DNA from: Clostridiales bacterium
Lineage (GTDB): Bacteria; Bacillota; DSM-16504; Desulfitibacterales; JAICDB01
Direction of reading: 5' to 3'
DNA length: 64,000 bases
Assembly: GCA_020063565.1 (NCBI GenBank)
Contig: JAICDB010000008.1
Coordinates: 39,914-103,913, forward strand
Of this stretch, positions 1 through 64,000 are shown piece by piece. Numbering within the stretch: position 1 is the stretch's first letter; every line of letters starts with the position of its first letter. A program made the translations under genes and the position numbers. The notes beneath the pieces were generated by a model. The model worked only from the letters and a program-made list of their open reading frames with translations. It had not been told where the DNA came from and did no database searches.

Positions 1-191
1 TAGAACATAATAGTTTTTAAAAGAGTGTTCGAATTCGACCCGGCACTTAACCTAAAGTCATCTTATTGGTTAACTAAATACTTTCAAACAATGATGTTTA
101 GTAATGATTAACCTTTAAGTAAATTCCGGATTAAGTGCCGGGTGCGCGGACTTTTCGAAGATCTTCTTCAAGGTGGATTGGGGTGAACTTT

Positions 192-1583
192 ATGAACAAT
201 GAAGACGTTATTGCTGCTTTAGCGACACCGCTTGGCGAAGGTGGAATAGCTATCGTTAGAATGAGTGGTAATGATTCTGAAAAAATAATCACTAAGATAT
301 TTAAGCCTCGTAATAAAAAGCTTACTGAATTAAAATCACATGTACAATATTTGGGAAATATTATTAATCCGGAATCCAATCAAGTTGTAGATGAAGTATT
401 AGTAAGTATAATGAGAGCTCCCAGAAGTTTTACAGCAGAAGATGTAGTTGAAATATATACTCATGGTGGGGTAGTTGTGGCACGCAAAGTTTTAGAGTTG
501 TTAATCTCTTTAGGAGCACGGATAGCGGAGCCTGGAGAATTTACAAAAAGGGCTTTTTTAAATGGTAGGATAGATCTCTCTCAAGCTGAGTCTGTAATAG
601 ATGTAATTAGGGCGAAAACTGATAAAGGTTTGGGATTAGCGCTCAAACAGCTGCAAGGTGAACTCAGTAATAAAATTACTGAATTACGCAGTGTATTGTT
701 GGAAATACTGGCGCATATTGAAGCTGAAATAGATTTTCCTGATGAAGATATTGAAATGCTAAGTATTGATGATATCAGAGAGAAGTTGAAAAGTGTTCAT
801 GAAGAAGTTAAAAATTTAATTGCAGAATCTGATAGAGGTAAAATTTACAGGGAAGGAATAAATGTAGTCATTATTGGAAGGCCGAATGTGGGTAAGTCAA
901 GCCTCTTAAATGCTTTGCTTCGTGAAAAAAGGGCCATCGTAACTGATATACCCGGTACTACAAGGGATATTATTGAAGAATATATAAATATTGGCGGTAT
1001 TCCGGTTAAAATTGTTGATACTGCAGGAATCAGGGATACATTGGATGAAGTTGAAAAAATAGGTGTAGAAAAGTCTAAACAATCCCTGCAAGAAGCTGAC
1101 CTTATTTTATTTGTATTGGATGCATCTGAAGGGATAACAGAAGATGATCAGCAATTACTGACATATTTAAATGAAATGGCTAAACAAACCCTGATAATTA
1201 TTAATAAAGTAGATCTGGATAATGTTAAAATAGATAAAAATGATGTTGAAAAAATAAGCAATGTTGATAAGGTGTTAGAGATTTCCGCTAAAGAAAGAAC
1301 CGGGCTTGATTTGCTTGAGAAAACTGTTGAGGAAATGGTTTTCCAGGGTGAAGTTAATGCGCAGGAAAATATAATTGTAACCAGGGCTAGACATAGGCAG
1401 GCGTTTATTGAAGTTTTAAAAAGCATAGAAGAAGCATTACATACCTTAGATAGTGGCATGACGGGTGAATTTTTATCAATAGATGTAAAATCTGCATGGG
1501 AAAATCTCGGAAAAATAACTGGTGAAACTGTGGAAGAAGATGTTTTGGATAAAATTTTCTCTGAATTTTGTATTGGCAAGTAG
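192..1583 (+). CDS. mnmE: tRNA modification GTPase MnmE (TrmE)
   Basis: ORF 135..1583, with the likely ATG at 192 (MNNEDVIAALATP). It has GEGGIAIVRMSG, P-loop GRPNVGKSSLLN, DTAGIR, NKVD and the C-terminal CIGK. It is followed by mnmG-rsmG. Confidence 0.95.
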   Translation: MNNEDVIAALATPLGEGGIAIVRMSGNDSEKIITKIFKPRNKKLTELKSHVQYLGNIINPESNQVVDEVLVSIMRAPRSFTAEDVVEIYTHGGVVVARKVLELLISLGARIAEPGEFTKRAFLNGRIDLSQAESVIDVIRAKTDKGLGLALKQLQGELSNKITELRSVLLEILAHIEAEIDFPDEDIEMLSIDDIREKLKSVHEEVKNLIAESDRGKIYREGINVVIIGRPNVGKSSLLNALLREKRAIVTDIPGTTRDIIEEYINIGGIPVKIVDTAGIRDTLDEVEKIGVEKSKQSLQEADLILFVLDASEGITEDDQQLLTYLNEMAKQTLIIINKVDLDNVKIDKNDVEKISNVDKVLEISAKERTGLDLLEKTVEEMVFQGEVNAQENIIVTRARHRQAFIEVLKSIEEALHTLDSGMTGEFLSIDVKSAWENLGKITGETVEEDVLDKIFSEFCIGK

Positions 1584-1597
1584 GGGTGTGATATGAA

Positions 1598-3493
1598 GTG
1601 GTTTTCAATGCGGGAAGTTATGATGTTATAGTTATAGGCGCTGGACATGCAGGCTGTGAAGCTGCATTGGCAGCTGCGCGGATGGGCTGTAAAACTTTAG
1701 TATTAACATTAAGTATAGATAATATTGCTTTAATGCCGTGTAATCCTGCGGTTGGCGGCCCTGCCAAAGGTCATCTAGTAAGGGAAGTAGATGCTTTAGG
1801 TGGTCAAATTGCTATCAACACTGATAAGACATTTATCCAAATCAGAATGCTCAATACGGGAAAAGGGCCGGCTGTACGTGCCTTAAGGGCTCAGTCAGAT
1901 AAAAGCTTATACTCTACTAATATGATCATGACTTTGGAAAATCAGCAAAACCTACATGTAAAACAAGGTGAGGTCGTTGAAATAACTACTGATGATGATA
2001 AGGTTACAGGTGTTATAACCAAGACAGGCGCTAAGTATGATGCTCAGGCAGTTATAATTACTTCCGGCACATACTTACGCGGAAAAATTATTATAGGCAA
2101 TGTTCAATATAGTGGAGGACCCAACAATCAGTTTCATGCAGAAGGTCTTGATGATTCTTTAAGAAAGCTCGGATTTAAATTAGGAAGATTTAAGACAGGT
2201 ACACCTGCGAGGGTAGATTCTCGTACCATTGATTTTTCAAAGATGGAAGAACAACCAGGTGATGAAGGTCCCTTAAAATTTTCTTTCATGACTGAGGAAA
2301 ATATCAGGCCCCATTTACCTTGCTGGTTAACTTACACAAATGAAGAAACCCATAAAATTATCAGGGATAATCTTGATAGATCTCCTCTTTATGCCGGAAT
2401 AATTGAAGGTGTGGGACCGAGATATTGTCCTTCTATTGAAGATAAAGTAGTAAGATTTTCAGATAAACCCAGTCATCAAATTTTTTTGGAGCCTGAAGGT
2501 TTAAACACAATGGAATACTATGTTCAAGGGTTATCTACCAGTTTACCTGAAGATGTACAGATAAAGATGCTGCGTACTATCCCCGGTTTAGAAAATGCTG
2601 AAATTATGAGGCCAGGTTATGCCATTGAATATGATTACCTGGACCCAACACAGTTAAAACCTACTCTGGAAACAAAAATTATAGAAAACCTTTTTAGTGC
2701 AGGGCAGATTAACGGTACTTCAGGTTATGAGGAAGCTGCTGCTCAAGGTTTAATTGCCGGAATTAATGCAGTTCTCAAAATTAAGGGTGAGGAGCCTTTA
2801 ATTTTAAAGAGGTCTGATGCTTATATCGGTGTTTTAATTGATGATTTGGTTACCAAGGGCACTAATGAGCCATATAGAATGCTTACCTCCAGGGCAGAAT
2901 ATCGTTTAATATTAAGGCAGGATAATGCTGATTTAAGGCTTACTCCTTATGGCAGAAAAGTTGGCCTGGTTGATGATGTTAGATGGCAAAAGTTTCAAAA
3001 TAAAAGAGATCTAATTAAAAAAGAAATTAATTATTTAAAAGAACAAGCAGTGTCACCAGGCGATGAAAAGCTGAATGTTGTTTTACAAGAAAAAAATAGC
3101 AGCCCTTTGAAAAAGAAGCTTAGCATGTCAGAGTTGATTAAAAGACCAGAGATAGAATATGAAGATATTGAAAAAATTGTAGGCTTTCGAGATATACCTG
3201 ATGAAGTTAAGGAACAGATTGAAATACAATTAAAATATGAAGGATATATTAAGAAGCAAATTTCTCAGGTTGAACGCTTTGAAAAGCTGGAAAATAAAAA
3301 ATTAACTCCTGACCTGGATTACTTTAAAATAAAGGGGCTGAGAAAGGAAGCTCAGCAAAAATTATCAGAGCTTAACCCCATTTCGATTGGACAGGCTTCT
3401 CGAATTTCCGGCGTATCACCTGCAGACATTAATGTACTCCTAATTTATTTAGAACAAAAAAGGCGAAGTGAAAATGATGGTAGTAATGAGTAA
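1598..3493 (+). CDS. mnmG: tRNA uridine 5-carboxymethylaminomethyl modification enzyme MnmG (GidA)
   Basis: 631-aa ORF with a GTG start. The N-terminal FAD fold is [23 protein letters not shown]. Length and synteny with mnmE/rsmG fit. Confidence 0.95.
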
Positions 3494-4208
3494 CTTTAGA
3501 GATAAGCTTAAAGATGGCGTTGCACAGTACGGAATAGCGTTAGATGATGATAGGCTTTACAAATTTTATTTGTTTTATGAGCTGTTAACAGAATGGAATA
3601 AAAAGATTAATTTAACGACAATTGAAAGCGAAAATGATGTTATAATTAAGCATTTTCTGGATTCTCTGTTTCCCGTACTATTTGAAGATCCCGGTAATTG
3701 GGGAACAACTCTTGATTTAGGTACAGGGGCTGGTTTTCCTGGAATACCACTAAAAATTACTTATCAAAATCTAAATCTAACATTAGTCGATTCAACTAAA
3801 AAAAAGATAGATTTTTTGAATCATGTAATTAAAGAACTTAATTTGGAAAATATCACTGTAATTCATGGTAGAGCTGAAGAATTAGGAATTAATGCTAATT
3901 TTAGAGAAAAATTTTCTGTTGTTATTTCCAGAGCTGTTGCCCCGCTTAATACATTAAGTGAGTATTGTTTACCCTTTGTTAAAACTGGTGGAAAAATGAT
4001 TGCGTACAAATCACAGGATATAGAAAATGAAATTTCTGAGGCAGAAAATGCTATTCAAATTTTAGGTGGAAAAATAAAAAATGTTTCACGTGAAACAATT
4101 CCTTTATCAAATATTGGTAGGAGTATTATTATAATAAATAAGGTTACAAATACACCTGATAAATACCCTAGGAGAAACGGGGTTCCAAAGAAAAAGCCTT
4201 TAAAATAA
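3468..4208 (+). CDS. rsmG: 16S rRNA (guanine527-N7)-methyltransferase RsmG (GidB)
   Basis: The SAM-binding motif [16 protein letters not shown] is present and the position after mnmG fits. The start is ambiguous (3468 or ATG 3486). Confidence 0.9.
4082..4097. promoter_or_regulatory. parS centromere-like site (perfect 16-bp palindrome TGTTTCACGTGAAACA)
   Basis: Exact match to the Firmicute ParB/Spo0J parS consensus TGTTNCACGTGAAACA. It lies in the 3' end of rsmG (codons NVSRET). Confidence 0.85.
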
Positions 4209-4217
4209 AGGCTTTTT
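4193..4217 (+). terminator. rho-independent terminator after rsmG
   Basis: Stem AAAGCCTTT / AAAGGCTTT with a 5-nt loop, running into a T-run. It overlaps the rsmG stop. Confidence 0.6.
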
Positions 4218-4263
4218 ACTTACACCCATTGCATTATCAATCCCATTCGAGAGGATGATTCTT

Positions 4264-4899
4264 ATGTCGCTATCATTATCCATCTCTATTTTAAACCTTC
4301 CCGGGATGAAATTAAAGGGAATGAAACACGTTAACGAAAACAAAAATAATTAGTTCGTAAGAATCTCTGTCAGAGCAGATAAGCAGTATAGTGCTCGCTG
4401 TTCAAAATGTGGCTGTGTTGCTTCTGTTAACCGTTACGGCTTTCGAGAAGCTCGAGATACCGGAGCTTTTGGACAAGTAGTTTATCTTCACTTTGAACAA
4501 AGAGAAATCAATTGTCCTCATTGTGACATCAGGATAGAAAAACTAGACTTTATCAGTCCTGGTGCCAGAGAAACAAAATGTTTTGAAAAAAGCGTGGCGT
4601 TTCTTTGCCGGCATATGACAATCTCAGAAGTAGCTCAATACTTCAAGTTGTTCTGGAAAACTGTCAAGCGAATCGACAAAGACTATTTACTGCGGACCTT
4701 TGAGGAAATCAGCTTAGACGGCTTGCACGTTATCGGCTTTGATGAAGTTGCCAGAGCTATGTGGCATGACTATCTAACCTGTGTGTTTGATCTTAGAAAT
4801 AATCGCTTAATCCGAGCACTGAAAGGCGGCAAAGAAGTTTCAGTTGCTAAGTTCCACTTTGGATCTATTGCTTGTATCCCATCAATACATCCCGTTTAG
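4264..4899 (+). pseudogene. ISL3-family transposase remnant (in-frame TAG at 4351-4353, C-terminal DDE domain missing)
   Basis: A single reading frame gives MSLSLSISILNLPGMKLKG...(stop)...RCSKCGCV...INCPHCDIRIEKLDFISPGARETK...VKRIDKDYL...IGFDEVA...YLTCVFDL. That is the zinc-finger, HTH and start-of-DDE layout of ISL3 transposases. It covers only about 210 codons, whereas full-length enzymes have roughly twice that. Confidence 0.7.
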
Positions 4900-5088
4900 A
4901 TGCTAACAACGCCAATATAGTGTTGTTGAGAAGCCTTGACAAGGGTAAAGGCTTCGTTTTTTCCGCATTCGCTCTATAGCCTTGAAAAAAACCATTCGAA
5001 AGCTATGTAGTTATAAGGGTTGACTAGATATTATTTACATCTGCTACTGTAGTGAATTAGAGAAGCTCCAGATATTTTTTAAAATAAA

Positions 5089-5104
5089 TGTTTCACGTGA
5101 AACA
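5089..5104. promoter_or_regulatory. parS site (perfect TGTTTCACGTGAAACA)
   Basis: Second exact copy, about 110 bp upstream of soj. The flank AAAATAAA..ATG is shared with the 4082 copy. Confidence 0.85.
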
Positions 5105-5216
5105 TTTTATAATGTAAAATTAAATATAAATTTTGGAAGCTTTTTAAAAAATGAAGGATAAAGAATTAGAAGTGTTGAATATTGTCATATATGAATTTGT
5201 GAAGGGAGGTAAGAGT

Positions 5217-5978
5217 ATGGCGAAAATACTCTCTGTAGCTAACCAAAAAGGTGGGGTAGCAAAAACTACAACAGCTGTTAATCTGGGAGCTTGTTTAAGT
5301 AATTTTGGTGAAAAAGTTTTAGTAGTAGATATTGACCCCCAGGGTAATGCTACTAGTGGCTTGGGAATCGAACGATTAACACTTACAAACTGCATATATG
5401 ATGTATTAGTTAACAATGTTCCAGTTGTAAATGTTATAAAAAGTACTGAGATTGAAAATTTAGATTTGGTTCCTGCTACTATTCAACTTGCAGGAGCAGA
5501 AATTGAACTTGTTTCCTCTATGTCCAGGGAAAAAAAATTAAAAAAAGCACTAAAGACTATTGTTAATTCGTATGATTACATATTAGTAGATTGTCCACCA
5601 TCTCTAGGTTTATTAACATTAAATGCTTTAACTGCCTCCGATGGAGTTCTTATCCCTATCCAATGTGAATATTATGCCCTTGAAGGTTTAGGTCAGTTAA
5701 TGAATACCATTCAGCTTGTACAAAAACACCTCAATAAAAACCTTGAAATTGAAGGTGTATTGCTTACTATGTTTGATGCTAGAACAAATCTATCTATTCA
5801 AGTTGTAGATGAAGTTAAAAACTATTTTAAAAATAAAGTTTATAAAACGATAATTCCCAGAAATGTAAGACTAAGTGAGGCGCCAAGTCATGGTAAACCT
5901 ATCATATACTATGATCCAAGATCAAAAGGAGCTCAAGTATATGAGGAATTTGCGAAGGAAGTGATGAATAATGGCTAA
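5217..5978 (+). CDS. soj: chromosome partitioning ATPase Soj/ParA
   Basis: ORF 5151..5978, with the likely ATG at 5217 after the RBS GGGAGG. It has the deviant Walker A KGGVAKTTTAVNLG and a typical ParA length. Confidence 0.93.
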   Translation: MAKILSVANQKGGVAKTTTAVNLGACLSNFGEKVLVVDIDPQGNATSGLGIERLTLTNCIYDVLVNNVPVVNVIKSTEIENLDLVPATIQLAGAEIELVSSMSREKKLKKALKTIVNSYDYILVDCPPSLGLLTLNALTASDGVLIPIQCEYYALEGLGQLMNTIQLVQKHLNKNLEIEGVLLTMFDARTNLSIQVVDEVKNYFKNKVYKTIIPRNVRLSEAPSHGKPIIYYDPRSKGAQVYEEFAKEVMNNG

Positions 5979-6852
5979 AAAAGGGTTAGGAAAAGGCTTG
6001 CAGGCGCTTATCCCCCCTGTTTCTAATTTAGATAATAACGAAGGTGAAGTGCAATCTATTCCTATAGATAAAATAAAACCCAATTATTTTCAGCCTAGAA
6101 AAAATTTTGATGAAGAAAAACTTCAAGAACTGGCTGATTCCATAAATGAACATGGAGTTGTGCAGCCTATTGTTGTTAGATCATATGGGGAAGATCAATA
6201 TGAAATTGTAGCTGGTGAAAGAAGATGGCGTGCATGTCGTTTATTAAATATGGAAACCATCCCAGCTATTGTGAGAGATTTTAATGATCGACAGGTTACT
6301 GAAATAGCATTAATTGAAAATGTGCAAAGGGAAGATCTAAATCCTATAGAAGAAGCATGGGCATATAAAACTTTATTAGATGAATTTAACTTAACTCAAA
6401 ATGAATTATCAAATAGAGTTGGTAAAAGCAGATCTTTTATAGCAAATATGATGCGCCTTCTCAATTTACCAGTTGAAATTCAAGAATGTTTATCCAGTGG
6501 TCAACTAAGCATTGGCCATGCTAGAGCACTTTTACCTTTAGAAAATATAGATAAACAAATTGAATTAGCTAAAAAAATTATAGAAAATGAACTTACAGTT
6601 AGAGAAGTAGAAAAAATAGTAAAAGATTTGTTAAGTGAGAAAGACAAAGATAGAAAGAAAGAAAAAGAAGTTGATAAAGAGTACATAAACCCCATGAACA
6701 AAATTTTTGAAGATAAATTACAAGAGTTACTTGGTACTAAAGTTAAATTTAAACAAAAAAATAAAGATAGTGGTAAAATTGAAATTGAATATTACACAAG
6801 TGAAGACCTTGAAAGAATTATTGAAATCCTTGTGGGAAATGAAGAATTATAG
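5971..6852 (+). CDS. spo0J: chromosome partitioning protein Spo0J/ParB
   Basis: It overlaps the soj stop. ParB box IVAGERRWRA, an HTH region and a C-terminal dimerisation tail are present. Confidence 0.93.
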   Translation: MAKKGLGKGLQALIPPVSNLDNNEGEVQSIPIDKIKPNYFQPRKNFDEEKLQELADSINEHGVVQPIVVRSYGEDQYEIVAGERRWRACRLLNMETIPAIVRDFNDRQVTEIALIENVQREDLNPIEEAWAYKTLLDEFNLTQNELSNRVGKSRSFIANMMRLLNLPVEIQECLSSGQLSIGHARALLPLENIDKQIELAKKIIENELTVREVEKIVKDLLSEKDKDRKKEKEVDKEYINPMNKIFEDKLQELLGTKVKFKQKNKDSGKIEIEYYTSEDLERIIEILVGNEEL

Positions 6853-7333
6853 TGACCCTATAAAAGTAGAAACTAATAAGTTAATGCGTTTTTTAATAAT
6901 GGTTCCTGTATTCAGCAGGAACTATATTATTTTAAGTGAAACATTATAAAATGCTGAATAAATAATTGTGAAAAATTAATAACTAAAGGAAATATATTTT
7001 TATAGTCGAATGAAATTTATAATTACAAAAAGGGATTAAAAATAAAAACTGAACCATAGTTTTATTTAACGAATGAAAATGACGCCAAAAGTAGCACTAC
7101 ATGCTAGTTACAGGGCACTCCAAGTTTCTTCTTGAGAAATCGATGTAAAACTTACGCTATTAGGGCGAAGTCGAAAAGTTTATCAAACTACGCTGTAAAG
7201 CCCCGGTTTTTAGCCCGATTTTTATATAAGTGCAACAAACATACTTTCGATATATAACTTAAAGTTGTATAATAGTGATATGGAATATAAATCCAACAAA
7301 TTATACTTAGAAGATTTGAAGGAGAGAAAAGAT

Positions 7334-8047
7334 ATGATAGGAACTTGGGTTAATGTTATGGCAATCATTTGTGGATCTTTACTAGGTATTGTTTTAAAAA
7401 AAGGTCTACCAGATAAAATTAAGGAGATTACAATGCAAGCTATCGGACTGGGAGTTGTACTGGTTGGCTTAAAAATGGCCTTTGTAAGTGAAAACCTAGT
7501 AATAGTTCTCTTGAGTATGGCCTTTGGTGCGGCGGTGGGGGAATGGATGAATATTGAAGGTTTTTTAGAAAAAGTAGGAAAGTTGCTTGAAGATAAGCTA
7601 AGTGCCCTTGGTAACGGGAAAAGTTCAATTGCCAGGGGATTTGTAGCTGCCACCCTCTTATACTGCGTTGGGGCAATGGCAATTACAGGCGCCCTCCAAA
7701 GCGGTTTAACCGGAGACCATAGTACTTTATACGCCAAATCTGTACTTGATGGAATTACTGCAATCATCCTTACTACTACACTGGGAATAGGAGTTATTTT
7801 TTCCTCACTTGCAGTACTTTTTTACCAGGGTACAATAACATTACTTGCAGGAATAATGCAAAACATAATATCTGATGTCGTAATTACCGAAGTAACTGCA
7901 ACCGGTGGATTGTTAATACTGGCAATAGGTTTGGGATTACTTGAAATTAAGAAAATAAAAGTGGGCAATTTACTGCCAGCGCTTTTATTTGTAGTTATAC
8001 TTGCAGAAATTGCCCAAAAATTAAACGAATTAATTTCTATTTTTTAA
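7334..8047 (+). CDS. DUF554-family membrane protein (YdfK/YqgA-like)
   Basis: ORF 7265..8047, with the likely ATG at 7334 after the RBS GGAGAG. It is polytopic and hydrophobic, beginning MIGTWVNVMAIICGSLLG. Confidence 0.65.
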   Translation: MIGTWVNVMAIICGSLLGIVLKKGLPDKIKEITMQAIGLGVVLVGLKMAFVSENLVIVLLSMAFGAAVGEWMNIEGFLEKVGKLLEDKLSALGNGKSSIARGFVAATLLYCVGAMAITGALQSGLTGDHSTLYAKSVLDGITAIILTTTLGIGVIFSSLAVLFYQGTITLLAGIMQNIISDVVITEVTATGGLLILAIGLGLLEIKKIKVGNLLPALLFVVILAEIAQKLNELISIF

Positions 8048-8843
8048 ATACTTCATTGAGGCTGCCTTGACGGTAACCTGATAAATCCAGAGTAACATAA
8101 TTAAAGCCTATTTTTTGAAGTTCTGATATGACGTTATCACGAACACTTGGATCTAAAATCTTATTCCACTCATCAGGAGGTATTTCAATCCGTGCAATTG
8201 TATCATGATGTCTAACTCTAGGATTGGATATTCCATAAGCAAATAAAATGTCTTCTGCTTTTTCCACCTCAGTCAGTTTTTGAGATGTAATCTCGGTTCC
8301 ATAAGGAATACGGCTAGCAAGACATGCCAAGGATGGCTTTTGCCAGGTGGGTAATCCAAATTCCTGTGATAATAACCTAATTTCTTTTTTAGTTAAGCCA
8401 ACATCATGTAAAGGACTTTTAAAATTTAATTCTTTTATTGCCTTAAGACCGGGGCGGTAATCAGAAATATCATCAGCATTGGAGCCTTCAAGCATATGCT
8501 GGATATTTCGTGATTCTGCCTCTTTTTTTAATAAAGAAAAAATTGTATGTTTGCAAAAATAACATCTTTCTGCAGAATTATTTGCTACGTCAGAATTACT
8601 TAGTACGTCAATTTCAATGGTTTTTAGGTGCACACCCAGTTTTTGGGCAAGAGATTGAGCATCATTATACTCTTTTTCTGGAATAAACTGAGATTTAACA
8701 GTTATCGGTAAAACATTTTCAGAAGATAAACTCTGGAGGCAACTGTATAACAGGAATGTGCTGTCCACTCCACCTGAAAAAGCAACCAACACGGATCTCA
8801 TATCTTTTAGATTATTTAGTAGACTTTTGTATTTCTTATACAA
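8037..8843 (-). CDS. PP-loop ATP-utilising enzyme, LarE-like (TIGR00268 type)
   Basis: It has the PP-loop VAFSGGVDST, CYFCK, RPG and SLACLASR motifs in 268 aa. Confidence 0.7.
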   Translation of the reverse strand: MYKKYKSLLNNLKDMRSVLVAFSGGVDSTFLLYSCLQSLSSENVLPITVKSQFIPEKEYNDAQSLAQKLGVHLKTIEIDVLSNSDVANNSAERCYFCKHTIFSLLKKEAESRNIQHMLEGSNADDISDYRPGLKAIKELNFKSPLHDVGLTKKEIRLLSQEFGLPTWQKPSLACLASRIPYGTEITSQKLTEVEKAEDILFAYGISNPRVRHHDTIARIEIPPDEWNKILDPSVRDNVISELQKIGFNYVTLDLSGYRQGSLNEVFKK

Positions 8844-9013
8844 GAAGATTCCCTCCCTTTTATAACTAATTCTATAGTATTACTGCTTATTGGTCAATTA
8901 CATTAAAAAAAATTTTTAAAGAGGAAATCTGGAAAAAGTGTTGAATATAAATAAGTGGGACTTTATCGCTTTTATTGGTAACTTTTTGTGCAAGTAATAA
9001 GGAGAATAGAGTT

Positions 9014-9517
9014 ATGAACATTGCAGAAGTAAGAGCTGTAATAGAAAATTACAACGTAGAACTAGTTCTTGGATTAATAATATTGAACTTGCTATTTTTA
9101 ATAGTTTTAAGTGTACAGGCTGTAAAAAATAAAAGGATGCGTGATAATTACCTTCAATTTATGAAAAATGCAGAAGGCCAATCCTTAGAAGAAAAAATAA
9201 AAAAATTAATTATAGAAGCTGAAAGCAACTCTGTAGCACTTTCTGAAATACAAAAAGAGCTTGATAAATTTAAAAATGCTATGAAACAAAATTTGCAAAG
9301 GGTTGGAGTAGTTAGATACAATGCCTTTTCCGATATGGGCAGTGATCTAAGTTATGCAGTTGCAATTTTAAATGAACATGGAAACGGTGTAGTTATGAGC
9401 AGCGTGTACGGTAGAGAAGATTTTAGAGCATATGCAAAAGCCGTGGAAAATGGTACATCTCAATATAGACTTAGTGAAGAAGAAAAGAAAGCAATAGCTC
9501 TTGCTATGGGAAAATAG
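9014..9517 (+). CDS. DUF4446-family protein
   Basis: ORF 8975..9517, with the likely ATG at 9014 after the RBS AAGGAG. It has an N-terminal TM segment, a coiled coil and the conserved core RYNAFSDMGSDLSYAVAILNEHGNGVV. This family is commonly found near parB in Firmicutes. Confidence 0.7.
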   Translation: MNIAEVRAVIENYNVELVLGLIILNLLFLIVLSVQAVKNKRMRDNYLQFMKNAEGQSLEEKIKKLIIEAESNSVALSEIQKELDKFKNAMKQNLQRVGVVRYNAFSDMGSDLSYAVAILNEHGNGVVMSSVYGREDFRAYAKAVENGTSQYRLSEEEKKAIALAMGK

Positions 9518-9525
9518 GTGGTGAT

Positions 9526-10536
9526 GTGGTGGCTAGAAAAAAAACTTCAAGGATTAAAAAAAGAAGACATTTTACCCTCATGTATGTCCCCCATACTCAA
9601 AAATCCCTATCAAGATTTAAGGTACCTATCTGGACCGTATATTTTTTAATATTTTTAATGCTCGCCTTCACAGGAACACTGGCTTATTATGCTAATGACT
9701 ATATCAAGACATTAAAGGAACTAGAAAGATTAGAAAATGTAGATGCGATCAATAAAGTTCAGTCTGAGAAAATTGAAAAACTTCTTGAAAAAACTCAAGC
9801 AATGGAACAGAAGATGAAAAAATTAAATGAACTAGATTTACAAGTTAGAAAAATGGTTGGCTTAGAACCTGAAAATGAAGAAAAAAAGAATCTAGATGAT
9901 GAAGCCTATTTAAATGAAGAATATCAATATGAAAGGGACAAGTTTGTAACACTGGCGCTAAATGATTCTGAAACACTATCCAGAGGCGGCGGAAGTAGAG
10001 ATTTTCGTTTCGATACATATAACGGGCTGCAAATATTAGATTCAATTGATAAGCAGTTATCAGAACTGCATTCTGAGGCAAATAATGAAAAGGAAAAACT
10101 TACTGAATTAAAAAAAAATGTTGAGGAACGCCTTAAATTTTTGGCTGCTAAACCTAACCGTTGGCCAGTGCGTGGTAGTATAACCTCTAACTTTGGTTAC
10201 CGTAAAAATCCCTTTGGAGGAAGATCAAGAGAATTTCACGATGGACTGGATATAGCTGCACCACATGGGACACCTGTAAGGGCAGCGGGAGACGGAAAAG
10301 TAATATTTGCAGGATATAGATATGGTTATGGGCTGATGGTATCAATTTCCCATGGGTACGGTTATATATCACATTATGGTCACAATTCTCGTATAACGGT
10401 TCGTGTCGGTGAAAGGGTCAAAAAAGGAGAAATCATAGCAAGAATAGGTAGCACGGGAAGGTCTACTGGTCCCCATGTTCACTTCATGATTGATAAGAAC
10501 GGCAGGAGGATCAATCCATTAAAGGTTTTAGAATAA
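9526..10536 (+). CDS. M23 family metallopeptidase (membrane-anchored, coiled-coil)
   Basis: It has an N-terminal TM segment and a C-terminal LytM domain with the motifs HDGLDIAAPHGTPV and GPHVHF. Confidence 0.85.
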   Translation: MVARKKTSRIKKRRHFTLMYVPHTQKSLSRFKVPIWTVYFLIFLMLAFTGTLAYYANDYIKTLKELERLENVDAINKVQSEKIEKLLEKTQAMEQKMKKLNELDLQVRKMVGLEPENEEKKNLDDEAYLNEEYQYERDKFVTLALNDSETLSRGGGSRDFRFDTYNGLQILDSIDKQLSELHSEANNEKEKLTELKKNVEERLKFLAAKPNRWPVRGSITSNFGYRKNPFGGRSREFHDGLDIAAPHGTPVRAAGDGKVIFAGYRYGYGLMVSISHGYGYISHYGHNSRITVRVGERVKKGEIIARIGSTGRSTGPHVHFMIDKNGRRINPLKVLE

Positions 10537-10547
10537 ACAAAGAAAGG

Positions 10548-10946
10548 ATGAGTGGATTGTTTGGAAAAAAAGATGAAGCAAATTTCGATAGAGTAGACAC
10601 TTTAATTGGTAAGGATACGGTTTTTGAAGGTAGCATCAATGCTAAGGGAACCCTACGAGTAGACGGAAAAATTACCGGGCAAGTAAATTGCCAAGGAGAC
10701 GTTGTAATTGGAGAAAGCGGAGTTGTAGAAGCCGATTTAAGGGCAAGGCATATCCTTGTTGCAGGTACTATAAATGGTAATGTAATAGCCCAGGCTAAAG
10801 TTGAATTAGCATCAACCGGTACTGTCAGAGGGGATATTAACGTAGCAAGCATAATAATAGATGATGGAGCGGTGTTTGAAGGAAACTGTACCATGAAAAG
10901 TAACGAAAAAGCAGGGCATGTAAAAGAAAATAATATTGAAAAATAG
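10548..10946 (+). CDS. bactofilin (polymer-forming cytoskeletal protein)
   Basis: 132 aa with the beta-helical repeat pattern IGKDTVFEGSINAKGTLRVDGKITGQV...VVIGESGVVEADL...ILVAGTINGNV. Confidence 0.85.
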   Translation: MSGLFGKKDEANFDRVDTLIGKDTVFEGSINAKGTLRVDGKITGQVNCQGDVVIGESGVVEADLRARHILVAGTINGNVIAQAKVELASTGTVRGDINVASIIIDDGAVFEGNCTMKSNEKAGHVKENNIEK

Positions 10947-10971
10947 CAGCCTAAAGAGGCTGTATTTTTTT
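10947..10971 (+). terminator. rho-independent terminator
   Basis: Hairpin CAGCCT-aaag-AGGCTG followed by a T-run, immediately after the bactofilin stop. Confidence 0.6.
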
Positions 10972-11122
10972 GTGCTTTTTAAAAGGAATAAAGAAATTAT
11001 TTTCACAACTCGTTTTTACCTGCATAACATAATTCAGGAAAAAATAAATCCCTTTTAACTCAAAAAATAACAAAAGGTGAGGTGAGAGAAACCACATTGT
11101 GGTTAAAAAAGCTTAAAAGGGG

Positions 11123-11950
11123 ATGATGAAAATTAGTTTTCTAGGAGAAGGTTGGCAAGGAGTCTTTGATTTTCCGTACAAGGAAAGAAACAAAAAGCCG
11201 AGGATTATAGGCCAAACGATGGTAATAGATAAAGGATTAGGGCTAACGGAAGTTAAGGAATTACTTGATACAGCAGCTAACTATATTGATTATATCAAAC
11301 TGGGGTTTGGCACTTCGGCGCTTTACTCAGCTAATCTCCTTGAGAAAAAAATTGCTCTGGTAAAATCATATGGGGTTGATATTTATCCAGGTGGAACATT
11401 TTTGGAAATTGCTATGTTACAGAATAATTTGGCGCCGTATTTGGAAAGAGCTAAAAAATTAGGTTTCACTTGTATCGAAGTTTCTGATGGTACAATTGAA
11501 ATGAGCCAAAAAATGAGAAAAGAGGCAATAGATAGGGCGCATCAAATGGGATTTAAAGTATTAAGTGAGGTGGGAAAGAAAGATAGTAGGGATGAATTGT
11601 CAGATACTAAGATCTTGGAACAAATACAATTAGATATCGAATATGGCGTTTACAAGGTAATAGTTGAAGGTAGAGAGTCTGGAAAGGGAGTTGTAATATA
11701 TGATGAGAATGGAGTTATTAAAGAGGCAGAACTAGAAAAAATGATAAAGGGAATAAGTCAATCTGAAAAAATACTCTGGGAAGCACCCCTTAAGAACCAG
11801 CAAAAGGAACTGATAATGTGCTTTGGACCGAACGTCTCATTGGGCAATATCCATCCTGAAGATGTTCTCGCTTTAGAAGCTTTGCGGCTGGGACTTAGAG
11901 GTGATACCCTTAGAAATTATATTATAAATAATAAAAAATCAGTAGGTTAG
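11123..11950 (+). CDS. phosphosulfolactate synthase family protein (ComA/YitD-like)
   Basis: 275 aa with MVIDKGLGL, DYIDYIKLGFGTSALY and IYPGGTFLEIA, typical of the (2R)-phospho-3-sulfolactate synthase fold. Confidence 0.7.
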   Translation: MMKISFLGEGWQGVFDFPYKERNKKPRIIGQTMVIDKGLGLTEVKELLDTAANYIDYIKLGFGTSALYSANLLEKKIALVKSYGVDIYPGGTFLEIAMLQNNLAPYLERAKKLGFTCIEVSDGTIEMSQKMRKEAIDRAHQMGFKVLSEVGKKDSRDELSDTKILEQIQLDIEYGVYKVIVEGRESGKGVVIYDENGVIKEAELEKMIKGISQSEKILWEAPLKNQQKELIMCFGPNVSLGNIHPEDVLALEALRLGLRGDTLRNYIINNKKSVG

Positions 11951-12042
11951 CTATATTAAGGTCTGTTTCCATGTGGAGATAGACCTTTTTGTATAAGTGG
12001 GCTAATTACGAGATAAAATAAGGTTAAAGGAGGTGGAAAGAG

Positions 12043-12288
12043 ATGCAATGGACAATTGGACTTGATAAGGATTTGTCTAGAATGAGACAAGCGTTAGAAC
12101 AAGAAGGATACAATGTAGTTGATCTCCAGGATAATAACATAAATAGTGTAGATGCAATAGTTGTATGTGGCATGGAAAATAATTTACTGGGAATGGAAGA
12201 AACTAAAACAAAAGCTGCGGTGATAGATTCTTCCGGTAAAACTGCGGAAGAGATTATAGCGGACATAAAAAACAGCCTTCCTCAATAA
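12043..12288 (+). CDS. ykuS: YkuS-family protein (UPF0180)
   Basis: 81 aa containing LEQEGYNVVDL...VDAIVVCG. The size and pattern match YkuS of spore formers. Confidence 0.6.
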   Translation: MQWTIGLDKDLSRMRQALEQEGYNVVDLQDNNINSVDAIVVCGMENNLLGMEETKTKAAVIDSSGKTAEEIIADIKNSLPQ

Positions 12289-12504
12289 AAAATATACCCT
12301 TCCTCAAAAAATAGTAAAATAAGGGAGGGTATATTTTTATACAGCTAGAAAGTATAACTTTGGGGGATGCATAAATTAAACTAAGCCTTGCACCTGCGCT
12401 AGACTTTTACTATTCTTGCATAAGTGCTACTACTTCAATAAATTGGCAAGTCTTTTTTAGCGCAAGCCAAGTTTTCATTTGATTCGGGAAAGGAAGATAA
12501 GGGG

Positions 12505-13161
12505 ATGGAGTTTCAAAAATTAAAAGAAAATAAGGAACTGGAATATTATATAGAAAAATGTAATGAATACATTAGTGTACTTGGAGCTTTAGAACATAGT
12601 ATCAGACATTCAAAAATAGTTTCCAAAAGAAGTTATTACTTGCTGAAAAGCTTGGAATATGATGAAAGGACCTGCCTCCTTTCAAGTATTGCCGGATATT
12701 TTCATGATATAGGAAATCTTATCAACCGCTATGAACATGGTCGCTCAGGAGCTTTATTTCTTCTGCCCTTTTTAAAGGAAATCGGTTTATCAACTGCTGA
12801 AATTAGTACCATCCTTGGAGCTATTGGCAACCATGAGGAAAGAACTGGTTTCATAGTAAATCCTGTGGCTTCAGCAGTTATCATTGCAGATAAATCAGAA
12901 CTTTATAAGCAGAGGGTCAGGAAAAAGGATATAGCTACTTTTAAGCAAAGGGATAGGGTTAATTTTGCAGTACAAAATACAAGTCTGGAAGTAGATAACG
13001 TTAATAAAACAATAACTATGTACCTGGAGATTGACACAAGTATCTCTTCAGTTATGGAGTATTTTGAAATATTTCTTACAAAAATGTTAATGTGCCAGAG
13101 AGCAGCAAATTTTTTAAAATGTAAATTTCAGCTCTTCATAAATAAAGTCAGACTTCTTTAA
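12505..13161 (+). CDS. HD-domain phosphohydrolase
   Basis: It has YFHDIGN and GNHEE motifs in 218 aa. Confidence 0.7.
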   Translation: MEFQKLKENKELEYYIEKCNEYISVLGALEHSIRHSKIVSKRSYYLLKSLEYDERTCLLSSIAGYFHDIGNLINRYEHGRSGALFLLPFLKEIGLSTAEISTILGAIGNHEERTGFIVNPVASAVIIADKSELYKQRVRKKDIATFKQRDRVNFAVQNTSLEVDNVNKTITMYLEIDTSISSVMEYFEIFLTKMLMCQRAANFLKCKFQLFINKVRLL

Positions 13162-13772
13162 GGAAGTACCGACTTTTTGTAAAGTGTAGTTTTTGCAATA
13201 CCTTCTGCTATTATTTCACTCGTAACCTCTGCCATATTCATTACTATACTTAGGCGTGTATTTTGAAGTACAAAATATTCCAAGTAGCCACCAACATTTA
13301 CAATACCGGTCAAATGCAGTTGCCCAACCTCTGGCAACTGTTTTTTTACACCTGTTCCAGGCTTTAAGGGACCTTCAGCTAGGGTTATATAGCCAACGCT
13401 GTCCGATCTTCCCAGACAAGCATCAATCCCTATCACAATTGGATTATAAAATATATTATTAATTTCTTTAAGTTTGTTTTCTAAATTAGTGGCGTGCACA
13501 GGGTCATTAAGGGTGCCATAAATGGCAAACTCACCGGGGCACTGGATATTTTTCGTAAGTAACATGTTTCCAACAAGTGGGCCAAAACTGTCTCCAGTTG
13601 ACCTATCTGTTCCTACCCCGACAATAACAATTGGTTGTGAAAGGGATTTATCCAATGATATTAACATTTCTGCCAGTACTGTTGAGAAATGATCAATAAT
13701 ATTTAAATCCTCATAATATTTTCGAACTATTAAGGGTTTTCCCCCGTTATTTTCTAAAAAAGAAAGCTTCAT
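13158..13772 (-). CDS. yyaC: sporulation protein YyaC (GPR-like protease fold)
   Basis: Motif IVIVGVGTDRSTGDSFGPLVG in 204 aa. The ori-proximal location matches that in Bacillus. Confidence 0.75.
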   Translation of the reverse strand: MKLSFLENNGGKPLIVRKYYEDLNIIDHFSTVLAEMLISLDKSLSQPIVIVGVGTDRSTGDSFGPLVGNMLLTKNIQCPGEFAIYGTLNDPVHATNLENKLKEINNIFYNPIVIGIDACLGRSDSVGYITLAEGPLKPGTGVKKQLPEVGQLHLTGIVNVGGYLEYFVLQNTRLSIVMNMAEVTSEIIAEGIAKTTLYKKSVLP

Positions 13773-13901
13773 CTGGGGGCACCTCCCTTTCGTGTTATGT
13801 CTAGAGTATATGTCAAAAAGGAGAAATTTATACGTTTATGGTTCAGATTTAAAACTAGCCGGCATATTTTTTAGAAGGGTGATCTAGTAGGGGGGATAAA
13901 T

Positions 13902-14960
13902 TTGAAAAATAATGCTATATTAAAAATAGCGGCTACGTATATTGGGGCAATAATTGGCGCAGGTTTTGCTTCGGGGCAGGAACTGGTACAGTTTTTTGCT
14001 AATTATGGAAGTAAAGGATTTGCGGGAATACTTCTTGCAGGGGCAGGTTTTGCCATTTTGGGAGCATTAATAGTTAGAATAGTTGTAAGTGAAAAGACCA
14101 GGGGATATGAAGATTTTTTTAAAGTACTGTTAGGAAAAAAAGTAGGGTGGTTAATTCAAATTTGGGTTACTTTAACGCTTTTTATCGGGCTAAGTATAAT
14201 GTTTGCAGGATGTGGGTCCATATTTAGAGAACAGTTTCAAATTCCTTATGTCCTGGGTGTTTTTATATCAATGCTTTTTGTAGCAATAGCGCTTTTTAAT
14301 GGTGAGAATGGCTTATTGAATTTTAATATGTATTTAGTTCCGGTTTTGACTATAATAATATTTGGAATTTCATTATATACCATTACTAAAGGGTTTAAGG
14401 CGATTTCCATAGCTAATATTAATCCATTAATTGGTACAAACTGGCTAAAGGCAAGTATTCTTTATGTTTCATATAATATAGTTACAGGTTCAGTAGTTTT
14501 ATCATCATTATCCTATGAAAAACTGGGTAAAAAAACTTTAACATACGGTTGTATTTTGGGAGGTTGTTGTTTAGGCTTTCTTGGCCTTGTAATGGTGGGA
14601 TCTTTGATGGTTGATTTCACCTCTCTAGATGAACTGGATATTCCCATGATATTTGTAGCAGGAGAAATTAATAATTTATCCATATATCTTTATGGAGCTG
14701 TTTTATGGCTTGCAATGTTGACAACTGCTGCTGCAAACGCCTTTTGTTTATTACGAAGAATAACCAGTGTATGGAATATTTCAAATTGGTTTGCGGGGTT
14801 ACTATTAATTTTTTCCTCATTTCCAGTAGCAATGCTGGGCTTTCAGGGACTTATTGCAAACTTTTACCCCATTTTTGGTTATGTTGGCCTCGTACTTATA
14901 ATAGCAATAGTATTTCATACAGTAAGAAACAATATCCTCTCTTTGACGTCTAAGTGGTAA
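13902..14960 (+). CDS. YkvI-family membrane transporter-like protein
   Basis: Polytopic, 352 aa, with the N-terminus IAATYIGAIIGAGFASGQELVQFF characteristic of YkvI. Confidence 0.65.
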   Translation: MKNNAILKIAATYIGAIIGAGFASGQELVQFFANYGSKGFAGILLAGAGFAILGALIVRIVVSEKTRGYEDFFKVLLGKKVGWLIQIWVTLTLFIGLSIMFAGCGSIFREQFQIPYVLGVFISMLFVAIALFNGENGLLNFNMYLVPVLTIIIFGISLYTITKGFKAISIANINPLIGTNWLKASILYVSYNIVTGSVVLSSLSYEKLGKKTLTYGCILGGCCLGFLGLVMVGSLMVDFTSLDELDIPMIFVAGEINNLSIYLYGAVLWLAMLTTAAANAFCLLRRITSVWNISNWFAGLLLIFSSFPVAMLGFQGLIANFYPIFGYVGLVLIIAIVFHTVRNNILSLTSKW

Positions 14961-15198
14961 ACTATCTTAAAGACCGGGTAAGCTATTCTACAATTCACGT
15001 CCACCTTTATCAACCACTGACAAGTAACTCTCAGGTACAAGCAAATGGTATTGGATTTGCATAGCCCCTGTGATAGTACCTTTAGGAGGAGTAATTTACT
15101 TAGCATTATTCATTAAAAAAAGAAGGAGTAAGTCCTCTTAAATTGAATACTAAAAATATATATTGGTAATAAAGTTTTGTAAAAAATAGATAAGAAAG

Positions 15199-15435
15199 GT
15201 GTTGTTTGATACTATTCTTTCCTCTTTGATAAGCTTTATCGGAGTAGGAGGTTTCTTTGGCGGTTTTATGATGGGTGGTCCTAAAATAGGAATTCCATCA
15301 GTAGGGATTCTTGGTTTACTTATCGGTTTAATGTATCTTGGCTTTGCCATTTATGCCATCTATGGAGCTTATCGCGGATTTACAGGCCAGGATTTTGAAT
15401 ATGCAATTATAGGGGACTTTATAAGGAAAATTTAA
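15199..15435 (+). CDS. small Gly-rich membrane protein, unknown function
   Basis: 78-aa ORF with a GTG start and two hydrophobic Gly-rich segments. No family was recognised. Confidence 0.4.
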   Translation: MLFDTILSSLISFIGVGGFFGGFMMGGPKIGIPSVGILGLLIGLMYLGFAIYAIYGAYRGFTGQDFEYAIIGDFIRKI

Positions 15436-15462
15436 TATAAACTTGTACAGGGGTGTATTTTT

Positions 15463-16860
15463 GTGGAAGATAAAAAAAATCTCTTACGTAACTTGCCTGG
15501 TGTTGATAAGATTTTAGAGCAAAAAGAAATTAAAACATTTTTAGAAAAGCTTCCTCGCTCTTATGTTGTAGAAGTGATTCGGCAAATACTGGATGAAACT
15601 AGAAAAGAAATATTAAGTGGTAATCTCAACATTTTTAAATCCGACCAGGTAATCCGGAAAATAAAGAAAGCTTTAGATAAAAACACCCACAGGAGCTTAC
15701 AAAGGGTTATAAATGCAACGGGAATAATTTTGCACACTAACCTGGGACGAGCTTTCTTAAGTGAAAGTGCTCAAGCAGCGGTACAGAATATAATAAAGGG
15801 GTATTCAAATTTGGAGTTTAACCTCCAAACGGGAAAAAGGGGAAGCCGCTACAGCCACGTAGAAGATATTCTTTGTAAAATAACCGGAGCTGAAAGCGCC
15901 CTGGTAGTAAATAATAATGCTGCGGCTGTTATGCTGGTACTGGGAACTCTGGCTAAGGATAGAGAGGTTATTGTTTCAAGGGGCCAACTGGTTGAAATCG
16001 GCGGCTCCTTTAGGGTACCGGATGTAATGTCTGCAAGTGGTGCAAAGCTTGTAGAAGTGGGCACAACCAACAAAACTTATATTTCTGACTATGAAAATGC
16101 TATTACTGAAAATACTGCTCTTCTTTTAAAGGTACATACAAGTAATTTCAGGGTAGTAGGATTTACCAATGAAGCTACTTCGGAGGAATTAGTTAATTTA
16201 GGAAGAAGGAAGGGATTGCCGGTATTTGAGGATCTGGGAAGCGGCTTTTTAGTAGAGCTCTTCAAGTGGGGAATCACAGATGAACCTACTGTCCAGCAGA
16301 GTATAAAAAGCGGAATTGATGTAGTATCATTTAGCGGTGATAAGTTACTGGGAGGCCCGCAGGCGGGAATTATCGTTGGGAAAAAGGTATATGTTGATAA
16401 AATGAAAAAAAATCCTCTTACCAGAGCTTTAAGGGTTGATAAAATGACAATTGCTGCCCTTGAAGCTACCCTCTGGGAGTATCTTGATAGTGAGAAAGTG
16501 GTGCGTACGAATCCTACTTTAGCGCTTTTGACAATGGATAAAGAAAAATTACATGAGAAAGCGCTCAAACTTAAAGGAATGCTTGAAGAGGCACTTGAAA
16601 GCAGTGTAAGCCTGGCAATTGAAAAAGGTTTTTCAAAGGCAGGAGGTGGCAGTCTACCCCTGCAAGAATTGCCAACATATTTGGTAACTCTTGTACCACA
16701 GGAAATAACTGTAGAAACGGCGGCTGCTAAATTGAGGGATGCTTCTATTCCGGTGGTTACCAGGATAATAGATGATAAGCTTGCATTTGACCCGCGAACC
16801 ATAACAGATGAGGAAATGTCCCTACTAGTCCAATCTGTAAAGGATGTTATAACACCTTAA
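15463..16860 (+). CDS. selA: L-seryl-tRNA(Sec) selenium transferase SelA
   Basis: 465 aa. N-terminus LRNLPGVDKILE, PLP-lysine region VVSFSGDKLLGGPQAG. It is followed by selB and tRNA-Sec. Confidence 0.92.
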   Translation: MEDKKNLLRNLPGVDKILEQKEIKTFLEKLPRSYVVEVIRQILDETRKEILSGNLNIFKSDQVIRKIKKALDKNTHRSLQRVINATGIILHTNLGRAFLSESAQAAVQNIIKGYSNLEFNLQTGKRGSRYSHVEDILCKITGAESALVVNNNAAAVMLVLGTLAKDREVIVSRGQLVEIGGSFRVPDVMSASGAKLVEVGTTNKTYISDYENAITENTALLLKVHTSNFRVVGFTNEATSEELVNLGRRKGLPVFEDLGSGFLVELFKWGITDEPTVQQSIKSGIDVVSFSGDKLLGGPQAGIIVGKKVYVDKMKKNPLTRALRVDKMTIAALEATLWEYLDSEKVVRTNPTLALLTMDKEKLHEKALKLKGMLEEALESSVSLAIEKGFSKAGGGSLPLQELPTYLVTLVPQEITVETAAAKLRDASIPVVTRIIDDKLAFDPRTITDEEMSLLVQSVKDVITP

Positions 16861-16878
16861 ATGGAGGGTATAACTGGC

Positions 16879-18810
16879 ATGGAATATATCATAGTTGGTA
16901 CGGCAGGTCATGTGGACCATGGAAAAACAGTTTTGGTAAGTAAACTGACAGGTATAAATACAGATAGATTGGAAGAGGAAAAGAAACGAGGAATTTCAAT
17001 AAAACTAGGCTTTGCTCCTTTGAAGTTACCCAGTGGACGCCTTCTGGGCCTGGTAGATGTTCCCGGCCATGAAAAATTTATTAAGGAAATGCTGGCGGGA
17101 ATAGGCGGTATGGACCTGGTGATGTTGATTGTGGCTGCAGATGAAGGTGTAATGCCGCAAACCCAGGAACATTTGGATATAATAGACCTTTTACAAATCA
17201 AAAAAGGCTTGGTAGTTATTACTAAAAAAGACCTGGTTGATGAAGAGTGGCTTCAGCTCGTTAAAGAAGATATCAAGGAGGCTTTACAGGGTACGGTTCT
17301 GGAAGGCGCCCCCATAGTAGCTGTTTCTGCCCAAAAGGGAGAAGGACTCGATGAGCTCATTTCCTTATTGGATAAACTGGCTGCCGAAACTCCGGGGAAG
17401 GATATGACCGGAAAGGTCCGCTTGCCTATTGATAGGGCATTTACTGTTTCGGGATTTGGAACTGTGGTAACAGGTACTTTATGGTCCGGAAAAATTTCAG
17501 TAGGCGATACTCTAGAAATTCAACCCGGAGGCCAATCTGTAAGGGTAAGGGGATTGCAGGTTCATGAAAAGCAAGTTGAAGAGGCCTTTGCCGGGCAGAG
17601 GGTTGCAGTAAACCTGGCATCATTACAGGTTAGCGATGTACCACGAGGCGGTGTTCTATTAGCAAAAGACTACTTAAAACCTTCATATCGTTTGGATGCT
17701 AAACTAAAACTTGTTTCTTCCATAGATAAACCTTTAAAAAATCGAGCGAGAGTTAGAGTTCATTTGGGAACAAGTGAAAACCTAGCACGGGTAAGCATTT
17801 TGGAGAAAGAAGAATTGCAATCGGGAGAAGAGTCCTTTGTACAACTCTTAATGGAAAAACCGCTCCTGGCAGCACGGGGTGACCGTTTTGTAATTCGCTC
17901 TTATTCGCCTATGCATACTATTGGTGGTGGAGAAATAATAGAACCCCAGGCTAAAAAGCTGAAAAGGTTCCGCCCTGAAACAATAGAGATTTTGGAGACA
18001 AAACTGATGGGTTCTCCGGAAGAATTAATAGAACAGCACCTGGATTCTCTTGATAAAAAAGATTCTATAGGAAAGATCAAAAATATATCTGAAATAGCAG
18101 CTGCAATTGGGATGTCTGAAGAGGAAACTGAAAAAGCTTCCAAAAAGCTGGTTGCAGAAGAAAAAATAAAAGAATTTGAAATAGAAAATATCTACTATTA
18201 TATGGGAAATAAAACTTATAACAAAATTATGGAAATTTTACAAAGTGAGCTAAAAAAATACCATGACAAATATCACCTCAGACCGGGCTTGTCTAAAGAA
18301 GAACTGCGGTCGCGCTATTTCAACAACTGGAGTTCAAGGCAGTTTAACGAATTGTTAACTTATCTTAAGGAGCAGGGAAAAATAGAAATAAAAGGCAGTT
18401 ATGTCTCCATGCCCGATTTTAAGGTTATTCCTTCTGATAAAGAAAAAGAACTTCTTAAAAAAATACTTGAGCAGTATGAAGAGAATAAATTTAAACCTCC
18501 CGGTTGGGAAGAACTGATGGGTGAATTAAATATACCTTCCTCTCTGGCAAATGAACTTCAGCAATATTTGCAGTATAAAGAGGATTTAGTGAAGATAGCT
18601 CCTGATATTTTACTGCATAACAAATGGCTGGATAAGGCAAAAGAAATGATCAATATACATCTGGAGGAAAAAGGAGAAATCCTTCTGAGTGAAGCTAGAG
18701 ATCTGCTGGAAAGTTCCCGTAAGTATGTTCTTCCCCTTTTGGAATATTTTGATAGCATCAAATTTACTAAGAGGGTTGGAGATAAAAGGATAAAGGCAAG
18801 GCAGGGGTAA
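16879..18810 (+). CDS. selB: selenocysteine-specific elongation factor SelB
   Basis: ORF 16861..18810, with the likely ATG at 16879 after the RBS GGAGGG. G-domain motifs GHVDHGKT, DVPGHEKF and TKKD are present, with a long C-terminal winged-helix extension. Confidence 0.92.
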   Translation: MEYIIVGTAGHVDHGKTVLVSKLTGINTDRLEEEKKRGISIKLGFAPLKLPSGRLLGLVDVPGHEKFIKEMLAGIGGMDLVMLIVAADEGVMPQTQEHLDIIDLLQIKKGLVVITKKDLVDEEWLQLVKEDIKEALQGTVLEGAPIVAVSAQKGEGLDELISLLDKLAAETPGKDMTGKVRLPIDRAFTVSGFGTVVTGTLWSGKISVGDTLEIQPGGQSVRVRGLQVHEKQVEEAFAGQRVAVNLASLQVSDVPRGGVLLAKDYLKPSYRLDAKLKLVSSIDKPLKNRARVRVHLGTSENLARVSILEKEELQSGEESFVQLLMEKPLLAARGDRFVIRSYSPMHTIGGGEIIEPQAKKLKRFRPETIEILETKLMGSPEELIEQHLDSLDKKDSIGKIKNISEIAAAIGMSEEETEKASKKLVAEEKIKEFEIENIYYYMGNKTYNKIMEILQSELKKYHDKYHLRPGLSKEELRSRYFNNWSSRQFNELLTYLKEQGKIEIKGSYVSMPDFKVIPSDKEKELLKKILEQYEENKFKPPGWEELMGELNIPSSLANELQQYLQYKEDLVKIAPDILLHNKWLDKAKEMINIHLEEKGEILLSEARDLLESSRKYVLPLLEYFDSIKFTKRVGDKRIKARQG

Positions 18811-18860
18811 ATTATTTCAATAAATATTATAAATTACCAGGAGATCAATTCATATAAAAT

Positions 18861-18890
18861 TTGCATAAGAGGTGAACTATGTGTTAAAAT
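18861..18890 (+). promoter_or_regulatory. candidate sigmaA promoter for tRNA-Sec
   Basis: TTGCAT, an 18-nt spacer, then TAAAAT with an upstream TG (extended -10), about 20 nt before the tRNA 5' end. Confidence 0.4.
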
Positions 18891-18912
18891 GATATTTGCT
18901 TGCACTGGGTGT

Positions 18913-19010
18913 GGGAGTGGATAAGGCCTGGTGGCCTGCCTGGACTTCAAATCCAGATGTGAGGCGGCGATCCCGTCTCAGGTGGGTTCGATTCCCACAC
19001 ATTCCCGCCA
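18913..19010 (+). tRNA. selC: tRNA-Sec (anticodon TCA)
   Basis: 98 nt. Elements seen:
- acceptor GGGAGTG pairing with CACATTCCC, then G and an encoded CCA
- D-arm AGGCC/TGGT/GGCCT
- anticodon stem CTGGA/TCCAG with loop CTTCAAA
- long variable arm GAGGCGG/CCGTCTC
- T-arm GTGGG-TTCGATT-CCCAC
It lies directly downstream of selAB. Confidence 0.85.
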
Positions 19011-19025
19011 GTTATAGTATACCAA

Positions 19026-19072
19026 GGGTTGTATGCGGTTTACTAAAGTAACTGTATATAGCCCTTTTTTTT
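19026..19072 (+). terminator. rho-independent terminator after tRNA-Sec
   Basis: Long imperfect hairpin GGGTTGTATGCGGTTTAC / GTAACTGTATATAGCCC followed by T8. Confidence 0.6.
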
Positions 19073-19123
19073 ATGTATTGCCCAGTATTCTGGAGATGGA
19101 ATGCGGATAGTGCCTTCTGCGGA

Positions 19124-19166
19124 GGGATAGGCTGATAATTCTTATTATGAAGCCTATCCCTTTTTT
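19124..19166 (+). terminator. second, orphan hairpin-plus-T-run
   Basis: GGGATAGGCT, a 17-nt loop, AGCCTATCCC, then TTTTTT. No annotated gene precedes it. Confidence 0.5.
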
Positions 19167-19232
19167 AACTACTAGGTCTAGAACCTGCTTTTTTAGTTAT
19201 TTCCCAACTTAAATAAAGGTAGTAAAAAAAGA

Positions 19233-19261
19233 TTGACTTAGAACATGTGTTCGAATATAAT
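19233..19261 (+). promoter_or_regulatory. sigmaA promoter with embedded LexA (Cheo) box
   Basis: TTGACT (19233-19238), a 17-nt spacer and TATAAT (19256-19261). The spacer contains GAACATGTGTTC (19241-19252), a perfect GAAC-N4-GTTC. Confidence 0.6.
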
Positions 19262-19291
19262 AATTTTTGTAGGGAAGGGAGGGATTATTTT

Positions 19292-19384
19292 ATGGATCAC
19301 AGCTGCCCCGATTGTGGACAGGAGCTGCTACCTGATTCCGGTTGCGCCTACTGCCCCTATTGTGGTTGGTCAAGGTGTGGTTAG
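19292..19384 (+). CDS. 30-aa zinc-ribbon micro-protein (MDHSCPDCGQELLPDSGCAYCPYCGWSRCG)
   Basis: ATG 8 nt after the RBS GGGAAGGGAGGG. It has CxxC...CxxCxxC spacing and sits 30 nt downstream of the LexA-box promoter. It is too short for the ORF track. Confidence 0.45.
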   Translation: MDHSCPDCGQELLPDSGCAYCPYCGWSRCG

Positions 19385-19477
19385 CTTGAAAAAGTAGTCA
19401 TTAAGATAAACTCATTGTTAGCAAAGTCTTCCTTACCGGAATAAGATATAAAAAACGGTAGGGAGGTAAAGCTAACC

Positions 19478-19633
19478 ATGTATATTGATGAAAAAATAAT
19501 AGTAGCTGATGACCTGGGTTTAAAACTCATTCACAATTACCCATCCATTTATACCCTGAAAGTACCCAATAAAATATCGCTTTGGCGTGAACTTGTTGGA
19601 GAAAAAATGAAGATTATAATATTTATAGAATAA
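19478..19633 (+). CDS. 51-aa hypothetical protein
   Basis: ATG after the RBS GGGAGG, ending at the bidirectional hairpin 19637-19664. No family was recognised. Confidence 0.4.
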   Translation: MYIDEKIIVADDLGLKLIHNYPSIYTLKVPNKISLWRELVGEKMKIIIFIE

Positions 19634-19636
19634 AAA

Positions 19637-19664
19637 ACCCAGTAGAATTTATAATCCACTGGGT
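19637..19664. terminator. bidirectional hairpin between convergent small genes
   Basis: ACCCAGT ... ACTGGGT stem flanked by an A-run on the left. Confidence 0.45.
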
Positions 19665-19675
19665 AAGGTATATGA

Positions 19676-19873
19676 CTACTGCAATCCCCTTTCATTACCT
19701 TCTTTAAGTTCGTTCACCGGTACTTGCTTTTTCTCTTCAGGTGAATCTAGAAAAGAAATTTCTGCAGTTTTATTACCCGGGTTAAGGTTATGGATCCAAA
19801 TTTGTTCTTTGTTATACAATACTTCAATATTCTCCGGTGAATTGAGGATTTCTTCAGCTCTTTGATATTGCAT
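19676..19873 (-). CDS. sspH: small acid-soluble spore protein, H-type
   Basis: 65 aa: MQYQRAEEILNSPENIEVLYNKEQIWIHNL...KTAEISFLD...QVPVNELKE. This follows the SspH pattern (xRAxEIxxSxxxIxVxYxGxxIxIxxv...vPvxxLxE). Confidence 0.7.
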   Translation of the reverse strand: MQYQRAEEILNSPENIEVLYNKEQIWIHNLNPGNKTAEISFLDSPEEKKQVPVNELKEGNERGLQ

Positions 19874-19985
19874 TTTTTATCATACTCCTTTATATATTTT
19901 TACTAAGTTTTAGCATTATGTTATAATTTCACTGAATAATAATCTTTGTACTTCACAAATTTTATACTTATAAGGAGTGGAAGTT

Positions 19986-20237
19986 ATGGCCGAAGTTAAG
20001 ATTTATACAACAAAAATTTGCCCTTACTGCGTTGCTGCAAAAAAATTATTGGAATCTAAGGGAGTGGAATACCAGGAAATTGATTTAACAGGTGATGAAA
20101 AAAGCCTTCAAGAACTAAAAGCACAAACTGGCATGCAAACAGTTCCACAGATATTTATTAATGGAGAGCTTATTGGAGGCTGTGATGAATTGCATAAGTT
20201 GAATGCAACGGGAGAATTAGATAAAATGCTCTCCTAA
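19986..20237 (+). CDS. glutaredoxin (GrxC-like)
   Basis: ORF 19977..20237, with an ATG at 19986. It has VKIYTTKICPYCVAAKKLL, TVPQIFI and GGCDEL. Confidence 0.85.
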   Translation: MAEVKIYTTKICPYCVAAKKLLESKGVEYQEIDLTGDEKSLQELKAQTGMQTVPQIFINGELIGGCDELHKLNATGELDKMLS

Positions 20238-20298
20238 GGGTCTATTTTTTTATTTTTGATTAAAGACAAGCCTCTTCTAATTGAGGGTAGCTACTCCC

Positions 20299-20454
20299 TT
20301 AAGCTTTGCCTTTATCTGAATAAAGTCTTTCTTCCTCTAAATGCATCCTACCGTCCGGCCCGTGGTCGGGAACCGGGTCTGCAAATACTTCCTTAGGCTC
20401 TACTTTGTAGGGCTTACTTTTTTTAAAGGTACTTTTTTTCTTTTTTACAGGCAA
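20299..20454 (-). CDS. 51-aa basic hypothetical protein (MPVKKKKSTFKKSKPYKVEPKEVF...)
   Basis: TTG start 7 nt after the strong RBS GAGGAGG on the minus strand. It is not in the ORF track because it is under 60 aa. The overlapping plus-strand ORF 20341..20565 looks spurious. Confidence 0.3.
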   Translation of the reverse strand: MPVKKKKSTFKKSKPYKVEPKEVFADPVPDHGPDGRMHLEEERLYSDKGKA

Positions 20455-20728
20455 ACAGATAACCTCCTCATTTGTAATAGAATTTCATTAAAAGTTTTTC
20501 CAAAAGTCTATCTAATTATTTATTTTATCCTATCCTTATTTTATTTTATCCGAACTTTCTCTTAGACCTCTGCTTTTTTATTGGCCGGAATTCCCTCCCA
20601 GAAGACGTACTACCAGATTTATTGAAAAAGTTTGAAAATCTTTTGGAAATTTTTGTTTTTAGCTTCTTAAGTGAAATAAACTTGTCAAATATTGTACAAA
20701 CTAAACAAAAAAGGAGGTGAATTGAGAA

Positions 20729-20986
20729 TTGGATATAAACAGCTTTGATCAATGGATAGACACTCTAGGAGATGCGTTAGAAAATGCAAAAGAAATTGGA
20801 ATGCCTGAAAAACTTGTAGAAAGAGGGGCAGCTCAGTTAGGGGAATATTTAGCAAACCATGTTAACCCTGATGTTCCGGAAAACCGTTTTCTAAAGGAAC
20901 TTTGGGAAATAAGTGATGAAAAGGAAAAACAAGCTTTGGCTAACATGATGATTAAATATGTAGAACATTATCATAATAAACATTAA
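20729..20986 (+). CDS. DUF3243-family protein (YmfJ-like)
   Basis: 85 aa with a TTG start after the RBS AGGAGGTG. Pattern LGEYLANHVNPDVPENRFLKELWEISDEKEKQALANMM. Confidence 0.55.
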   Translation: MDINSFDQWIDTLGDALENAKEIGMPEKLVERGAAQLGEYLANHVNPDVPENRFLKELWEISDEKEKQALANMMIKYVEHYHNKH

Positions 20987-21105
20987 AAGAGGTGGCCAAG
21001 CGCCGCCTTTTTACTTTTTAAGAATTTATAATTTAGTTTTTAGAAGGAATTACCTGTTTTAAAGAAGAAGTGATAAACATAAATGAAAGAAGGGGGTATT
21101 TCTTA

Positions 21106-21525
21106 ATGAAGTCTAAAAAAATAGCTAGCAAATGGATAGTAAGAATTGATAAAGGAGAAGAAGTTGTTGAGACATTAAAAAATTTTTGTAAGGAAAAAGG
21201 AATAAAACTTGGTTCAATTAGTGGTATAGGTGCAACCAACAAAGTGGTAATTGGCCTCTTTAATACGGGAGAAAAAAAATATTATAAAAAGGAATTGACC
21301 GGAGATTTTGAAATTACCAACTTATCGGGAAATATTTCAACTATGAACGGTGAAGTATATCTTCACATACATATAAACTTATCAGATTCAGAATTTACTA
21401 CTTTCGGCGGGCATTTGAATTCTTCAGTTATTAGTGGAACTTGTGAAATTATTATAGAGGAAATTGATGGTGAAATAGAAAGGGAATTTAATGAAGAAGT
21501 AGGCTTAAATCTATATAAAATGTAA
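21106..21525 (+). CDS. PPC/DUF296 domain protein
   Basis: ORF 21070..21525, with the likely ATG at 21106. Pattern IVRIDKGEEVVETLKNFCKEKGIKLGSISGIGA...YLHIHINLSD...GGHL. Confidence 0.7.
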   Translation: MKSKKIASKWIVRIDKGEEVVETLKNFCKEKGIKLGSISGIGATNKVVIGLFNTGEKKYYKKELTGDFEITNLSGNISTMNGEVYLHIHINLSDSEFTTFGGHLNSSVISGTCEIIIEEIDGEIEREFNEEVGLNLYKM

Positions 21526-21633
21526 ATCTGTAGCCTTGACTAAGATATAATTTTTTTGTACTATCAGGAAAGTATTACTTTTGGGATGCATAAATAGTAA
21601 TTTACTGTATAACAAGTTGAATGGAGAATTGTA

Positions 21634-22083
21634 ATGCTTAGCTACCCTCTAGCTGCTTCTTTAAGCGCTTTACTAATAGCTCAACTACTAAAGTTTTTAA
21701 TAACCTTTGTACTGGACAGACGCCCGGATTTTTCCCGCCTAATTAGTACAGGAGGTATGCCTAGTTCACATACAGCTTTAACTGCTGCCTTAACTACTGC
21801 CTTTGGAGTTAAATATGGTATTCATAGTCCTTTTTTCGCAATAGCAGCCATCGTTACTATTGTAGTGGCCCATGATGCTGCAGGCCTGCGCTGGCAGGCA
21901 GGGCAGCATGCCAGCGAGATTAATAAAATCAGGGATGACTTGCAAAAGCTTTTTAATAGTATCTCCGGCAATGAGCATATTGATGAGCACAGAGACCAAT
22001 TAAAGGAACTCCTTGGGCATAAGCCACTTGAAGTTTTTATGGGAGCTCTTTTAGGAATTAGCGTTGCATATATCTTAAGATGA
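21634..22083 (+). CDS. divergent PAP2 / DUF212 membrane protein (YuiD-like)
   Basis: 149 aa with GGMPSSHTALTAAL and the AHDAAG...R motif. Confidence 0.75.
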   Translation: MLSYPLAASLSALLIAQLLKFLITFVLDRRPDFSRLISTGGMPSSHTALTAALTTAFGVKYGIHSPFFAIAAIVTIVVAHDAAGLRWQAGQHASEINKIRDDLQKLFNSISGNEHIDEHRDQLKELLGHKPLEVFMGALLGISVAYILR

Positions 22084-22122
22084 ATTTAATTATAAATGCC
22101 ATATGGAAATTGCTTTAAATAG

Positions 22123-22157
22123 CTCAAAGGCCCTACCATGGTTGTAGGGCCTTTGAG
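22123..22157. terminator. strong bidirectional terminator
   Basis: 14-bp perfect stem CTCAAAGGCCCTAC / GTAGGGCCTTTGAG between convergent genes. Confidence 0.7.
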
Positions 22158-22357
22158 TAAAAAAGGAGGTTTGCTGAACTGTAGGGTGTTGGAATTTTTA
22201 AGGGGGAAATATGTTTTGGCTATAAAATATGCGTTGTTGGCTGCTTAGTGATTGTGGTAACAATCTCAACCCTTATCTATATTCTACCACTAAAATCAAG
22301 ATAGTCAATAAATTTAAATAAAAAATTTATTAGTATTATAAACTGTTATAATAAGAA

Positions 22358-24034
22358 TTAATATTCACCAAGAACGTAGCCTGCAATATTTCGACAGTGA
22401 TCTCCTATTCGTTCCAAGTTAGCTAGAAAATCTAAAAAGACTGCCCCGTTATTACCGTTACAAACTTTTTCATTTAATCTTCGGATATGGGACTTACGGT
22501 ATTCAATTTGCATTTTGTCAATCATATGCTCATTTTGAACAACCTTTTTCGCCAATGCGTTGTTATCCTTTTCAAGCGCTTCCAATGCCGTGCGCAGAGT
22601 TTCTTCTGTCAATTCTATCATACTTTGTAATTCTTCCTGCGCCTGTTTTGAAAAACTAACATTATATTTAGTTGCATAATCGGCGAGTTCAACAATGTTT
22701 TCACAGTGGTCCCCTATTCTCTCAAGGTCATTCAAGGATTGTAAAATAACATAAGCTCGATTTGATGCTTCTGCGGAAAGTCTTTTTTCTGAAACCAACA
22801 CCAGATAATCTGTTATATCCCTTTCAAGTGTATCTAAAGTATCTTCCAGAACCATAGCCTTTCGTGCCAGAGATTCGTCCCGTGTTTCAAAGTATGCAGT
22901 GGCATTACTAAAAGCTTCCTTGGCTAGCTGTCCCATGCGGAGTGTTTCTCTGGTAGCCTGTGAAAGCGCTACGGAAGGGTTGTTTAAGAATCTCTTATCT
23001 ATATACTTAGGCTTATATTCGTCAATTTCTTCTTTTTCTGTTTTATCCGGTATCATCTTGGTAACTATATATGCTAGAAAAGATACTAAAGGCAAATGAA
23101 TCAAAGTGTTACTGATGTTAAAAATTGCATGCGTTTGGGCAATCTGTAATTTGATATTAAGTGTGTCCCAGGTTCCTGCAAAACTAGGGATAAGCGTAAA
23201 GACATAATTGGTAAAAAGTATCACGATTTTTGAAAAAATACCTGCTAAAAATAAAGGCAGAAATATTATGGTTCCCATAATGTTAAATATAAAGTGAGTA
23301 AATGCAGCCCTCCGCGCAGCTACGCTTGCCCCGATGGAAGCAAGAATTGCAGTTATTGTTGTACCAATGTTATCACCAAAGAGGATAGGTACTGCCTGTT
23401 TATATGTTACAGCTTGCTGGTAGGCAAGTTCCTGTAACACACCTATGGTGGCGCTGCTGCTTTGAACTACAAAAGTGAACAGCATACCTATTAAGACACC
23501 AATCAAAGAGTTGTTTTCGATACTTGTCATTAAGTTTATAAAAAATGGCAGATCCTTAAGGGGTTTCATACCGTGCCCCATTATACTTAATCCGTAAAAT
23601 AAGACACCAAAGCCAAATATTGCCTGTCCAATTAAATTGGTCTTTTTGTTTTTAGAAAAAAGAAACATTAATGAACCGATTGCAAGAATAGGAAGTGCAT
23701 AGGCCTTGAGCTTAAAGCCAATCAGGTATGCTGTCAAAATGGTACCAATGTTTGCACCCATTATGACGCCGATTGCCTGCCGCAATGTTAAAAGCTGAGC
23801 GTTGACAAGGCCGACAGTTAATACAGTAGTTGCACTGCTGCTTTGAATTAAAGCAGTAACTAAAGCACCGGTTAAAACCCCTCTGATGGGGCTTTTCGTT
23901 CCCTGTTCAAGGATAGTGCGCATTCTGTCTCCTGCTACCGATTGCAGGGCATCAGACATAAAGCGTAAGCCAAATAAAAAAAGTCCCAAACCACCTACAA
24001 AAGAAAAAATGATTTCCTTGAAAGATAATTCCAT
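22358..24034 (-). CDS. Na/Pi cotransporter family protein with PhoU-like C-terminal domain
   Basis: ORF 22358..24064, with the likely ATG at 24034 after the RBS GGGAGGAAAGG. It has a polytopic N-terminal half and two ERIGDHC repeats in the C-terminal half. Confidence 0.9.
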   Translation of the reverse strand: MELSFKEIIFSFVGGLGLFLFGLRFMSDALQSVAGDRMRTILEQGTKSPIRGVLTGALVTALIQSSSATTVLTVGLVNAQLLTLRQAIGVIMGANIGTILTAYLIGFKLKAYALPILAIGSLMFLFSKNKKTNLIGQAIFGFGVLFYGLSIMGHGMKPLKDLPFFINLMTSIENNSLIGVLIGMLFTFVVQSSSATIGVLQELAYQQAVTYKQAVPILFGDNIGTTITAILASIGASVAARRAAFTHFIFNIMGTIIFLPLFLAGIFSKIVILFTNYVFTLIPSFAGTWDTLNIKLQIAQTHAIFNISNTLIHLPLVSFLAYIVTKMIPDKTEKEEIDEYKPKYIDKRFLNNPSVALSQATRETLRMGQLAKEAFSNATAYFETRDESLARKAMVLEDTLDTLERDITDYLVLVSEKRLSAEASNRAYVILQSLNDLERIGDHCENIVELADYATKYNVSFSKQAQEELQSMIELTEETLRTALEALEKDNNALAKKVVQNEHMIDKMQIEYRKSHIRRLNEKVCNGNNGAVFLDFLANLERIGDHCRNIAGYVLGEY

Positions 24035-24119
24035 AACCTTTCCTCCCATTAAATGTTGACACATTTTGAACCCCAGAGTAGTATACCATTGAAACGGAAA
24101 ATATGAAAGAGGTGGAACA

Positions 24120-25097
24120 ATGTCAAAAAAAGGTCGTTACAATGTTTATTCTGACCATTTAAAAAATAAATATGGAGAAAAAGTATATAAATTACCAGTA
24201 AATTTGCCCGGAGGGTGTCCAAACAGAGATGGGACAGTCACATCCGGAGGATGTATTTTTTGTGATGAAAAGGGTTCAGGGTTTCAATGTTTACCTAACT
24301 CCATGTCAATAGAAGAGCAAGTAGCAAAAAATAAAGCTTTTTTTACAAAAAGATTTAAAGCTAAAAAATTTATAGTCTATTTTCAGGCATTTACCAATAC
24401 GTACTGGCCTTTAGACATATTTAAATCTTTTATCCGGGCGGCATCTCACGATGAAGATGTTGTGGCAATATCCATCTCCACCAGGCCTGACTGTATCAAT
24501 GATGATTACCTGGACTTTTTACAGAAAATCAGAGCAGAAAAGGGCGTGGATATAAATATAGAGTTGGGATTACAAACTGTTAACTATCATACCTTAAAAA
24601 AAATAAATAGGGGGCATACCCTTGCGGAATTTATCGATGCGGTCATTCGCATCAAGAAACATGGCTTTTTAATATGTGCCCATCTTATACTTAACTTGCC
24701 CTGGGATGATGAAAATGATGTTATAGAGAACTCCAAGATAATTTCAGCCTTTGAAATTGAGTACGTGAAACTGCATTCCCTTTACATTGTAGAAGGTACC
24801 AAGCTTGGTGAAATGTATAAAAAAGGCGAATTTGAAGTGATAAGTTTAAAGGATTATATTAATTCGGTAGTAACATTTTTGGAACACCTTCACCCTGATA
24901 CGGTAGTGCAAAGACTGGTAGGGAAAGGCCCTCAGGACAAACTATTGTTTAGTAACTGGAATACCAGCTGGTGGTATATTAAAGAGCAAATTGAAAATGA
25001 GCTGGAAGTAAGGGATACCTGGCAGGGGAAAAAATGTAATTACCTGAATGGAAAGGCCTTAGCCAGGTGGAGAAACTCGAAAAATGACAAATATTAG
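24120..25097 (+). CDS. radical SAM protein, TIGR01212 (YhcC) family
   Basis: N-terminal CPNRDG...GGCIFCDEKGSG cluster in 325 aa. Confidence 0.85.
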   Translation: MSKKGRYNVYSDHLKNKYGEKVYKLPVNLPGGCPNRDGTVTSGGCIFCDEKGSGFQCLPNSMSIEEQVAKNKAFFTKRFKAKKFIVYFQAFTNTYWPLDIFKSFIRAASHDEDVVAISISTRPDCINDDYLDFLQKIRAEKGVDINIELGLQTVNYHTLKKINRGHTLAEFIDAVIRIKKHGFLICAHLILNLPWDDENDVIENSKIISAFEIEYVKLHSLYIVEGTKLGEMYKKGEFEVISLKDYINSVVTFLEHLHPDTVVQRLVGKGPQDKLLFSNWNTSWWYIKEQIENELEVRDTWQGKKCNYLNGKALARWRNSKNDKY

Positions 25098-25204
25098 TAG
25101 ATGTTTTTTTGAGAATACCAAAAAAATAAGGAGGATTCGTAAAAATTTTACAGAACTTAAACAATATGCATTTAGAAAGTATTTAATCAAAGGTTGGTTG
25201 TAAA

Positions 25205-26434
25205 GTGCAAAAGTTTCTCAAGGTTATTATTGTAGTGTTTACAATAGCAATTATAGTTTTTTTTATAAAGGATAGCTATTTAGCTACAAACAGCAAGGGC
25301 GAGTATAACAGCTTACATCCTGCTGTTTTAATTTTCTTTGCTTTATATCTATATACTATAGTTAAGTATTATAATTTATCTATCAAGGAAAACTCAAAAA
25401 AACTCCAAGAGTTAAATAAGCAGCTAGTTGCCAGGAACAATCTCCTGCAGCTGAATAACGAAGCTCTAAAGGTTCTTCTGGAAATAAGAAAGATGATTTC
25501 AATTTCCCAGAATGTTAAAGTTACCCTTGAAAAAATTAGCCAAAGCTGTAATGAAAAATTAAATTTCAAAACGGGAGTATTTATGCTATCTGCCGATAAG
25601 AAAACTCTAGATTTAATAATTAGCCCGTGTTTTTGTTCTGATGAAAAAAAACAGGTCAAGATTTCCTATGATGAGAATTCTGAATACTGGCAGGTACTCC
25701 AGTCCGGAGAAAACCTATATTTCTCACAATTTGATTGTACCAGTCTTAATACTCCGGCAGACAATGAATTGGAAAAGTTATCCTGCTATCTGATGCCCAT
25801 TAAAGTAGAAGCAAATAATATTGGAGTAGTTACCTATCTTTTTGATAGCAGTGTGAAGGAATTTGCCGAAATTGTTTTCAATTATGCACCCCTGGTAACA
25901 CAGGAAATAACCACAGCAATCAAAAATTCCAAGACCTATGTGAAGCTACTGGAACAAGCTGAAAAAGATGAACTTACAGGTCTCTATAATTACCGTCATT
26001 TTAAAAATAAACTTAATAAGATGTTTGAAGAAAGTAAAAATGGTGAGTATTCACTGGGACTTATCATGATTGATGTAGATAATTTTAAGGATGTCAATGA
26101 CACAATGGGTCATTCTTACGGTGATAAGGTTTTAAGCGCAGTAGCAGCAAGTATTAAAAGCAGTATTCGTGAAAACGATATAGCGTGCAGGTACGGAGGA
26201 GATGAATTTGTAGTCCTTATGCCCGGAATTACTACAAATATATTGGAAGATGTTTCCTTAAGGGTTATTAATTCAATCCAGAATAATAAAGATATTCCAA
26301 AATCAGTTACTATTTCTGTTGGTGGAACAGTAAATAAGAAAGAAATTAAAACTCCTGAAGAACTATTGGAAATAGCTGATAGAGCTATGTATAAAGCAAA
26401 GGACATAAAGAACAGTTTAAAAATTATAAGTTAA
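25205..26434 (+). CDS. diguanylate cyclase (TM + sensor region + GGDEF)
   Basis: Two N-terminal TM segments and a C-terminal GGDEF domain with LTGLYNYRHF and RYGGDEFVVL. Confidence 0.85.
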   Translation: MQKFLKVIIVVFTIAIIVFFIKDSYLATNSKGEYNSLHPAVLIFFALYLYTIVKYYNLSIKENSKKLQELNKQLVARNNLLQLNNEALKVLLEIRKMISISQNVKVTLEKISQSCNEKLNFKTGVFMLSADKKTLDLIISPCFCSDEKKQVKISYDENSEYWQVLQSGENLYFSQFDCTSLNTPADNELEKLSCYLMPIKVEANNIGVVTYLFDSSVKEFAEIVFNYAPLVTQEITTAIKNSKTYVKLLEQAEKDELTGLYNYRHFKNKLNKMFEESKNGEYSLGLIMIDVDNFKDVNDTMGHSYGDKVLSAVAASIKSSIRENDIACRYGGDEFVVLMPGITTNILEDVSLRVINSIQNNKDIPKSVTISVGGTVNKKEIKTPEELLEIADRAMYKAKDIKNSLKIIS

Positions 26435-26470
26435 AACAATTACTATACTAATTTTTTCACGGAGGCAGAA

Positions 26471-27076
26471 ATGAATTTCGAAACACTTAGAAAAAGCGTT
26501 GCTGAATGTAGAATGTGTGAACTATACAAAACGAGAAATGCACTAGTATTGGATGATTGTGATGAAAAGGTAGATATCTTTCTAATGGGTGAAGCACCAG
26601 GTGGGCATGAAGACACTGTATCAGGAAAACCCTTTACAGGCGATGCAGGAAAAAATTTAAGAGATTTCCTCCGGAGTATCGGCCTTTCGAGAAATAAACT
26701 CTATATAGGAAATACTGTGAAATGTCGCCCCGTTAAACCTTCGCCAAGGGGGAGATATAAACAGTATACCAATCGCCGCCCCACAAGACAAGAAATAAAA
26801 CTTTGCAGCAAGTGGCTTTTTAAAGAGCTGGAAATTATAGGGCCAAAGGTTGCTGTAGCACTTGGAGGGGTTCCTTTAAGTATTGTAACTGGAAAAAATA
26901 CCCCGTTAAAGGATTTTCACGGGAAGGAGATATTTTGGCAGGAAAAGAAACTGCCTGTTTTTGTTTTATACCACCCGGCAGCTGTAACATATAATCCTCG
27001 CCTAAAGGAAACTTATCACCGAGATCTTGAAAAGTTGAAGGAATTCCTTACAAAGCATGATATTGGTAATATTTAG
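26471..27076 (+). CDS. uracil-DNA glycosylase, family 4
   Basis: It has CxxCxL, GEAPGGHED and a C-terminal LYHPAAV motif. Confidence 0.85.
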   Translation: MNFETLRKSVAECRMCELYKTRNALVLDDCDEKVDIFLMGEAPGGHEDTVSGKPFTGDAGKNLRDFLRSIGLSRNKLYIGNTVKCRPVKPSPRGRYKQYTNRRPTRQEIKLCSKWLFKELEIIGPKVAVALGGVPLSIVTGKNTPLKDFHGKEIFWQEKKLPVFVLYHPAAVTYNPRLKETYHRDLEKLKEFLTKHDIGNI

Positions 27077-27101
27077 CTGAATACTGAATGGAGGAATAAC
27101 T

Positions 27102-28136
27102 TTGAAAAGATCTCTTTTACTTATTGGATTACTGGCTTTTATTTTTGTTGCAGTCGCATGCGGAACAGTAAATGAGAAAACTAGTGGTAATAATTCTGGC
27201 CCGGTTACGGAAGACTCCTCCGAGCAGGCAGATAAAAAGGAGGATTTAGGTAATAAAGATTATAATGATGAAGAAAATGTCCCGGAAAAAACTGAACCAC
27301 TGGATGTAGAGCAGAATGTCACGGGCCTGATCCCTAATGAAAATGGTCAGATTATGATTTTAATGTATCACCGCATAGGTGATCGGGAAAGTACCTGGAC
27401 ACGAACAAGGGAAAATTTTCGAAGAGATCTTCAAACCCTCTATGATAAGGGTTACCGCTTAATTAGCTTAAAGGATTATCTGGATAATAAAATAGACCTT
27501 CCGCTGGGTACTACACCTGTCATACTTACCTTTGATGACGGTACCTCCGGTCAGTTTGATTTTATAGAAGGTGATGAAGACCTGCAAATTGATCCCGGGA
27601 GTGCAGTTGGTATTATGAAGGAATTTTATGAAGAACATCCGGATTTCGGTTTGGAAGCTACCTTTTATGTTAACCAAAGGCCTTTTAATTATAGATACTG
27701 GAAGGAAGCAGTAAAAACAATTGTAGGACTGGGAATGGATATTGGTAACCATTCTCTAACCCATGAAAATTTAAAAAAAATACCAATAGAAAAGTATCCA
27801 GATGAAATAGGAGGACTGGTTGCTCATATTACAGAAGCACTTCCTGACTATATTATAGATACTATTGCACTGCCCAACGGAGGATATCCACAGGATGTGG
27901 ATAAAGCCCTTGAAGGAGAATTTCAAGGTGTTAAATATAAAAATAGAGCGCTCTTACTTGTAGGAGCCAGACCTGCGCCGGCTCCCACAGACCCTGCTTT
28001 TAATCCTTTAAAACTTCCCAGGGTCCGAGCAGATGAGGAAAACCTGTACCGCTGGTTGGATTATTTTGATAAGCATCCGGAGAAGAGATACGTGAGTAAT
28101 GGGATTATGGAGGGTAAAAAATATAATCTAAAATAA
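27102..28136 (+). CDS. polysaccharide deacetylase lipoprotein (NodB homology domain)
   Basis: Lipobox LLAFIFVAVAC, LTFDDGTSGQ and HSLTHENL. Confidence 0.8.
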   Translation: MKRSLLLIGLLAFIFVAVACGTVNEKTSGNNSGPVTEDSSEQADKKEDLGNKDYNDEENVPEKTEPLDVEQNVTGLIPNENGQIMILMYHRIGDRESTWTRTRENFRRDLQTLYDKGYRLISLKDYLDNKIDLPLGTTPVILTFDDGTSGQFDFIEGDEDLQIDPGSAVGIMKEFYEEHPDFGLEATFYVNQRPFNYRYWKEAVKTIVGLGMDIGNHSLTHENLKKIPIEKYPDEIGGLVAHITEALPDYIIDTIALPNGGYPQDVDKALEGEFQGVKYKNRALLLVGARPAPAPTDPAFNPLKLPRVRADEENLYRWLDYFDKHPEKRYVSNGIMEGKKYNLK

Positions 28137-28146
28137 ACTTTTTACA

Positions 28147-28170
28147 AAAGCCCAGAAAAATGGGCTTTTT
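28147..28170. terminator. bidirectional terminator
   Basis: AAAGCCCA-gaaaaa-TGGGCTTT followed by a T-run, between convergent genes. Confidence 0.65.
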
Positions 28171-28185
28171 GTCGTGGCAATTATT

Positions 28186-29922
28186 CTATTTACAGGTATT
28201 TGAGCTGCAAGCAACTGTCGGTATTAAAATATCAGCCTTTTGTAGGACGGATATAACTGCAGTAAGGTTTATTTCGCATTTTAATTTATTGGTACCACTG
28301 GTTTTAAAGATACCCAATGTATTACCATCAGGACTACCAATATAGACACTTTTTGAAAGACCTAAATTTTCGCCGCCGGTAACTGACCAGCCAAACTGTG
28401 CCCAGGTTTTTTCTCCCGCCAGAACGCCCCAAATATTGCCGCTTTTGCTGGAAACAATATAGACCTTACCGGCAAAGCGTTCATTATTAGGAGAAGCGCT
28501 AGGGGCACCCAGCGCCAGGTCAGGCAGGCCATCGTTATCAAAATCACCTGCAGAGGATACAGATACCCCTACTTCTTCTCCGCTAACCGGACCTGCAAAA
28601 TGGAGTAGCTGGCTGCCATCCTTTCCCGAAAAAATATAGGCGGAACCTGCTTCCTTCCTTCCTCCGGGAGAACTGTTCGGAGCGCCAACCACTATTTCGG
28701 GAATTCCGTCGCCGTTAATATCATCTAGAGAATCTATTGAAAAACCGAGTCCCGCATTTTTCTCCGTACCTTGTATTGAGTAAATTAAATTTCCGCTCGC
28801 CCCGGAATAAACATAGACAATACCAGCCTGGTATATTCCTGAAGGTGACGCAAAGGGGGCTCCCACTACAAAGTCAGGAATACCGTCCCCGTCTATGTCT
28901 GCAATCTTTTTTACGGAGTAGCCGAAGGAATCATCTGGGTTTTGACCATCCAAACGGTAAAGAAGGCTGCCGGAGGTCCCGGAATAAACAAAAACGCTTC
29001 CGGCAGTAACTTTGCCCCCCGGAGAAGCTAAAGGGGCGCCTACGAGGATATCCGGAACCCCATCGCCATCCAGGTCCCCGGCCCAGCTTACCGACCAGCC
29101 AAACTGAGCTTCCGGTTCAGTGTTTTTAATTTCAAGGAGAGTTGTACCATCAAGACCTGATAAAACACGGATATAACCTGCCCGAAGCGCTGTACCAATC
29201 TTTGCACTTGGGGCGCCTGCCAGAATATCATTTAAACCGTCTCCATTTAAATCACAACCGGTAGCAAGGGAAAATCCCAAGTCATCTTCCGGAGCGGAAC
29301 CGTAGGCTTCAAAAAGTTTGTTTAAATTGGGATAAGAAAAGGCTGCCACTCGACCTGCATCTTCAATACTTCCAAAAGCTGCAGATGGAGAACCTACATC
29401 AATAGAAGCCGGATTGTTGTCAGTGGCAACAGCAAACCCAAACTGGTCGCCGGGTTGTTTTCCTTTAATTTGTATAAAATTTTCTCCGGGGGTAATGGTG
29501 CAATAGCAATAATCAGTGCATGTCTTAACCTGCAAGTCAAAGGAGCCTTCACCAGGTAAAGTAAGGTAGCAAAATAAAGAAAAGATGAGCTCTTTAGTAA
29601 AGGATTTGTCCCCCGTTGGGCAATGGATTGTAAATGCAAATGATTTGGCAATTTTTAAATATACACTATAAGCGCCGGGTTGCCAGGTCGGTTTGATATC
29701 TTGATAAATAATTTTTTCCGTACCGGGAAGGGGATTACAGTCTACAGTGCTGCAATCCAGGGAATTATAAAAAGGGAGTTCAAAAATGAACTCCTTTCTA
29801 ACTTTCTTATAACGGCTATCAATTACCCGATTTATGGAAATACATGTGATTTCATAGTCATTTGTAAAATTGCCAGAATAATTATTTGTATTTGTCTTTG
29901 CAATTGTTTGCATAGCGAGCAA
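28186..29922 (-). CDS. FG-GAP/integrin-alpha-like 7-blade propeller protein with Cys-rich N-terminal module, no signal peptide
   Basis: There are seven repeats of the type FGxSVxxxGDxxGDGxxDxxVGAP (for example FGWSVSWAGDLDGDGVPDILVGAP). The N-terminal ~170 aa are Cys-rich and there is a Cys-containing C-terminal tail. The start is 29922 (TTG) or 29913 (ATG). Confidence 0.85.
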   Translation of the reverse strand: MLAMQTIAKTNTNNYSGNFTNDYEITCISINRVIDSRYKKVRKEFIFELPFYNSLDCSTVDCNPLPGTEKIIYQDIKPTWQPGAYSVYLKIAKSFAFTIHCPTGDKSFTKELIFSLFCYLTLPGEGSFDLQVKTCTDYCYCTITPGENFIQIKGKQPGDQFGFAVATDNNPASIDVGSPSAAFGSIEDAGRVAAFSYPNLNKLFEAYGSAPEDDLGFSLATGCDLNGDGLNDILAGAPSAKIGTALRAGYIRVLSGLDGTTLLEIKNTEPEAQFGWSVSWAGDLDGDGVPDILVGAPLASPGGKVTAGSVFVYSGTSGSLLYRLDGQNPDDSFGYSVKKIADIDGDGIPDFVVGAPFASPSGIYQAGIVYVYSGASGNLIYSIQGTEKNAGLGFSIDSLDDINGDGIPEIVVGAPNSSPGGRKEAGSAYIFSGKDGSQLLHFAGPVSGEEVGVSVSSAGDFDNDGLPDLALGAPSASPNNERFAGKVYIVSSKSGNIWGVLAGEKTWAQFGWSVTGGENLGLSKSVYIGSPDGNTLGIFKTSGTNKLKCEINLTAVISVLQKADILIPTVACSSNTCK

Positions 29923-29965
29923 CCCCGTTAAAATTTGATGTGATTTACTAAATATTACCCTATAA

Positions 29966-29992
29966 TAAAATATGTCGGAGCAGGTAAAATGT
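29966..29992 (-). promoter_or_regulatory. sigmaK-type promoter candidate (AC-N16-CATATTTTA)
   Basis: The reverse complement reads aagaACattttacctgctccgaCATATTTTA. The -10 element lies about 43 nt upstream of the FG-GAP start. Confidence 0.45.
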
Positions 29993-29994
29993 TC

Positions 29995-31554
29995 TTACTT
30001 AACCCATGGTACCAGGTTCGGCCTGGGGTCAAGAATTGATTGATACTGCTCTTTTATACCATAAATACTGTTCGGATCAAGTTTCTTGTAGCGGTAATAC
30101 TTTTTTAAACGGTCTGCAGGTTTCATCCAGCCAAGGTGCTTAATTCTTAAGTCGCTGTTTACGCCTTTTAGTTCAGTTATATTTTTGGGAAAACGCCCGC
30201 AGTGCTGGGGAGTTTCCCTCCAGAGATAGTTAAAATCGGGAACGTACCTGACCATGAAGGGACGGTACCACTTATGGGCATTCCAGTATGCATCCTCACG
30301 GTAATAATTTTCATCCCACATATCGTATAAACGGAAGGAATAATAGTAGATGTCAGGACGTTCTGCCAGTGATTTTAAAAGGTGCCGCGCCCTGTCTTCG
30401 AAAATTTCATCAGCATCTAAAATCAAGATCCAGTCAGGTTGAGTTTCTACTGTCATTTCCCAGAGCTGCTTTCTGAGTACTATTTCGTTGTTAAAGGACG
30501 GCTCTTTATTGGAGATTAGGGTCAGGGGAATACCTTTCAAAAGTTCCTTGCAAACTTCCACAGTATTATCCTCGCTGGCATCGTCCAGAATAACGGCATG
30601 ATCTATATATTGCAGAGCATGTTTGAGAACCATTTCCAGATACCTGTCAGCTTCATTTCTTACCAGCATGGATAGGGTAATTCTACTTCCTTTTTCCCTC
30701 TTTCCGTGCCCTGCAGGCTGATTTTCAATATTTCGACTATTCTTGTTAGCGGTCTCAACTGAAAAAATTTTTTCCTTGTATGCTTTAAGTTCTGACAGTT
30801 CAGACTCCCGGTAGATGTGAAATGGGGGATAATGGGTATCTGCAAAAAGCTCCAGTCCCAGTGCAGCGGCCCGAACGCAAAAGTGGCGGTCTTCACCTGC
30901 AAGGCTCAGATTATATATTTCACTAAAGGACACCCCCATGGAAAGCGCCTTTCTGCTTATCAAGGTACAGGCTCCCAAACCGCCTACCTTGTAGGTACCA
31001 GGTTTAGATAACATTTCCAAAAACTTATCTGCTCTCTTACGCTGTTCTTCTTGGTTTAAGGTTTCACCCCTCTTTGCATGATACAATTTGTAATCGTCGG
31101 AAATCCATACCTGCGGAAGCGGGAGCATACCCGGTATCCACCTGGTCCAGTAGACCTCCGAGACAATATCCTTACCAAGGGAGACTAGATGGGTAATTGT
31201 TTTGGGATGCAGGTACAGATCGGAATCTACCAGAAAAAGATAGTCATAACCTTCTTCAAGCGCCAGGGTGATAAAGCTGTTTTTAAATTCAGCTACCTTC
31301 CAAATTAGATCCTCGCGCCAGTAATGGGTGGACTCGTCACAAATATAACAGTCCTCTGATTTTGTCGGAAAAATATGGACATTTTCTTTACCCCGGGAAA
31401 AATTGGTGAGTAAATCATGGTCGTTATTATCGTCAATAAAAGCGAAATCCAGCACTAAATTAGTGGATTCCAACCTCTCAAGGGACTCCAAAAACTCCGC
31501 CAGAATTACTTCTTTCTGCCTGACGGGACTTGCTATAAGAACCCGTTTTTTCAT
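29995..31554 (-). CDS. two-domain glycosyltransferase (N-terminal GT-A-like + C-terminal GT2)
   Basis: 519 aa. The C-terminal half has ITLSMLVRNEADRYL...AVILDDASEDNT...ILILDADE. The N-terminal half has VLIASPVRQKE...FIDDNND...LFLVDSD. Confidence 0.8.
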   Translation of the reverse strand: MKKRVLIASPVRQKEVILAEFLESLERLESTNLVLDFAFIDDNNDHDLLTNFSRGKENVHIFPTKSEDCYICDESTHYWREDLIWKVAEFKNSFITLALEEGYDYLFLVDSDLYLHPKTITHLVSLGKDIVSEVYWTRWIPGMLPLPQVWISDDYKLYHAKRGETLNQEEQRKRADKFLEMLSKPGTYKVGGLGACTLISRKALSMGVSFSEIYNLSLAGEDRHFCVRAAALGLELFADTHYPPFHIYRESELSELKAYKEKIFSVETANKNSRNIENQPAGHGKREKGSRITLSMLVRNEADRYLEMVLKHALQYIDHAVILDDASEDNTVEVCKELLKGIPLTLISNKEPSFNNEIVLRKQLWEMTVETQPDWILILDADEIFEDRARHLLKSLAERPDIYYYSFRLYDMWDENYYREDAYWNAHKWYRPFMVRYVPDFNYLWRETPQHCGRFPKNITELKGVNSDLRIKHLGWMKPADRLKKYYRYKKLDPNSIYGIKEQYQSILDPRPNLVPWVK

Positions 31555-31602
31555 TACTATACTCCTCTCAACCAGGTTACCATAAAACTGCCCGTCGAAA
31601 AT

Positions 31603-33117
31603 TCACATAAGAAACGTCCCTGATGTGAATGCAAAAGGGCCGGGGGAGTACGATGGACAAAATTCTTTTATTAATAAAAGCAATGAATTTTCAACCAGGA
31701 TTTTTAAACGCTTTTTGACAGGAAAGAAACAAGAATCATACCCTTTTTCCATAAGCGCAGCAAATTTGTAAATCTCCTGTGCAGTTACAGAAAGGTATTC
31801 AAAAGATAAATATTTTTCCGATGAAAATTTTAGCAGGGAAATTGTCTCAGAATAGCTTGCACTTAACTGAAGCAAATTCTCACCCTGCTTATTGTCGGAA
31901 ATTACATCGTAGATGGACAGCAGCAGGATTATAAGAGCTAATGATATTTCGCCGGTGTTTACAAGTTCCCCTGAGATTTCTTTTTTTTTCTGTAGCGAAG
32001 TGAACCGGCTAAGTTTTTCAATTGATACAGAAAACTTGTCTCTTTGAATGAGGCCGATCAACTGCGTGAGAGGATATAGAAACCTGCTTGATTTCTTAAG
32101 GGCTCTTAAATAGGAGTTTTTAGCTTCAGTATAATTAGCGGATAAATTATATGCATCCCCTAGCAAGGAAAGTATTTTAAAATCCGGTAGGGCCTTGTTA
32201 CCTTCTTTTTCAAATGCACCATTTAAGTCTATAACTGCTTCCAAGTATTTTTTTGTGTTAAAGTTTCCTATGCCCTTTAATAAAAGCAGGTTAGGATTTT
32301 CAGGCAACATTTCCAGAGATTTGCTTGTGAAATCAATTAACCTTTCAATTCTGCCTAATTTCAATAAGCCCACTGCAATATTAAGAACAACATCCTCAAA
32401 ATAACCTTCAGTTCCATGCATACCACGAAGAGCCTTTTCTAGAGATTGAAGCCCTTCGGAAATCTTACCCTCCTGGTAATGCTCCACGGCAAGGCAATAT
32501 AAAAGGAAAGGGTTATTAGGATTGTTTTGTAATTCCTGATAAATAATTGTTTTATTGCGATTGAATTTATCCTTTTTCACAACCTGCGATTTCAAATAGC
32601 CATAATGCTCGATTACCAGGGGAGCTGTTTTCAAGCCACTTCCACCGTTCTCATTTAAAATTGCCGGCGCCACCTGCTCATGAATGGCTCCAGTAAATCT
32701 ATAGACCGGTTTGTTTCTAAAGAGTCTGACAACCCGGTCCCAGGTCACTTTTTGCCCTGTGCCCACATAGTTTTTAATATGCAGGTAATAACCTTCAACA
32801 TTGGTATCGGAGAGCAATTGCTTAAATTCTTCACTACCAACCGGAGCCAGAGTTTCGTCGGCATCAAGCACCATTATCCAGTCACAGTCAGCCTGTTCCA
32901 GGGCAAAATTTCTGGCCTCAGAAAAATCCCCCCTCCAGGTGAAATGAAACACCTTGGCTCCTGCTGCACCGGCAATGCTGGCTGTCTGATCGTGAGACCC
33001 CGTATCTACTACGATTATTTCATCTACAAGGTGCTTGACGCTGTTTATGCAGGATAAAATAAACTCTTCTTCATTTTTTACTATCAGGCACAGGCTTATA
33101 GTTTCCTTTTTAGCCAT
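31603..33117 (-). CDS. GT2 glycosyltransferase fused to TPR repeats
   Basis: ORF 31603..33129, with the likely ATG at 33117. It has ISLCLIVKNEEE...IIVVDTGSHDQT...IMVLDADE and a helical-repeat C-terminal half. It overlaps the upstream stop by 8 nt. Confidence 0.85.
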   Translation of the reverse strand: MAKKETISLCLIVKNEEEFILSCINSVKHLVDEIIVVDTGSHDQTASIAGAAGAKVFHFTWRGDFSEARNFALEQADCDWIMVLDADETLAPVGSEEFKQLLSDTNVEGYYLHIKNYVGTGQKVTWDRVVRLFRNKPVYRFTGAIHEQVAPAILNENGGSGLKTAPLVIEHYGYLKSQVVKKDKFNRNKTIIYQELQNNPNNPFLLYCLAVEHYQEGKISEGLQSLEKALRGMHGTEGYFEDVVLNIAVGLLKLGRIERLIDFTSKSLEMLPENPNLLLLKGIGNFNTKKYLEAVIDLNGAFEKEGNKALPDFKILSLLGDAYNLSANYTEAKNSYLRALKKSSRFLYPLTQLIGLIQRDKFSVSIEKLSRFTSLQKKKEISGELVNTGEISLALIILLLSIYDVISDNKQGENLLQLSASYSETISLLKFSSEKYLSFEYLSVTAQEIYKFAALMEKGYDSCFFPVKKRLKILVENSLLLLIKEFCPSYSPGPFAFTSGTFLM

Positions 33118-34867
33118 GAGTATTACCACCGATTTTGAATTTATAATTGAGAGAGCTCCTAACCCTACCCGCTTTATCCCGGTAAAATTCCAATAAGGTA
33201 AGATAACCCTGAGGTGACGTACTCTTAATAATAGATTTCAAATTAGCAGCTAATTGCAGAAGACGGGGATTTTGCCTTCCGTATTCGGGCAGATAGTAAT
33301 TGCATAAATTGAATATTTCCAAGGCAGGTGTTAGTAGTTCTTTTTCCCGTATTTTTTGGGGACAGTTTATGATCCCGTCCTTTTCCATCATGCGGGTTAA
33401 GTTTACCAATATCCACCCTTCGCACCTTGTCTCCTGGTTTCTCCATAATTTAAGCGCTAAAGATCTTCCTTCTGCAAAACGTTCCAGCAATAGGAGGGCA
33501 ATTGTTTGCAGAATTTGGGATTGGATATAAAACTTGCTTTCCACTGAAACCTGTTTCAGATGTTTTAAGCCCTGCTCTAACTTACCTGAAAAAATATTGT
33601 ATTGTCCCAAACAAAACCGCATTTCATCACAATTTTTTTTATCTGCTACTTCTTCCAGGGATAGACGGGCGAGACCCGGAAACCCGGAAGCAAAAAATAA
33701 ATTTGCAACCGGCAAAGCTAATTGGCTACTGCCCAGGTAGCCTTTCTCTTTTAAATATTTCAGCGTATGGCGGGCACCGCTTTTTGCCTTAAGTAGCAAA
33801 AAGAGATTGTAAATAGGAAAAGTATACTTGGGGTTAGCAGCCAGGGCTTGTTCATAATAATTTTGTGCTGCATTTGTTTGACCAAGCATTTCGTGACAGT
33901 ATCCCAGGTGGTAAAAGGCCAGAAAGCTTTCAGTTCCGTTCATGTGGCTGTAGAAAGGTGGTGGTGTTCCACACTTCACTGCCTGGTTAAACCACTTTAT
34001 GGCCAACTGTAACTCTTTCTTTTCCTCGAAAAGAATTCCACACAGGTAATAGATATCAGTATAGTCAGGATACTTCAGTTCTGCTTCCAGGCAGAGGCAA
34101 ATTGCTTCATCAAGTCTTCCTAAGGATTGCAGGCTAATAATCAAGTAACGTAAAGCCGGCGCCCGGAAGAAAAGGTTACTGTCGGTAATATTCCGATAGG
34201 CCTTCTCCAAGTACGGAAGCGCCTTACCGGGCTTTCCCAACATCAACCACTCGACCCCAAGGTAATATTCAAGAAAGTGGTTCTGGGGTTCCCTAGAGTA
34301 TGCTTTTTTCAGTAGAGATAGATTGCGCCCTCTTTTACGGTTGCGTTCCCCGGAAGGGAGCATTTTATGTTTTATAACAGGTCCAGCTGCCATCCTTAGC
34401 GCTTCTTTTTTAGTAATAACAATCTGTTCGTGAATTTTACCCTCAAATCTGTATTGCCCGTTATTTTTAAAGAGCCGAAGTACAAGAAAGCGGTTGTATT
34501 CACCGTTACCGTCAGCAGTAGGGTTATCAAGCGGTAGAAGATAGGCTTCCGTGCTTTTATCACGGGTTATAAGACCCTTTAAATCGCCGGTTTCGGCAGC
34601 TAATTCTTCATCAGCATCGAGGGACAAAATCCATTCACTACTTGCTTTCTCAATTGCAAAATTGCGAGCTGCACTGAAATCATCGTCCCAGGGGTACCGG
34701 TAAATCTTATTTGTAAACTTCCGGGCTATTTCCAGGGTACTATCTGTGGAACCGGTATCCACGATAACGATTTCGTCCACCTGGTGGCTTACACTGTCAA
34801 GGCAGGCCTGTAAATTTTCCTCTTCATTTTTTACGATCATTGCCAGAGTAATGGTACCTTCTTTCAT
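33110..34867 (-). CDS. GT2 glycosyltransferase fused to TPR repeats
   Basis: It has ITLAMIVKNEEENL...IVIVDTGSTDST...ILSLDADE followed by TPR-like repeats (YYLCGILFEEKKELQLAIKWFNQAV, YHLGYCHEMLGQTNAAQNYYEQALAANP). An ATGA overlap joins it to the upstream gene. Confidence 0.85.
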   Translation of the reverse strand: MKEGTITLAMIVKNEEENLQACLDSVSHQVDEIVIVDTGSTDSTLEIARKFTNKIYRYPWDDDFSAARNFAIEKASSEWILSLDADEELAAETGDLKGLITRDKSTEAYLLPLDNPTADGNGEYNRFLVLRLFKNNGQYRFEGKIHEQIVITKKEALRMAAGPVIKHKMLPSGERNRKRGRNLSLLKKAYSREPQNHFLEYYLGVEWLMLGKPGKALPYLEKAYRNITDSNLFFRAPALRYLIISLQSLGRLDEAICLCLEAELKYPDYTDIYYLCGILFEEKKELQLAIKWFNQAVKCGTPPPFYSHMNGTESFLAFYHLGYCHEMLGQTNAAQNYYEQALAANPKYTFPIYNLFLLLKAKSGARHTLKYLKEKGYLGSSQLALPVANLFFASGFPGLARLSLEEVADKKNCDEMRFCLGQYNIFSGKLEQGLKHLKQVSVESKFYIQSQILQTIALLLLERFAEGRSLALKLWRNQETRCEGWILVNLTRMMEKDGIINCPQKIREKELLTPALEIFNLCNYYLPEYGRQNPRLLQLAANLKSIIKSTSPQGYLTLLEFYRDKAGRVRSSLNYKFKIGGNTHG

Positions 34868-36834
34868 GTTACCGGTTCCTCCTCCGATAACTTCATGAAA
34901 ACCTTCATATCGGGGTATTTTTGCATGGCTTCCTGTAAAATTTTTTTGCGCTTGTTATCGTATAAGTTGATTAGCCTGATATAATAACGTGGTACATTGC
35001 TATTTATTTCCAATGCCCGCCGGTAATTTTGTTCTGCTTGATAATAATTATCTGTTTCTTGATAAATTTCAGCCAGGAGATAATATGTTTCAGCATCAGC
35101 GGTAGCAGTTAAATATTCTTTTAACAACTCTTTTGTTTTTTCCTTATAACCGTAGTCATAAAAGAGCTGAGCAATGTTTAGCTTGTGTTCAGTCAAACTT
35201 TCGGGATTGACCATGTTCAAGAGGCGCTCTACCTTATCTGTTTCATCCATATCAAGCAATCTTTTTACTATATCAAGCAGAAGATCCATTCCATCATTCC
35301 CGAGGGTTACGGCTGAAACACCTTTCTTATCCAGCACATCTACAAGAAGCTTTAATACTTTTTCCGTATCCTCCGCCAGGCCAAAGGAACAGAACTCTCC
35401 AAAAAGAGCACGTACTCTCTTCTTATTATCCTGGAGCCAAAAGCAAAACAACTGGTTAAACTTTGCAAGAGGGTAGAGATAGCTCTCAGAAGTGAACTCC
35501 TCAATAATTCTCAGCGCTTCCAGGTATCTTCGTTCTTGAATCAGACAAATGATTTTTCGCAGTTTAATTTCGGGGGAAGCAGTTTTATTTTTTGTGCCTT
35601 TTTCAAGATATTCCAGAGCAAGCTTATAGGCTCCCTGCCGAAAGAAGATATCACCCATAATTAGGTTGGCCCTGGCAGTACAAAATTCAAATACCTTTTC
35701 CAGGCATTCAACTGTATATTCAGGGTTTTCACGGGGATTAAGGATACGTACTATATTTTCCAGGGCAGGTGTAAATTCCGGGTTGTCACGCAAACTTGCC
35801 ATGTAGTACCTAATGGCATCTTCATACTTTAAAAAAGTTTCTGCTATTTGTCCCAGGTAGTAGAACGATCTAAATCCCCTTACACCGGCAAAAGAAGCAT
35901 ACTGGGCGGGTTGTTCCGGCATTGAAACCGCCTTTTGAAAAGAGTCGCTGGCATTGGCGTACTGCCTCAATTCTAAATAAAGCAACCCTGCATAGTAATA
36001 AAGGTCTGCATAATTGGGAAAGTGTTGTAGGCCAAGCTGGACAATAGCGAGCGCCCTATCCGGCTGCCCTGCGGACTGGTGAGACATGACAATATACCTT
36101 AAAAGTTTTGGAAGGTAAATAGTATTGGGGTCTATACCGTTTGCCGCTCGAGTCAATTCCCTGGCTGCCTCTGCATATCTTTCGGCACGGAAAAGCTCAA
36201 CGCCGTAATGATACCTTAATAACTTGTTTTCCGGTTTTTGTGCAAGTTCCCTTTCAATTATTTTCAGGTTTCTTTCTTTTTTATTTTTTTCATTTATTTG
36301 CCTGTCTAGATAACCATAATGGACGACTACTATCTCTTCAGCTATTTTATAAGCGGCAGTGTTGTTCTTTTCCAGAATAACATCAGCTATTTGCTCGTGA
36401 ATAGCCCCGCGAAATCTATAATCACGCCTGTTTCTAAAAAGACGAAAGATTAAATCGGGACAGGTTTCAATCCATCCTTCGTTGCCAATATAGTTGATGA
36501 CCTTGATAAAATAACCTTCTACACTATCGTCAGTCACCAGACTTCGCAGCGCTTCCTTACTTTCTTTTGCCAGTTCTTCGTCGGCATCCAGAAACAAGAT
36601 CCAATCTCCGGTAGCAAGCTCCAAGGAAGCGTTCCGAGCATCACTAAAATTTTCATTCCAGCAAAAAGACTGGATTTTTGCTCCAAATTCACGGGCTATT
36701 TGACAGGTATTGTCAGAAGAACCTGTATCAACAACAATTATTTCATCCACCACATCGGCTACGCTACTCAGACATCTGCGGATGTTTTGCTCTTCATCCT
36801 TGATAATCATACATAAACTGATTGAGGTATCCAT
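34864..36834 (-). CDS. GT2 glycosyltransferase fused to TPR repeats
   Basis: It has ISLCMIIKDEEQNI...IIVVDTGSSDNT...ILFLDADE followed by about 400 aa of TPR-like repeats (YYLLAEIYQETDNYYQAEQNYRRALEINS). Confidence 0.85.
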   Translation of the reverse strand: MDTSISLCMIIKDEEQNIRRCLSSVADVVDEIIVVDTGSSDNTCQIAREFGAKIQSFCWNENFSDARNASLELATGDWILFLDADEELAKESKEALRSLVTDDSVEGYFIKVINYIGNEGWIETCPDLIFRLFRNRRDYRFRGAIHEQIADVILEKNNTAAYKIAEEIVVVHYGYLDRQINEKNKKERNLKIIERELAQKPENKLLRYHYGVELFRAERYAEAARELTRAANGIDPNTIYLPKLLRYIVMSHQSAGQPDRALAIVQLGLQHFPNYADLYYYAGLLYLELRQYANASDSFQKAVSMPEQPAQYASFAGVRGFRSFYYLGQIAETFLKYEDAIRYYMASLRDNPEFTPALENIVRILNPRENPEYTVECLEKVFEFCTARANLIMGDIFFRQGAYKLALEYLEKGTKNKTASPEIKLRKIICLIQERRYLEALRIIEEFTSESYLYPLAKFNQLFCFWLQDNKKRVRALFGEFCSFGLAEDTEKVLKLLVDVLDKKGVSAVTLGNDGMDLLLDIVKRLLDMDETDKVERLLNMVNPESLTEHKLNIAQLFYDYGYKEKTKELLKEYLTATADAETYYLLAEIYQETDNYYQAEQNYRRALEINSNVPRYYIRLINLYDNKRKKILQEAMQKYPDMKVFMKLSEEEPVT

Positions 36835-37001
36835 AAAGATTATGCTGCTCCTTATAACTAGTTAATGTTTCTCCTATAATTCACTATATGTAGAGATTTA
36901 AAAAAATTTAAAGAAAATGTAAAAAAACCAGAACTTTCCACCTGTATGTGAAATACTATATTACTAAATAAAACAAAGTTTAAGTAAAGGGGGGAATCTT
37001 A

Positions 37002-37826
37002 ATGCCAAACTTTAAGATTTTCCAGGATACTCCCGACCAGGCGAAGGTAAAAATCTATGGTAGCAATGATGTTGCATTTAACACTGACTCATCCGGTAAC
37101 CTGACAATTACCTCAACCGGCCTGGCAATTACAGCGCCTGCCAATGGTCTAAGCATCACCAGCACCGGGTTGGCAATAACAGCGCCAGCCAACGGGTTGA
37201 CAGTTACAGCGCCAGCATCCGGCCTATCCATTACTCCACCAAGCGGTGGACTATCTATAACACCGCCAACTAGTGGTCTGACTATTACCAGCACCGGGCT
37301 ATCAGTAACGGCGCCGGCCAACGGATTAACGGTTACAGCGCCGGCATCCGGCCTATCCATTACTCCGCCAAGCGGAGGATTGTCTATTACGCCACCGACT
37401 AACGGTTTAAGCATTACCAGCACAGGCCTTGCAATTACGGCGCCAACAAATGGGCTCACTGTAACTGCATCTTCTGATGGTTTGAAAGTTGCAACGGCCA
37501 CTACTGATGTCTCGGCCACCAGGGCTAACGTTACTGACACTGCAGGTACTCCCGATACAACTTACAACGTACTGGGTTATAAGACCTGGACCTTCGGTGT
37601 TGTAAATGCTTCAACTGCAACAGATGCCCAGGCGCTTGTCAAACTTCAAATCAGCCCTGACGGTACCAACTGGCAGGACGAAGTAAGTTCGGTAACAATT
37701 AACCAGAATTCTTTAGCAACATTTGTGTCTTCGATATTCTTAAAATATGCCAGAATTTACTACAGTGCTGTTAACGCAAGTAGTGCAGTAACTTTGAACA
37801 TCTTCTTCCAGGGGCAATCTGACTAA
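37002..37826 (+). CDS. Thr/Ser-rich repeat protein: short N-terminus, 15 x (7- or 9-residue xxxGLx[IV]) repeats, beta-rich C-terminal domain
   Basis: 274-aa ORF with the strong RBS AAAGGGGGG and no signal peptide. The repeats alternate TSTGL[AS][IV] and T[AP]PxxGL[ST][IV]. The C-terminal ~110 aa are non-repetitive. A terminator lies at 37877-37906. Confidence 0.8.
   Translation: MPNFKIFQDTPDQAKVKIYGSNDVAFNTDSSGNLTITSTGLAITAPANGLSITSTGLAITAPANGLTVTAPASGLSITPPSGGLSITPPTSGLTITSTGLSVTAPANGLTVTAPASGLSITPPSGGLSITPPTNGLSITSTGLAITAPTNGLTVTASSDGLKVATATTDVSATRANVTDTAGTPDTTYNVLGYKTWTFGVVNASTATDAQALVKLQISPDGTNWQDEVSSVTINQNSLATFVSSIFLKYARIYYSAVNASSAVTLNIFFQGQSD
37083..37490 (+). repeat. coding tandem repeat array (21/27-nt units; higher-order 129-nt unit at 37158-37286 and 37287-37415)
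   Basis: The two 129-nt (43-codon) blocks encode TSTGL..TAPANGLTVTAPASGLSITPPSGGLSITPPT.GL.I and differ mostly at synonymous or near-synonymous positions. Confidence 0.9.
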
Positions 37827-37876
37827 AAACTAAAAAAGAGAAACCTTTTAGACTCCCGGCTGTTCTTTTAAAGCTT

Positions 37877-37906
37877 AAATATTCCTCCCGTATGGGAGGA
37901 ATATTT
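37877..37906. terminator. bidirectional terminator
   Basis: 13-bp perfect stem AAATATTCCTCCC / GGGAGGAATATTT with loop GTAT, between convergent genes. Confidence 0.7.
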
Positions 37907-37907
37907 A

Positions 37908-39494
37908 TTATGGACCCAATCTATCTGTCACTTGCTTCACTTCTTCAGCATAATTAATTTCTTTGAGATTTTCTATGGTTTCCTCAAAAATATTTTTATT
38001 ACTAGCGGTTTCTTCAGCTAGATTACTATTTTTATTTACTTCATTCTCGCTGTTTTCCTTAGATTTCCTTTCCTTGGATTCATTCGATGCACTGCCGGTG
38101 GCTTTCACCTCTTCTTTTTGACACTTTTTTTCTAAAGGATTTGTATTTGCCCAAAAAGTGCTCTTTAAAATCATATTTGTATTCCTTTTATCCATAGACA
38201 TGGGTATTTCAGATAAACCATTGGGTCGGAAAATATTTTTTGCAAAGTGATATTGTACTTGTTTATTAGGTGGTAAGGTTTCTAGAGGATTGCCGGAATA
38301 ACTTTGTGTATCGTGTGCAAACTGAAAAACCGGTACGTCTCCCGGAACAGATAGGGGATCATAATTTGACCTGTGCTGGCGAGTGATTTTTTTTGTAGCA
38401 ATATTCTTTGCACGTATGTTTCTTTTTTGCGGCGCTGCTTGTTTTTTGGTTAGCGCTGTATTTTTAATTTGTATTGTAGGATTTTCCCGGTGACCAGTTT
38501 CCGTTTCCTCTTGGGGTAGCCTTATTTCCTGCTCATTTTTTGTTTCAACGCTTTTTTGAAGTTGCTGTTCGCTAGTTTGCCCTTCAAGCATTTTTGGAGC
38601 ATCGTTTGTTACTGTCATGTCATCATCTCTTACCTGTATATTTTCCTCATGCTGTGTTTCCATTTCAGCTACGGTTTGATTTTCCGGTTTTTCCTGTGAA
38701 TCATCTTCTTGAGCAGTTGGTGTTGTTTTGCTGTTAGAGATGAATCTTTTTATTGATTTAAGTTTTTTAAGGGATGCAATTTTTCTATTTTCTTCATTTT
38801 GCCTGTTAACTTCAGCTTTTATTTCTGAATATATTTCTTTTACCAAACTTACTATAATTTTGGTATCTTCTTTAGTTAAAGTCTTCTTATAATGTTCAAC
38901 AATACTGGAGGTTATTATGTTCTGAAATTTATCCCGTAAGTCTTTTAACTGTTCAAAATTGCTCAATTCAATTAACACAGTAGGTGTTGGCGAGTTAAAA
39001 AAGTACTGCCAGTATTTTACGTTAGTTACATAATCCCACCAGGATGCAACAGAATAGTTAATATTAAGGTCAGCCCTTGCAATTTTTTTGATAATTTTTG
39101 AGGCTAAGCTTGTAGCGCTATTGGAACTTTTTGAAGTAAAAAATTTTATGGTATTATAGTCTGTCGTGTAATTATTGTTGGAAAAACAAAGAATTATCTG
39201 TGCGTCAAGAAATTTTATTGCTTGCGAGCTCATATGTTTGTTGCTGACAAGGCATATTGCATCATGCCTTATAAGTTCCTCTTTTATGGAATTTGCCATT
39301 TCAGTAATGATTTCAACATTATCAAGTAGTTGTATTAAAATTGTTTTGCCGGTCAGGGGAGGAACGAGTTGCAAGTCACCGTTTTCCGCAATCTTATAAT
39401 TTATATCCAATAAATCACAGTTTTCTTGAAACTTTTGTAATAAGTCTTCTTCCAATGTAAGAACCGTATTATCGGCAAGTTTCACATTGATCAT
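37908..39494 (-). CDS. hypothetical 528-aa protein: N-terminal degenerate Amidase_3-like domain (tentative) + long E/K/Q/N-rich low-complexity region
   Basis: RBS GGAGGG. The N-terminal ~220 aa align by eye to the MurNAc-LAA fold (AQIILCFSNNN vs ADLFxSIHxNA; PTVLIELSNFEQ vs PAVLVExGFxSN) but lack the Zn ligands. No signal peptide. Confidence 0.7.
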   Translation of the reverse strand: MINVKLADNTVLTLEEDLLQKFQENCDLLDINYKIAENGDLQLVPPLTGKTILIQLLDNVEIITEMANSIKEELIRHDAICLVSNKHMSSQAIKFLDAQIILCFSNNNYTTDYNTIKFFTSKSSNSATSLASKIIKKIARADLNINYSVASWWDYVTNVKYWQYFFNSPTPTVLIELSNFEQLKDLRDKFQNIITSSIVEHYKKTLTKEDTKIIVSLVKEIYSEIKAEVNRQNEENRKIASLKKLKSIKRFISNSKTTPTAQEDDSQEKPENQTVAEMETQHEENIQVRDDDMTVTNDAPKMLEGQTSEQQLQKSVETKNEQEIRLPQEETETGHRENPTIQIKNTALTKKQAAPQKRNIRAKNIATKKITRQHRSNYDPLSVPGDVPVFQFAHDTQSYSGNPLETLPPNKQVQYHFAKNIFRPNGLSEIPMSMDKRNTNMILKSTFWANTNPLEKKCQKEEVKATGSASNESKERKSKENSENEVNKNSNLAEETASNKNIFEETIENLKEINYAEEVKQVTDRLGP

Positions 39495-39524
39495 TGTTAC
39501 CCTCCTATCACAAAAATTCTAATA

Positions 39525-39552
39525 TATAATATGTAGACAGTATTAAAAATGT
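39525..39552 (-). promoter_or_regulatory. sigmaK-type promoter candidate (AC-N17-CATATTATA)
   Basis: The reverse complement reads tataACatttttaatactgtctaCATATTATA. The -10 element lies 30 nt upstream of the ATG at 39494. Confidence 0.5.
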
Positions 39553-39576
39553 TATAAATTTTTATAAAAATAATCA

Positions 39577-39615
39577 TAAAAAAACACCGCCAAAAATCTG
39601 ACGGTGTTTTTTTTT
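39577..39615. terminator. bidirectional terminator
   Basis: ACACCG / CGGTGT stem flanked by an A-run and a T9 run, downstream of the CAP-domain gene. Confidence 0.6.
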
Positions 39616-39629
39616 AAACCCTATAAAAT

Positions 39630-40364
39630 TTAGTATTGGAACGTTTGTACTACGATAACATAGCCATTTTGGTCATATGAAATTCCAATTCCTACACGGT
39701 TAAAAACAGATCTTAAAATATTTTCCCTGTGAGGTTCACTTGCCATCAATAGTCGATGAGCTTTATATATATCACTTGTATAGGAGACATTTTCCCCGCC
39801 GGGAGCCATTCCATTATGGTTCATCCTGTTAAAGGGATCTTCGCTTATATAATCACTTCTTTTTTGGGCAAATTTAATTAATTCAGGATCTAAAGTTAAA
39901 GGTTCTATACCGCGGCTTGTCCGCTCCTCATTTATCTTATTAAACAGATACATAACTTCCTGGCTTACATTAACAGTTGTCTCTTGTTCATTGTTTTCCT
40001 GCAGTTGCTGGGGATCAGTGGGAGTTTGGACCGGATCGTTAGGCTGTGCGGGAGTTGTTTGATTATTATCGGATCCTAAAGCAGCTTTTTGAGCTCTTAA
40101 ATATTTAATTTTTTCTGCTATACTCTGAAAATTATTTTGACTATCTTGCTGATTGGTATTAGCAGTGTCAGGTACTGGATTTGAAGGTGGCGGTGTTTGT
40201 GTATTGCTTTCACCGCTTGATGGAACTGAATAAGAGGGCGCTTGATAATTGTTTAAAAGTTTTGCTGCTCCCCAAGATGATTCAGCAGGCGGGACATTAA
40301 ATTGAAATAACAAAAATGCTGATACTCCTGTAACCACAAATGCCTTAACAAGTTTCTCCTTCAT
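39630..40364 (-). CDS. secreted CAP/SCP-domain protein (YkwD-like)
   Basis: It has an N-terminal signal/TM segment, a Q/N/P-rich linker and a C-terminal CAP domain (INEERTSRGIEPL...HRENIL...VGIGISYDQNGYVIVVQTF). Confidence 0.8.
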   Translation of the reverse strand: MKEKLVKAFVVTGVSAFLLFQFNVPPAESSWGAAKLLNNYQAPSYSVPSSGESNTQTPPPSNPVPDTANTNQQDSQNNFQSIAEKIKYLRAQKAALGSDNNQTTPAQPNDPVQTPTDPQQLQENNEQETTVNVSQEVMYLFNKINEERTSRGIEPLTLDPELIKFAQKRSDYISEDPFNRMNHNGMAPGGENVSYTSDIYKAHRLLMASEPHRENILRSVFNRVGIGISYDQNGYVIVVQTFQY

Positions 40365-40591
40365 TTCTCGACCTCCTTTTATATTTATAATAATTATGTT
40401 TTATAACAATAAAAAAGGCAAATTCCATATTGGGAGAAGAAAAGAGCAAATTATGGCTTGTCCTTATAATTAAGTAATTCAGTGACAAAAATTACATTCT
40501 TTTATATGCATGTATTTTTTTACCATGCTATCACGTTTGAAACTTATCTTAAATACAATAACATAGAAAAAAGTTTATGTGAGGTGGGATA

Positions 40592-40870
40592 GTGAAGGAA
40601 CCTAAAGCTCGCATGTGGATAGATGCTCGCAACGAGGTTCTTGCTCCCGGTGACAGGAAAAAAGTTAGGTATTGTATAAAAAAACTTGCTGATAGTGAGG
40701 TGAAAAAAAGATTATATGAAGCCATTGGTACTTATGTTTATGAAATAAGGGTTGTATCGGAAAAAGAGAACGAAATTGATGTTGTTTATGATGAAAATTT
40801 TATTACTGTTACCTTCATTGACTATAGATTGAGATTGAAGGGGTTAAGTTTCAAGAAGGAAGGAGGTTGA
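40592..40870 (+). CDS. hypothetical 92-aa protein
   Basis: GTG start after the RBS GAGGTGG. No family was recognised with confidence. Confidence 0.45.
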   Translation: MKEPKARMWIDARNEVLAPGDRKKVRYCIKKLADSEVKKRLYEAIGTYVYEIRVVSEKENEIDVVYDENFITVTFIDYRLRLKGLSFKKEGG

Positions 40871-40919
40871 GGCTAAAACAAGATAAGCATTTTGCTTACA
40901 AAAATAGGGAGGTATTCAA

Positions 40920-41240
40920 ATGAGTAGGTACCCTAAAATTGAGAATTTAGTAAGAAAAAGTCAGCAACATCCGGGAATAGGTATAATAAATAATCCTCAA
41001 ATAAAACATGTTTATCTGTTCATTGATAATATGCTTTCAAAAAGGGATTATTCAACTATTGAAAAGGAACTAAACAACAATCCGGGAATAAGGGGCACTA
41101 AAATATTTGCTCCTAAAAAAATTAAGGTTTCATATGATTCTTCAATAACAGGACTTGAAAATATTTTTTATACTTTAATAACAATTGGTTATCCTGTCAG
41201 CAACAAAAATATACCTCAAGGACAAAAAAGCAAGGGATGA
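40920..41240 (+). CDS. HMA-fold-like protein lacking the CxxC metal site (paralogue 1)
   Basis: 106 aa with the RBS GGGAGG. The core VYLFIDNMLSKRDYSTIEKELNNNPGIRGTKIF...KVSYDSSITGLENIFYTLITIGYPV mirrors the ferredoxin-like HMA pattern, with MxSxxD in place of MxCxxC. Confidence 0.55.
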   Translation: MSRYPKIENLVRKSQQHPGIGIINNPQIKHVYLFIDNMLSKRDYSTIEKELNNNPGIRGTKIFAPKKIKVSYDSSITGLENIFYTLITIGYPVSNKNIPQGQKSKG

Positions 41241-41289
41241 TGTGGTAAATAGCAAGCAGTTGGTTTGCAAAAAGATGGGAGGAATCGAA

Positions 41290-41595
41290 GTGAGTTGGTA
41301 CCAAACAAATGATAAAGCGCCACATCGAAACAATACAAGTACTTTTTACAAAAAAGCTCATACAGAAAAAATCCAAAGTTCCGTAAGTTTCAACTTAACA
41401 ATTCTGGATATGGTTTCAGAAAAAGATTATCAGATTATCTCTGAAAGTTTGTTTAAATTACCCGGGATAGTGAGTATTAAGCCATACCAGCAACCTAATA
41501 AGTTAACTGTTACCTATAACCCTTATCTGGCAACTTTGGAGCAGCTTGTTTTTAATATATCAAAACTTGGCTACCATTACGTAAATCGTGCTTGA
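41290..41595 (+). CDS. HMA-fold-like protein lacking the CxxC metal site (paralogue 2)
   Basis: ORF 41185..41595. The likely GTG at 41290 follows the RBS GGGAGG and gives MSWYQ..., parallel to MSRYP... of paralogue 1. The core is FNLTILDMVSEKDYQIISESLFKLPGIVSIKPY...LTVTYNPYLATLEQLVFNISKLGYH. Confidence 0.55.
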   Translation: MSWYQTNDKAPHRNNTSTFYKKAHTEKIQSSVSFNLTILDMVSEKDYQIISESLFKLPGIVSIKPYQQPNKLTVTYNPYLATLEQLVFNISKLGYHYVNRA

Positions 41596-41603
41596 AAAAA
41601 CTG

Positions 41604-42566
41604 TTAGAGGCCTGGCAGGCCTTGTGAAAATTCAATTAAATCATTTAAGTGCAAAGGCAGCGCTGGTTTTAGTTCCTTGTCATTGATTCTTTTTAAGACA
41701 ATATACGGTGAAATCTCTCCATTTTGATATTTTACTTCATCAAAACGTAATAGAAAAGGTGTTTCTTTGGAAACTATTCCTCGCCATTTATGGCCTTTAT
41801 CAGCTGAAGTAAATAATATTAACCTTTTATTTTTCGTGCCAAATAAACCTAGTTGATTTTTGTCCTTTAAGAGAAGCGGTTGTCTTTCAAAGGGAAAAGT
41901 TTTTGAAGTAACAATTGGGGAATGTAATATTATCCTGTCGTCTTTAAACAAAAAATAATTTAAGTTAACGAAGTCAGAAGCTTTTTCAGCTGCTATTAGG
42001 TGCCAGTTACAGTGTGATAAGCTAATTTTTGTAAAAAATACTCGTTTCAGACAAACAAGTAATTTGCCCCGTGACCACTTACCATTCTCAAGACTATAAT
42101 TCCAGGCAATGAGGTTATTATTTTGAAGTAATATCAACTGTAACATTTTCTGTGATTGTGTTCTATGCAGGCTTAGTATCTCACTTCCGGAGAAGGGGGT
42201 GATTGGTAAAACCGATATCTTCCATGAACTGTCACTAAAACTGATGTGAAGGTATTTATTGGTTTGAGAAGCTACTATATGGCATTCATTTTGAAGGGTG
42301 GTAACTAGATAATCCTTTATTTCCGTTAACTCGTGTAGAATTTTCATTTTCCAGTGGTTATTGTTCCAATAGTAAAGGCTTAAAATTCCATGGGAATTTT
42401 TGAGTATAATGTAGGGAATTAAGTTTTTGCTCCAAACCACTTTATAATCAACAACATCTTCTAAAGAATTTCCTGCAATATTAAGTTCAAAATGAAATTT
42501 TTTACTATCCGATATTGTAAATGACCAGTAATCTCCTGTTTCATTATTTAAAAAAATTGTAATCAA
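41604..42566 (-). CDS. hypothetical beta-rich protein with one Asp-box (SADKGHKW), propeller-like
   Basis: ORF 41604..42602. The likely TTG at 42566 follows the RBS AAGGGGGGTG. The protein is rich in W/Y/beta-strand patterning and has no signal peptide. Confidence 0.6.
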   Translation of the reverse strand: MITIFLNNETGDYWSFTISDSKKFHFELNIAGNSLEDVVDYKVVWSKNLIPYIILKNSHGILSLYYWNNNHWKMKILHELTEIKDYLVTTLQNECHIVASQTNKYLHISFSDSSWKISVLPITPFSGSEILSLHRTQSQKMLQLILLQNNNLIAWNYSLENGKWSRGKLLVCLKRVFFTKISLSHCNWHLIAAEKASDFVNLNYFLFKDDRIILHSPIVTSKTFPFERQPLLLKDKNQLGLFGTKNKRLILFTSADKGHKWRGIVSKETPFLLRFDEVKYQNGEISPYIVLKRINDKELKPALPLHLNDLIEFSQGLPGL

Positions 42567-42672
42567 AAACACCCCCCTTAAATTTTGGGTAAACATGAAC
42601 ACTTTATCTTTTTTAAAATAGTATATATTAGATTAAAAAATATATTACTATCAATTTAAAGGAGGAATAAGG

Positions 42673-43296
42673 ATGTCAGATCAAACTAGCCAACAGCAGG
42701 TACAGCCTGGACGGTGCCCTGATGGAGTATGCCCGCCTTTTGATCGCATTGAATGTATAGTGGTGGATAAAGTTTATGACAGTTGTTTTCAGATTGAAAA
42801 TGTTGACAGAACTAGTGAAATTACTACCGGGCCTTACGGTGAATTTGAAACAGGGCCTTTTGCTGTGGGAGATACGGTACAGTGTATGTTAACTCCGGGT
42901 AAAGAAATAACTTGCAGGGAAATCAGCCGTACAGCAGCGGGAGATGGATTTTTCACCATTACGATAGTTGCAACTGTTCCTGTAACCCTAATTAATCCTA
43001 ACAATCCTAATGAAACTTCAGAAAAAGAATTTACATTTACCAAAACTGTAACACTGTGCTGTCCTCAGGGAGTTTCTCCTGACTGCAGTGAAAGTACTTT
43101 GCTGCACTGTGTATGTGTAGTTAGTGAAGTAGAAGCAGACGAAATTGAAGTGACCTGTGACTTGCAAATATGTTTAGTTATCAAGTGTATACTCAGAGTT
43201 CAGTTACTGGTTCCCAGCTATGGTTTCTGTGTGCCTGCACCTTGTATCACTATTCCTGGTGTGTGCCCACCACTGCCACCGGAACAGTGTTTCTAG
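42673..43296 (+). CDS. Cys-rich 207-aa protein (17 Cys; Cys/Pro-rich N- and C-termini), unknown family
   Basis: RBS AAAGGAGG. N-terminus GRCPDGVCPP...ECIVVDKVYDSC, C-terminus FCVPAPCITIPGVCPPLPPEQCF. No signal peptide. Terminator at 43311-43338. Confidence 0.75.
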   Translation: MSDQTSQQQVQPGRCPDGVCPPFDRIECIVVDKVYDSCFQIENVDRTSEITTGPYGEFETGPFAVGDTVQCMLTPGKEITCREISRTAAGDGFFTITIVATVPVTLINPNNPNETSEKEFTFTKTVTLCCPQGVSPDCSESTLLHCVCVVSEVEADEIEVTCDLQICLVIKCILRVQLLVPSYGFCVPAPCITIPGVCPPLPPEQCF

Positions 43297-43437
43297 CTAT
43301 CATCTGGAAAGACACCGTAATAATTACGGTGTCTTTTTCATGAGAAGATAGCCAAAAGCACCGTTTGAAATGAATGGCCCACCACTGCCACCGGAACAGT
43401 GCTTCCAGCTATCATCTGGAAAGACACCGTAATAATT
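43265..43437 (+). repeat. 61-bp direct duplication of the 3' end of the Cys-rich gene (43265-43325 and 43377-43437)
   Basis: GCCCACCACTGCCACCGGAACAGTG(T/C)TTC(T/C)AGCTATCATCTGGAAAGACACCGTAATAATT occurs twice, 112 bp apart. In copy 2 the TAG stop reads CAG and the terminator stem is broken. Confidence 0.9.
43311..43338 (+). terminator. rho-independent terminator
   Basis: GACACCGTAA-taa-TTACGGTGTC followed by TTTTT. Confidence 0.7.
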
Positions 43438-43443
43438 TTACGG

Positions 43444-44847
43444 CTAAAAATATCTGAAAAGTTTATCATTCAACTGTATTTTAATATCAGGATATTCAAC
43501 TAACTTATCATAAATAATTTTAACATACTGGCTTAATTTATTGTAAGTAGTAGCTTCGCATCTCAATACTAGTGCAGGTTGAGTGTTTGAAGCCCTGATA
43601 AGTGCCCAGCCGTCATTAAAATTAATTCTAATGCCATCTACATCTATTATTGAATATTTTTCGGAAAAGAAGGATTTGCATTCGCTGACAATTTTAAACT
43701 TAATAGCATCCGGGCAATCAATCCTTATCTCCGGAGTAGAGTAATATTCGGGAAGCTTTTTAAGCTCATCTGCTAAGGTATTTTCAATATTTGACAAAAT
43801 TCTTAACAAACGTGCGGAAGCATATATAGCATCGTCGAAACCGTAGTATTCATCGGCAAAAAACATATGACCTGACATCTCTCCGGCAAATGGGGCTCCT
43901 GTTTCCTTTAAAGCTTTCTTGACATAGGAGTGTCCCGTTCTTAAGAATACCGGTTGTACCCCCAGTTTTTTCAGTTCATCTATTAGACACTGAGAACACT
44001 TGACTTCAACGAATGCTTTATCTATTTGCGGGGTTTTGGAAAGTATCTCCTTCCAAAAAAGTATCATTATTTTATCTCCCCAGATAATTTTGCCCTCATT
44101 GTCAACGACTCCGAGTCTGTCACCATCCCCATCGTAGGCAATACCTACATCTGCTTTTTCCTTAAGAACAGCGGCCTGTAAATCTTCCAGGTTTTCAGGT
44201 AGGACTGGATCAGGAAAATGCCCCGGAAATGTGGGGTTAGATTCTGCATTGATTGGAATTACTTTGCAGCCTAAGGAAGATAAAATTTTAGGAGCATATG
44301 GGGAGGTAGTACCGTTACCGGGATCCACAACAACTTTTAACTTTTTAGGCCCGAGCTTAATCTTTTTTCTTATCATATTGCGATAAGCAGGAAATACATT
44401 TTCTTTTAGGAGGGAACCCGTACCGGTTATGAATGATTGAGTAGCAATTAGATGTTGCAAATTTTTGATGCCAGCGCCATACAAATTTTGGCCATTTACT
44501 GAGATTTTGAAGCCATTGTATTCAGGTGGATTATGGCTGCCTGTCACCATAACAGCTCCTTCAACGTTGTAATAAATTTGTGCAAAATAGAGCATAGGAG
44601 TAACAACCATTCCAATGTCTATGACATTAATTCCTGTCGATATTAAACCTTTAATCAGGAAATCTTTTAAGAAGATTGATGAAAATCTGTTATCATAACC
44701 TACTGCTGCTTTATTTCCGTTATTTTCTTTTAGGACTGTACCAAATGCTTTTCCTATCTGCTCGGCTACTTCCGGTGAAAGGCTTCCGTCAGTTGTTAAT
44801 CCCCTGATGTCATATTCCCTGAAGATATCCGAATTTACTTTTTTCAT
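43444..44847 (-). CDS. phosphomannomutase/phosphoglucomutase
   Basis: ORF 43444..44874, with the likely ATG at 44847. It has the active-site TGSHNPPEYNGFK and the Mg site GIAYDGDGDRLG. Confidence 0.9.
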   Translation of the reverse strand: MKKVNSDIFREYDIRGLTTDGSLSPEVAEQIGKAFGTVLKENNGNKAAVGYDNRFSSIFLKDFLIKGLISTGINVIDIGMVVTPMLYFAQIYYNVEGAVMVTGSHNPPEYNGFKISVNGQNLYGAGIKNLQHLIATQSFITGTGSLLKENVFPAYRNMIRKKIKLGPKKLKVVVDPGNGTTSPYAPKILSSLGCKVIPINAESNPTFPGHFPDPVLPENLEDLQAAVLKEKADVGIAYDGDGDRLGVVDNEGKIIWGDKIMILFWKEILSKTPQIDKAFVEVKCSQCLIDELKKLGVQPVFLRTGHSYVKKALKETGAPFAGEMSGHMFFADEYYGFDDAIYASARLLRILSNIENTLADELKKLPEYYSTPEIRIDCPDAIKFKIVSECKSFFSEKYSIIDVDGIRINFNDGWALIRASNTQPALVLRCEATTYNKLSQYVKIIYDKLVEYPDIKIQLNDKLFRYF

Positions 44848-44893
44848 CAGGTATCCTCTCCTAAAGTGGTACAATGATTTACTTTCTCTATTA

Positions 44894-44921
44894 TAAACTA
44901 TGATGATGAATGGCCATTAGT
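44894..44921 (-). promoter_or_regulatory. sigmaK-type promoter candidate (AC-N17-CATAGTTTA)
   Basis: The reverse complement reads ttgtcACtaatggccattcatcatCATAGTTTA. The -10 element lies 46 nt upstream of the ATG at 44847. Confidence 0.45.
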
Positions 44922-45021
44922 GACAATTTTTCCATAAAAAACCACAAAAAGATTTTTTAACCAAACTACGCAATATGAATAGGATAAATAATAAATCGCT
45001 TAAAAGGGTGAGGGAAATGGT

Positions 45022-46464
45022 ATGAAAACAATAGCATTAGTACTGGCAGGGGGGAAGGGTAACAGGTTCTGGCCCAAAAGTTCTCCTCAATTACCTAAAC
45101 AGTTTTTAGCATTAGAAGATTCAAAAACACTCTTGCAAAAAACAGTTGAGAGGTTGCTGAAACTGGTCGGATTAGATGATATTTATATTGTGGCGCCCGA
45201 ACAGTATCAAGAATTAATTCGTATGCAGCTACCTGAGTTAAACAACAGAAACATTATAATCGAACCTCAAGCCAGGGATACTGCTGTGGCGATTGGTTAT
45301 GCGTCTTTGGTAATCAGCGAAAGGCTTAAATGTGACCCCGTTATGGTAGTGGTTCCTTCAGATCATCTTGTCAAAGATGAGGAGAGGTGGGTTAGTACCT
45401 TGAAACAAGCCGCACAATTTGCAGAACTGGCAGAGGTTGTTACTGTTGGTATTTCACCCACCAGATTAGAGACAGGATACGGCTATATTATTTTGGGTCA
45501 AAGTATACCGGGGCAATCCATACCCGGCTACTTTGTCAAAAAATTTATAGAAAAGCCTGAAAAAAGCGTAGTTAAATCTTTAATAGAAGCAGGCAATTGT
45601 CTGTGGAATTCAGGAATGTTTATTTGGAAATTAAGTACCTTCTGGGCATGCCTTGAAAAATATTTTCCCGATCTTTTTATTGTACTGGAAAAGATAAAAA
45701 ATTTATGGCAAAAAACCGGTAGTCAGGGGATAGATTCAAATATGTTAGAACTTTTTTCAATAGTTCCTGCCATATCAATTGACTTTGGAGTTGTGGAAAA
45801 ATGTCAAAAGATTATTGCCTTAAAAGGTGATTTTTATTGGGATGACATGGGGGATTGGAGAGCTTTAGAAAGAAATGGGCTCTCTCAAAAAGAAAATATC
45901 TTAAATTATGACTCTTCCGGATGTATTGTTGATTGGTCACAGGGCCCTGCGGTAGTTATTGGTGCAGATAATTTAGTGGTCTCGGGCTCTGACGAAGGGT
46001 TGTTGGTTTGTACAAAGGATAAACTTCCTCGGCTAAAAAAAATACTTAACTCCCCTGATTTTCTAGAAATTGAAAAAAAGATTGAAAAAGAAAGAAAAAA
46101 CACTGACCAGAAATCTGGAACTGTAATTGATAAACCCTGGGGAAAGGAAATTGTCTGGGCACATACAAAAAATTATGTGGCCAAAATTCTAGTAGTATTT
46201 CCTGGGGAGGCTACCAGTGTTCATTTACATCAGGAAAAAGAAGAGACCTTTTATGTCCAGTCGGGTACGGGATATATAATGCTGAAAGATGAAGTTATTC
46301 CCATTAAACCCGGTCAAGTAATTCACGTGGAGCCCCGGGTTCCCCACAGAATAATAGCTACCAGTGAGGTTAGACTGGTTGAAGTGTCTACTAATCACCT
46401 TGATGACGTAATTAGATTAATGGATAAATACGGAAGAGAAGGCAAAAGAAAGGAAGATAGGTAA
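45022..46464 (+). CDS. manC: mannose-1-phosphate guanylyltransferase with C-terminal cupin (PMI-type) domain
   Basis: N-terminus ALVLAGGKGNRFWP, C-terminal cupin KPWGKE...HLHQEKEETFYV...PHR. Confidence 0.9.
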   Translation: MKTIALVLAGGKGNRFWPKSSPQLPKQFLALEDSKTLLQKTVERLLKLVGLDDIYIVAPEQYQELIRMQLPELNNRNIIIEPQARDTAVAIGYASLVISERLKCDPVMVVVPSDHLVKDEERWVSTLKQAAQFAELAEVVTVGISPTRLETGYGYIILGQSIPGQSIPGYFVKKFIEKPEKSVVKSLIEAGNCLWNSGMFIWKLSTFWACLEKYFPDLFIVLEKIKNLWQKTGSQGIDSNMLELFSIVPAISIDFGVVEKCQKIIALKGDFYWDDMGDWRALERNGLSQKENILNYDSSGCIVDWSQGPAVVIGADNLVVSGSDEGLLVCTKDKLPRLKKILNSPDFLEIEKKIEKERKNTDQKSGTVIDKPWGKEIVWAHTKNYVAKILVVFPGEATSVHLHQEKEETFYVQSGTGYIMLKDEVIPIKPGQVIHVEPRVPHRIIATSEVRLVEVSTNHLDDVIRLMDKYGREGKRKEDR

Positions 46465-46465
46465 A

Positions 46466-47431
46466 ATGAAGATCTTGATTACTGGAATTACAGGATTTGC
46501 TGGGAGCCACCTTGCCGAGTATGCTTTAACTAAGCCGGGAGTGGAAGTGTTTGGTACTGTCAGGGTAAGAAGTAAGTTGGACAATATTGAACACCTCTTA
46601 GATAAGATTAATCTGGTTGAATGTAATTTGCTGGACCCTTTTGCAGTTCGAAAAATAATAGAAACTATTAAACCGGACAGGATTTTTCATTTGGCAGCAC
46701 AAAGCTTTGTTCCTACTTCCTGGAATGCACCCGAGGAGACATTGGAGAACAATATCCTCAGTGAACTAAATATTTTTGAAGCTGTTAGATTAAATAATAT
46801 TCCCACAAGGATTCAGATTGCATGCTCGTCTGAGGAATACGGAATGGTTTATCCTGAGGAAACACCTATTAATGAAGAGAATCCATTGCGTCCTTTAAGC
46901 CCCTACGGTGTCAGCAAGGTCGCACAGGACCTTCTGGGATATCAATATCATGCATCATATCAGCTTCATATTGTTAGAACAAGAGCTTTCAATCATACGG
47001 GACCACGCCGTGGGGAAATGTTTGTAACATCTAATTTTTGCAAGCAGGTAGCTGAAATTGAAAAAGGACTAAGAGAACCGGTAATAAAAGTAGGTAACCT
47101 TGAAGCTCAAAGGGATTTTACCGATGTCAGGGATACAGTGAGAGGGTATTGGCTGGCACTTGAATCCGGTATTCCGGGTGAAGTTTATAATATTGCTTCC
47201 GGCATAGCAATTAAAATTAAAAAGTTGTTAGATATAATTCTTTCTTTATCTAACCGGAAGATTTCAGTAGAAGTAGATGAAACAAGATTACGCCCTTCTG
47301 ATGTTCCCATTCTTCTGGGTGATTATTCAAAGTTTAATAAACAGACAGATTGGAAACCGGAAATTCCGTTTGAAAAAACAATTAGGGATTTATTAAATTA
47401 TTGGAGGGAAAAGGTTTCCTCAAGACACTAG
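46466..47431 (+). CDS. GDP-mannose 4,6-dehydratase / GDP-4-keto-6-deoxy-D-mannose reductase family SDR (Gmd/Rmd-type)
   Basis: It has ITGITGFAGSHL, SPYGVSK (YxxxK) and VGNLEAQRDFTDVRD in 321 aa, directly after manC. Confidence 0.75.
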   Translation: MKILITGITGFAGSHLAEYALTKPGVEVFGTVRVRSKLDNIEHLLDKINLVECNLLDPFAVRKIIETIKPDRIFHLAAQSFVPTSWNAPEETLENNILSELNIFEAVRLNNIPTRIQIACSSEEYGMVYPEETPINEENPLRPLSPYGVSKVAQDLLGYQYHASYQLHIVRTRAFNHTGPRRGEMFVTSNFCKQVAEIEKGLREPVIKVGNLEAQRDFTDVRDTVRGYWLALESGIPGEVYNIASGIAIKIKKLLDIILSLSNRKISVEVDETRLRPSDVPILLGDYSKFNKQTDWKPEIPFEKTIRDLLNYWREKVSSRH

Positions 47432-47454
47432 TACTAGCCAAGTTGAGGGATATT

Positions 47455-48564
47455 ATGAGGTTGCATATTAGAGGGCCTGTTTATGATATTACCGGGTATG
47501 CACATCTCACCAGAGAGACAGCTCTGGCATTTTATCGTCAGGGAGTTGAAATCTATCTCCAGCCCATAACATGGGCAGCTACCTCCCTTAACCTTCCGAA
47601 AGAAACAAATAAGATTCTGGATGAATTAAAGTTATGGAAAGGGAAATGTGACTATCTCCTGTCAATAGGTATTCCACCATTCTTTCATATGAAAGGACAA
47701 TATAAAAGGACTATAGGCCTAACAATGCTTGAAGTTGATGGGATACCCGGGAAGTGGGTTGAGATATGTAACAAAATGGATGAGATTTGGGTTCCTTCAA
47801 CTTTTAATGAAGACACCTTTATAAAAAGCGGTGTTCAGGGAGAAAAAGTGGTGGTTATGCCCCTGGGAGTGGATACCGGTACTTTTAATCCGCACGGACC
47901 CAGGGCAGTAACGGGCAAGGGTTTCACTTTTTTAACTGTTTGTGAATGGATTCCAAGAAAAGGTTACGATATTCTTGTGGACGCTTATTTGCAGGAATTT
48001 TCTGATAAAGATAATGTCTCGCTAGTTATTAAAAGCCATGGCAGAAGGAATTTTGATCCCGATGGCACAAAAATATTGCAGGAAATCAAGGGCTTTATTG
48101 GAAAGAGCAGCAAACTTAGTGTACCTTCTATAGCTTTGATTTCACGGATTTTAACTACTTCTCAAATGGCAGCTCTTTACAGAAGTGTTGATTGTTTTGT
48201 CCTTCCTACCAGGGGTGAAGGGTGGAATCTTCCGGTTCTCGAGGCTATGGCTTCGGAAATTCCAGTAATTACAACTGCCTGGTCCGGCCATATGGATTTT
48301 TTGAATGAAGAAAATAGTTATCTGATAAAGGTTAAGGAGCTGGAGCCTGTTCCGAGATTAGGTCTATCGACTGATGAAATTTATTTGGGATTCAGGTGGG
48401 CGAAACCTGATGTTCAGCACTTGCGGAAATTGCTGAGAGAAGTTTATGAAAATAGGACTGAGGCATTTAAAAAAGCAAAGAAAGCAAGGGAAAGTATAAA
48501 AAGGCTTTCCTGGGATGCTGTAGCGGAGCGTATGGTTGAAAGGCTCTCGTTGGGAGGACGATAA
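47455..48564 (+). CDS. GT4-family (GT-B) glycosyltransferase
   Basis: ORF 47401..48564, with the likely ATG at 47455. The C-terminal motif is PTRGEGWNLPVLEAMASEIPVITT. Confidence 0.8.
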   Translation: MRLHIRGPVYDITGYAHLTRETALAFYRQGVEIYLQPITWAATSLNLPKETNKILDELKLWKGKCDYLLSIGIPPFFHMKGQYKRTIGLTMLEVDGIPGKWVEICNKMDEIWVPSTFNEDTFIKSGVQGEKVVVMPLGVDTGTFNPHGPRAVTGKGFTFLTVCEWIPRKGYDILVDAYLQEFSDKDNVSLVIKSHGRRNFDPDGTKILQEIKGFIGKSSKLSVPSIALISRILTTSQMAALYRSVDCFVLPTRGEGWNLPVLEAMASEIPVITTAWSGHMDFLNEENSYLIKVKELEPVPRLGLSTDEIYLGFRWAKPDVQHLRKLLREVYENRTEAFKKAKKARESIKRLSWDAVAERMVERLSLGGR

Positions 48565-48566
48565 GT

Positions 48567-49616
48567 ATGAAAGTATGTTTCTACTACTCCTTTCGTGACC
48601 AAAAGGATTGGAATGATTCCGATTTGGAAAAAGAGGGGCTACCCGGTTCCGAAACTGCAATTGTTCATATCTCCAGAGAAATGGCAAAGAGACATCAAGT
48701 TACAGTTTATAATAAAACCTCGCGGGAAGGAATTTATCATGGCGTCAGGTACAGGAACCTGCAAAATTTTGATTATAGAAATCATTGGGATGTAATAATG
48801 GTTGTACGAGGGCAACCTCCAAAGCTGCAATATGTACCTGCCAAACTTAAATTATACTGGTCAATCGAAGAGGGAAGTTATTTAGTTAAAGACTGGAGTA
48901 AGGTGCTTCCGCATGTGAAAAAAGTTATTACCATAAGTCCCTTCCATACAGATGAACTTATAAGAAATACGGAAGTTCCCAGGGAAAAAATATTTCAGAC
49001 AAGACTTGGTGTTAATGAAAGCGAATATCAAGATACCTTCCCTAAAGTTAATAACAAACTGATATATTGTTCCGTACCCAGAAAGGGATTGGATAACCTC
49101 GCTAAAATATTTCCATTAGTTAAAAGGGAAGTTCCCGATGCCAGTCTTGTAATTACAAGTGACTATACTCTGTGGGGGAGAAAACCGCAAACTGACGAAT
49201 ATCTAAAAACTTTTTCCAAGATACCTTCTGTCTCTTTTTTAGGGAGGATAAATCGAAAAAGGCTTATTTACGAGCAGAAGACCAGCCAACTTCATGTCTA
49301 TCCTTGTGTTTTTGAAGAACTGTTTTGTCTTTCTGCTATGGAATGCCAGGCTGCAGGAACCCCGTGCGTCTGTTCGGATATTGGAGCGCTGTCTACGACA
49401 GTAAAGGATGGAGTGACAGGTAAGCTGGTGAAGATGGAAAACGGTAAGGTACCTGTTGAAGAATTTGCGCAGGAGATAATTAATCTGTTAAAAAATCCGG
49501 TTCAATTAGCGAAAATGTCGAAGGCTGCCAGGGAGAGAGCTTTGCAAAAATATACTTATCAAAAGATTGTGAGGGAATGGGAGGAGAGTTTTAAGTGTTG
49601 GCTTCAGGGGAAATAG
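48567..49616 (+). CDS. GT4-family glycosyltransferase
   Basis: It has EELFCLSAMECQAAGTPCVCSDIGALSTTVKDGVTG. Confidence 0.8.
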   Translation: MKVCFYYSFRDQKDWNDSDLEKEGLPGSETAIVHISREMAKRHQVTVYNKTSREGIYHGVRYRNLQNFDYRNHWDVIMVVRGQPPKLQYVPAKLKLYWSIEEGSYLVKDWSKVLPHVKKVITISPFHTDELIRNTEVPREKIFQTRLGVNESEYQDTFPKVNNKLIYCSVPRKGLDNLAKIFPLVKREVPDASLVITSDYTLWGRKPQTDEYLKTFSKIPSVSFLGRINRKRLIYEQKTSQLHVYPCVFEELFCLSAMECQAAGTPCVCSDIGALSTTVKDGVTGKLVKMENGKVPVEEFAQEIINLLKNPVQLAKMSKAARERALQKYTYQKIVREWEESFKCWLQGK

Positions 49617-49726
49617 TAGAAACACTTATTTCCCCAAATAGGGTGAGTGGTTACTCAATTTTTTTTTAAAAGATAACATGATATTGAGTTATTTCAAGTC
49701 AATAAATTATTAATAGGTGGTATATA

Positions 49727-51031
49727 ATGAATATTACACTTATTGGTGTTGGGTATGTGGGGTTAGTGACAGGTTTAGTTTTTAGTGAAAAAACTCATCA
49801 AGTAAATTTCATAGATATAGATACTAAGAAAATTGAGCTATTAAAGGATGCAAAGGTTCCCTTCTATGAACCTCAAATAGAAGGTTTATTAATAAAGAAT
49901 TTTGATTTGCTTACTTTTCATACTAGCTTATCCCAGGAAATAAGTAGCATTACAGATATTTATTTTGTTTGTGTAGGAACTCCACGTACTAAAGAAGGTC
50001 AATTAGATACAAAATTTGTTATGACTGCTTGTCGGGAGATAGTTATGAAAACCGAAGTTCCGGTTCCGATTGTGATAAAGAGTACTGTACCTGTTGGAAC
50101 ATGTAAAAGGGTTTGGAATTTAGTTAATGGATTGAAAGACGAAGTAAAAGAGAACTGGCCGATACTATTTAATCCCGAGTTCTTACGAGAAGGAAATGCA
50201 GTGTATGATAGTTTTTATCCAGAACGGATAGTTATAGGTACTGAGAACAAAGAGGATAAGTCTACCTATATAATTAAAGAACTTTATCGTGACTGGCAAG
50301 CGCCGCTAATTATCTGTGACCTAGAATCTGCTGAGTTAATTAAGCTTGCATCCAACGGTTTTTTGGCCACTAAGATATCTTATATTAATGAACTTGCTAA
50401 ATTATCAGAAGTAATTGGAGTGGATATTAAAAAGGTAACAGAAGGAATGGGACTTGATAGCCGTATAGGAAAAAAATTTTTACAGGCAGGAGTAGGTTAT
50501 GGAGGTTCCTGTTTCCCAAAGGATGTGGAATCATTAATTACTACTGGAAAAAACGTGGGGCAATCCTTAACTATCCTGGAGGCTGTTCAGGAAGTCAATT
50601 ATGAACAGAGAAATTGGTTTATCAATAAGATTAAAAATATATTGGATGGGGTAACAAACAAAACCATTGGAATTTTAGGACTTTCATTTAAACCTAATAC
50701 AGATGACTTAAGATATGCACCTTCATTGACCGTTATCCCCGAACTTTTAAAAAAAGGAGCCAAAATAAAGGTTTATGATCCTAAGGCAATGGGGAACATT
50801 AGAGATTACTTCACTGGAGTTATTTGCTGCTCCAATAGTTATGAAGTTGCTAAAGATAGCGATTGTATTGTTATACTTACTGAATGGGAGGAATTTAAAA
50901 ATTTGTCCTTAGAAAAATTAAAAACTTGTTTGAAAAGACCTATTATTATTGATGGAAGAAATGTTTTTGAACCAGCCAGAATGAAGGAGTATGGTTTTAT
51001 TTATGAAGGAGTAGGAAGAAGAAATGTATAG
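49727..51031 (+). CDS. ugd: UDP-glucose 6-dehydrogenase
   Basis: It has ITLIGVGYVGLV, a catalytic GGSCFPKD and 434 aa. Confidence 0.9.
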   Translation: MNITLIGVGYVGLVTGLVFSEKTHQVNFIDIDTKKIELLKDAKVPFYEPQIEGLLIKNFDLLTFHTSLSQEISSITDIYFVCVGTPRTKEGQLDTKFVMTACREIVMKTEVPVPIVIKSTVPVGTCKRVWNLVNGLKDEVKENWPILFNPEFLREGNAVYDSFYPERIVIGTENKEDKSTYIIKELYRDWQAPLIICDLESAELIKLASNGFLATKISYINELAKLSEVIGVDIKKVTEGMGLDSRIGKKFLQAGVGYGGSCFPKDVESLITTGKNVGQSLTILEAVQEVNYEQRNWFINKIKNILDGVTNKTIGILGLSFKPNTDDLRYAPSLTVIPELLKKGAKIKVYDPKAMGNIRDYFTGVICCSNSYEVAKDSDCIVILTEWEEFKNLSLEKLKTCLKRPIIIDGRNVFEPARMKEYGFIYEGVGRRNV

Positions 51032-51057
51032 AGAAGCTTTTTGTAAATAATGGACAG

Positions 51058-52194
51058 CTAGTGCTGTCCATTAAATATTTTTTCATAAACTTGTAGAGTT
51101 TTTTTACCTGTATCCTGCCAGCTAAATTGGGTAACCCGCTTTAAACCTTCGTAAATAAGACTTACCCTTAAGCTTTTATTAGTCAAAACCCTAGTTATTT
51201 CGTGTGCTACTAACTGTGGTGTTTGTGGATTAACAAGTATACCCGCATTACCTACCAATTCAGGTAAGCTTGAAGTATTCGCAGCTATAACAGGTGTGCC
51301 GCAGCTCATAGCTTCTAAAACCGGTAATCCAAAGCCTTCATATAAAGATAATAGTATGAATAAGCTAGCGTGATTGTAAAGACTAATTAAATCTTCTAAA
51401 GGAACATAATTTGTAAGTTTCAAGTTGTCAAATACACCTAAATGTTTAGCTAATTCTTTGAGCTCCTCTTCTTCCTTTTGGCTTAATCTACAGACAATGA
51501 CAAGGTCATGGGAGGCTTTTATTTCTTTATCTAAAAAACTAAAAGATTTTATTATTCCAGGTAAATTTTTATGGAAAACAGCACTTCCCGTGCAGCTTAA
51601 AATGTAATTGTTTTTAATATGATATTTATCCTTAATATATTGAGGATTTTTCTTTTTTCTTCTAAAAATGTTAGCCCCTCCACCATAAACAACATGTATT
51701 TTTTTTTCAGGAACGTTTAAAAAATTAATCACATCCTGCTTAGTTTTTTCTGAAATGGCAATAATTCCGTCTGCCTGTTTAATAAAGTTTAATCTTTCCC
51801 AATATCTTTTTTTTTGGGAAGCATTCCCTAAAAATATCTTTTCATAAACTAATGGAATTAAGTCATATACAGTAACTATTAGTTTACAGGGAATTGATTC
51901 TCTATTATAGATACTATCAAATTCAAAGGGACTGGTAACATGAAAAATATCGAGACTGTGCAAAGCAAACATTAAATTTTCAGCATCTAAGTATTCCACA
52001 TTTTCCTGGTTAAATAAAGCAGGATACCCCTGTTCTTGAAAGAAGGTAGAACCATGTTTTCTGACTACTAAATAGTATTTGTTTTGACGATCTATCTGAA
52101 AAAGATTGGTCAACTGATTTCTAACAAAATTACCAATTCCCCGATTTCGTGAACCCTCAGAATAGAGAGGTTCAAGATCTATACCAATTCGCAT
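51058..52194 (-). CDS. GT4-family glycosyltransferase
   Basis: It has SLYEGFGLPVLEAMSCGTPVIAANTSSLPELVG. Confidence 0.85.
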   Translation of the reverse strand: MRIGIDLEPLYSEGSRNRGIGNFVRNQLTNLFQIDRQNKYYLVVRKHGSTFFQEQGYPALFNQENVEYLDAENLMFALHSLDIFHVTSPFEFDSIYNRESIPCKLIVTVYDLIPLVYEKIFLGNASQKKRYWERLNFIKQADGIIAISEKTKQDVINFLNVPEKKIHVVYGGGANIFRRKKKNPQYIKDKYHIKNNYILSCTGSAVFHKNLPGIIKSFSFLDKEIKASHDLVIVCRLSQKEEEELKELAKHLGVFDNLKLTNYVPLEDLISLYNHASLFILLSLYEGFGLPVLEAMSCGTPVIAANTSSLPELVGNAGILVNPQTPQLVAHEITRVLTNKSLRVSLIYEGLKRVTQFSWQDTGKKTLQVYEKIFNGQH

Positions 52195-52341
52195 CTCTAA
52201 ATCACTCCGTTCTTAATTATTTAGCAAAAATTCAAGCGCCTTATTTTATCATATGAATTCTAAGGCTATTTGTTTAGTATCAGATAGAAAAATAAAATCA
52301 TATGATATTATGACAGAGCTATATTATGGAGGGGATATTTA

Positions 52342-53106
52342 ATGGAAAATTTATCAATAGTAATTGTGGCACAAAACGAAGAAAAATGTATCGAAAAGTG
52401 TCTTCAGAGCGTAACTTGGGCAGGGGAAATTATCTTTATTGATGCTTACAGTACAGATAACACACTTAGTATTGCTAAGAAGTATACGGACAAAGTATTT
52501 CAAAAAGAGTGGCCGGGTGATTCCTATACACAAAAGAGTTATGGCATCAGCAAAGCAACAAGGGAATGGGTGATGATTGTTGATGCGGACGAGATCATTC
52601 CCCCAGAATTAGTAAGTGAAATTAAACAGATAATATTCAATCCCGGCGACTGTGTTGGCTATTGGATTCCACGAAAAAATCACTTTTATGGTAAATGGAT
52701 TAAACATAGTGGCTGGTATCCGGATTATCAATTACGGTTATTCAAGAGAACATACGGTAGATATGGAAATAAAAAGGTGCATTCCGTTCTTGATGTTGAT
52801 GGAAAAGTAGGTTATTTAAAAAATAATATTATTCACTACTCATATGAGGGAGGTATAACTCAGTTTATTAATAAACTAAATAGATATACTACTCTGGAAG
52901 CGATAGACTTAAATAGCAAAGGCTATAAGGCTAAATTTTCTGACTTTGTTTCCAAAGCATTGGAGGAGTTTAATAAGAGATACTTTACCTATGAAGGATA
53001 TAAAGATGGAATTCCTGGCTTCATCATTTGTAGTTTATACGCTATTGATCAATTTATAGCGTATGCAAAGCTATGGGAAAGACAGAATACCGGTGATTCA
53101 CAATGA
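52342..53106 (+). CDS. GT2-family glycosyltransferase
   Basis: It has LSIVIVAQNEEKCI...IIFIDAYSTDNT...VMIVDADE. Confidence 0.85.
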   Translation: MENLSIVIVAQNEEKCIEKCLQSVTWAGEIIFIDAYSTDNTLSIAKKYTDKVFQKEWPGDSYTQKSYGISKATREWVMIVDADEIIPPELVSEIKQIIFNPGDCVGYWIPRKNHFYGKWIKHSGWYPDYQLRLFKRTYGRYGNKKVHSVLDVDGKVGYLKNNIIHYSYEGGITQFINKLNRYTTLEAIDLNSKGYKAKFSDFVSKALEEFNKRYFTYEGYKDGIPGFIICSLYAIDQFIAYAKLWERQNTGDSQ

Positions 53107-54251
53107 CAATTAACGTCTTAATGTTGGAGGCTACCGGGACAGGGGGTATCTGCCACTATACCTACAACCTGTGCCGAGAGTTAATCGAAAAACAGATTGC
53201 TGTCCACTTGGCTACTAATAGAAGAAATTATGAACTGGAAAACAGGAAAAATATTTCTTTTCCATTTTATAAAGTACTTGATAGAGAACGTTATCTAAAT
53301 CCCGAAGGACTACCCTGTGATGAACTGTATCTGGAAGTGATTCAGTTAGCTAAAAAAATTAGACCTAGCATTGTTCATTTTCAATGGCCGCTTTGTCCAA
53401 AGTTTGACCCGTATTTCCTCAATCATCTAAGAAGAGAAATAAGCTGTAAGTATGTTTACACAGCCCATAACCTCTTACCCCATAACCAAACAGAAAAAGA
53501 CTGCGAAATATTTGGTACTCTTTATCAAAATATAGATGCTATTATAGTTCATGGTAATAATTTAGTAACTAACTTTCAAAAAATTTTTAATTTCTTCCCT
53601 AAGAGACTTATATCAATTCCACTTGGAAATTATAATTTTTTAGTACCTAAAACTTTCACTGACCTAAAAGAGGCAAGAAAACTATTAGGGTTACCCACTG
53701 ATAAAATAATACTATTATTTTTTGGCTATATCAGTGATTATAAGGGCTTAGAGTATTTGCTTCAAAGTTTACCATTAGTTAAACAGAAAAGTTCTGATTT
53801 TTGTTTGGTTATTGCTGGTGCTTGTCCGGATTTTTCCAAATATGCCTTACTTATTGAAGAGTTGGGTATAAAATGTCAGATAAAAACTTTTATCGGTTAT
53901 CAACCCTTCGAAAAGGTTCCTCTATTTTTTCAGGGGGCAGATATTGTTGTGCTTCCATATAAAGAGACTTACCAAAGTGCAGTAGTACAGGTTGCCTATG
54001 CATTTGGTAAGCCTGTTATTGCTACAAATGTAGGAGCTTTGCCTGAAGTTATTGTAGAAGGAAAAAGCGGCTTCCTTGTGCCACCTTGCAATTCTCAGGC
54101 ACTGGCAGATAAAATTCTTTATCTTATTAAGGATTACAAAACATGTAGGGATATGGGGGCTTATAGCAAAAATTTAGCCCATACTCATTTCTCCTGGAAG
54201 AAAGTTTCAGAGAAAACTATACAGTTATATCAAGAACTCCTTAAAAATTGA
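53103..54251 (+). CDS. GT4-family glycosyltransferase
   Basis: It overlaps the upstream stop (ATGA-type coupling). It has YQSAVVQVAYAFGKPVIATNVGALPEVIVEGKSG. Confidence 0.85.
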   Translation: MTINVLMLEATGTGGICHYTYNLCRELIEKQIAVHLATNRRNYELENRKNISFPFYKVLDRERYLNPEGLPCDELYLEVIQLAKKIRPSIVHFQWPLCPKFDPYFLNHLRREISCKYVYTAHNLLPHNQTEKDCEIFGTLYQNIDAIIVHGNNLVTNFQKIFNFFPKRLISIPLGNYNFLVPKTFTDLKEARKLLGLPTDKIILLFFGYISDYKGLEYLLQSLPLVKQKSSDFCLVIAGACPDFSKYALLIEELGIKCQIKTFIGYQPFEKVPLFFQGADIVVLPYKETYQSAVVQVAYAFGKPVIATNVGALPEVIVEGKSGFLVPPCNSQALADKILYLIKDYKTCRDMGAYSKNLAHTHFSWKKVSEKTIQLYQELLKN

Positions 54252-54276
54252 GAAAACTGCCTTAAAGGCAGTTTTC
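54252..54276. terminator. bidirectional terminator
   Basis: 10-bp stem GAAAACTGCC / GGCAGTTTTC between convergent genes. Confidence 0.65.
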
Positions 54277-54406
54277 TTAATATATTGGTAAATACTAAAT
54301 TTTTGCCCAATACTTTTTTCATAAAATCTTTTACCCAAGGTTCAGTTAAATCTTTGGCATCTGCCAGTTTGTTATACATTTAAAAACACCCCTTTATGAT
54401 GTTTTA

Positions 54407-55521
54407 TTAGATGCGAAAATAACACTCCAGAATTTTTTTTGCTGTTTTTTTCCAATTAAATTTTCGACTGTTTTTAAATCCTCTGGATATCAGATCTTTA
54501 CAATAATTTTCATCTTCAAGTACTCTTAACATTGCATCTACAATGTTATCAGTATTTTGAGGATCACAAAGCTCAGCGCTATTTCCCAAAACTTCCGGTA
54601 AAGATGAAGTATTGGATGATACAACAGGTGTACCGCATTTTTGTGCCTCAAGGGGGGGGGGAGCCCGAACCCTTCATATAAGCTTGGATAAACAAAAAGG
54701 CTGGCCCCTTTATAAAGTAGAGGTAAATGTTGCTCAGGGACATAATCTGTAAAAATTACCATGTCATTTATTCCTAGTGCTTCAGTTCTTTTTAACACCT
54801 CTTTATAGGTAAAACACTTATTGCCTACAAGCACCAACTGATATTTTTTAGTAGTTTTTTTTAGTAGTTGAGCATACGCATTTACCAATCCGAAGATGTT
54901 TTTTCGTTGGATAAAGCCTCCTATATTTAAAATATAATCTTCATTAATTCCATAATGTGCCTTCATCTCTTTCACTTTAACCAGAGGATAATTGGGATGG
55001 TATATATCATTAATGCCTGGATAAACTATCTTGACCTTATTTTTTTCAAGGTTGGGAAAATAGTGGTAAATATCTTTTGAAGAATTTATTGAGTCGGTGA
55101 TAATTAAATTACTGTTACTAATGACTTCTGGTAATATTTTTGTTATATTTTGCAGATAATGTTCTGGTACAGTTGCTGGGAGTCGGTAAGAAATAAGGTC
55201 GTGAATAGTTACCATTAGCTTACATACTTTCGTTTCGGGGAAAAAGAGACCGTTATTTGGGTCGTGATATATGGAAATCGACTTCCTTAGTAAGAACTGT
55301 ACCAGTGATTTCCTACGCCACTCCTCTGTATTTTGTGCCTGGAGGACAACTATTGTGAAGTTGCCAGGGAGCTGCCATTTATAGGGTAGGGGCTTATCTG
55401 TTAAAATATAATAACTATTTTTATTATCAATTTTTGCTAAACTATTAAGCAAATAATAAACATATTGTCCAATCCCAGTGTGTAAATGAAAAAGCTGGCT
55501 ACCGTTAATGGCAATTTTCAA
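54407..55521 (-). pseudogene. GT4-family glycosyltransferase interrupted by a frameshift in a C10 (coding-strand) homopolymer
   Basis: ORFs 54538..55521 and 54407..54589 are the two halves. The first reads ...SLYEGFGLPPP, then goes out of frame. The expected continuation LEAQKCGTPVVSSNTSSLPEVLGNSAELCDP is in the other frame and joins the second ORF. Confidence 0.8.
54652..54661. repeat. G10/C10 homopolymer tract
   Basis: Ten consecutive G on the plus strand. A tract of 11 or 8 would restore a 371- or 370-codon GT4 ORF. Confidence 0.95.
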
Positions 55522-55523
55522 CT

Positions 55524-56702
55524 TTATCCCTCGCTATCTTTGCAGACTTGTGTAAAGATATCATAGTATTTCTTTTCTATTACCGGCCAATGATAATTAT
55601 TTGTTACATAATTAAATCCATTTAGAGCTAAGTTTCTATTCAGGCTTTGGCTTGTTAATAAACTAGTTAAAGCTTTGGCAAATTCTTGATAGTTGTGATA
55701 ACAAAAGCCTCCTTGAGAGCGTTGACAGTGACCAGCAGTTACCTTGTTTTTTCCGTTAACGATAACCGGAGTTTTACTTTGCCAGGCTTCAAAAATCGCC
55801 AGTGAAAAGCTTTCCAAAAGAGATGGTTGAATGTAGGTAACTGCATTTTGTAACAAGTGCTGTTTTTTTGGCTCATCAACATACCCTAAAAAAACTATAT
55901 CCTCTCTTTGAGGTAGTTCCATTTGTTTGTCTCCTATTATCACAAACTTAAGGTTTATTTCAGGTTTTTCTTTCTTGTATTTGATAAAAAAATCAATTAA
56001 TTCGTGACAGTTTTTTCCACGGCTAATCCTTCCCATATGCACAATATAAGGTTTGAGAGTAGAAAATTGAGGAAATTCTAAGTGGGAGATTGATGGTTCT
56101 AAGCCAACCCCCACTACGTGATGCCAAGGTTTTATAACCCCAAATCTTTTTAGAGCAAAGTCTTTTTCCTCAGGAGATAGAAAAATAATTGCATCAGGTC
56201 TTTGGAACTCTTCGTCAAAAATAGACATATAGATGGGTCGTTCGTCATGGGCTGTTGGAATCAGAATACTTTTCCCATTAATTAATTGCAGCCCAAAATA
56301 AGTGGTACAATATAAATAAGTGAAGAAAACATGTAAATCATATCTAGTGTTATTGGATTGCAAAAAATCAAAGAGACCGCTGGAATAAGGTCCTTGAGCC
56401 TTTAACCACTCCAGTTCTTCTTCTTTAGAATGGAGCTGATTCTTTAATAATAGATGATGTAACTGATGAAACTTTTTCCCACGAGGATAATCAACTTTAA
56501 ACCGGTGAATTAATATGCCATCTTTGAGCTTACTGCCTTCCGGGTAATGATTTTCCCACGTTACATAGTCCTTAGCACATGTAGTGATAATCTCTATCTG
56601 GAATTTGTTTTTTAGCCTTGTTGCTAATTGGCGGCATAAGCTCTCAGACCCACCAGCTATTTCCTTACCATACCTGTGAATAACAAATGCTACTTTTTCC
56701 AT
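55524..56702 (-). CDS. GT4-family glycosyltransferase
   Basis: 392 aa with PSLLESFSLAIFEAWQSKTPVIV. The stop of this gene lies 2 nt before the start of the frameshifted GT4. Confidence 0.85.
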   Translation of the reverse strand: MEKVAFVIHRYGKEIAGGSESLCRQLATRLKNKFQIEIITTCAKDYVTWENHYPEGSKLKDGILIHRFKVDYPRGKKFHQLHHLLLKNQLHSKEEELEWLKAQGPYSSGLFDFLQSNNTRYDLHVFFTYLYCTTYFGLQLINGKSILIPTAHDERPIYMSIFDEEFQRPDAIIFLSPEEKDFALKRFGVIKPWHHVVGVGLEPSISHLEFPQFSTLKPYIVHMGRISRGKNCHELIDFFIKYKKEKPEINLKFVIIGDKQMELPQREDIVFLGYVDEPKKQHLLQNAVTYIQPSLLESFSLAIFEAWQSKTPVIVNGKNKVTAGHCQRSQGGFCYHNYQEFAKALTSLLTSQSLNRNLALNGFNYVTNNYHWPVIEKKYYDIFTQVCKDSEG

Positions 56703-56816
56703 TTTTCACCCAGCTTTTTAATAATATTTTTTTAATTTTCAAACTAAAAACTACAGCATACAATTAAAGAATTCTCTATAAATCATGGATTTAATAGCCT
56801 ATGATACTTATATCAC

Positions 56817-56843
56817 TATAATATGTCTGTGAAGGAAAAAGGT
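56817..56843 (-). promoter_or_regulatory. sigmaK-type promoter candidate (AC-N16-CATATTATA)
   Basis: The reverse complement reads tttacACctttttccttcacagaCATATTATA. The -10 element lies 114 nt upstream of the ATG at 56702, which is a long leader. Confidence 0.4.
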
Positions 56844-56934
56844 GTAAACTCTAAGAGAGGCAAGTGGCAGTAACTAAATCAGGAAAGAGACATATAATGG
56901 AATAAAAGACAAACTTGAGATAGGGGGTAGGGAA

Positions 56935-57276
56935 ATGGAAGTTGACTATAAAATAATTGCAATTTCAATAATTGCTCTTGCTATGGTCTATACTGGCTTT
57001 ATCAGGCCTTATTTGGTAAAAAGGAACCTCTTAACAAAAGAAATGCTTGAATTGATTGACTATGCCTGTGAACGTGGCGTAGGTTATGCAGAGCAACTTT
57101 ATAAAAGTGATCAATCCATTGATCGGCAGAAAATTGCTTTGGATTTTGCATTTGATGTTGTAAGGAAAGCCGGTATTGTACCGGAAAAGTACCTGGATAT
57201 TATCCGGGGAATTATTGAAGATAAGGTACGTCAGCTGCCAAAGACCCATGATGAGAATGGCGACATAATTATTTAA
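56935..57276 (+). CDS. small membrane-anchored protein, possibly LL-H-type phage-holin-like
   Basis: 113 aa with one N-terminal TM segment (IIAISIIALAMVYTGFI) and a helical C-terminal region (GVGYAEQLYKSDQ...KIALDFAFDVVRKAGI). The family assignment is from memory only. Confidence 0.35.
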   Translation: MEVDYKIIAISIIALAMVYTGFIRPYLVKRNLLTKEMLELIDYACERGVGYAEQLYKSDQSIDRQKIALDFAFDVVRKAGIVPEKYLDIIRGIIEDKVRQLPKTHDENGDIII

Positions 57277-57290
57277 AAGTTACACATAAA

Positions 57291-57336
57291 AGTGGATTCT
57301 TTCCAACTTAACTTCGGAGAGAATCCACTTTAGTTT
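57291..57336 (+). terminator. rho-independent terminator
   Basis: AGTGGATTCT, a 19-nt loop, AGAATCCACT, then TTAGTTTT. Confidence 0.55.
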
Positions 57337-57431
57337 TAAACAATTTCTTTGCAGAAATTAGCGTTTTTTTCTTGCCAGAAAAATATTTAGTTGTATAATT
57401 AATTTTGATTATAATTCAGGGGGCGCTAAAA

Positions 57432-58634
57432 ATGACCATCGGACCAAGGGTATGGAAAACGGGACTAGCAGTAACTTTAGCGCTTTTAGTTTGCGAGAAG
57501 TTAAACCTGCCTTCTCCAATTTTTGCAGCTATCGCAGCGATTGTCGCCATGAGGCCGTCTGTAGCACAGTCAATTATTGACGGCGGTTACAGAATTATTG
57601 CTACTATAATAGGTGGTATTATCGGCTTTTTAGTCCTCTACTACTTTGGTTCAGGACCATTTACAATTGGTTTTGCAGTTATTTTGGCGATACTTATTTG
57701 TAACGGCTTGAAGTTGCAGGAAGCTATAGTCCTCACAGGAATTACTGTTTCTGCAGTTATGGTTGATGTGCAGGGGGATCCCTTTACCTACGCCTGGCAG
57801 CGCCTCCTGGTAACTTTATTGGGAATTGTTATTGGCATAACAGTTAATTTAGTTTTCTTTCCTCCCAGAAGTGAGGAAGCGCTACAAAAAGAAATTAAAA
57901 AGCTTAATTATATGCTGAAGAGTTTTTATATTTATGTGGCTAATGGCTTTTTACATTCTGCAGGTTATGAAAGCCAAGAGGTTGAAGATAAAACTGAAAA
58001 GATACGTTTACAATTTGAAGAGGTGCGTAGGAAATTTTTTGAGTTTAAGAAGGAACTTGGTTATTTAACATCCGGTGAAAAAATAAAAATATATGAAAAA
58101 ATTGTCTCCTACTACTATCTAATTTTTGAAAGGATACAGGGGATTTACTTAACTGAATGGAACCGCAGCAACCGTAATTTAGATTTAAAGGAAGTTACGC
58201 CTGAATATGAAGAAATAATAAAAATTTGCAAGCAGCTTTTGGCTGCAACCATAGGATTGCAGGATTCCCAGACCGATTACTATTTTTTAGACCATGATAA
58301 AGATTTGTATGACTTTGCTTCCTCATGTTCAGATGAGAGCCATAAACTGATAAAAAGACTCAGGTCTAAAATAAGCCAGTGGCACTTGGCGGATATCAAC
58401 CGTGAAAATAATTTATCTTTCCTGGAAATATCACATATAGGTTATGAAATGGAACAAATCTATAGATATTTGAATAAGTCTAAGGATCTATTTAGAAAGC
58501 TTGCGGAACTTGAAGAAAAAAAATCTAAAAACAGGGTTAAAAATTTTTTTTTAAAAGTGCGTGTTCGAAAAGGAGCACGAGAGACACGAGAAGTTCAAGG
58601 CGGCGAAGGCTCTGAGCAGCGGAGCGTACATTGA
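57432..58634 (+). CDS. aromatic acid exporter (ArAE/FUSC, YgaE-like) family membrane protein
   Basis: ORF 57405..58634, with the likely ATG at 57432. The N-terminus is IGPRVWKTGLAVTLALLVCEKLNLPSPIFAAIAAIVAM, followed by a cytoplasmic helical domain. The last ~20 codons run into a GC-rich insert (see findings). Confidence 0.7.
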   Translation: MTIGPRVWKTGLAVTLALLVCEKLNLPSPIFAAIAAIVAMRPSVAQSIIDGGYRIIATIIGGIIGFLVLYYFGSGPFTIGFAVILAILICNGLKLQEAIVLTGITVSAVMVDVQGDPFTYAWQRLLVTLLGIVIGITVNLVFFPPRSEEALQKEIKKLNYMLKSFYIYVANGFLHSAGYESQEVEDKTEKIRLQFEEVRRKFFEFKKELGYLTSGEKIKIYEKIVSYYYLIFERIQGIYLTEWNRSNRNLDLKEVTPEYEEIIKICKQLLAATIGLQDSQTDYYFLDHDKDLYDFASSCSDESHKLIKRLRSKISQWHLADINRENNLSFLEISHIGYEMEQIYRYLNKSKDLFRKLAELEEKKSKNRVKNFFLKVRVRKGARETREVQGGEGSEQRSVH

Positions 58635-58760
58635 AGTACGTGAGCAGCGCGAGGTGTCGAAAAAGGAAAAGACCGGAATAAAATATAATAGTTATTTATA
58701 GCAGTCGTTTGGCAAAAGGCAAAACACTTATTATTTTAAAAAAAAAAGCAAGGGTTAGGC

Positions 58761-59261
58761 TTAACTCTTTTCAACCTTCTCCCTTGCTTCTTTTTGATAT
58801 TTTTCAAATTGCTTTTTGAGTGCGGGGTTATCATTAAAGAAATTCACCAGAGTAATAATATATTTCATGGTATTTTCGCTGATATTATGCTCTATTCCCT
58901 CAACATCTTCGTGAAGGCTTTCCTTAACTCCTATCAAATCTAAAAATTCATATAAAGTATTATGGCGAACTAAAAGATAGTGCCCCAGTTTTTTTCCTGC
59001 AGGGGTCAGGCGAATAATTCCGTATCTTTCATAATTTACGAGACTTTTATCACTTAATTTTTGTACCATTTTTGTTACCGAAGGCGCCTGGACATTTAAA
59101 TAGGAAGCTATGTCATTTATCCGTGTAAATCCCTCATTTTCGCTCAAACGGAAGATCATCTCAAGATAATCTTCCATACTTGCCGTAAGGTCGTTTTTCC
59201 TGCGGTTTTTTACAGCATAACCCCGTGCAGTCAAAAATTTTTCCTTTTTCCAATCATTCAT
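58761..59261 (-). CDS. DtxR/MntR-family metal-dependent transcriptional regulator
   Basis: It has SMEDYLEMIFRLSENEGFTRINDIASYLNVQAPSVTKMVQKL and a dimerisation/metal domain. Confidence 0.8.
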   Translation of the reverse strand: MNDWKKEKFLTARGYAVKNRRKNDLTASMEDYLEMIFRLSENEGFTRINDIASYLNVQAPSVTKMVQKLSDKSLVNYERYGIIRLTPAGKKLGHYLLVRHNTLYEFLDLIGVKESLHEDVEGIEHNISENTMKYIITLVNFFNDNPALKKQFEKYQKEAREKVEKS

Positions 59262-59324
59262 AGTTACGACGTCCTTTAAAGATAGTGTTATTACTATCTT
59301 ATTAAAGAGAGCTGCTTTAGATGC

Positions 59325-60005
59325 TTAATTAGAAGATAATTCCCTGCTTCTTAAACCGGCAATATTTTCTTCTAGTTGAAGTGCATTTACCGGGCAGGAT
59401 GAGACACAAATTCCGCATTTCAAGCAATCGGGATCCTCTACCTCGCCTGTATTTTTATAGGAATTGACGGGTATTTCAAAGGGGCATTTTTTGGCGCAGA
59501 CGCCACAGGATTTACATGCTGAACTTACTTGAACAGGTTTTTTAATGCCTCTACTTGTAAGCATAGCTAAGGTTCCCATTGGGCAAATTTTGCACCAGCT
59601 GCGAGGGCTGTAGAAATACCCCAGAACAATTCCTATGCCTGTGGTAACTAAAACCATATTAAAGAGTACTTTACCGATGGCGAGGATGTCTCCCTCTGTG
59701 AGGTACATGTTGTAACTCATGTAACCCATTAGTACAACAAATACGGACCAGCGTACAAGAGGTTTTTTAAGGAAATCGGGAATTTTACGGTTTTTCGCCC
59801 CTACACGGGTAAGGATTTGGTCAAAGAAACTGCCCCTAGGACAAAACCTCCCGCACCACATTCTACCCTTAAAGATAGCGGTTACAATAGGTGCAACCAT
59901 GCAGATAATTGCTAAGAGTCCGATTGCCGGATTGTAGAATAGTCCACCTAAAATAAAAAGCAAAATAATTGGCCAGTAGTATCTGTTGAAATTGTTTCTT
60001 TTCAT
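59325..60005 (-). CDS. membrane 4Fe-4S ferredoxin-type protein (NapH/MauN-like)
   Basis: ORF 59325..60047, with the likely ATG at 60005 after the RBS GAGGAGG. It has TM segments, CGRFCPRG, CKICPMG, CKSCGVCAKKCP and CLKCGICVSSCP. Confidence 0.75.
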   Translation of the reverse strand: MKRNNFNRYYWPIILLFILGGLFYNPAIGLLAIICMVAPIVTAIFKGRMWCGRFCPRGSFFDQILTRVGAKNRKIPDFLKKPLVRWSVFVVLMGYMSYNMYLTEGDILAIGKVLFNMVLVTTGIGIVLGYFYSPRSWCKICPMGTLAMLTSRGIKKPVQVSSACKSCGVCAKKCPFEIPVNSYKNTGEVEDPDCLKCGICVSSCPVNALQLEENIAGLRSRELSSN

Positions 60006-60152
60006 TGTTCTTACCTCCTCGAAAAAAGTGATATTATATATTAACACATACCCATAAGGGGTATATTTAACGTGATTTATATTATATTAAACATATTTTT
60101 CGCTGTCAATTGTTTTTATATAAAAATATTTGGAAATCATAGTAAACCAAAA

Positions 60153-60184
60153 TAAAAAAAACCGGAACTTGATTAAAGTTCCGG
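60153..60184 (-). terminator. rho-independent terminator (minus strand)
   Basis: CCGGAACTT-gatta-AAGTTCCGG with a T9 run on the minus strand, directly after the small ORF stop. Confidence 0.65.
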
Positions 60185-60186
60185 GC

Positions 60187-60339
60187 TTATTTGAATAGCT
60201 TCTTTAAAAGTTTGTCGGCTTCTCGTCTTTGTTTGGCTATTTGACTTATATCTTCTTTTCTTCCTGAAGATTTATATAATTTTTCAAGGGATTTGCATTG
60301 TTTCTGGTATTGGGCAAGTTTGGCCCTTGACAAGGTCAT
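60187..60339 (-). CDS. 50-aa coiled-coil hypothetical protein (MTLSRAKLAQYQKQCKSLEKLYKSSGRKEDISQIAKQRREADKLLKKLFK)
   Basis: ATG after the RBS GGAGTGAGTG, with a terminator immediately downstream. It is below the ORF-track size cut-off. Confidence 0.4.
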   Translation of the reverse strand: MTLSRAKLAQYQKQCKSLEKLYKSSGRKEDISQIAKQRREADKLLKKLFK

Positions 60340-60551
60340 AACACTCACTCCTTTGAAAATATCTATTACTATTTATTACCAGATAAAGGAAACTTTAAAC
60401 TTGCGCCATCATTATGCATATAAAAAATTTAAATTTACTATTTTATATGTAAAAGAAGCTTCAGAAATGAAAAATTATGTTTTGTTTTTAGCAGGAAATA
60501 ATAAATAAATAATGAAATAGACAAAAAGTGAAAAAATTAGGGGGATTTTTA

Positions 60552-60884
60552 ATGCGGGTAAAATATAAAGTGTGGCTTGTAGATGAAGAAGTTATCCTTG
60601 GTGATGGAGGCTATAGGCTGCTTTCATTAATAGATAAAAACGGCTCCATCAGACAGGCTACTGCCGAAATGGATATTTCCTACAGGCAGGCCTGGGGGAG
60701 AATAAGAAAAATGGAGAAACGCTATAAAAAGCCTTTAGTTGAGACGCATACCGGCGGGCAATCGGGAGGTGGGGCTTCTTTAACCCCGGAAGCAAAAGAA
60801 CTCGTAAAACGCTATCGCTTATTTAGAGCCGAAGTAGATAAGGCAATTAATGATTCCTTTCAAAAATATTTTAGCGACTTATAA
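60552..60884 (+). CDS. ModE N-terminal-domain (winged-helix) regulator without Mop/TOBE domains
   Basis: ORF 60528..60884, with the likely ATG at 60552. It has GSIRQATAEMDISYRQAWGRIRKME...GGQSGGGASLTPEA, the ModE HTH pattern, but is only 110 aa. Confidence 0.75.
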   Translation: MRVKYKVWLVDEEVILGDGGYRLLSLIDKNGSIRQATAEMDISYRQAWGRIRKMEKRYKKPLVETHTGGQSGGGASLTPEAKELVKRYRLFRAEVDKAINDSFQKYFSDL

Positions 60885-60946
60885 TTTGGCTATTAACAAA
60901 GTACTTTATTTTTGCTATTATAAAAGCAACCATAGTTTTTTACAAA

Positions 60947-60970
60947 CGTTATGCAAATAACCACATAACG
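60947..60970. promoter_or_regulatory. inverted repeat CGTTATG-N10-CATAACG (ModE-type operator candidate 1)
   Basis: Perfect 7-bp arms across a 24-bp span, between the regulator gene and tupA. Confidence 0.5.
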
Positions 60971-61038
60971 ACTCGGGGGTGAAAATGGCAAGTTTTTATG
61001 GAGAAACAGGGCTTCAAGAGTTTATTTTTTTTGAAGGG

Positions 61039-61060
61039 GTTATGTTAAAAAATACATAAC
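61039..61060. promoter_or_regulatory. inverted repeat GTTATG-N10-CATAAC (ModE-type operator candidate 2)
   Basis: Same arms and spacing as candidate 1, about 40 nt upstream of the tupA start. Confidence 0.5.
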
Positions 61061-61099
61061 GAGAACTTATCGGGAAATCTTACAATGGGGGTAGGTATA

Positions 61100-61927
61100 A
61101 TGTTTAAAAGTATAGTTAAAAAGACGGTTTTAATGCTTGTTGTGATGATGTTTATCGCACTGGCTTTTGGATGTGCAAATGGACAAGCGGATAAAGAATT
61201 AATTCTGGCAACTACTACCAGCACGTATGATTCCGGGTTGTTAGACTTTTTAATTCCTGAATTTGAAAAAGAGACAGGCTATAATGTAAGCATTTTGGCA
61301 AAAGGAACAGGCGCTTCTCTGGAACTTGGTAAAAGAGGGGACTCTGATGTTCTTCTTGTTCATGCAAAAAGTAGAGAACTAAAGTTAGTTGAAGAAGGCT
61401 ATTTTGTAGACCGTGTCGATGTGATGTATAATGATTTTGTAATTCTTGGAGGCCCTGAAGACCCTGCTAAAATTTCCGGTATGAAGGATGTGGCTGAAGC
61501 CTTTAAGAAAATTGCCAATTCAAAGGCGGAGTTTGCTTCTCGAGGTGATAATTCAGGTACAAACATGAAGGAGCTTGCAATCTGGGAAAAGGCAGGAATT
61601 AAACCTCAAGGTGACTGGTATCTTTCATTGGGACAAGGTATGGGTGACACCCTGAGGGTTGCAAACGAAAAGGGTGCATATACTCTCGCAGACCGGGGAA
61701 CATATTTGGCTATGAAGGATAAGATTAATCTCCAGGTTCTTGTGGAGGGAGACCCCATTTTATTCAATCAATATGGTATAATGGCTGTGAACCCTGACAA
61801 ACATGAAGGGATCAACTATGATGGTGCTAAAGCATTAATCGATTTTATGGTCTCAGAAAAAGGTCAAAAAATGATTGGAGATTATAAAAAGTTTGGTGAG
61901 CAGCTATTTGTACCAAATGCAAAATAG
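61100..61927 (+). CDS. tupA: tungstate ABC transporter substrate-binding lipoprotein TupA
   Basis: ORF 61085..61927, with the likely ATG at 61100. It has the lipobox ALAFGC and the signature ATTTSTYDSGLLDFL. Confidence 0.85.
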   Translation: MFKSIVKKTVLMLVVMMFIALAFGCANGQADKELILATTTSTYDSGLLDFLIPEFEKETGYNVSILAKGTGASLELGKRGDSDVLLVHAKSRELKLVEEGYFVDRVDVMYNDFVILGGPEDPAKISGMKDVAEAFKKIANSKAEFASRGDNSGTNMKELAIWEKAGIKPQGDWYLSLGQGMGDTLRVANEKGAYTLADRGTYLAMKDKINLQVLVEGDPILFNQYGIMAVNPDKHEGINYDGAKALIDFMVSEKGQKMIGDYKKFGEQLFVPNAK

Positions 61928-61962
61928 TGCCATGATGTATTTTCAGGAGTGACAGAAGCTTT

Positions 61963-62661
61963 ATGAATGAAGGATTTTTAAATAACCTCTGGAATGCTTT
62001 GCAGTTGATATTAGCATGGGATACGGAACTTGTACGGATAGTGGGTTTGTCATTGTTTGTTTCAGGGGCAGCAGTGCTTATTGCTGCCCTTTTTGCCATT
62101 CCATTAGGAACATTCCTTGGACTTAAAAATAGCAAGTGGGTACGCTATATATCCAAAATAATATATACTTTTATGGGGCTCCCGCCGGTAGTAGCAGGTT
62201 TGGTGGTTTTTCTCCTTCTCTCCAAGTCAGGCCCCCTTGGAATACTTGAGCTTTTGTGGACTCCCTGGGCAATGATTATTGCTCAGGTTATGCTGGCCCT
62301 ACCTATTATAACGGGACTGACAATGACGGCAATCAAAAGTAAGGATCAAGCAATAGGAAAGACTGCCCTAACCCTTGGAGCAAGTAAATACCAGGCAGCC
62401 TTGGCGGTTATCAGGGAAGCCCGGATTGCTATTATAAGTGCAATAGTTGCAGGATTAGGAAGGGTTATTGCCGAGGTGGGTGCTGTTATGATGGTGGGAG
62501 GAAATATTCAGGGAAAGACCCGGGTAATGACTACAGCCATAGTGCTTGAAACGCGGAAAGGAAATTTTGAAATGGCCTTAAGTTTGGGTATAATTCTTTT
62601 GGTACTGGCTTTTATTATTAACTCGATATTAATGACTATCCAAGGAGAGAAGGATTATTGA
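61963..62661 (+). CDS. tupB: tungstate ABC transporter permease TupB
   Basis: 232-aa polytopic protein in the tupA-tupB-tupC order. Confidence 0.85.
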   Translation: MNEGFLNNLWNALQLILAWDTELVRIVGLSLFVSGAAVLIAALFAIPLGTFLGLKNSKWVRYISKIIYTFMGLPPVVAGLVVFLLLSKSGPLGILELLWTPWAMIIAQVMLALPIITGLTMTAIKSKDQAIGKTALTLGASKYQAALAVIREARIAIISAIVAGLGRVIAEVGAVMMVGGNIQGKTRVMTTAIVLETRKGNFEMALSLGIILLVLAFIINSILMTIQGEKDY

Positions 62662-63374
62662 TAGTGATTGAGCTGAAGAACATTGTCAAGAGCTATGGCG
62701 AAAAAGAGGTCTTAAACATAGAAAGCTTAAAGATTTCCCGGGGAAAGATTTGCGGCATTATGGGGCCGAGCGGTGCAGGAAAGAGCACTTTACTAAGGAT
62801 TATTAACGGCTTGGAGAAGCCTACATCCGGTTCTATCTATTTTGACGGGAAAAAAGTTTCCTTTCCGCCTGAATTGAGCCTCAGACGAAGGATGACAATG
62901 GTTTTCCAGAAGCCTGTACTATTTTCAACTACAGTCTATAACAATGTAATTTATGGCTTAAAAGTAAGGGGCCGGGAAAATAGACAAAAGGTACTGCAAG
63001 CTATAGAATTCGTAGGACTTAAAGGAATGGAAAAAAGAAATGCTTTAAGTCTCTCAGGTGGAGAAGCCCAGAGGATTGCTCTGGCACGGGCTATTGTGCT
63101 GGAACCTGAACTTTTACTTCTAGATGAGCCAACTGCCAACTTGGATCCTGCAAATGTTGAAATAATTGAGAATTTGCTGCTGGAACTTAATTCAAAAAAG
63201 AATACGACTATATTAATTGTTACCCACAACATCTTTCAGGCCAAAAGAATAAGTGAAGAAGTTGTTTTTATGAAAAATGGTTTCGTTATTGAAAAAGGAC
63301 CTACAAATAAGGTTTTCAGTAGGCCTTCAGCCTCGCAAACCGCGGCTTTTATCAAGGGGGAGATGATTTTTTGA
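62658..63374 (+). CDS. tupC: tungstate ABC transporter ATP-binding protein TupC
   Basis: Walker A GPSGAGKST, signature LSGGEAQR and Walker B LLLLDEP. Confidence 0.85.
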   Translation: MIVIELKNIVKSYGEKEVLNIESLKISRGKICGIMGPSGAGKSTLLRIINGLEKPTSGSIYFDGKKVSFPPELSLRRRMTMVFQKPVLFSTTVYNNVIYGLKVRGRENRQKVLQAIEFVGLKGMEKRNALSLSGGEAQRIALARAIVLEPELLLLDEPTANLDPANVEIIENLLLELNSKKNTTILIVTHNIFQAKRISEEVVFMKNGFVIEKGPTNKVFSRPSASQTAAFIKGEMIF

Positions 63375-63424
63375 CTTTGACTTAGTCCGCGACTTAGTTT
63401 ACCATATAATTGAGGTGATGGCTT

Positions 63425-63661
63425 ATGGCAGACAATAAGATAAATATCCATGAAGCAAAAACTTACTTTTCAAAACTTGTGGCACGTGTTAATGATGGTG
63501 AGGTATTTATTATTGCCAAAGCGGGTAAGCCTGTAGCTCGATTGGTTCCTATTAAGGAAAAAGTTTCCAAACGAAGTCCGGGAAGCGCAAAGAATAAAGT
63601 TGTCGTAGCACCTGATTTTAACGCACCTCTTCCGGAAGAACTATTAAAGGAGTTTGAATAG
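63425..63661 (+). CDS. type II antitoxin, Phd/YefM family
   Basis: 78 aa with INIHEAKTYFSKLVARVNDGEVFIIAKAGKPVARLVP. The stop overlaps the start of the PIN gene. Confidence 0.8.
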   Translation: MADNKINIHEAKTYFSKLVARVNDGEVFIIAKAGKPVARLVPIKEKVSKRSPGSAKNKVVVAPDFNAPLPEELLKEFE

Positions 63662-64000
63662 TGAAAGCACTTTTGGATACATACACTTTTCTTTGGTGGA
63701 TTACTGATGACCCGCAGTTATCGCAGGCTGCTCGTAGTATTATAAGTGTCGGAAAAAATGAAATATTTTTGAGTTCTGCTAGTGGGCTGGAAATTGCGAT
63801 TAAAGCTAGATTAGGTAAATTGAAGTTACCGGACGATATCGAACGGTTTATGATTGAGCAGATGGAGATTAATAGTTTTAAAGTTTTACCCGTGAAAATG
63901 AAACATGCAGTACATGTTTATACGTTGCCGGACTATCATCGAGATCCTTTTGATCGTCTGCTTATTGCTCAGGCAAGGGTGGAAAACCTCTACCTCTTAA
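63661..64000 (+). CDS. vapC: PIN-domain toxin VapC (3' end cut by window)
   Basis: The GTG at 63661 overlaps the antitoxin stop by 1 nt. It has ALLDTYTFLWW...SSASGLEIAIK...HRDPFDRLLIAQA. Confidence 0.8.
   Translation, partial: MKALLDTYTFLWWITDDPQLSQAARSIISVGKNEIFLSSASGLEIAIKARLGKLKLPDDIERFMIEQMEINSFKVLPVKMKHAVHVYTLPDYHRDPFDRLLIAQARVENLYLL

What the first reader, a model, noticed from the sequence alone, without database searches (positions are those of the whole stretch)
28186..29922. Leaderless 7-blade FG-GAP propeller whose Cys-rich N-terminal module is paralogous to the 207-aa Cys-rich protein 13 kb away
**FG-GAP protein.** It has no hydrophobic N-terminus, although FG-GAP/integrin-alpha propellers are normally extracellular.

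**Shared module.** Its first ~170 residues align by eye with the core of the protein at 42673-43296:

| FG-GAP protein | 207-aa protein |
|---|---|
| ITCISINRVIDS | IECIVVDKVYDS |
| CNPLPGTEKI | CMLTPGKEI |
| TIHCPTGDKSFTKELIFSLFCYLTLPG | TLINPNNPNETSEKEFTFTKTVTLCCPQG |

Cysteine clusters follow in both proteins.

**Interpretation.** A shared Cys-rich module in two leaderless proteins of one locus suggests a common assembly or anchoring domain. It may be disulfide cross-linked, as in exosporium basal-layer or appendage proteins.
Basis: partly seen in the sequence, partly recalled or inferred. Interest (0 to 1): 0.65.

Follow-up and report, generated by a model that had tools for sequence, protein, structure and literature searches.

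The report
Integrin-like propeller inserted in spore-envelope module
A leaderless protein of a spore-forming Clostridia bacterium carries a seven-bladed, calcium-binding integrin-type propeller spliced into a loop of a beta-sheet module that is a distant relative of the neighbouring 207-residue cysteine-rich spore-envelope-type protein, which suggests that the module sits in the spore's outer layers and displays the propeller; this is a moderately interesting new variant of a known kind.

Summary

**The two genes**
- 28186-29922 (-) encodes a 7-blade FG-GAP propeller with no signal peptide.
- 42673-43296 (+) encodes an 18-Cys, 207-aa protein. It is a sub-threshold relative of the BMQ_0737 spore-coat family.

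**Homology**
- Pairwise similarity between the two is not significant.
- A profile of 14 orthologues of the FG-GAP protein matches the 207-aa family colinearly at P = 3e-6 over 153 columns. Column shuffles never exceed half that score.
- The match needs two pieces: residues about 21-144 and the last about 35 residues. The propeller is therefore an insertion before the module's final long strand, not a C-terminal fusion.
- The two AlphaFold models have the same order of strands, and five cysteines align.

**Context**
- Orthologues lie in protein-glycosylation loci (DUF6385 repeat protein plus GT2-TPR enzymes) or nonulosonic-acid loci.
- In Thermanaerosceptrum fracticalcis the two genes are adjacent.

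**Most likely reading**
- The protein is probably a mother-cell-made spore-envelope component whose scaffold module displays the propeller.
- Spore localisation, disulfide cross-linking and the propeller's ligand are inferred, not shown.
- Verdict: new variant of a known kind, of moderate interest.

The parts
28186..29922 (-). Gene for the FG-GAP fusion protein. It is 578 aa from TTG 29922. The likely true start is ATG 29913, which gives 575 aa (= P0121).
   Evidence: The ORF is listed. The identical 575-aa product occurs in public metagenomes. Fifteen full-length orthologues were found.
29491..29862 (-). N-terminal part of the split beta module (residues about 21-144). It has one 26-residue first strand and five further strands.
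   Evidence: hhalign against the 207-aa family gives P = 1.5e-4 alone, over 120 columns. AF2 pLDDT is 77-94. Cys27, 62, 139 and 141 align with Cys28, 71, 146 and 148 of the 207-aa protein.
28303..29478 (-). Seven-bladed FG-GAP (integrin-alpha type) beta-propeller (residues about 149-540). It has five DxDxDG calcium-loop motifs and is inserted into the module.
   Evidence: Pfam PF01839 hits at E = 4.8e-45. The calcium-loop motifs are at residues 224, 283, 342, 401 and 460. The model shows 7 x 4 strands. Foldseek matches integrin alpha heads at E about 1e-20.
28189..28302 (-). C-terminal part of the split module (residues about 541-578). It contains one 25-residue last strand, LKCEINLTAVISVLQKADILIP.
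   Evidence: It aligns with residues 157-184 of the 207-aa protein at P = 2e-3 alone. Adding it improves the spliced match to P about 3e-6. It is conserved in all 15 full-length orthologues. AF2 models it as strand 543-567 (575-aa numbering) with pLDDT 85-91.
42673..43296 (+). Gene for the 207-aa protein with 18 Cys. It is the stand-alone paralogue of the module and a distant relative of the BMQ_0737 spore-coat family. It has a strong Shine-Dalgarno sequence (AAAGGAGG).
   Evidence: The AF2 model has pLDDT 86.
29966..29992 (-). SigK-like promoter motif (AC-N16-CATAnnnTA), 44 nt upstream of the TTG. This is a weak hint only.
   Evidence: The same strict motif lies upstream of the orthologues in L004 and L008. 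Overall the motif is not enriched in the window (11 observed against 8.9 expected).
29995..36834 (-). Four glycosyltransferase genes directly upstream on the same strand: one double GT2 and three GT2-TPR.
   Evidence: Pfam results are. The best NCBIfam match is the SunS-type peptide glycosyltransferase, below its threshold. The genes are syntenic in orthologous loci.
37002..37826 (+). Gene for a DUF6385 protein with Thr/Ser/Pro-rich 43-aa tandem repeats. It is a candidate glycosylated surface fibre and is conserved next to the FG-GAP fusion gene.
   Evidence: It appears in the contexts.

Best explanation
**Architecture (shown)**
- The gene encodes a domain-insertion protein. Its scaffold is a beta-sheet module homologous to the neighbouring 207-aa cysteine-rich protein, which is a relative of the BMQ_0737 family of outer spore-layer morphogenetic proteins.
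- A seven-bladed, calcium-loop-bearing integrin-type propeller is spliced into the turn before the module's last long strand.
- The protein has no leader.
- It belongs to a small orthologous family in spore-forming Bacillota, embedded in protein-glycosylation or nonulosonic-acid loci.

**Mechanism (inferred)**
- The protein is made in the mother cell late in sporulation, so it needs no secretion signal.
- The scaffold module keeps the long first and last strands that the 207-aa family would use for oligomerisation or lattice formation. It would therefore be built into, or dock onto, the layer formed by the 207-aa protein.
- The propeller would project from that layer as a binding head.
- Its most likely ligand is the glycan or the repeat region of the co-encoded DUF6385 glycoprotein, which would tether a surface nap or glycan coat. 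An external ligand (adhesion) is the alternative.
For: **Homology and split topology**
- The orthologue profile matches the 207-aa family at P = 2.7e-6 and 3.4e-6, probability 88%, over 153 colinear columns covering residues 22-184 of 207.
- The best of 150 column shuffles scored 21.1 against 44.3 observed.
- In HMMER searches the two ORFs are each other's best non-self hit among window ORFs. The hits are colinear and in two pieces.
- Strand/non-strand agreement of the two AF2 models along the alignment is 82%, against 50-62% when shifted by 5 or more.
- Five Cys align.

**Insertion site**
- The same loop carries insertions of +24 aa and +9 aa in stand-alone family members P0009 and P0082.

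**Spore link**
- NF052457 (BMQ_0737) hits at E = 8.7e-10, and 42 of 47 family members hit it.
- BMQ_0737 is outermost and surface-exposed on B. megaterium spores (PMC4656864).
- Cys-rich lattice-forming envelope proteins are an established principle in Clostridia (bioRxiv 10.64898/2026.09.03.749163).
- sspH scores above its cut-off in the window.
- No family member has a signal peptide.

**Context**
- DUF6385 plus GT2-TPR genes lie next to the fusion gene in 5 of 8 loci, including 37%-identical orthologues. Nonulosonic-acid (NeuB) genes lie next to it in 2 of 8.
- In T. fracticalcis the order is DUF6385 gene, fusion gene, 207-aa gene, all adjacent.

**Promoter**
- A sigK-like motif lies upstream in 3 of 8 loci.
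Against: - There is no expression, localisation or proteomic evidence for either protein.
- The curated BMQ_0737 model does not detect the spliced module. The 207-aa protein scores below that model's cut-off (39 against 71 bits). The link to a characterised spore protein is therefore transitive.
- Foldseek of the 207-aa model against the PDB found nothing.
- The 207-aa gene lies within 10 kb of the fusion gene in only one of the other loci examined.
- One orthologue sits next to gas-vesicle genes with no sugar genes in view.
- The sigK-like motif is no more frequent than chance in the window.
- The fusion lacks the Cys/Pro-rich tails, so covalent incorporation is doubtful.
Confidence: 0.55

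Rival explanations
1. The fusion is a cytoplasmic accessory of the glycosylation machinery, not a structural spore component. The propeller would act as a lectin or scaffold that holds the DUF6385 substrate or sugar intermediates for the GT2-TPR enzymes. The module would mediate oligomerisation only.
For: - The protein is leaderless.
- Its most consistent neighbours are cytoplasmic glycosyltransferases and sugar-nucleotide enzymes.
- It lies on the same strand as, and 72 nt downstream of, a GT2 gene.
Against: - The module's only detectable relatives are a family tied to outer spore layers.
- Calcium-loop integrin-type propellers are typically binding heads on surfaces (and general knowledge).
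- The nearest propeller relatives outside the family are large Planctomycetota FG-GAP proteins.
Confidence: 0.2
2. The fusion is a spore or cell adhesin for external ligands such as mineral, host or biofilm matrix. Its linkage to the glycosylation locus would be only a matter of co-regulation.
For: - The propeller is integrin-like with five calcium loops.
- The module is a relative of a spore-surface family.
- One orthologue lies outside any sugar locus.
Against: Linkage to DUF6385/GT2-TPR or NeuB loci is conserved in 7 of 8 contexts, down to 37% identity. That argues for a functional tie to the glycan or glycoprotein.
Confidence: 0.15
3. The similarity between the module and the 207-aa protein is chance or compositional, arising from Cys- and beta-rich sequence. 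The two proteins would be unrelated.
For: - Pairwise BLASTP is not significant.
- Single-sequence hhalign gives P = 0.049.
- HMMER profile-to-sequence hits are only E = 0.04.
- The curated BMQ_0737 model finds nothing in the module.
Against: - The profile-profile comparison gives P about 3e-6 with full-length colinearity. It is about 12 sd above the column shuffles.
- The independent C-terminal piece aligns at the expected place.
- The order and lengths of the strands match.
- Five Cys align.
Confidence: 0.07

Closest known systems
BMQ_0737 family morphogenetic spore coat protein (NCBIfam NF052457; Bacillus megaterium QM B1551)
   Same: - The 207-aa protein aligns with the model nearly end to end (residues 28-206 against model positions 2-193 of 199) at E = 8.7e-10, and 42 of 47 of its family members hit it.
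- BMQ_0737 lies in the outermost spore layers and is needed for their integrity (title of Manetsberger et al. 2014 and localisation data cited in PMC4656864).
   Different: - The score of 39 bits is well below the curated 71-bit cut-off, so this is a sister family in Clostridia and Moorella-type lineages, not an equivalog.
- The FG-GAP fusion's module is not detected by the model at all. It is linked only through the 207-aa family.
Cysteine-rich SPOCS/DUF3794-domain spore-envelope lattice proteins (CsxA, CsxC, CdeC; Fisher et al., bioRxiv 10.64898/2026.09.03.749163)
   Same: - The 207-aa protein is a small, all-beta, very Cys-rich protein of Clostridia (18 Cys in 207 residues) with disordered Cys/Pro-rich termini.
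- UniRef names two members of its family as SPOCS or DUF3794 domain-containing.
- The long terminal strands suit the strand-exchanged oligomers described for CsxA and CsxC.
   Different: - Pfam's DUF3794 model hits none of 47 members.
- The fold could not be compared.
- No CsxA-type protein is reported with a propeller or any large domain inserted. That paper contains no mention of propeller, FG-GAP or integrin.
Integrin alpha-chain / bacterial FG-GAP (PF01839) beta-propellers
   Same: - It is a seven-bladed propeller with DxDxDG calcium hairpins.
- Foldseek gives E about 1e-20 to alphaV, alphaIIb and alpha5 heads.
   Different: - It is leaderless and is inserted within another domain rather than sitting at the N-terminus of a secreted or membrane protein.
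- It has five calcium loops.
- Its nearest non-family relatives are roughly 960-990-aa Planctomycetota proteins, matching over the propeller only.
Anchoring of the BclA nap to the exosporium basal layer in the Bacillus cereus group (ExsFA/BxpB with ExsY/CotY). Recalled from general knowledge, used as a functional analogy only.
   Same: - In concept, a basal-layer scaffold plus an adaptor holds a repetitive glycoprotein fibre.
- Here the candidates are the 207-aa protein, the propeller fusion and the DUF6385 repeat protein, with dedicated glycosyltransferases alongside.
   Different: - There is no sequence relationship. No collagen-like repeats or CotZ/ExsY domains were detected.
- The analogy is untested.

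Membership tests
FG-GAP / integrin-alpha beta-propeller (Pfam PF01839) | Pfam FG-GAP repeats above the gathering score | tested here: met
   The score is 151 bits against a cut-off of 22.1, at E = 4.8e-45, in five stretches.
FG-GAP / integrin-alpha beta-propeller (Pfam PF01839) | Seven four-stranded blades, superposable on integrin alpha heads | tested here: met
   The AF2 model (pLDDT 86) has 28 blade strands. Foldseek gives E = 6e-21 and TM 0.68-0.70, normalised to the target.
FG-GAP / integrin-alpha beta-propeller (Pfam PF01839) | Calcium-binding DxDxDG hairpin loops | tested here: met
   Five motifs lie at residues 224, 283, 342, 401 and 460. They are conserved in orthologues. Metal binding itself was not tested.
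Secreted or surface-anchored bacterial FG-GAP proteins | N-terminal Sec or lipoprotein signal peptide | tested here: not met
   There is no hydrophobic h-region before the first conserved strand in any of 16 members. The frame cannot extend upstream.
BMQ_0737 family (NCBIfam NF052457), for the 207-aa protein | Score at or above the curated cut-off of 71 bits | tested here: not met
   The score is 39.1 bits at E = 8.7e-10, although the alignment is full-length. The best family member reaches E = 4e-12. The protein is related to the family but lies outside it.
BMQ_0737 family (NCBIfam NF052457), for the module of the FG-GAP protein | Any match of the model to the spliced module | tested here: not met
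   No match was found in nine spliced orthologue modules at E up to 10.
207-aa Cys-rich family of this window (alignment A1) | Colinear profile-profile match over the whole beta core | tested here: met
   P = 2.7e-6 and 3.4e-6, probability 88%, over 153 columns.
207-aa Cys-rich family of this window (alignment A1) | Conserved Cys/Pro-rich N- and C-terminal tails (PGxCPxxxCPP... and ...CVPAPCxxxPGxCPPxPPxQCF) | tested here: not met
   The tails are absent from the FG-GAP protein and its orthologues. The fusion is a divergent offshoot, not a member.
SPOCS / DUF3794 domain (Pfam PF12673) | Match to the Pfam model | tested here: not met
   None of 47 members of the 207-aa family hits it at E up to 1, and none of four hits it at E up to 10. 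There is also no hit in the FG-GAP protein. Even so, UniRef names two members SPOCS or DUF3794.
SPOCS / DUF3794 domain (Pfam PF12673) | Beta-barrel of two three-stranded sheets, with strand-exchanged trimer | not testable with these tools
Endospore appendage (Ena, DUF3992) and CotY/ExsY-type Cys-rich proteins | Match to the respective Pfam models | tested here: not met
   No such families appear among the Pfam hits at E up to 1 for either protein.
Disulfide-cross-linked spore lattice protein | Self-assembly and intermolecular disulfides | not testable with these tools
   The only evidence is composition: 18 Cys in 207 residues, 16 of them invariant or nearly so across the family.

The most novel reading that the evidence does not exclude
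The fusion protein is a built-in subunit of the exosporium or outer-coat lattice, co-assembling with the 207-aa Cys-rich protein through the shared strand-exchange module. Its calcium-dependent, lectin-like propeller captures the glycosylated DUF6385 repeat protein. That would be a previously undescribed way of anchoring a spore-surface glycoprotein nap in Clostridia, functionally analogous to ExsFA/BxpB-BclA in Bacillus but unrelated to it.
Probability: 0.2. Interest if true: 0.7.

Novelty: new variant of a known kind. Interest (0 to 1): 0.5.

Why it matters
- Spore-envelope layers in Clostridia are only now being resolved, and their known building blocks are small Cys-rich beta proteins that crystallise into lattices.
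- A member of such a scaffold family with a complete integrin-type binding propeller grafted into a surface loop would show that these scaffolds can display functional heads.
- It would also give a concrete, testable candidate for how surface glycoproteins or glycans are tethered in lineages that lack the Bacillus BclA/ExsFA system.
- The insertion-tolerant loop could be useful for spore-surface display.
- The family is absent from Pfam and NCBIfam. It is annotated only as 'integrin alpha chain', 'FG-GAP' or 'VCBS repeat protein', which hides the spore link.

Tried and rejected
**Searches and comparisons that gave little or nothing**
- A word-indexed homologue search with the N-terminal 177 residues alone found nothing.
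- The exhaustive representative search found only the protein itself and one truncated 30%-identical relative, because the closer orthologues fall in the same 50% cluster.
- Two scans of representative genomes with module patterns found no confirmed relative. One alignment was too divergent to give patterns.
- The curated BMQ_0737 model against spliced modules gave no hit.
- Pfam DUF3794/SPOCS against the 207-aa family gave no hit.

**Ideas tested and set aside**
- A hidden upstream signal peptide is rejected. The frame closes 24 codons upstream, next to the preceding gene's stop.
- The sigK-type promoter motif is present upstream of the gene and of two orthologues, but it is not enriched in the window (11 observed against 8.9 expected). 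I keep it only as a hint.

**Literature**
- No paper combines FG-GAP with exosporium or spore coat, and none mentions DUF6385.
- The T. fracticalcis genome paper says nothing about sporulation or this gene.
- The BMQ_0737 primary paper is not held.

**Other**
- The DUF6385 protein has no relative with a solved structure.
Full report
**What is at the coordinates**

The minus-strand ORF 28186-29922 encodes 578 aa from a TTG. Public gene callers start three codons later at ATG 29913, which gives an identical 575-aa product found on five metagenome contigs. The frame closes 24 codons upstream of the TTG, beside the stop of the preceding glycosyltransferase gene, so no leader can be hidden upstream.

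- Pfam gives FG-GAP at E = 4.8e-45.
- Five D-x-[DN]-x-[DN]-G-x-x-[DE] calcium-loop motifs are present.
- An AlphaFold2 model built on 16 family sequences has mean pLDDT 86 and shows 7 x 4 blade strands.
- Foldseek matches integrin alpha-chain heads at E about 1e-20 and TM 0.68-0.70, normalised to the target.

None of the 16 family members has a signal peptide. In several the first conserved strand begins 6-9 residues after Met. The '7-blade' and 'leaderless' parts of the observation are therefore confirmed.

**The 207-aa protein**

The gene at 42673-43296 (+) has a strong Shine-Dalgarno sequence and encodes a protein with 18 Cys in 207 residues.

- It belongs to a large, well-conserved family: 164 hits at 50-70% identity, from Moorella, Alkaliphilus, Natronincola, Zhaonella, Desulfitobacteriia and many Clostridia MAGs.
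- No Pfam family matches any of 47 members.
- NCBIfam NF052457, 'BMQ_0737 family morphogenetic spore coat protein', aligns nearly end to end at E = 8.7e-10. The score is 39 bits against a cut-off of 71, and 42 of 47 members hit the model. This is a sister family, not an equivalog.
- BMQ_0737 lies in the outermost, antibody-accessible layers of B. megaterium spores. The primary paper's title says it is crucial to their integrity (PMC4656864).
- The AF2 model has pLDDT 86. It is all-beta, with a 27-residue first strand and a 25-residue last strand, and low-confidence Cys/Pro-rich tails at both ends.

**Is the shared module real?**

On single sequences it is not significant:
- BLASTP gives E = 0.05-5.6.
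- hhalign with one sequence gives P = 0.049, and with two sequences P = 0.016.

A full-length search then recovered 15 orthologues that share both the N-terminal region and a conserved C-terminal tail. They are 37-63% identical and include Thermanaerosceptrum fracticalcis BR63_01660. With their profile against the 207-aa family:
- The N part (residues 21-153) gives P = 1.5e-4 over 120 columns.
- The C-terminal 38 residues on their own align with residues 157-184 of the 207-aa protein at P = 2e-3.
- The two spliced together give P = 2.7e-6 (my run) and 3.4e-6 (the comparison tool), probability 88%. The 153 colinear columns cover residues 22-184 of 207.
- 150 column shuffles of the query gave scores of 13.7 +/- 2.5 with a maximum of 21.1, against 44.3 observed. 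The reversed query scored 14.2.

In HMMER searches of all window ORFs, each protein is the other's best non-self hit, again colinear and in two pieces. The strand elements of the two AF2 models correspond one to one. Strand/non-strand agreement along the alignment is 82%, against 50-62% when the register is shifted by 5 or more. Five cysteines align: 27/28, 62/71, 139/146, 141/148 and 549/162.

**What this changes**

The module is not an N-terminal domain followed by a propeller. It is a split domain. The chain leaves the module after its penultimate strand, forms the whole propeller, and returns for the final 25-residue strand. A short strand just before blade 1 probably closes blade 7. In the 207-aa protein that position is a 3-residue turn.

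Stand-alone family members carry smaller insertions in the same turn: +24 aa in P0009 and +9 aa in P0082. P0102 and P0106 carry an unknown 115-aa insert in the loop after strand 1. The scaffold therefore tolerates loop insertions.

The fusion lacks the Cys/Pro-rich tails of the 207-aa family. Only Cys27 and Cys101 are invariant among its orthologues.

**Context**

The window comes from a 37% G+C endospore former. An H-type SASP gene scores above its cut-off at 19676-19873.

- Directly upstream of the fusion gene, on the same strand, lie a double-GT2 gene and three GT2-TPR genes. Their best match is the SunS-type peptide glycosyltransferase, below its threshold.
- Next comes a divergent gene for a DUF6385 protein with Thr/Ser/Pro-rich 43-aa tandem repeats.
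- After that lie a CAP/YkwD-like gene, several unknowns and the 207-aa gene.
- GDP-mannose and other sugar-nucleotide genes and GT4 genes follow.

The linkage is conserved:
- DUF6385 plus GT2-TPR genes flank the fusion gene in 5 of 8 loci, including orthologues only 37% identical.
- Nonulosonic-acid (NeuB) genes flank it in two more loci.
- One locus shows gas-vesicle genes instead.
- In T. fracticalcis the order is DUF6385 gene, fusion gene, 207-aa gene (68% identical to the window's), all adjacent.
- The 207-aa gene is not within 10 kb in the other loci.

A sigK-type motif (AC-N16-CATAnnnTA) lies 44 nt upstream of the gene. The same motif lies upstream of two orthologues and of four other genes of the 28-57 kb sugar locus. 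It is not more frequent than chance overall, with 11 observed against 8.9 expected.

**Mechanism**

- Shown: the split-domain architecture, the homology to the 207-aa family, the absence of a leader, the integrin-type propeller, and the conserved glycosylation context.
- Inferred: synthesis in the mother cell; incorporation into or docking onto an outer spore layer through the scaffold module; outward display of the propeller.
- Speculative: the ligand. The co-encoded DUF6385 glycoprotein or its glycan is my first choice, because of the conserved linkage. Adhesion to an external ligand is the second.

A recent preprint shows that Cys-rich SPOCS-fold proteins (CsxA, CsxC) build crystalline, probably disulfide-linked exosporium and parasporal lattices through strand-exchanged trimers (bioRxiv 10.64898/2026.09.03.749163). 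The 207-aa protein looks like that class in its composition, all-beta fold and long terminal strands, and UniRef labels two of its family members SPOCS or DUF3794. However, the Pfam model does not hit it, and I could not compare folds.

**Novelty and verdict**

- No Pfam or NCBIfam model covers the module, and the fusion is annotated only as an integrin, FG-GAP or VCBS protein.
- No paper in the library links FG-GAP with spore coat or exosporium, and none mentions DUF6385. The CsxA/CsxC preprint mentions no propeller.
- I file this as a new variant of a known kind: a loop-insertion derivative of a Cys-rich spore-envelope scaffold family.
- Confidence is about 0.85 for the homology and architecture, and about 0.55 for the spore-envelope display model as a whole.
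- Interest is 0.5. It is a clean, testable structural idea in a poorly known system, but it is not a new principle and it has no functional data.

Noticed in passing
window 37002-37826 (+); tandem repeat 37146-37445: The DUF6385 protein has an N-terminal region of 129-bp (43-aa) Thr/Ser/Pro-rich tandem repeats (ITSTGLAITAPANGLTVTAPASGLSITPPSGGLS...). The T. fracticalcis orthologue is 68% identical but differs by whole repeat units. The layout resembles a BclA-like fibre (repeats plus a C-terminal globular domain) and makes it a likely glycosylation substrate. No paper mentions DUF6385.
   Followed up: partly
window 29995-36834 (-): Four consecutive glycosyltransferase genes: one with two GT2 domains and three GT2-TPR fusions. 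Their best NCBIfam match is the SunS family peptide S-glycosyltransferase (106 bits, below the cut-off of 350). This suggests direct protein glycosylation in the cytoplasm.
   Followed up: partly
proteins P0102 and P0106 (relatives of window 42673-43296): Two 325-aa members of the 207-aa family carry a 115-residue insert of unknown fold in the loop after the first strand. P0105 has an N-terminal (EQRIEQQ)n repeat. P0009 and P0082 have short inserts at the propeller-insertion loop.
   Followed up: partly
window 29966-29992, 39525-39552, 44894-44921, 52247-52273, 56817-56843 (all -): SigK-like AC-N16/17-CATAnnnTA motifs lie 20-115 nt upstream of five genes of the 28-57 kb surface-glycan locus: the FG-GAP fusion, a 528-aa unknown, phosphomannomutase and two GT4 genes. 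The overall count in the window is not above chance.
   Followed up: partly
window 19676-19873 (-): An H-type small acid-soluble spore protein gene (TIGR02861, 62.9 bits against a cut-off of 47.9). It shows that the organism is an endospore former.
   Followed up: yes
window 41604-42602 (-), 37908-39494 (-), 40920-41240 (+), 41185-41595 (+): Several genes without any family assignment lie between the DUF6385 gene and the 207-aa gene. A 344-aa protein next to the 207-aa gene in T. fracticalcis is weakly similar to the 332-aa one here (21% identity, E = 2e-4). The two small overlapping ORFs show only faint MerTP-like similarity.
   Followed up: partly
locus L006 (GCA_021787335.1), 252-2437 and 2603-4471: The most divergent full-length orthologue (P0200, 38% identity) sits directly after gas-vesicle genes (GvpL/F, GvpK, GvpA) rather than sugar genes. 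It also has a 50-residue C-terminal extension.
   Followed up: no
proteins P0002 and P0074 (MAG locus tags PWP31_408 and PWP31_409): Two members of the 207-aa family are encoded by adjacent genes on one 88-kb contig. Tandem paralogues of the scaffold therefore exist in some genomes.
   Followed up: no

Follow-up and report, generated by a model that had tools for sequence, protein, structure and literature searches.

Candidate sigmaK-type promoters in a glycosylation and spore-coat gene block of an uncultured endospore-forming Clostridia lineage

Described sigmaK systems and the present gene block

B. subtilis and C. difficile have the consensus elements of sigmaE and sigmaK in common, and the sigmaK -35 element is AC (PMC3789822). 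In B. subtilis, the sps and yfnHGF polysaccharide operons are under sigmaK control (PMC517825). The same control extends in C. difficile to bclA1-3, the GT2 gene CD3350, and glmS.

The 64-kb stretch of DNA analyzed here (the window) belongs to an uncultured low-GC endospore former of the Clostridia. Among sequenced relatives, Zhaonella, Pelotomaculum, Desulfotomaculum, and Desulfosporosinus are closest to it, at approximately 55-78% protein identity; sigK does not lie within the window. The block at 28-57 kb resembles the B. subtilis spsA-L, yfnHGF/yfnED, and cge loci, which carry sigmaK and internal sigmaE promoters, in its clustering of glycosyltransferases with sugar-nucleotide enzymes and in its several putative late mother-cell promoters, some of them internal. 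GerE, a modulator of these Bacillus loci, is reported to be absent from Clostridium (PMC517825). In contrast to the Bacillus loci, the block encodes three GT2-TPR proteins, a double GT2 protein, a DUF6385 protein, an FG-GAP protein, and a GDP-mannose pathway. C. difficile bclA3-sgtA (CD3349-CD3350) and B. anthracis BclA offer a second parallel, in which a repeat-rich candidate surface protein adjoins dedicated GT2 genes; sigmaK control, predicted for the block, is a further likeness. Unlike BclA, the DUF6385 protein lacks collagen-like GXX repeats, and the glycosyltransferases here bear TPR domains and resemble SunS peptide glycosyltransferases below the family threshold.

Pfam assignments agree with the gene labels given in an earlier sequence-only reading of this DNA (FG-GAP, a family-less 528-aa protein, PGM/PMM, the GT4 pair, and three GT2-TPR proteins). 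The Pfam tally comprises GT2 six times and GT4 seven times, PMM, ManC, a GDP-mannose dehydratase family protein, and a UDP-glucose/GDP-mannose dehydrogenase. The conserved core (Table 1) holds the 528-aa gene (-), a CAP/YkwD-like gene (-), two small HMA-like ORFs (+), a 332-aa gene (-), the gene for a 207-aa Cys-rich spore-coat-like protein (+), and PMM (-). Beyond it lie manC, the dehydratase family gene, two GT4 genes, and the dehydrogenase gene (all +), then a GT4 gene (-), a GT2 and a GT4 gene (+), and the GT4 pair (-). Spore-former markers include YyaC, SASP-H, the YkwD-like CAP protein, and the 207-aa protein, whose match to the BMQ_0737 coat family is distant (39 bits, under the 71-bit cut-off).

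The GT2-TPR/GT2/FG-GAP module is syntenic in related loci L164-L167 and L084. In Zhaonella it adjoins sipL, yabG, and a sleB-like gene, and all named homologues come from spore-forming Clostridia. A literature search on DUF6385 found no papers, and PDB sequence searches with the DUF6385 and 207-aa proteins gave a single marginal hit, to the AfpX13 tail-fibre repeat (E = 0.007). An AlphaFold model of the DUF6385 protein, built without an alignment, was unusable (pLDDT 51.5).

Table 1. Promoter motifs, terminator, and genes of the window
Feature	Position	Strand	Context
Full match AC-N16-CATAACATA	11005..11031	+	91 nt 5' of phosphosulfolactate synthase gene (comA/yitD); outside block
Full match AC-N16-CATATTTTA	29966..29992	-	-35 context aACa; ~52 nt 5' of likely FG-GAP ATG 29913
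Full match AC-N17-CATATTATA	39525..39552	-	30 nt 5' of 528-aa gene ATG
Full match AC-N17-CATAGTTTA	44894..44921	-	-35 context cACt; ~46 nt 5' of likely phosphomannomutase ATG 44847
Full match AC-N16-CATATGATA	52247..52273	-	52 nt 5' of GT4 gene 51058..52194
Full match AC-N16-CATATTATA	56817..56843	-	114 nt 5' of GT4 pair (55524..56702 and frameshifted 54538..55521)
-10-only CATATAGTG (including CATATAGT, 36883-36890)	36882..36890	-	47 nt 5' of GT2-TPR operon ATG
-10-only CATATGATA	52299..52307	+	34 nt 5' of GT2 gene 52342..53106; -35 position TC or CA
Variant match AC-N16-CATATAATG	56873..56899	+	35 nt 5' of 113-aa ORF 56935..57276; back-to-back with 56817 site
Variant AC-N17-AATACTATA	36933..36960	+	41 nt 5' of DUF6385 gene; -35 within conserved GAACTTTCC element
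Variant AC-N16-AATAGTATA	42599..42625	+	47 nt 5' of 207-aa Cys-rich gene
Variant AC-N16-AATAGGATA	44960..44986	+	35 nt 5' of manC-gmd-GT4-GT4-ugd operon
Intrinsic-terminator hairpin, 16 pairs and T run	39578..39613	-	after CAP/YkwD-like gene
GT2-TPR genes (three)	34864..36834, 33110..34867, 31603..33129	-	Pfam
Double GT2 gene	29995..31554	-	Pfam; within gene string 28186..36834
FG-GAP gene	28186..29922	-	Pfam; within gene string 28186..36834
DUF6385 gene, Ser/Thr/Pro-rich repeats	37002..37826	+	divergent from GT2-TPR operon
Conserved core of block	37908..44847	both	528-aa gene to PMM
Sugar-nucleotide and glycosyltransferase genes	45022..56702	both	Pfam

Promoter motifs and their conservation

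The four full AC-N16/17-CATAnnnTA matches proposed in the sequence-only reading (29966, 39525, 44894, and 56817) were recovered at exactly those positions by a regex scan of both strands. The scan also yielded two oriented full matches overlooked there, at 52247-52273 (-) and at 11005-11031 (+), the latter directly preceded by a terminator-like hairpin. The 52247 site had been described as the minus-strand member of a pair of -10-only CATATGATA boxes; the plus-strand member at 52299-52307 is indeed confined to the -10. All six oriented sites fit the pattern exactly, and five of them also lie in an [A/C]AC[A/C] context. The true start codons of the FG-GAP and PMM genes are likely downstream of the longest-ORF starts; hence, the -10-to-start distances of the four originally listed sites become approximately 52, 30, 46, and 114 nt.

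The 29966 site begins 3 nt past the stop codon of the double GT2 gene and, lying between that stop and the FG-GAP start, would be an internal promoter. At the 528-aa gene, the order is terminator, putative promoter, AGGAGGG ribosome-binding site, and ATG, and the upstream hairpin makes this gene a separate transcription unit. The heptamer ACATTTT is common to three upstream regions and was weighed as a possible site for a separate regulator.

Conservation differs from site to site. Ahead of the 528-aa gene, 9 of 12 lineages have AC-N15-17-CATAnnnT[AG] at a distance of 14-39 nt from the start codon, compared with an expected 0.16. These homologues were recovered by BLAST within loci anchored on the 207-aa family; a search for homologues of the protein's N-terminal 247 aa found nothing. 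The 29966 site is absent upstream of the FG-GAP orthologue in L164, the sole comparable context (n = 1); sigmaK-type motifs occur at the corresponding place in D. nigrificans and Desulfofundulus, where they precede other genes. At the PMM gene, the full site is absent in L025 (n = 1), where the -10 alone remains (CATATGTTA). A genome-collection scan was set aside as a source of PMM orthologues, its best relatives being approximately 54% identical and mostly non-syntenic. The set was kept as background, and 1 of its 77 non-syntenic PMM genes carries the motif.

Sequence specificity and candidate sigma factors

It is quite likely that the motifs are late mother-cell sporulation promoters recognized by sigmaK RNA polymerase, and the sites are probably genuine sigmaK-dependent promoters of a spore-surface glycosylation and coat block. 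This bears out the sigmaK-type assignment of the sequence-only reading through enrichment, related loci, base profile, orthologues of two known late mother-cell genes, and conservation of the 39525 site. The comparison set comprised 81 loci around homologous spore modules in other Clostridia, with genes called crudely as longest ORFs and 503 non-redundant upstream regions. Upstream of these genes the pattern is 13-14x over-represented, against 2.7x in background loci. Strict hits number 25 against 1.9 expected, and the variant ending in G, equally enriched, gives 16 against 1.2. The motif is concentrated in spore-module loci, where 8.2% of upstream regions carry it, compared with 1.2% in background loci of the related genomes.

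A logo of 47 sites reads g-t-[A/C]-AC-[A/C] ... CATA-t-n-a-T-[A/G], and the sites lie a median of 33 nt ahead of the start codon. The flanks appear to be those of a sigmaK-type element and not of sigmaA or sigmaE. Enrichment is sequence-specific: in a single-substitution profile it is abolished by changes at ATA or T, and at the -35 the C weighs more than the A. Genes with a known sigmaK or late mother-cell counterpart were available in two cases, and both have the motif: yabG of Zhaonella (AC-N17-CATATCATA, 37 nt upstream) and yitD/comA in the window. The YabG-like CD3569 is under sigmaK control in C. difficile (PMC3789822), and in B. subtilis the mother cell expresses the yitCD operon at a late stage (PMC517825).

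SigmaK promoters of B. subtilis and C. difficile share with these sites the two elements, the spacing, and the [A/C]AC[A/C] context (PMC517825; PMC3789822). Common to both are also the placement 20-115 nt 5' of start codons and the use before coat, exosporium, and polysaccharide genes and yabG. Differences lie in the host of these putative promoters, a distant uncultured Clostridia lineage, in a last -10 base that is either A or G in this clade, and in a conserved AATAnnnTA subclass.

Mother-cell promoters read early by sigmaE, or by sigmaE and then sigmaK as at B. subtilis spsG and yfnED, are an unlikely alternative. The -10 is nearly common to the two factors (PMC3789822); with eight fixed positions and this shared -10, the sigmaK assignment hangs on a dinucleotide. 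Within the B. subtilis sps operon lies a sigmaE promoter (PMC517825), and the GT2-TPR operon keeps a CATAnnnT[AG] -10 in five of five lineages, 28-47 nt from the ATG, with the AC -35 in L164 only. In the window, that -10 is separated from the nearest upstream AC by 28 nt. The sequence-only reading had called CATATAGT in this box sigmaE-like; the box is present, but neither AC nor a sigmaE-type -35 is conserved across lineages. A sigmaE assignment of this operon was considered, and inspection of the five lineages revealed no conserved ATA-type -35. At the class level, the specificity base is AC in both substitution profile and logo, flanked as [A/C]AC[A/C] and distinct from the sigmaE ATA, and enrichment in relatives needs C at the second -35 position (AC 13x; CC/GC 5-6x; AA/AG/AT 1.4-1.7x).

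That ordinary sigmaA promoters account for some or all of the sites, fitting the pattern by accident, is decidedly unlikely. AC-N16-CA-TAnnnT-A does share its geometry with xxxACx-N17-TAnnnT, weak 9/12 sigma-70 matches overlap four sites (39555-39526, 44926-44897, 52276-52248, and 56848-56820), the 44894 site is overlapped by a weak sigmaA-like TTGTCA-18-CATAGT, and vegetative cells could need PMM as well. GTAACA-N18-TAnnAT is also common to orthologues of the 207-aa gene. However, sigma-70-like matches occur in the block at chance frequency (62 vs 51 and 54 vs 46), and a sigma-70 consensus scan was therefore discarded as a discriminator. Against sigmaA stand also the need for CA directly before TAnnnT (TATAnnnTA 1.9x and GATA 3.2x enriched), the 7x greater motif density in spore-module than in background loci of related genomes, and the -35 elements, none of which exceeds 4/6 except that of the 11005 site (TTCACA).

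Three other units share a conserved AATAnnnTA -10, and some of the block may therefore respond to a different or additional factor; that another sporulation-specific factor, or sigmaK with an activator, drives part of it is very unlikely. The clearest candidates are the units preceded by the conserved AC-N16/17-AATAnnnT[AG] promoter, which comprise the DUF6385 gene, the 207-aa gene, and the manC operon. The variant is kept at the DUF6385 gene in 5/5 lineages (the window, L164, L165, L166, and L167), where the -35 is embedded in the longer conserved GAACTTTCC element, and at manC in 3/3 (the window, L083, and L025). Most 207-aa gene orthologues share GTAACA...AATAnnATA, which is readable as sigmaA-like too. 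The AATA form is enriched 4.6-14x in spore-module loci against 1.6x in background loci, counts that take in non-independent orthologues. Yet geometry and the other seven positions are the same as in the sigmaK pattern, and the lone C-to-A change may just adjust promoter strength.

Within the window, oriented upstream-intergenic matches number six against 0.18 expected, none of 2,000 shuffles reaches six, and 5 of the 17 upstream regions in the block bear the motif. The real pattern ranks first against 448 controls (48 permuted and 400 composition-matched), with six hits compared with a mean of 0.3-0.4 for patterns of the same architecture. The window as a whole contains 11 matches, compared with 4.3 +/- 2.1 in dinucleotide shuffles. 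Five of these, four coding and one orphan (22223-22249), approximate the chance number. The sequence-only reading had anticipated some chance matches, and its argument from oriented intergenic placement holds, the motif being clearly denser there than in shuffled or coding sequence. That the sites are chance matches in AT-rich intergenic DNA, as eight fixed positions and five random-looking matches among 11 might suggest, is barely credible against these counts, the control ranking, and the conservation across lineages, and is effectively refuted for the whole set; single sites, especially 29966, 44894, 52247, or 56817, could be chance matches.

Implications for spore-surface glycosylation

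We infer sigmaK as the factor, together with late expression and a spore-surface destination of the products, for a block that encodes sugar-nucleotide supply enzymes, approximately a dozen glycosyltransferases, and several spore-former-specific proteins. Following engulfment, the sigmaK-holoenzyme of the mother cell would recognize the AC -35 and the CATAnnnT[A/G] -10 and fire several short transcription units simultaneously. The cell would thus produce the glycan machinery and the surface proteins only at the time and place of outer spore layer assembly.

A broader joint reading is tentative. It would see here a conserved, uncharacterized spore-surface protein-glycosylation system spanning Desulfotomaculum-, Desulfosporosinus-, Pelotomaculum-, and Zhaonella-like Clostridia. 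The repeat-rich, Ser/Thr-rich DUF6385 fibre protein would be the substrate of three divergently encoded, TPR-bearing SunS-like GT2 enzymes, and the DUF6385, manC, and 207-aa promoters would form a distinct conserved AC-N16/17-AATAnnnT[AG] subclass. If true, this subclass would point to relaxed sigmaK specificity in these lineages, or to a second factor or activator that acts late in the mother cell.

That spore-surface glycan genes should be controlled late in the mother cell is expected biology, seen here in an unstudied lineage of the Clostridia. The sigmaK consensus of Bacillus and C. difficile appears transferable to deeply branching uncultured anaerobic spore formers, in which it may flag spore-surface gene islands from the DNA alone. 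The analysis also delimits a module of DUF6385, three GT2-TPR genes, and a double GT2 gene with coat-like neighbours, which is the probable source of spore decoration in sulfate-reducing and syntrophic Clostridia, whose spore surface is hitherto uncharacterized.

Gene content of the glycosyltransferase block

The window lies near the replication origin, since it starts with mnmE-mnmG-rsmG-parA-parB; a 101-aa ORF between rsmG and parA resembles, by eye, an N-terminal transposase fragment. Spore-former markers comprise the spore protease YyaC, a 65-aa H-type small acid-soluble spore protein (SASP; TIGR02861, 62.9 bits, above cut-off), a YkwD-like CAP protein, and a 207-aa Cys-rich protein with distant similarity to the BMQ_0737 family of morphogenetic coat proteins (39 bits, short of the cut-off). 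The genes selA (15463..16860) and selB (16861..18810) are followed directly by one for tRNA-Sec (Rfam 70.7 bits; anticodon TCA according to ARAGORN). Queries with phosphomannomutase (PMM), the 207-aa protein, and the double GT2 returned no close genome in the collections searched, and an identical copy of a window protein occurs in Logan and ENA assemblies only, including 92-kb and 0.2-1 Mb contigs of Logan runs SRR13298155 and SRR13298159. Best identities reached 54% for PMM (Peptococcaceae-type MAGs), 69% for the 207-aa protein (Logan metagenome contig, 69%; Clostridia MAG, 68%; Zhaonella formicivorans, 66%), and 78% for the double GT2 (Pelotomaculum, 78%; Desulfolucanica, 74%; Desulfotomaculum, 70%; Desulfosporosinus, about 63%).

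Pfam assignments agree with the gene labels of the sequence-only reading. The block at 28-57 kb encodes three GT2-TPR proteins, one double GT2, an FG-GAP protein, a DUF6385 repeat protein, several family-less proteins, seven GT4 enzymes, and one additional GT2, together with PMM, ManC, a GDP-mannose-dehydratase-family enzyme, and a nucleotide-sugar dehydrogenase for sugar-nucleotide metabolism. The second gene of the GT4 pair carries a frameshift: beyond ...EGFGLPPP, ORF 54538..55521(-) runs out in nonsense residues, and the missing C-terminal part of its GT4 domain continues in another frame as ORF 54407..54589, which could reflect a pseudogene or a homopolymer assembly error. The whole unit, in which the DUF6385 gene diverges from the three GT2-TPR genes and the double GT2, keeps its synteny in four other genomes, namely a MAG (FG-GAP also downstream), D. 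nigrificans, Desulfofundulus salinus, and Desulfosporosinus youngiae. In Zhaonella, the module adjoins sipL, yabG, and a sleB-like gene. The right-hand boundary of the sporulation-type block is marked by a near-consensus sigmaA promoter (TTGCCA-16-TATAAT, 11/12), just upstream of the gene for a 409-aa membrane protein (57405..58634).

Candidate promoters and competing sigma factors

A regex scan of both strands found 11 matches to the strict sigmaK-type pattern, AC-N16/17-CATAnnnTA, in the 64-kb window. These include the four recognized from sequence alone, at 29966 (FG-GAP gene), 39525 (528-aa gene), 44894 (PMM gene), and 56817 (GT4 pair), with coordinates and strands exactly as first described. 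Of three further boxes initially read as -10-only, those at 36883 and 52299 are present as such, the latter as a possible promoter element; the third, 52247-52255(-), is present and belongs to a full match. The sixth oriented match precedes a phosphosulfolactate synthase gene (TIGR03849, E = 1e-105) and has a terminator-like hairpin directly 5' of it. The orphan match, with no ORF downstream, either arose by chance or serves a small RNA as promoter.

Coordinates of motif matches and associated features in the window
Feature	Position	Strand	Context
101-aa ORF	4594-4899	+	between rsmG and parA
Sixth oriented full match	11005-11031	+	outside block; 91 nt upstream of phosphosulfolactate synthase gene
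tRNA-Sec gene	18913-19010	+	3' of selA, selB
H-type SASP gene	19676-19873	-	
Hairpin resembling bidirectional terminator	around 22125-22155		~70 nt beyond orphan match
Orphan full match, AC-N16-CATATTTTA	22223-22249	-	convergent spacer between 21634..22083(+) and 22358..24064(-)
ACATTTT	29986-29992	-	-35 region, FG-GAP site
-10-only match	36883-36890	-	ahead of GT2-TPR operon; conserved -10 spans 36882-36890
ACATTTT	36914-36920	-	upstream of GT2-TPR operon, 28 nt from -10
AATA promoter	36933-36960	+	DUF6385 gene
GAACTTTCC element	36935-36943	+	holds -35 AC of DUF6385 promoter; L164 3173-3181, L165 4694-4702, L166 4666-4674 (all -)
ACATTTT	39546-39552	-	-35 region, 528-aa site
AATA promoter	42599-42625	+	207-aa gene
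207-aa gene	42673-43296	+	
AATA promoter	44960-44986	+	manC operon
Full match, AC-N16-CATATGATA	52247-52273	-	52 nt upstream of GT4 gene 51058..52194
-10-only match	52299-52307	+	
Frameshifted GT4 gene	54407-55521	-	second gene of GT4 pair
CATATAATG variant	56873-56899	+	back-to-back with 56817 site
sigmaA promoter	57372-57399	+	right-hand end of block

The site of the 528-aa gene is a strong candidate. It follows the order terminator, promoter, ribosome-binding site, ATG, and homologues carry AC-N15-17-CATAnnnT[AG] 14-39 nt from the start in 9/12 lineages, whereas 0.16 would be expected and the highest count among 1000 shuffles was 2. The two GT4 sites at 52247 and 56817 are good matches. The FG-GAP site is a plausible internal promoter; it is missing from the one orthologous FG-GAP context examined (L164, a locus carrying the DUF6385/GT2-TPR module), and at the matching position in D. 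nigrificans and Desulfofundulus, sigmaK-type motifs precede different genes.

Control by sigmaE, alone or jointly with sigmaK, is unlikely. The box ahead of the GT2-TPR operon, first called sigmaE-like, could belong to either factor. Its -10 is conserved in 5/5 lineages, 28-47 nt from the ATG; the -35 is AC in one of the five, and a sigmaE-type -35 is not conserved across them.

That the motifs are sigmaA look-alikes is quite unlikely. The PMM site is a plausible promoter of the sigmaK type. It has the poorest -35 context of the six (cACt), a weak sigmaA-like reading overlaps it, and its L025 counterpart at another PMM locus keeps the -10 alone; the dual sigmaK/sigmaA promoters of C. difficile glmS provide a precedent. 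A sigmaA-like reading (GTAACA-N18-TAnnAT) is also possible for the 207-aa gene.

The 207-aa promoter belongs to a set of three plus-strand units with AC-N16/17-AATAnnnTA. For DUF6385 this variant is conserved in 5/5 lineages and for manC in 3/3; most 207-aa-gene orthologues share it too, and it is enriched in spore-module loci, not in background loci. At DUF6385 it falls within the GAACTTTCC element, which reads TAACCTTCC in L166 and GAAACTTTAC in L167 and whose spacing to AATAnnnT[AG] is constant in five lineages of different families. This variant could be a weakened version of the sigmaK element or one that requires another factor; that a different factor drives part of the block appears very unlikely. 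The 207-aa family (loci L083-L163) shows 55-69% identity across Moorella, Alkaliphilus, Natronincola, Zhaonella, and Desulfitobacteriia; about 15 of its cysteines are invariant, and a VQLLVPSYGFCVPAPC motif lies at the C terminus. The protein has no Pfam domain, but appears in two UniRef entries under the name SipL-SPOCS or DUF3794 domain protein. Its gene usually neighbours a CAP/YkwD-like gene, a small HMA-like gene, and a 528-aa-gene homologue.

Enrichment in the window and in related loci

Chance as the source of the sites as a set is extremely improbable: six oriented intergenic matches lie upstream of genes against 0.18 expected, and none of 2000 shuffles reaches six. Within the block the count is five against 0.09. 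Across the whole window, 11 strict matches compare with 4.3 +/- 2.1 in dinucleotide shuffles, and the remaining five (four inside genes, one orphan) equal the number that chance would produce. On unaltered sequence, the pattern ranked first both among 48 permuted versions and among 400 composition-matched patterns that share its architecture (six matches versus means of 0.40 and 0.28); the second-ranked control, CA...CATA...TA, detects the same sites shifted by one base.

The comparison set comprised 81 loci around 207-aa-gene homologues and four around the double GT2. The pattern gave 44 matches in 754 upstream regions, against a mean of 5.4 for permuted patterns. Among 503 non-redundant regions, it was observed 25 times with 1.9 expected (13x), CATAnnnTG 16 times with 1.2 (13x), and AATAnnnTA 30 times with 4.8 (6x). 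A -35 of CC or GC gave 10 each (1.6-1.8 expected, 5-6x), and AA, AG, or AT gave 4-10 (2.9-5.7 expected, 1.4-1.7x); enrichment was lost upon substitution within ATA or of T. Aligned, 47 sites yield the logo g-t-[A/C]-AC-[A/C] ... CATA-t-n-a-T-[A/G], with spacings of 16 nt in 21 and 17 nt in 26, and a median of 33 nt to the start codon. Sites occur in 8.2% of upstream regions in spore-module loci (14x versus shuffle), in 1.2% at 80 PMM-anchored background loci of related Bacillota (2.7x), and in 5-6 of 17 in the block. Because of this enrichment, substitution profile, logo, and locus specificity, the motif is best regarded as a real promoter class specific to spore-module loci. Eichenberger et al. 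argued that the consensus should hold across endospore formers, given conserved DNA-recognition residues (PMC517825).

Several genes served as positive controls. Zhaonella yabG carries AC-N17-CATATCATA 37 nt upstream of its ATG, and the YabG-like CD3569 is under sigmaK control in C. difficile (PMC3789822). In the window, the sixth oriented match precedes the phosphosulfolactate synthase gene, a yitD/comA orthologue; the B. subtilis yitCD operon shows late mother-cell expression (PMC517825). Downstream of the module, Desulfofundulus has an asparagine synthetase gene with AC-N17-CATAATATG; B. subtilis asnO is controlled by sigmaE, sigmaK, and SpoIIID (PMC517825).

Proposed expression of the block

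The sequence data show motifs that exist, exceed chance, have a specific profile, and are conserved in part. Which sigma factor acts, when, and where the products go is inferred, and the best-supported mechanism is this: after engulfment, mother-cell sigmaK-holoenzyme would initiate at several short units across the block, and sugar-nucleotide supply, glycosyltransferases, and surface proteins would be co-expressed for the outer spore layers. In operation, the block would parallel the sps, yfn, and cge loci of B. subtilis and the bclA/CD3350 loci of C. difficile. The sequence features expected of the promoter class were found, with conservation between orthologues clear at the 528-aa site and absent from the single comparable context for each of the FG-GAP and PMM sites, and the candidate class appears to be a known kind in an unstudied lineage. 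GT2-TPR proteins also resemble SunS peptide glycosyltransferases below threshold (79-106 bits, cut-off 350). Based on this similarity and the AATA promoter subclass, the DUF6385/GT2-TPR module might, tentatively, represent a conserved spore-surface protein-glycosylation system.

Follow-up and report, generated by a model that had tools for sequence, protein, structure and literature searches.

Genomic organization of the glycosyltransferase operon

The window analysed is a 64,000-nt stretch of contig JAICDB010000008.1 from a Clostridiales bacterium. Its minus strand carries four adjacent glycosyltransferase genes, referred to as A to D. The operon starts with A (34864..36834, 656 aa), followed by B (33110..34867, 585 aa), C (31603..33117, 504 aa) and D (29995..31554, 519 aa). 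An earlier note on this DNA had described three consecutive paralogues with a common GT2 core, coupled by overlaps of 4 and 8 nt and followed by a 519-aa protein with two glycosyltransferase domains. All four open reading frames and both overlaps were confirmed, the second measuring 8 nt if C starts at ATG 33117. The A/B overlap (ATGA) places the start codon of B on the stop codon of A, and the B/C overlap reads ATGGCTAA. The open reading frame call for C begins at an alternative GTG at 33129 (31603..33129, minus strand, 508 aa), which gives a 20-nt overlap with B; ATG 33117 is favoured because the N-termini of orthologues (MNKPTVSLC..., MKTKETVSLC...) fit this start. A gap of 48 nt lies between C and D, and a ribosome-binding site, GAGAGGAG, can be read within it.

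The gene downstream of D on the same strand (28186..29922) encodes a leaderless FG-GAP repeat protein whose N-terminal region is rich in Cys (Pfam FG-GAP, E 4.8e-45). An exact sigma-K consensus of this gene, ACATTTTACCTGCTCCGACATATTTTA, is located at 29966-29992 (minus strand), between the D stop codon and the FG-GAP start codon. Exact sigma-K consensus boxes are also present at a gene for a 528-aa protein in the window, and sigma-K consensus boxes accompany a GDP-mannose pathway and GT4 cluster 6-20 kb away. A Pfam scan covered nearly all window ORFs of at least 150 aa, and 0 of 59 window ORFs matched flagellar or bacteriocin-maturation families, in line with the earlier observation that flagellar genes are absent from the vicinity.

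Enzymes A, B and C

A, B and C each carry an N-terminal GT2 domain (PF00535; E 1.8e-22, 1.2e-21 and 5.4e-21, respectively), with intact DxD (LDADE) and HEQ motifs that are located at residues 83-85 and 146-148 in A. The TPR-like C-terminal halves proposed for all three are well supported in A, which matches many TPR families (TPR_14, E 6e-16), and in B (TPR_1, 1.7e-11), but the match in C is borderline (TPR_2, 3e-6). Pairwise identities amount to 33% for A/B (482 residues), 34% for A/C (377) and 33% for B/C (367). As the three proteins align over 367-482 residues, their homology extends well into the first TPRs; the suggestion that each has a different C-terminal half therefore holds for the distal parts and not for the first TPRs. 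No transmembrane segment was found in A, B or D, and C contains a moderately hydrophobic stretch at residues 392-410.

GmaR, SunS and ThuS are glycosyltransferases that act directly on proteins or peptides. In a sequence search of the PDB, GmaR was the closest solved structure to the glycosyltransferase domain of A (E 1.6e-35, 38% identity over 190 aligned residues), followed by SunS (2.5e-24) and ThuS (1.3e-19). The helical part of A matched the GmaR TPR/linker crystal construct 7x9r (5.9e-12). By sequence, A is thus a near-full-length GmaR-like protein with a GT-A domain, TPRs and further helical repeats. No enzyme of lipid-linked polysaccharide synthesis was close to the catalytic domain of A in this search, a relationship that the earlier note had named as evidence against protein glycosylation. 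In NCBIfam, A, B and C all score highest against the SunS family, at 79-106 bits, far below the curated cut-off of 350 bits.

Enzyme D

Profile and fold searches bear out the two glycosyltransferase domains of D. An N-terminal domain (residues ~1-266) is joined by a disordered linker (267-285) to a C-terminal domain (Dc, ~290-519). Pfam places a GT2 domain (E 4.7e-12) at residues 298-430, and the N-terminal part gives a weak Anp1-like match. The DxD motifs at 110-112 and 380-382 belong to VDSDL in the N-terminal and LDADE in the C-terminal domain. A to D together comprise five GT-A catalytic domains. In profile searches against the PDB, the N-terminal domain matches the procollagen galactosyltransferase COLGALT1 (E 5e-7), and Dc matches SunS (1.2e-7) and GmaR (1.8e-4). 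The AF2 model of D (pLDDT 84.8) retrieved COLGALT1 (E 5.8e-19), the chondroitin polymerase K4CP (2e-16), heparosan synthase 2 (PmHS2) and LARGE1 in a Foldseek search. All of these have two tandem GT-A domains per chain, as does D, and the relationship is at the level of the fold and of weak profile similarity (13-16% identity). Human COLGALT1 (GLT25D1) acts on a repeat protein, collagen, but its hydroxylysine acceptor chemistry is unrelated to that proposed here.

The divergent DUF6385 repeat protein

The gene divergent from A (37002..37826, plus strand) encodes a 274-aa protein, which had been noted as a Thr/Ser-rich repeat protein. This description proved correct, and the protein carries PF19912 (DUF6385, Pfam E 9.7e-23). 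No mention of DUF6385 turned up in the literature searched. The protein consists of a conserved 36-aa N-terminus (MPNFKIFQD...), a repeat region and a C-terminal jellyroll domain. The 15 repeats are 7 or 9 aa long, of the types T-x-P-x-x-G-L-x-[I/V] and TSTGLAI, each with Thr in first position; Ser and Thr account for 34% of the residues in this region. Sequence analysis revealed neither a Cys residue nor a signal peptide or hydrophobic leader. If this protein is the acceptor, the lack of Cys means that the linkage must be O-linked and not S-linked as in SunS. Orthologues (160-310 aa) vary in repeat number, while their termini are conserved and T, P, G and L are near-invariant within the repeats. 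The invariant Thr could be structural instead of an acceptor.

In the AF2 model (pLDDT 87), the C-terminal beta-sandwich reaches 92-98. Foldseek matched this jellyroll to PirA and the endospore-appendage subunits Ena1B/2A/3A (E 1-4e-4, TM 0.5-0.65), to C1q-like proteins, and to lectins and carbohydrate-binding modules; these matches of the predicted fold are weak and the fold is generic. The whole model matches collagen-like and tail-fibre proteins. A CBM96 domain is present in one of the DUF6385 paralogues of Sporomusa.

Promoter elements and probable terminator

A sigma-K-like promoter element, AC-N17-AATACTATA, is located at 36933..36960 (plus strand), 69 nt before the DUF6385 start codon. 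Of 51 distinct upstream regions of orthologues, 42 have the pattern AC-N16-17-[CA]ATAnnnT[AGT] 62-91 nt ahead of the start codon; the opposite strand gives 7, and shuffled sequences a mean of 3.3 (maximum 9). A match to the exact Bacillus sigma-K consensus (PMC9562818, PMC4750369) is present in only 4 of the 51 regions, and 32 match if A is allowed at the first -10 base (1.6 in shuffles). Since AATA replaces CATA in most cases, the assignment to sigma-K as opposed to another sigma factor is tentative. The bclA gene is SigK-dependent, with CAC-N16-CATATGTTA (PMC4750369).

Upstream of A, a conserved -10-like box, CATATAGTG, is found at 36882..36890 (minus strand). Across orthologues it takes the form CATAnnnT[AG]; 29 of 39 upstream regions have it within the interval from -100 to -20, most often at -47 to -37 (shuffle mean 2.5, maximum 8). 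No -35 element could be assigned upstream of A, and a search of the 167 nt between A and the DUF6385 gene returned no strong promoter of the sigma-70 type. Between the convergent DUF6385 and 528-aa genes, an inverted repeat, AATATTCCTCCC-GTAT-GGGAGGAATATT (37878..37906), was read directly from the sequence and is absent from the output of a simple terminator scan; it is probably a bidirectional terminator.

Conservation of the gene neighborhood

The four enzyme genes adjoin the Thr-rich repeat protein gene in about 50 spore-forming bacterial species. Overall, 80 loci were examined, and the synteny sample comprises 53 loci with an A orthologue. Among the 46 loci with enough flanking sequence, a DUF6385 gene is encoded immediately upstream of and divergent from A in 42 and anywhere in the locus in 45. 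Where enough downstream sequence is available, A is followed in constant order by B (46/48), C (43/44) and D (36/42). Full-length A orthologues with 53-72% identity are found in Desulfotomaculia, Desulfosporosinus, Negativicutes and Thermoanaerobacteraceae, and the same gene order, with a Pfam-labelled DUF6385, is present in the complete genomes of Desulforamulus reducens and Sporomusa carbonis. Paenibacillus, Thalassobacillus, Rossellomorea and Effusibacillus have a more distant version, in which three GT2-TPR genes and one for a Dc-like glycosyltransferase accompany either a single DUF6385 gene or two. The association of the enzyme genes with the gene of the DUF6385 repeat protein is conserved across Firmicutes classes.

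In a neighbour-joining tree, A, B and C are each monophyletic (51 members in the B clade, 49 in the C clade), so the triplication is ancient. C and D are fused in two loci (L001, 826 aa; L040, 873 aa) and in further proteins of 844-902 aa, and D is fused to methyltransferase domains in some relatives. Many clusters have further DUF6385 genes beside them, coding for paralogues of 150-360 aa.

The synteny gave no backing to the earlier proposal of the FG-GAP and Cys-rich proteins as further substrates: FG-GAP orthologues adjoin the cluster in only three of the loci (L006-L008), so FG-GAP is not a conserved partner. The 528-aa protein is linked to the cluster in one locus, and the sugar-nucleotide genes are not conserved neighbours.

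Comparison with known systems

A published parallel is C. difficile SgtA, a GT-A enzyme with four TPRs that glycosylates the adjacent spore-surface protein BclA3 on Thr in vitro (PMC7157674); SgtA was compared with A to C by its published description. Both systems have a soluble GT2-type GT-A domain followed by C-terminal TPRs, a glycosyltransferase gene adjoining that of a leaderless repeat-rich protein, Thr in short repeats as acceptor (here proposed) and mother-cell-specific expression (here inferred). BclA3 and the DUF6385 protein are also built alike, with a variable repeat stalk between the N-terminal domain and a beta head at the C-terminus. However, SgtA is a single enzyme of 358 aa, whereas here three paralogues of 500-656 aa and D provide five catalytic domains; the BclA3 repeats are collagen GXT triplets and not 7-/9-mers (T-x-P-x-x-G-L-x-I/V), and its head is a BclA-C/C1q domain instead of DUF6385.

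Listeria monocytogenes GmaR is a flagellin O-GlcNAc transferase and MogR anti-repressor (PMC9638930; PDB 22ao, 7x9r). It resembles A in length (637 versus 656 aa) and in the order of GT-A domain, TPRs and further helical repeats, and its substrate is a leaderless protein modified in the cytoplasm, as proposed here. It differs in its flagellar context and as a single enzyme, as opposed to three paralogues with a DUF6385 partner; the anti-repressor role belongs to GmaR and is not attributed to A to C. SunS and ThuS (TIGR04195; PDB 7msn, 7msk) likewise combine a GT-A domain with a helical substrate-binding domain, but the glycocin precursor and maturation genes are absent here and the scores fall far under the family cut-off. 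The chemistry here would be O-linked, unlike that of SunS and ThuS, because the proposed acceptor lacks Cys.

On the acceptor side, BclA of the B. cereus group resembles the DUF6385 protein in its SigK-type promoter (tentative for DUF6385), the lack of a leader, an N-terminal targeting region (putative in DUF6385), a Thr-rich stalk of variable copy number and a jellyroll head, and it is heavily O-glycosylated (PMC4750369, PMC12357932). Its repeat chemistry and head family are different, and its glycosyltransferases are not a GT2-TPR trio. The S-/L-ENA (DUF3992; PDB 7a02, 9i0y, 8pdz) and F-ENA (DUF4183; PMC12357932) fibres present a small jellyroll head at the spore surface, as proposed for the DUF6385 protein. 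In F-ENA, a hook (MPVIKPV) at the N-terminus goes with a head-neck organisation (PMC12357932); DUF6385 proteins start with MPNFKIF and have a stalk and head, the resemblance to the hook being a visual one. The ENA subunits belong to other Pfam families, the DUF6385 protein lacks Cys for Ena-type disulfide links, and the fold matches are weak (E about 2-4e-4).

Predicted function

We consider it reasonably probable that the locus encodes a sporulation-specific O-glycosylation system of the mother-cell cytoplasm for a spore-surface fibre protein. The central claim of the earlier note, O-glycosylation of the divergent Thr/Ser-rich protein by these enzymes, is supported by homology, synteny, the absence of Cys and the SgtA precedent. 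The link to sporulation is an addition to that earlier reading.

The glycans of the B. subtilis spore crust (sps/cge) have been proposed to be spore-surface or coat-associated polysaccharide. By analogy, the enzymes might build a polysaccharide of the spore surface or coat that is not covalently attached to DUF6385, with the TPRs docking the enzymes onto the coat and DUF6385 as a co-expressed structural or glycan-binding, lectin-like component. This is unlikely. The fold matches of D after COLGALT1 are bifunctional polymerases, and its resemblance to dual-GT-A polymerases fits a free polysaccharide equally well. Five GT-A domains exceed the need of a simple monosaccharide modification, the jellyroll resembles lectins and carbohydrate-binding modules (CBM96 in the Sporomusa paralogue), and the GDP-mannose and GT4 genes with sigma-K boxes lie within 20 kb. 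Against this, the catalytic domains of A, B, C and Dc are nearest to direct polypeptide glycosylators, genes for priming, a flippase or a polymerase are missing from the operon, those for sugar nucleotides are not conserved beside it, and the DUF6385 protein, with one Thr per repeat and a variable copy number, mirrors the glycosylated stalks of BclA and BclA3.

There is a still smaller chance that the enzymes glycosylate mainly other proteins, such as coat proteins, FG-GAP or weaker-scoring DUF6385 paralogues, the 274-aa protein being only co-regulated. Three separately conserved TPR enzymes do suggest several acceptors, paralogues flank many clusters, and the FG-GAP and 528-aa genes have exact sigma-K boxes; but the linkage of these two genes is confined to three loci and one locus, respectively, whereas the strong-scoring DUF6385 orthologue is the sole invariant neighbour and shares a back-to-back promoter region with A. 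A GmaR-type flagellin or SunS-type glycocin S-glycosyltransferase function is very improbable although these are the best sequence relatives, being largely refuted by a gene context with DUF6385 as the conserved neighbour among the 80 loci examined, no flagellar or bacteriocin-maturation family among the 59 window ORFs scanned, SunS scores far below the cut-off and a Cys-free neighbour that makes S-linkage impossible.

Under the favoured model of protein O-glycosylation, back-to-back divergent promoters would drive the DUF6385 gene (sigma-K-like) and the coupled operon A-B-C-D late in sporulation. The soluble GmaR/SunS/SgtA-like enzymes A, B and C would grip the DUF6385 protein with their TPR superhelices and move sugars from nucleotide sugars onto Thr/Ser hydroxyls. 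They may differ in the acceptor position or DUF6385 paralogue that they serve, or add sugars in succession; as the three are ancient and separately conserved, non-redundant roles are most likely. D, with its COLGALT1/K4CP-like tandem GT-A domains, may lengthen the glycan. In the acceptor, the N-terminal module may be an anchor or docking piece, and the repeats would form an extended stalk of variable length and the jellyroll the head. The resulting glycoprotein would end up in the outermost layer of the spore, where BclA forms the nap in Bacillus and where BclA3 lies in C. difficile.

Organization of the glycosyltransferase operon

The operon consists of A-D only, four minus-strand ORFs arranged head to tail: A (34864..36834, 656 aa), B (33110..34867, 585 aa), C (31603..33129, 508 aa from a GTG; 31603-33117, 504 aa, from an ATG) and D (29995..31554, 519 aa). 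ORF coordinates, Pfam GT2 matches and the junctions read from the sequence bear out the description of these four genes in the earlier note. The overlaps by which it had A, B and C translationally coupled are likewise found, namely 4 nt (ATGA) between A and B and 8 nt (ATGGCTAA) between B and C, the latter provided that C starts at the ATG at 33117. This start, which makes C a protein of 504 aa, is supported by the N-termini of orthologues. C and D are separated by a 48-nt spacer that includes a ribosome-binding site (GAGAGGAG).

N-terminal Pfam GT2 domains are present in A (E 1.8e-22), B (1.2e-21) and C (5.4e-21); they are followed by TPR families that match A and B strongly but C only at borderline level. 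PF00535 passes its cut-off in all three and also in the C-terminal domain of D. The earlier note had proposed a common catalytic core followed by a different C-terminal half in each paralogue. The common GT2 core stands, but since the pairwise identity of 33-34% extends across 367-482 residues, the paralogues are homologous far into their first TPRs and diverge solely in the distal helical parts. The DxD (LDADE) and HEQ motifs are unbroken in A, B and C and, together with other residues, invariant in an alignment of 16 A orthologues. D carries one DxD per half, VDSDL in the N-terminal half Dn (residues 110-112) and LDADE in the C-terminal half Dc (residues 380-382). The combination of a GT2 Pfam domain and DxD is that of GT-A/GT2 nucleotide-sugar glycosyltransferases. 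No membrane segment was found in A, B or D. The sole notably hydrophobic stretch among the four enzymes is located in C (residues 392-410, TGEISLALIILLLSIYDVI); it is moderately hydrophobic (Kyte-Doolittle 1.92) and might form a helix buried in the fold or serve to associate with a membrane or the coat.

The divergent DUF6385 protein

The product of the gene divergent from A (37002..37826) has 274 aa and carries DUF6385 as its C-terminal domain (PF19912; Pfam E 9.7e-23). Its sequence has no hydrophobic leader and no Cys. It contains 15 short repeats, each with Thr in first position (TAPANGLSI, TSTGLAI and similar; an example peptide is TAPANGLSITSTGLAI), and Ser and Thr account for 34% of the residues in the repeat region. 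Owing to different repeat numbers, its orthologues are 160 to 310 aa long. Highly conserved among them are the N-terminal 36 residues (MPNFKIFQDxPDQARIKIFGS...) and the C-terminal domain, and T, P, G and L are nearly invariant in the repeats, which are 7- and 9-mers of the type T-x-P-x-x-G-L-x-I/V.

The AF2 model (pLDDT 87) comprises an N-terminal hairpin, a confidently placed repeat stretch (pLDDT 82-87) to which no helices or strands are assigned, and a beta-sandwich head (residues 167-273, pLDDT 92-98). According to a fold search the head is a jellyroll, a common fold, and its best solved matches, PirA and the Bacillus endospore-appendage subunits Ena1B, Ena2A and Ena3A, are weak (E 1-4e-4, TM 0.53-0.65), with C1q heads lower. 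When compared with viral models, the whole chain weakly matches collagen-like and tail-fibre proteins, which would fit a stalk-plus-head fibre. Among PDB sequences, the best match is AfpX13 with a marginal E of 0.0066, all others being worse than 0.1. In alignment A2, the N-terminus MPNFKIF(Q/I)D (window 37002-37025) visually resembles the hook motif M-P-psi-psi-$-P-psi (MPVIKPV) of F-ENA endospore appendages, whose subunits dock onto the next head domain through an N-terminal hook (PMC12357932).

The DUF6385 family is small, with 100 representatives at E<=1e-3 among 1.84 billion in a single-sequence search, and neither the family nor the orthologue locus tags are mentioned in the literature searched. 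The domain is almost always C-terminal in proteins of 130-350 aa and occasionally repeated in giant ones. Such giants of 1,100-2,300 aa are found in some Bacilli and among metagenomic proteins (loci L070, 2692-7940, and L078, 1-6990, of the genome scan; proteins P0378, P0390 and P0416 of the sequence search). Some are multi-copy, with up to 5 matched stretches, and their genes adjoin three GT2-TPR genes.

Conservation of the locus

For the synteny analysis, a single genome of each species was searched with aligned A orthologues, giving 80 loci. All ORFs of these loci were classified by phmmer and a DUF6385 HMM. An A orthologue is carried by 53 loci, and the denominators below are those of the 53 with enough flank. 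A strong DUF6385 orthologue is located directly upstream of and divergent from A in 42 of 46 loci, and any DUF6385 gene is found within the locus in 45 of 46. B comes after A in 46 of 48 loci, C follows in 43 of 44 and D in 36 of 42. C-D fusions of 826-902 aa occur in several species, and D-methyltransferase fusions in others suggest methylated sugars in some species.

Orthologues of A that are 53-72% identical over their full length occur in Desulfotomaculia/Peptococcaceae, Desulfosporosinus, Thermoanaerobacteraceae and Negativicutes. By precomputed Pfam labels, the complete genomes of Desulforamulus reducens and Sporomusa carbonis share the same layout of GT2-TPR, GT2-TPR and GT2 genes flanked by DUF6385 genes. 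A distant version of the cluster, present in Paenibacillus, Thalassobacillus, Rossellomorea, Effusibacillus and others, is composed of one or two DUF6385 genes, three GT2-TPR genes and a Dc-like glycosyltransferase gene.

In a neighbour-joining tree of 226 catalytic domains, which carries no support values, A (56 sequences), B (51) and C (49) are each monophyletic. The triplication is thus ancient with all three copies kept, which argues for distinct roles, and A, B and C have been kept side by side since before the classes that carry them diverged. Among the Bacilli genes, the third is sister to C, the second lies near A and the first has no clear placement in this tree, which resolves one-to-one orthology of the three with A, B and C only in part. 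In several Desulfotomaculia, a second group of GT2-TPR genes, encoding proteins of 650 and 790 aa, is located less than 10 kb from A-D (L001 1-4990; L011 648-5000; L015 2783-7100; L030 3-3830; L038 6795-10880). The 790-aa proteins have two GT2 domains, L001 also has an adjoining GT1-TPR gene, and the GT2-TPR genes of this group form clades apart from A, B and C.

Two further genes near the cluster were rejected as conserved co-substrates. The leaderless FG-GAP repeat protein downstream of D (28186-29922, minus strand), put forward in the earlier note as a possible acceptor, is linked in only three loci (L006-L008, the only ones in which its orthologues adjoin the DUF6385 gene) and is therefore not a conserved partner. 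Its first ~170 residues are Cys-rich and have no family match; the whole protein contains 12 Cys. The 528-aa protein (37908-39494, minus strand) is linked in one locus. It is of low complexity, rich in Lys, Glu, Asn, Ser and Thr, has no Pfam or NCBIfam match, and its one weak homologue is in L007.

Relationship to known glycosyltransferases

D as a single sequence has no match in the PDB. A profile of 24 orthologues relates its N-terminal half to human procollagen galactosyltransferase COLGALT1 (E 5e-7) and its C-terminal half to SunS (1.2e-7) and GmaR (1.8e-4). The AF2 model (pLDDT 84.8) has two alpha/beta domains and a disordered linker, and Foldseek ranks COLGALT1 first (5.8e-19), then the bifunctional polymerases K4CP (2e-16), heparosan synthase 2 and LARGE1. 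Profile, model and fold search together confirm the two glycosyltransferase domains previously claimed for D, which, with two GT-A folds each bearing a DxD, resembles the tandem GT-A bifunctional class (COLGALT1/K4CP-like).

Besides COLGALT1, D resembles polysaccharide polymerases, and a CBM96 domain is found in one DUF6385 paralogue of Sporomusa; both would suit an unattached polysaccharide of the spore surface, to which DUF6385 would be a structural or lectin-like partner. We consider such a product plausible but less likely than O-glycosylation of a protein, for which the Thr in every repeat of the neighbour and the precedent of SgtA and BclA3 argue. That the true acceptors are other coat proteins seems less likely still; the conserved neighbour of the enzymes is the DUF6385 gene.

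C. difficile SgtA consists of a GT-A domain and four TPRs, its gene adjoins bclA3, and it transfers GlcNAc to Thr in the BclA3 repeats in vitro (PMC7157674). The present locus matches this system in architecture, with soluble GT-A enzymes bearing C-terminal TPRs beside a leaderless repeat protein. The acceptors differ: BclA3 is collagen-like (GXT) with a BclA-C head, whereas the repeats here are 7-/9-mers and the head is PF19912.

A was also compared with all PDB sequences. Its catalytic domain is closest to the GT domain of Listeria GmaR (E 1.6e-35, 38% identity, 190 aligned residues), followed by the S-glycosyltransferases SunS (2.5e-24) and ThuS (1.3e-19), and its residues 142-401 match the GmaR TPR/linker crystal construct 7x9r (GmaR141-637; E 5.9e-12). 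GmaR has 637 residues in GT, TPR, linker and helical domains and O-GlcNAcylates flagellin (PMC9638930). This domain order and the matches make A a near-full-length GmaR homologue, with a homologous GT-A domain followed by TPR and further helical domains. GmaR, however, has flagellin as its substrate and a flagellar or MogR context, which differs from the conserved DUF6385 neighbour here. As the earlier note had it, no flagellar genes are nearby: none of the 59 window ORFs scanned with Pfam (nearly all of those of at least 150 aa, the size range covered) matches a flagellar family. In NCBIfam, A, B and C score best with the SunS family TIGR04195 (106, 89 and 79 bits), though well under the curated equivalog cut-off of 350, so that they are relatives rather than members. 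SunS modifies a Cys-containing glycocin precursor, whereas the conserved neighbour here has no Cys, and no glycocin/bacteriocin-like genes were seen among the homologues of this window's cluster proteins sought in the loci. Flagellin (GmaR-type) or glycocin (SunS-type) glycosylation is essentially excluded by context, the absence of Cys and the NCBIfam cut-off.

Synthesis of a lipid-linked (polyprenol-phosphate) polysaccharide was rejected, as there is no supporting homology, no membrane segment (A, B, D) and no priming, flippase or polymerase gene in the operon; NCBIfam matches to such enzyme families (E 1e-4 to 1e-10) are much weaker than SunS and far below cut-offs. A eukaryotic-type OGT (GT41) is rejected because OGT has a GT-B domain with N-terminal TPRs, whereas A-C have a GT-A/GT2 fold with C-terminal TPRs, and OGT and SPINDLY match via TPRs only in the PDB sequence search.

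Promoter elements

The 167-nt intergenic region between A and the DUF6385 gene contains no good sigma-70-type promoter; scans for such promoters (38 vs 30 expected) and for simple terminators (14 vs 12.7) were uninformative. Alignment of 51 distinct orthologous upstream regions on the DUF6385 start codon revealed the element AC-N16-17-[CA]ATAnnnT[AGT] at -62 to -91 in 42 of them, compared with a mean of 3.3 (max 9) in shuffles and 7 on the opposite strand. In the window it is located at 36933-36960 (ACTTTCCACCTGTATGTGAAATACTATA). The Bacillus sigma-K consensus is MWCM-16-CATANNNTD (PMC9562818) and the SigK-dependent bclA promoter reads CAC-N16-CATATGTTA (PMC4750369). The exact consensus is found in 4 of the 51 regions, most failures being at the first -10 base; with A permitted there, it is found in 32 (1.6 in shuffles). 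Elements in Negativicutes are canonical, e.g. CATAGTATA. Given the failures at the first -10 base, the element is called sigma-K-like, and its assignment to sigma-K, made against a Bacillus consensus, is tentative.

Of 39 A orthologues, 29 (2.5 in shuffles) are preceded by a CATAnnnT[AG] box, in most cases at -47 to -37. No -35 element for the glycosyltransferase operon was identified upstream of A. A conserved GTGGAAAGTTAC was rejected for this role on account of its spacing, only ~10 nt to the -10-like box; it in fact forms the -35 region of the DUF6385 promoter, which faces the other way.

The strict form AC-N16-17-CATAnnnTA occurs 11 times elsewhere in the window, six times in promoter position: on the minus strand before the genes for the FG-GAP protein (29966-29992), the 528-aa protein (39525-39552, 31 nt upstream), phosphomannomutase (44894-44921) and two GT4 enzymes (52247-52273 and 56817-56843), and on the plus strand before a phosphosulfolactate synthase gene (comA/yitD-like, 11005-11031). 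These six matches suggest a putative larger late-sporulation gene neighbourhood. A strong terminator with a 16-bp stem (39578-39613, minus strand) follows the YkwD-type CAP-domain gene (39630..40364) and directly precedes the sigma-K box of the 528-aa gene, parting the CAP and 528-aa transcription units.

Genomic surroundings

The window is origin-proximal, with mnmE, mnmG/gidA, rsmG/gidB, parA/soj and parB/spo0J at 135-6852. Beyond this set, DUF4446, an M23 peptidase and a YyaC-like DUF1256 protein (13158..13772) are encoded; YyaC/DUF1256 and the YkwD-type CAP are sporulation-associated families. Selenocysteine machinery occupies 15463-19006 (selA 15463..16860, selB 16861..18810, tRNA-Sec 18913..19006, Rfam 70.7 bits). 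The GC content is 0.41-0.43 over the block of FG-GAP gene, glycosyltransferase operon and DUF6385 gene (28000-38000) vs 0.33-0.38 in the flanks, which could reflect compositional constraint of conserved genes or acquisition.

A sugar-nucleotide/glycosyltransferase cluster at 43444-56702 encodes phosphomannomutase, mannose-1-P guanylyltransferase/isomerase, GDP-mannose 4,6-dehydratase, UDP-glucose/GDP-mannose dehydrogenase, six GT4 enzymes and one GT2 enzyme, and could be a donor source for a spore glycan. A conserved linkage of the GDP-mannose pathway to the GT2-TPR cluster was rejected: PMM and ManC homologues are found in none of the other loci and GMD-like ones in six.

Proposed function

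Gene structure, homology, fold, synteny and motif conservation were observed; everything beyond these we infer. Taken together, the observations point towards a fibre protein of the spore surface that is O-glycosylated in the mother cell. The enzymes are soluble and cytoplasmic, and the candidate acceptor has neither leader nor Cys and a Thr in every repeat. A back-to-back promoter region containing a sigma-K-like element is common to both gene sets, all lineages with the cluster are, to our knowledge, endospore formers, and SgtA/BclA3 provides a precedent. The TPR superhelices of A, B and C would engage the DUF6385 protein or its paralogues, the three enzymes would add the protein-linked sugar or sugars, and D would then extend the glycan, a sequential action with which the C-D fusions are in accord.

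More tentatively, the DUF6385 proteins may be the building blocks of a fibre or nap on the endospore surface that is heavily O-glycosylated and has not been described before. On this possible reading they would form a non-collagen BclA analogue, perhaps a self-polymerising hook-stalk-head appendage like F-ENA, found widely among anaerobic spore formers, the diderm Negativicutes included, as well as in some Bacilli, and made by dedicated, anciently triplicated GmaR-like protein glycosyltransferases and a tandem GT-A extender. If true, this would give a function to the uncharacterised DUF6385 family and define the main spore-surface glycoprotein in lineages whose outermost spore layer has hardly been studied.

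The kind of system is already known, as SgtA/BclA3 and GmaR/flagellin illustrate: a GT-A enzyme with TPRs glycosylates a leaderless repeat protein from a neighbouring gene. New are the multi-enzyme format of three anciently diverged TPR paralogues and a tandem GT-A enzyme, DUF6385 as an acceptor family, which is not discussed in the literature searched, the non-collagen repeat, and the phylogenetic spread including Negativicutes. For the uncharacterised DUF6385 family this is a solid functional prediction, drawn entirely from computational evidence.

Spore-surface glycoproteins govern adhesion, hydrophobicity, germinant access and immune recognition and are understood in few Bacillus and Clostridioides species. 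The cluster pairs a domain of unknown function with putative modifying enzymes, a testable match that spans Desulfotomaculia, Desulfitobacteriia, Negativicutes and some Bacilli, and its carriers matter in subsurface sulfate reduction, bioremediation and anaerobic digestion. The cluster also serves as a natural experiment on the diversification of TPR-guided GT-A enzymes, with the third paralogue, C, recurrently fused to the tandem GT-A enzyme that would act as extender. Confirmation would add a new acceptor family and a multi-enzyme pathway to cytoplasmic protein O-glycosylation in bacteria as exemplified by SgtA/BclA3 and GmaR/flagellin.
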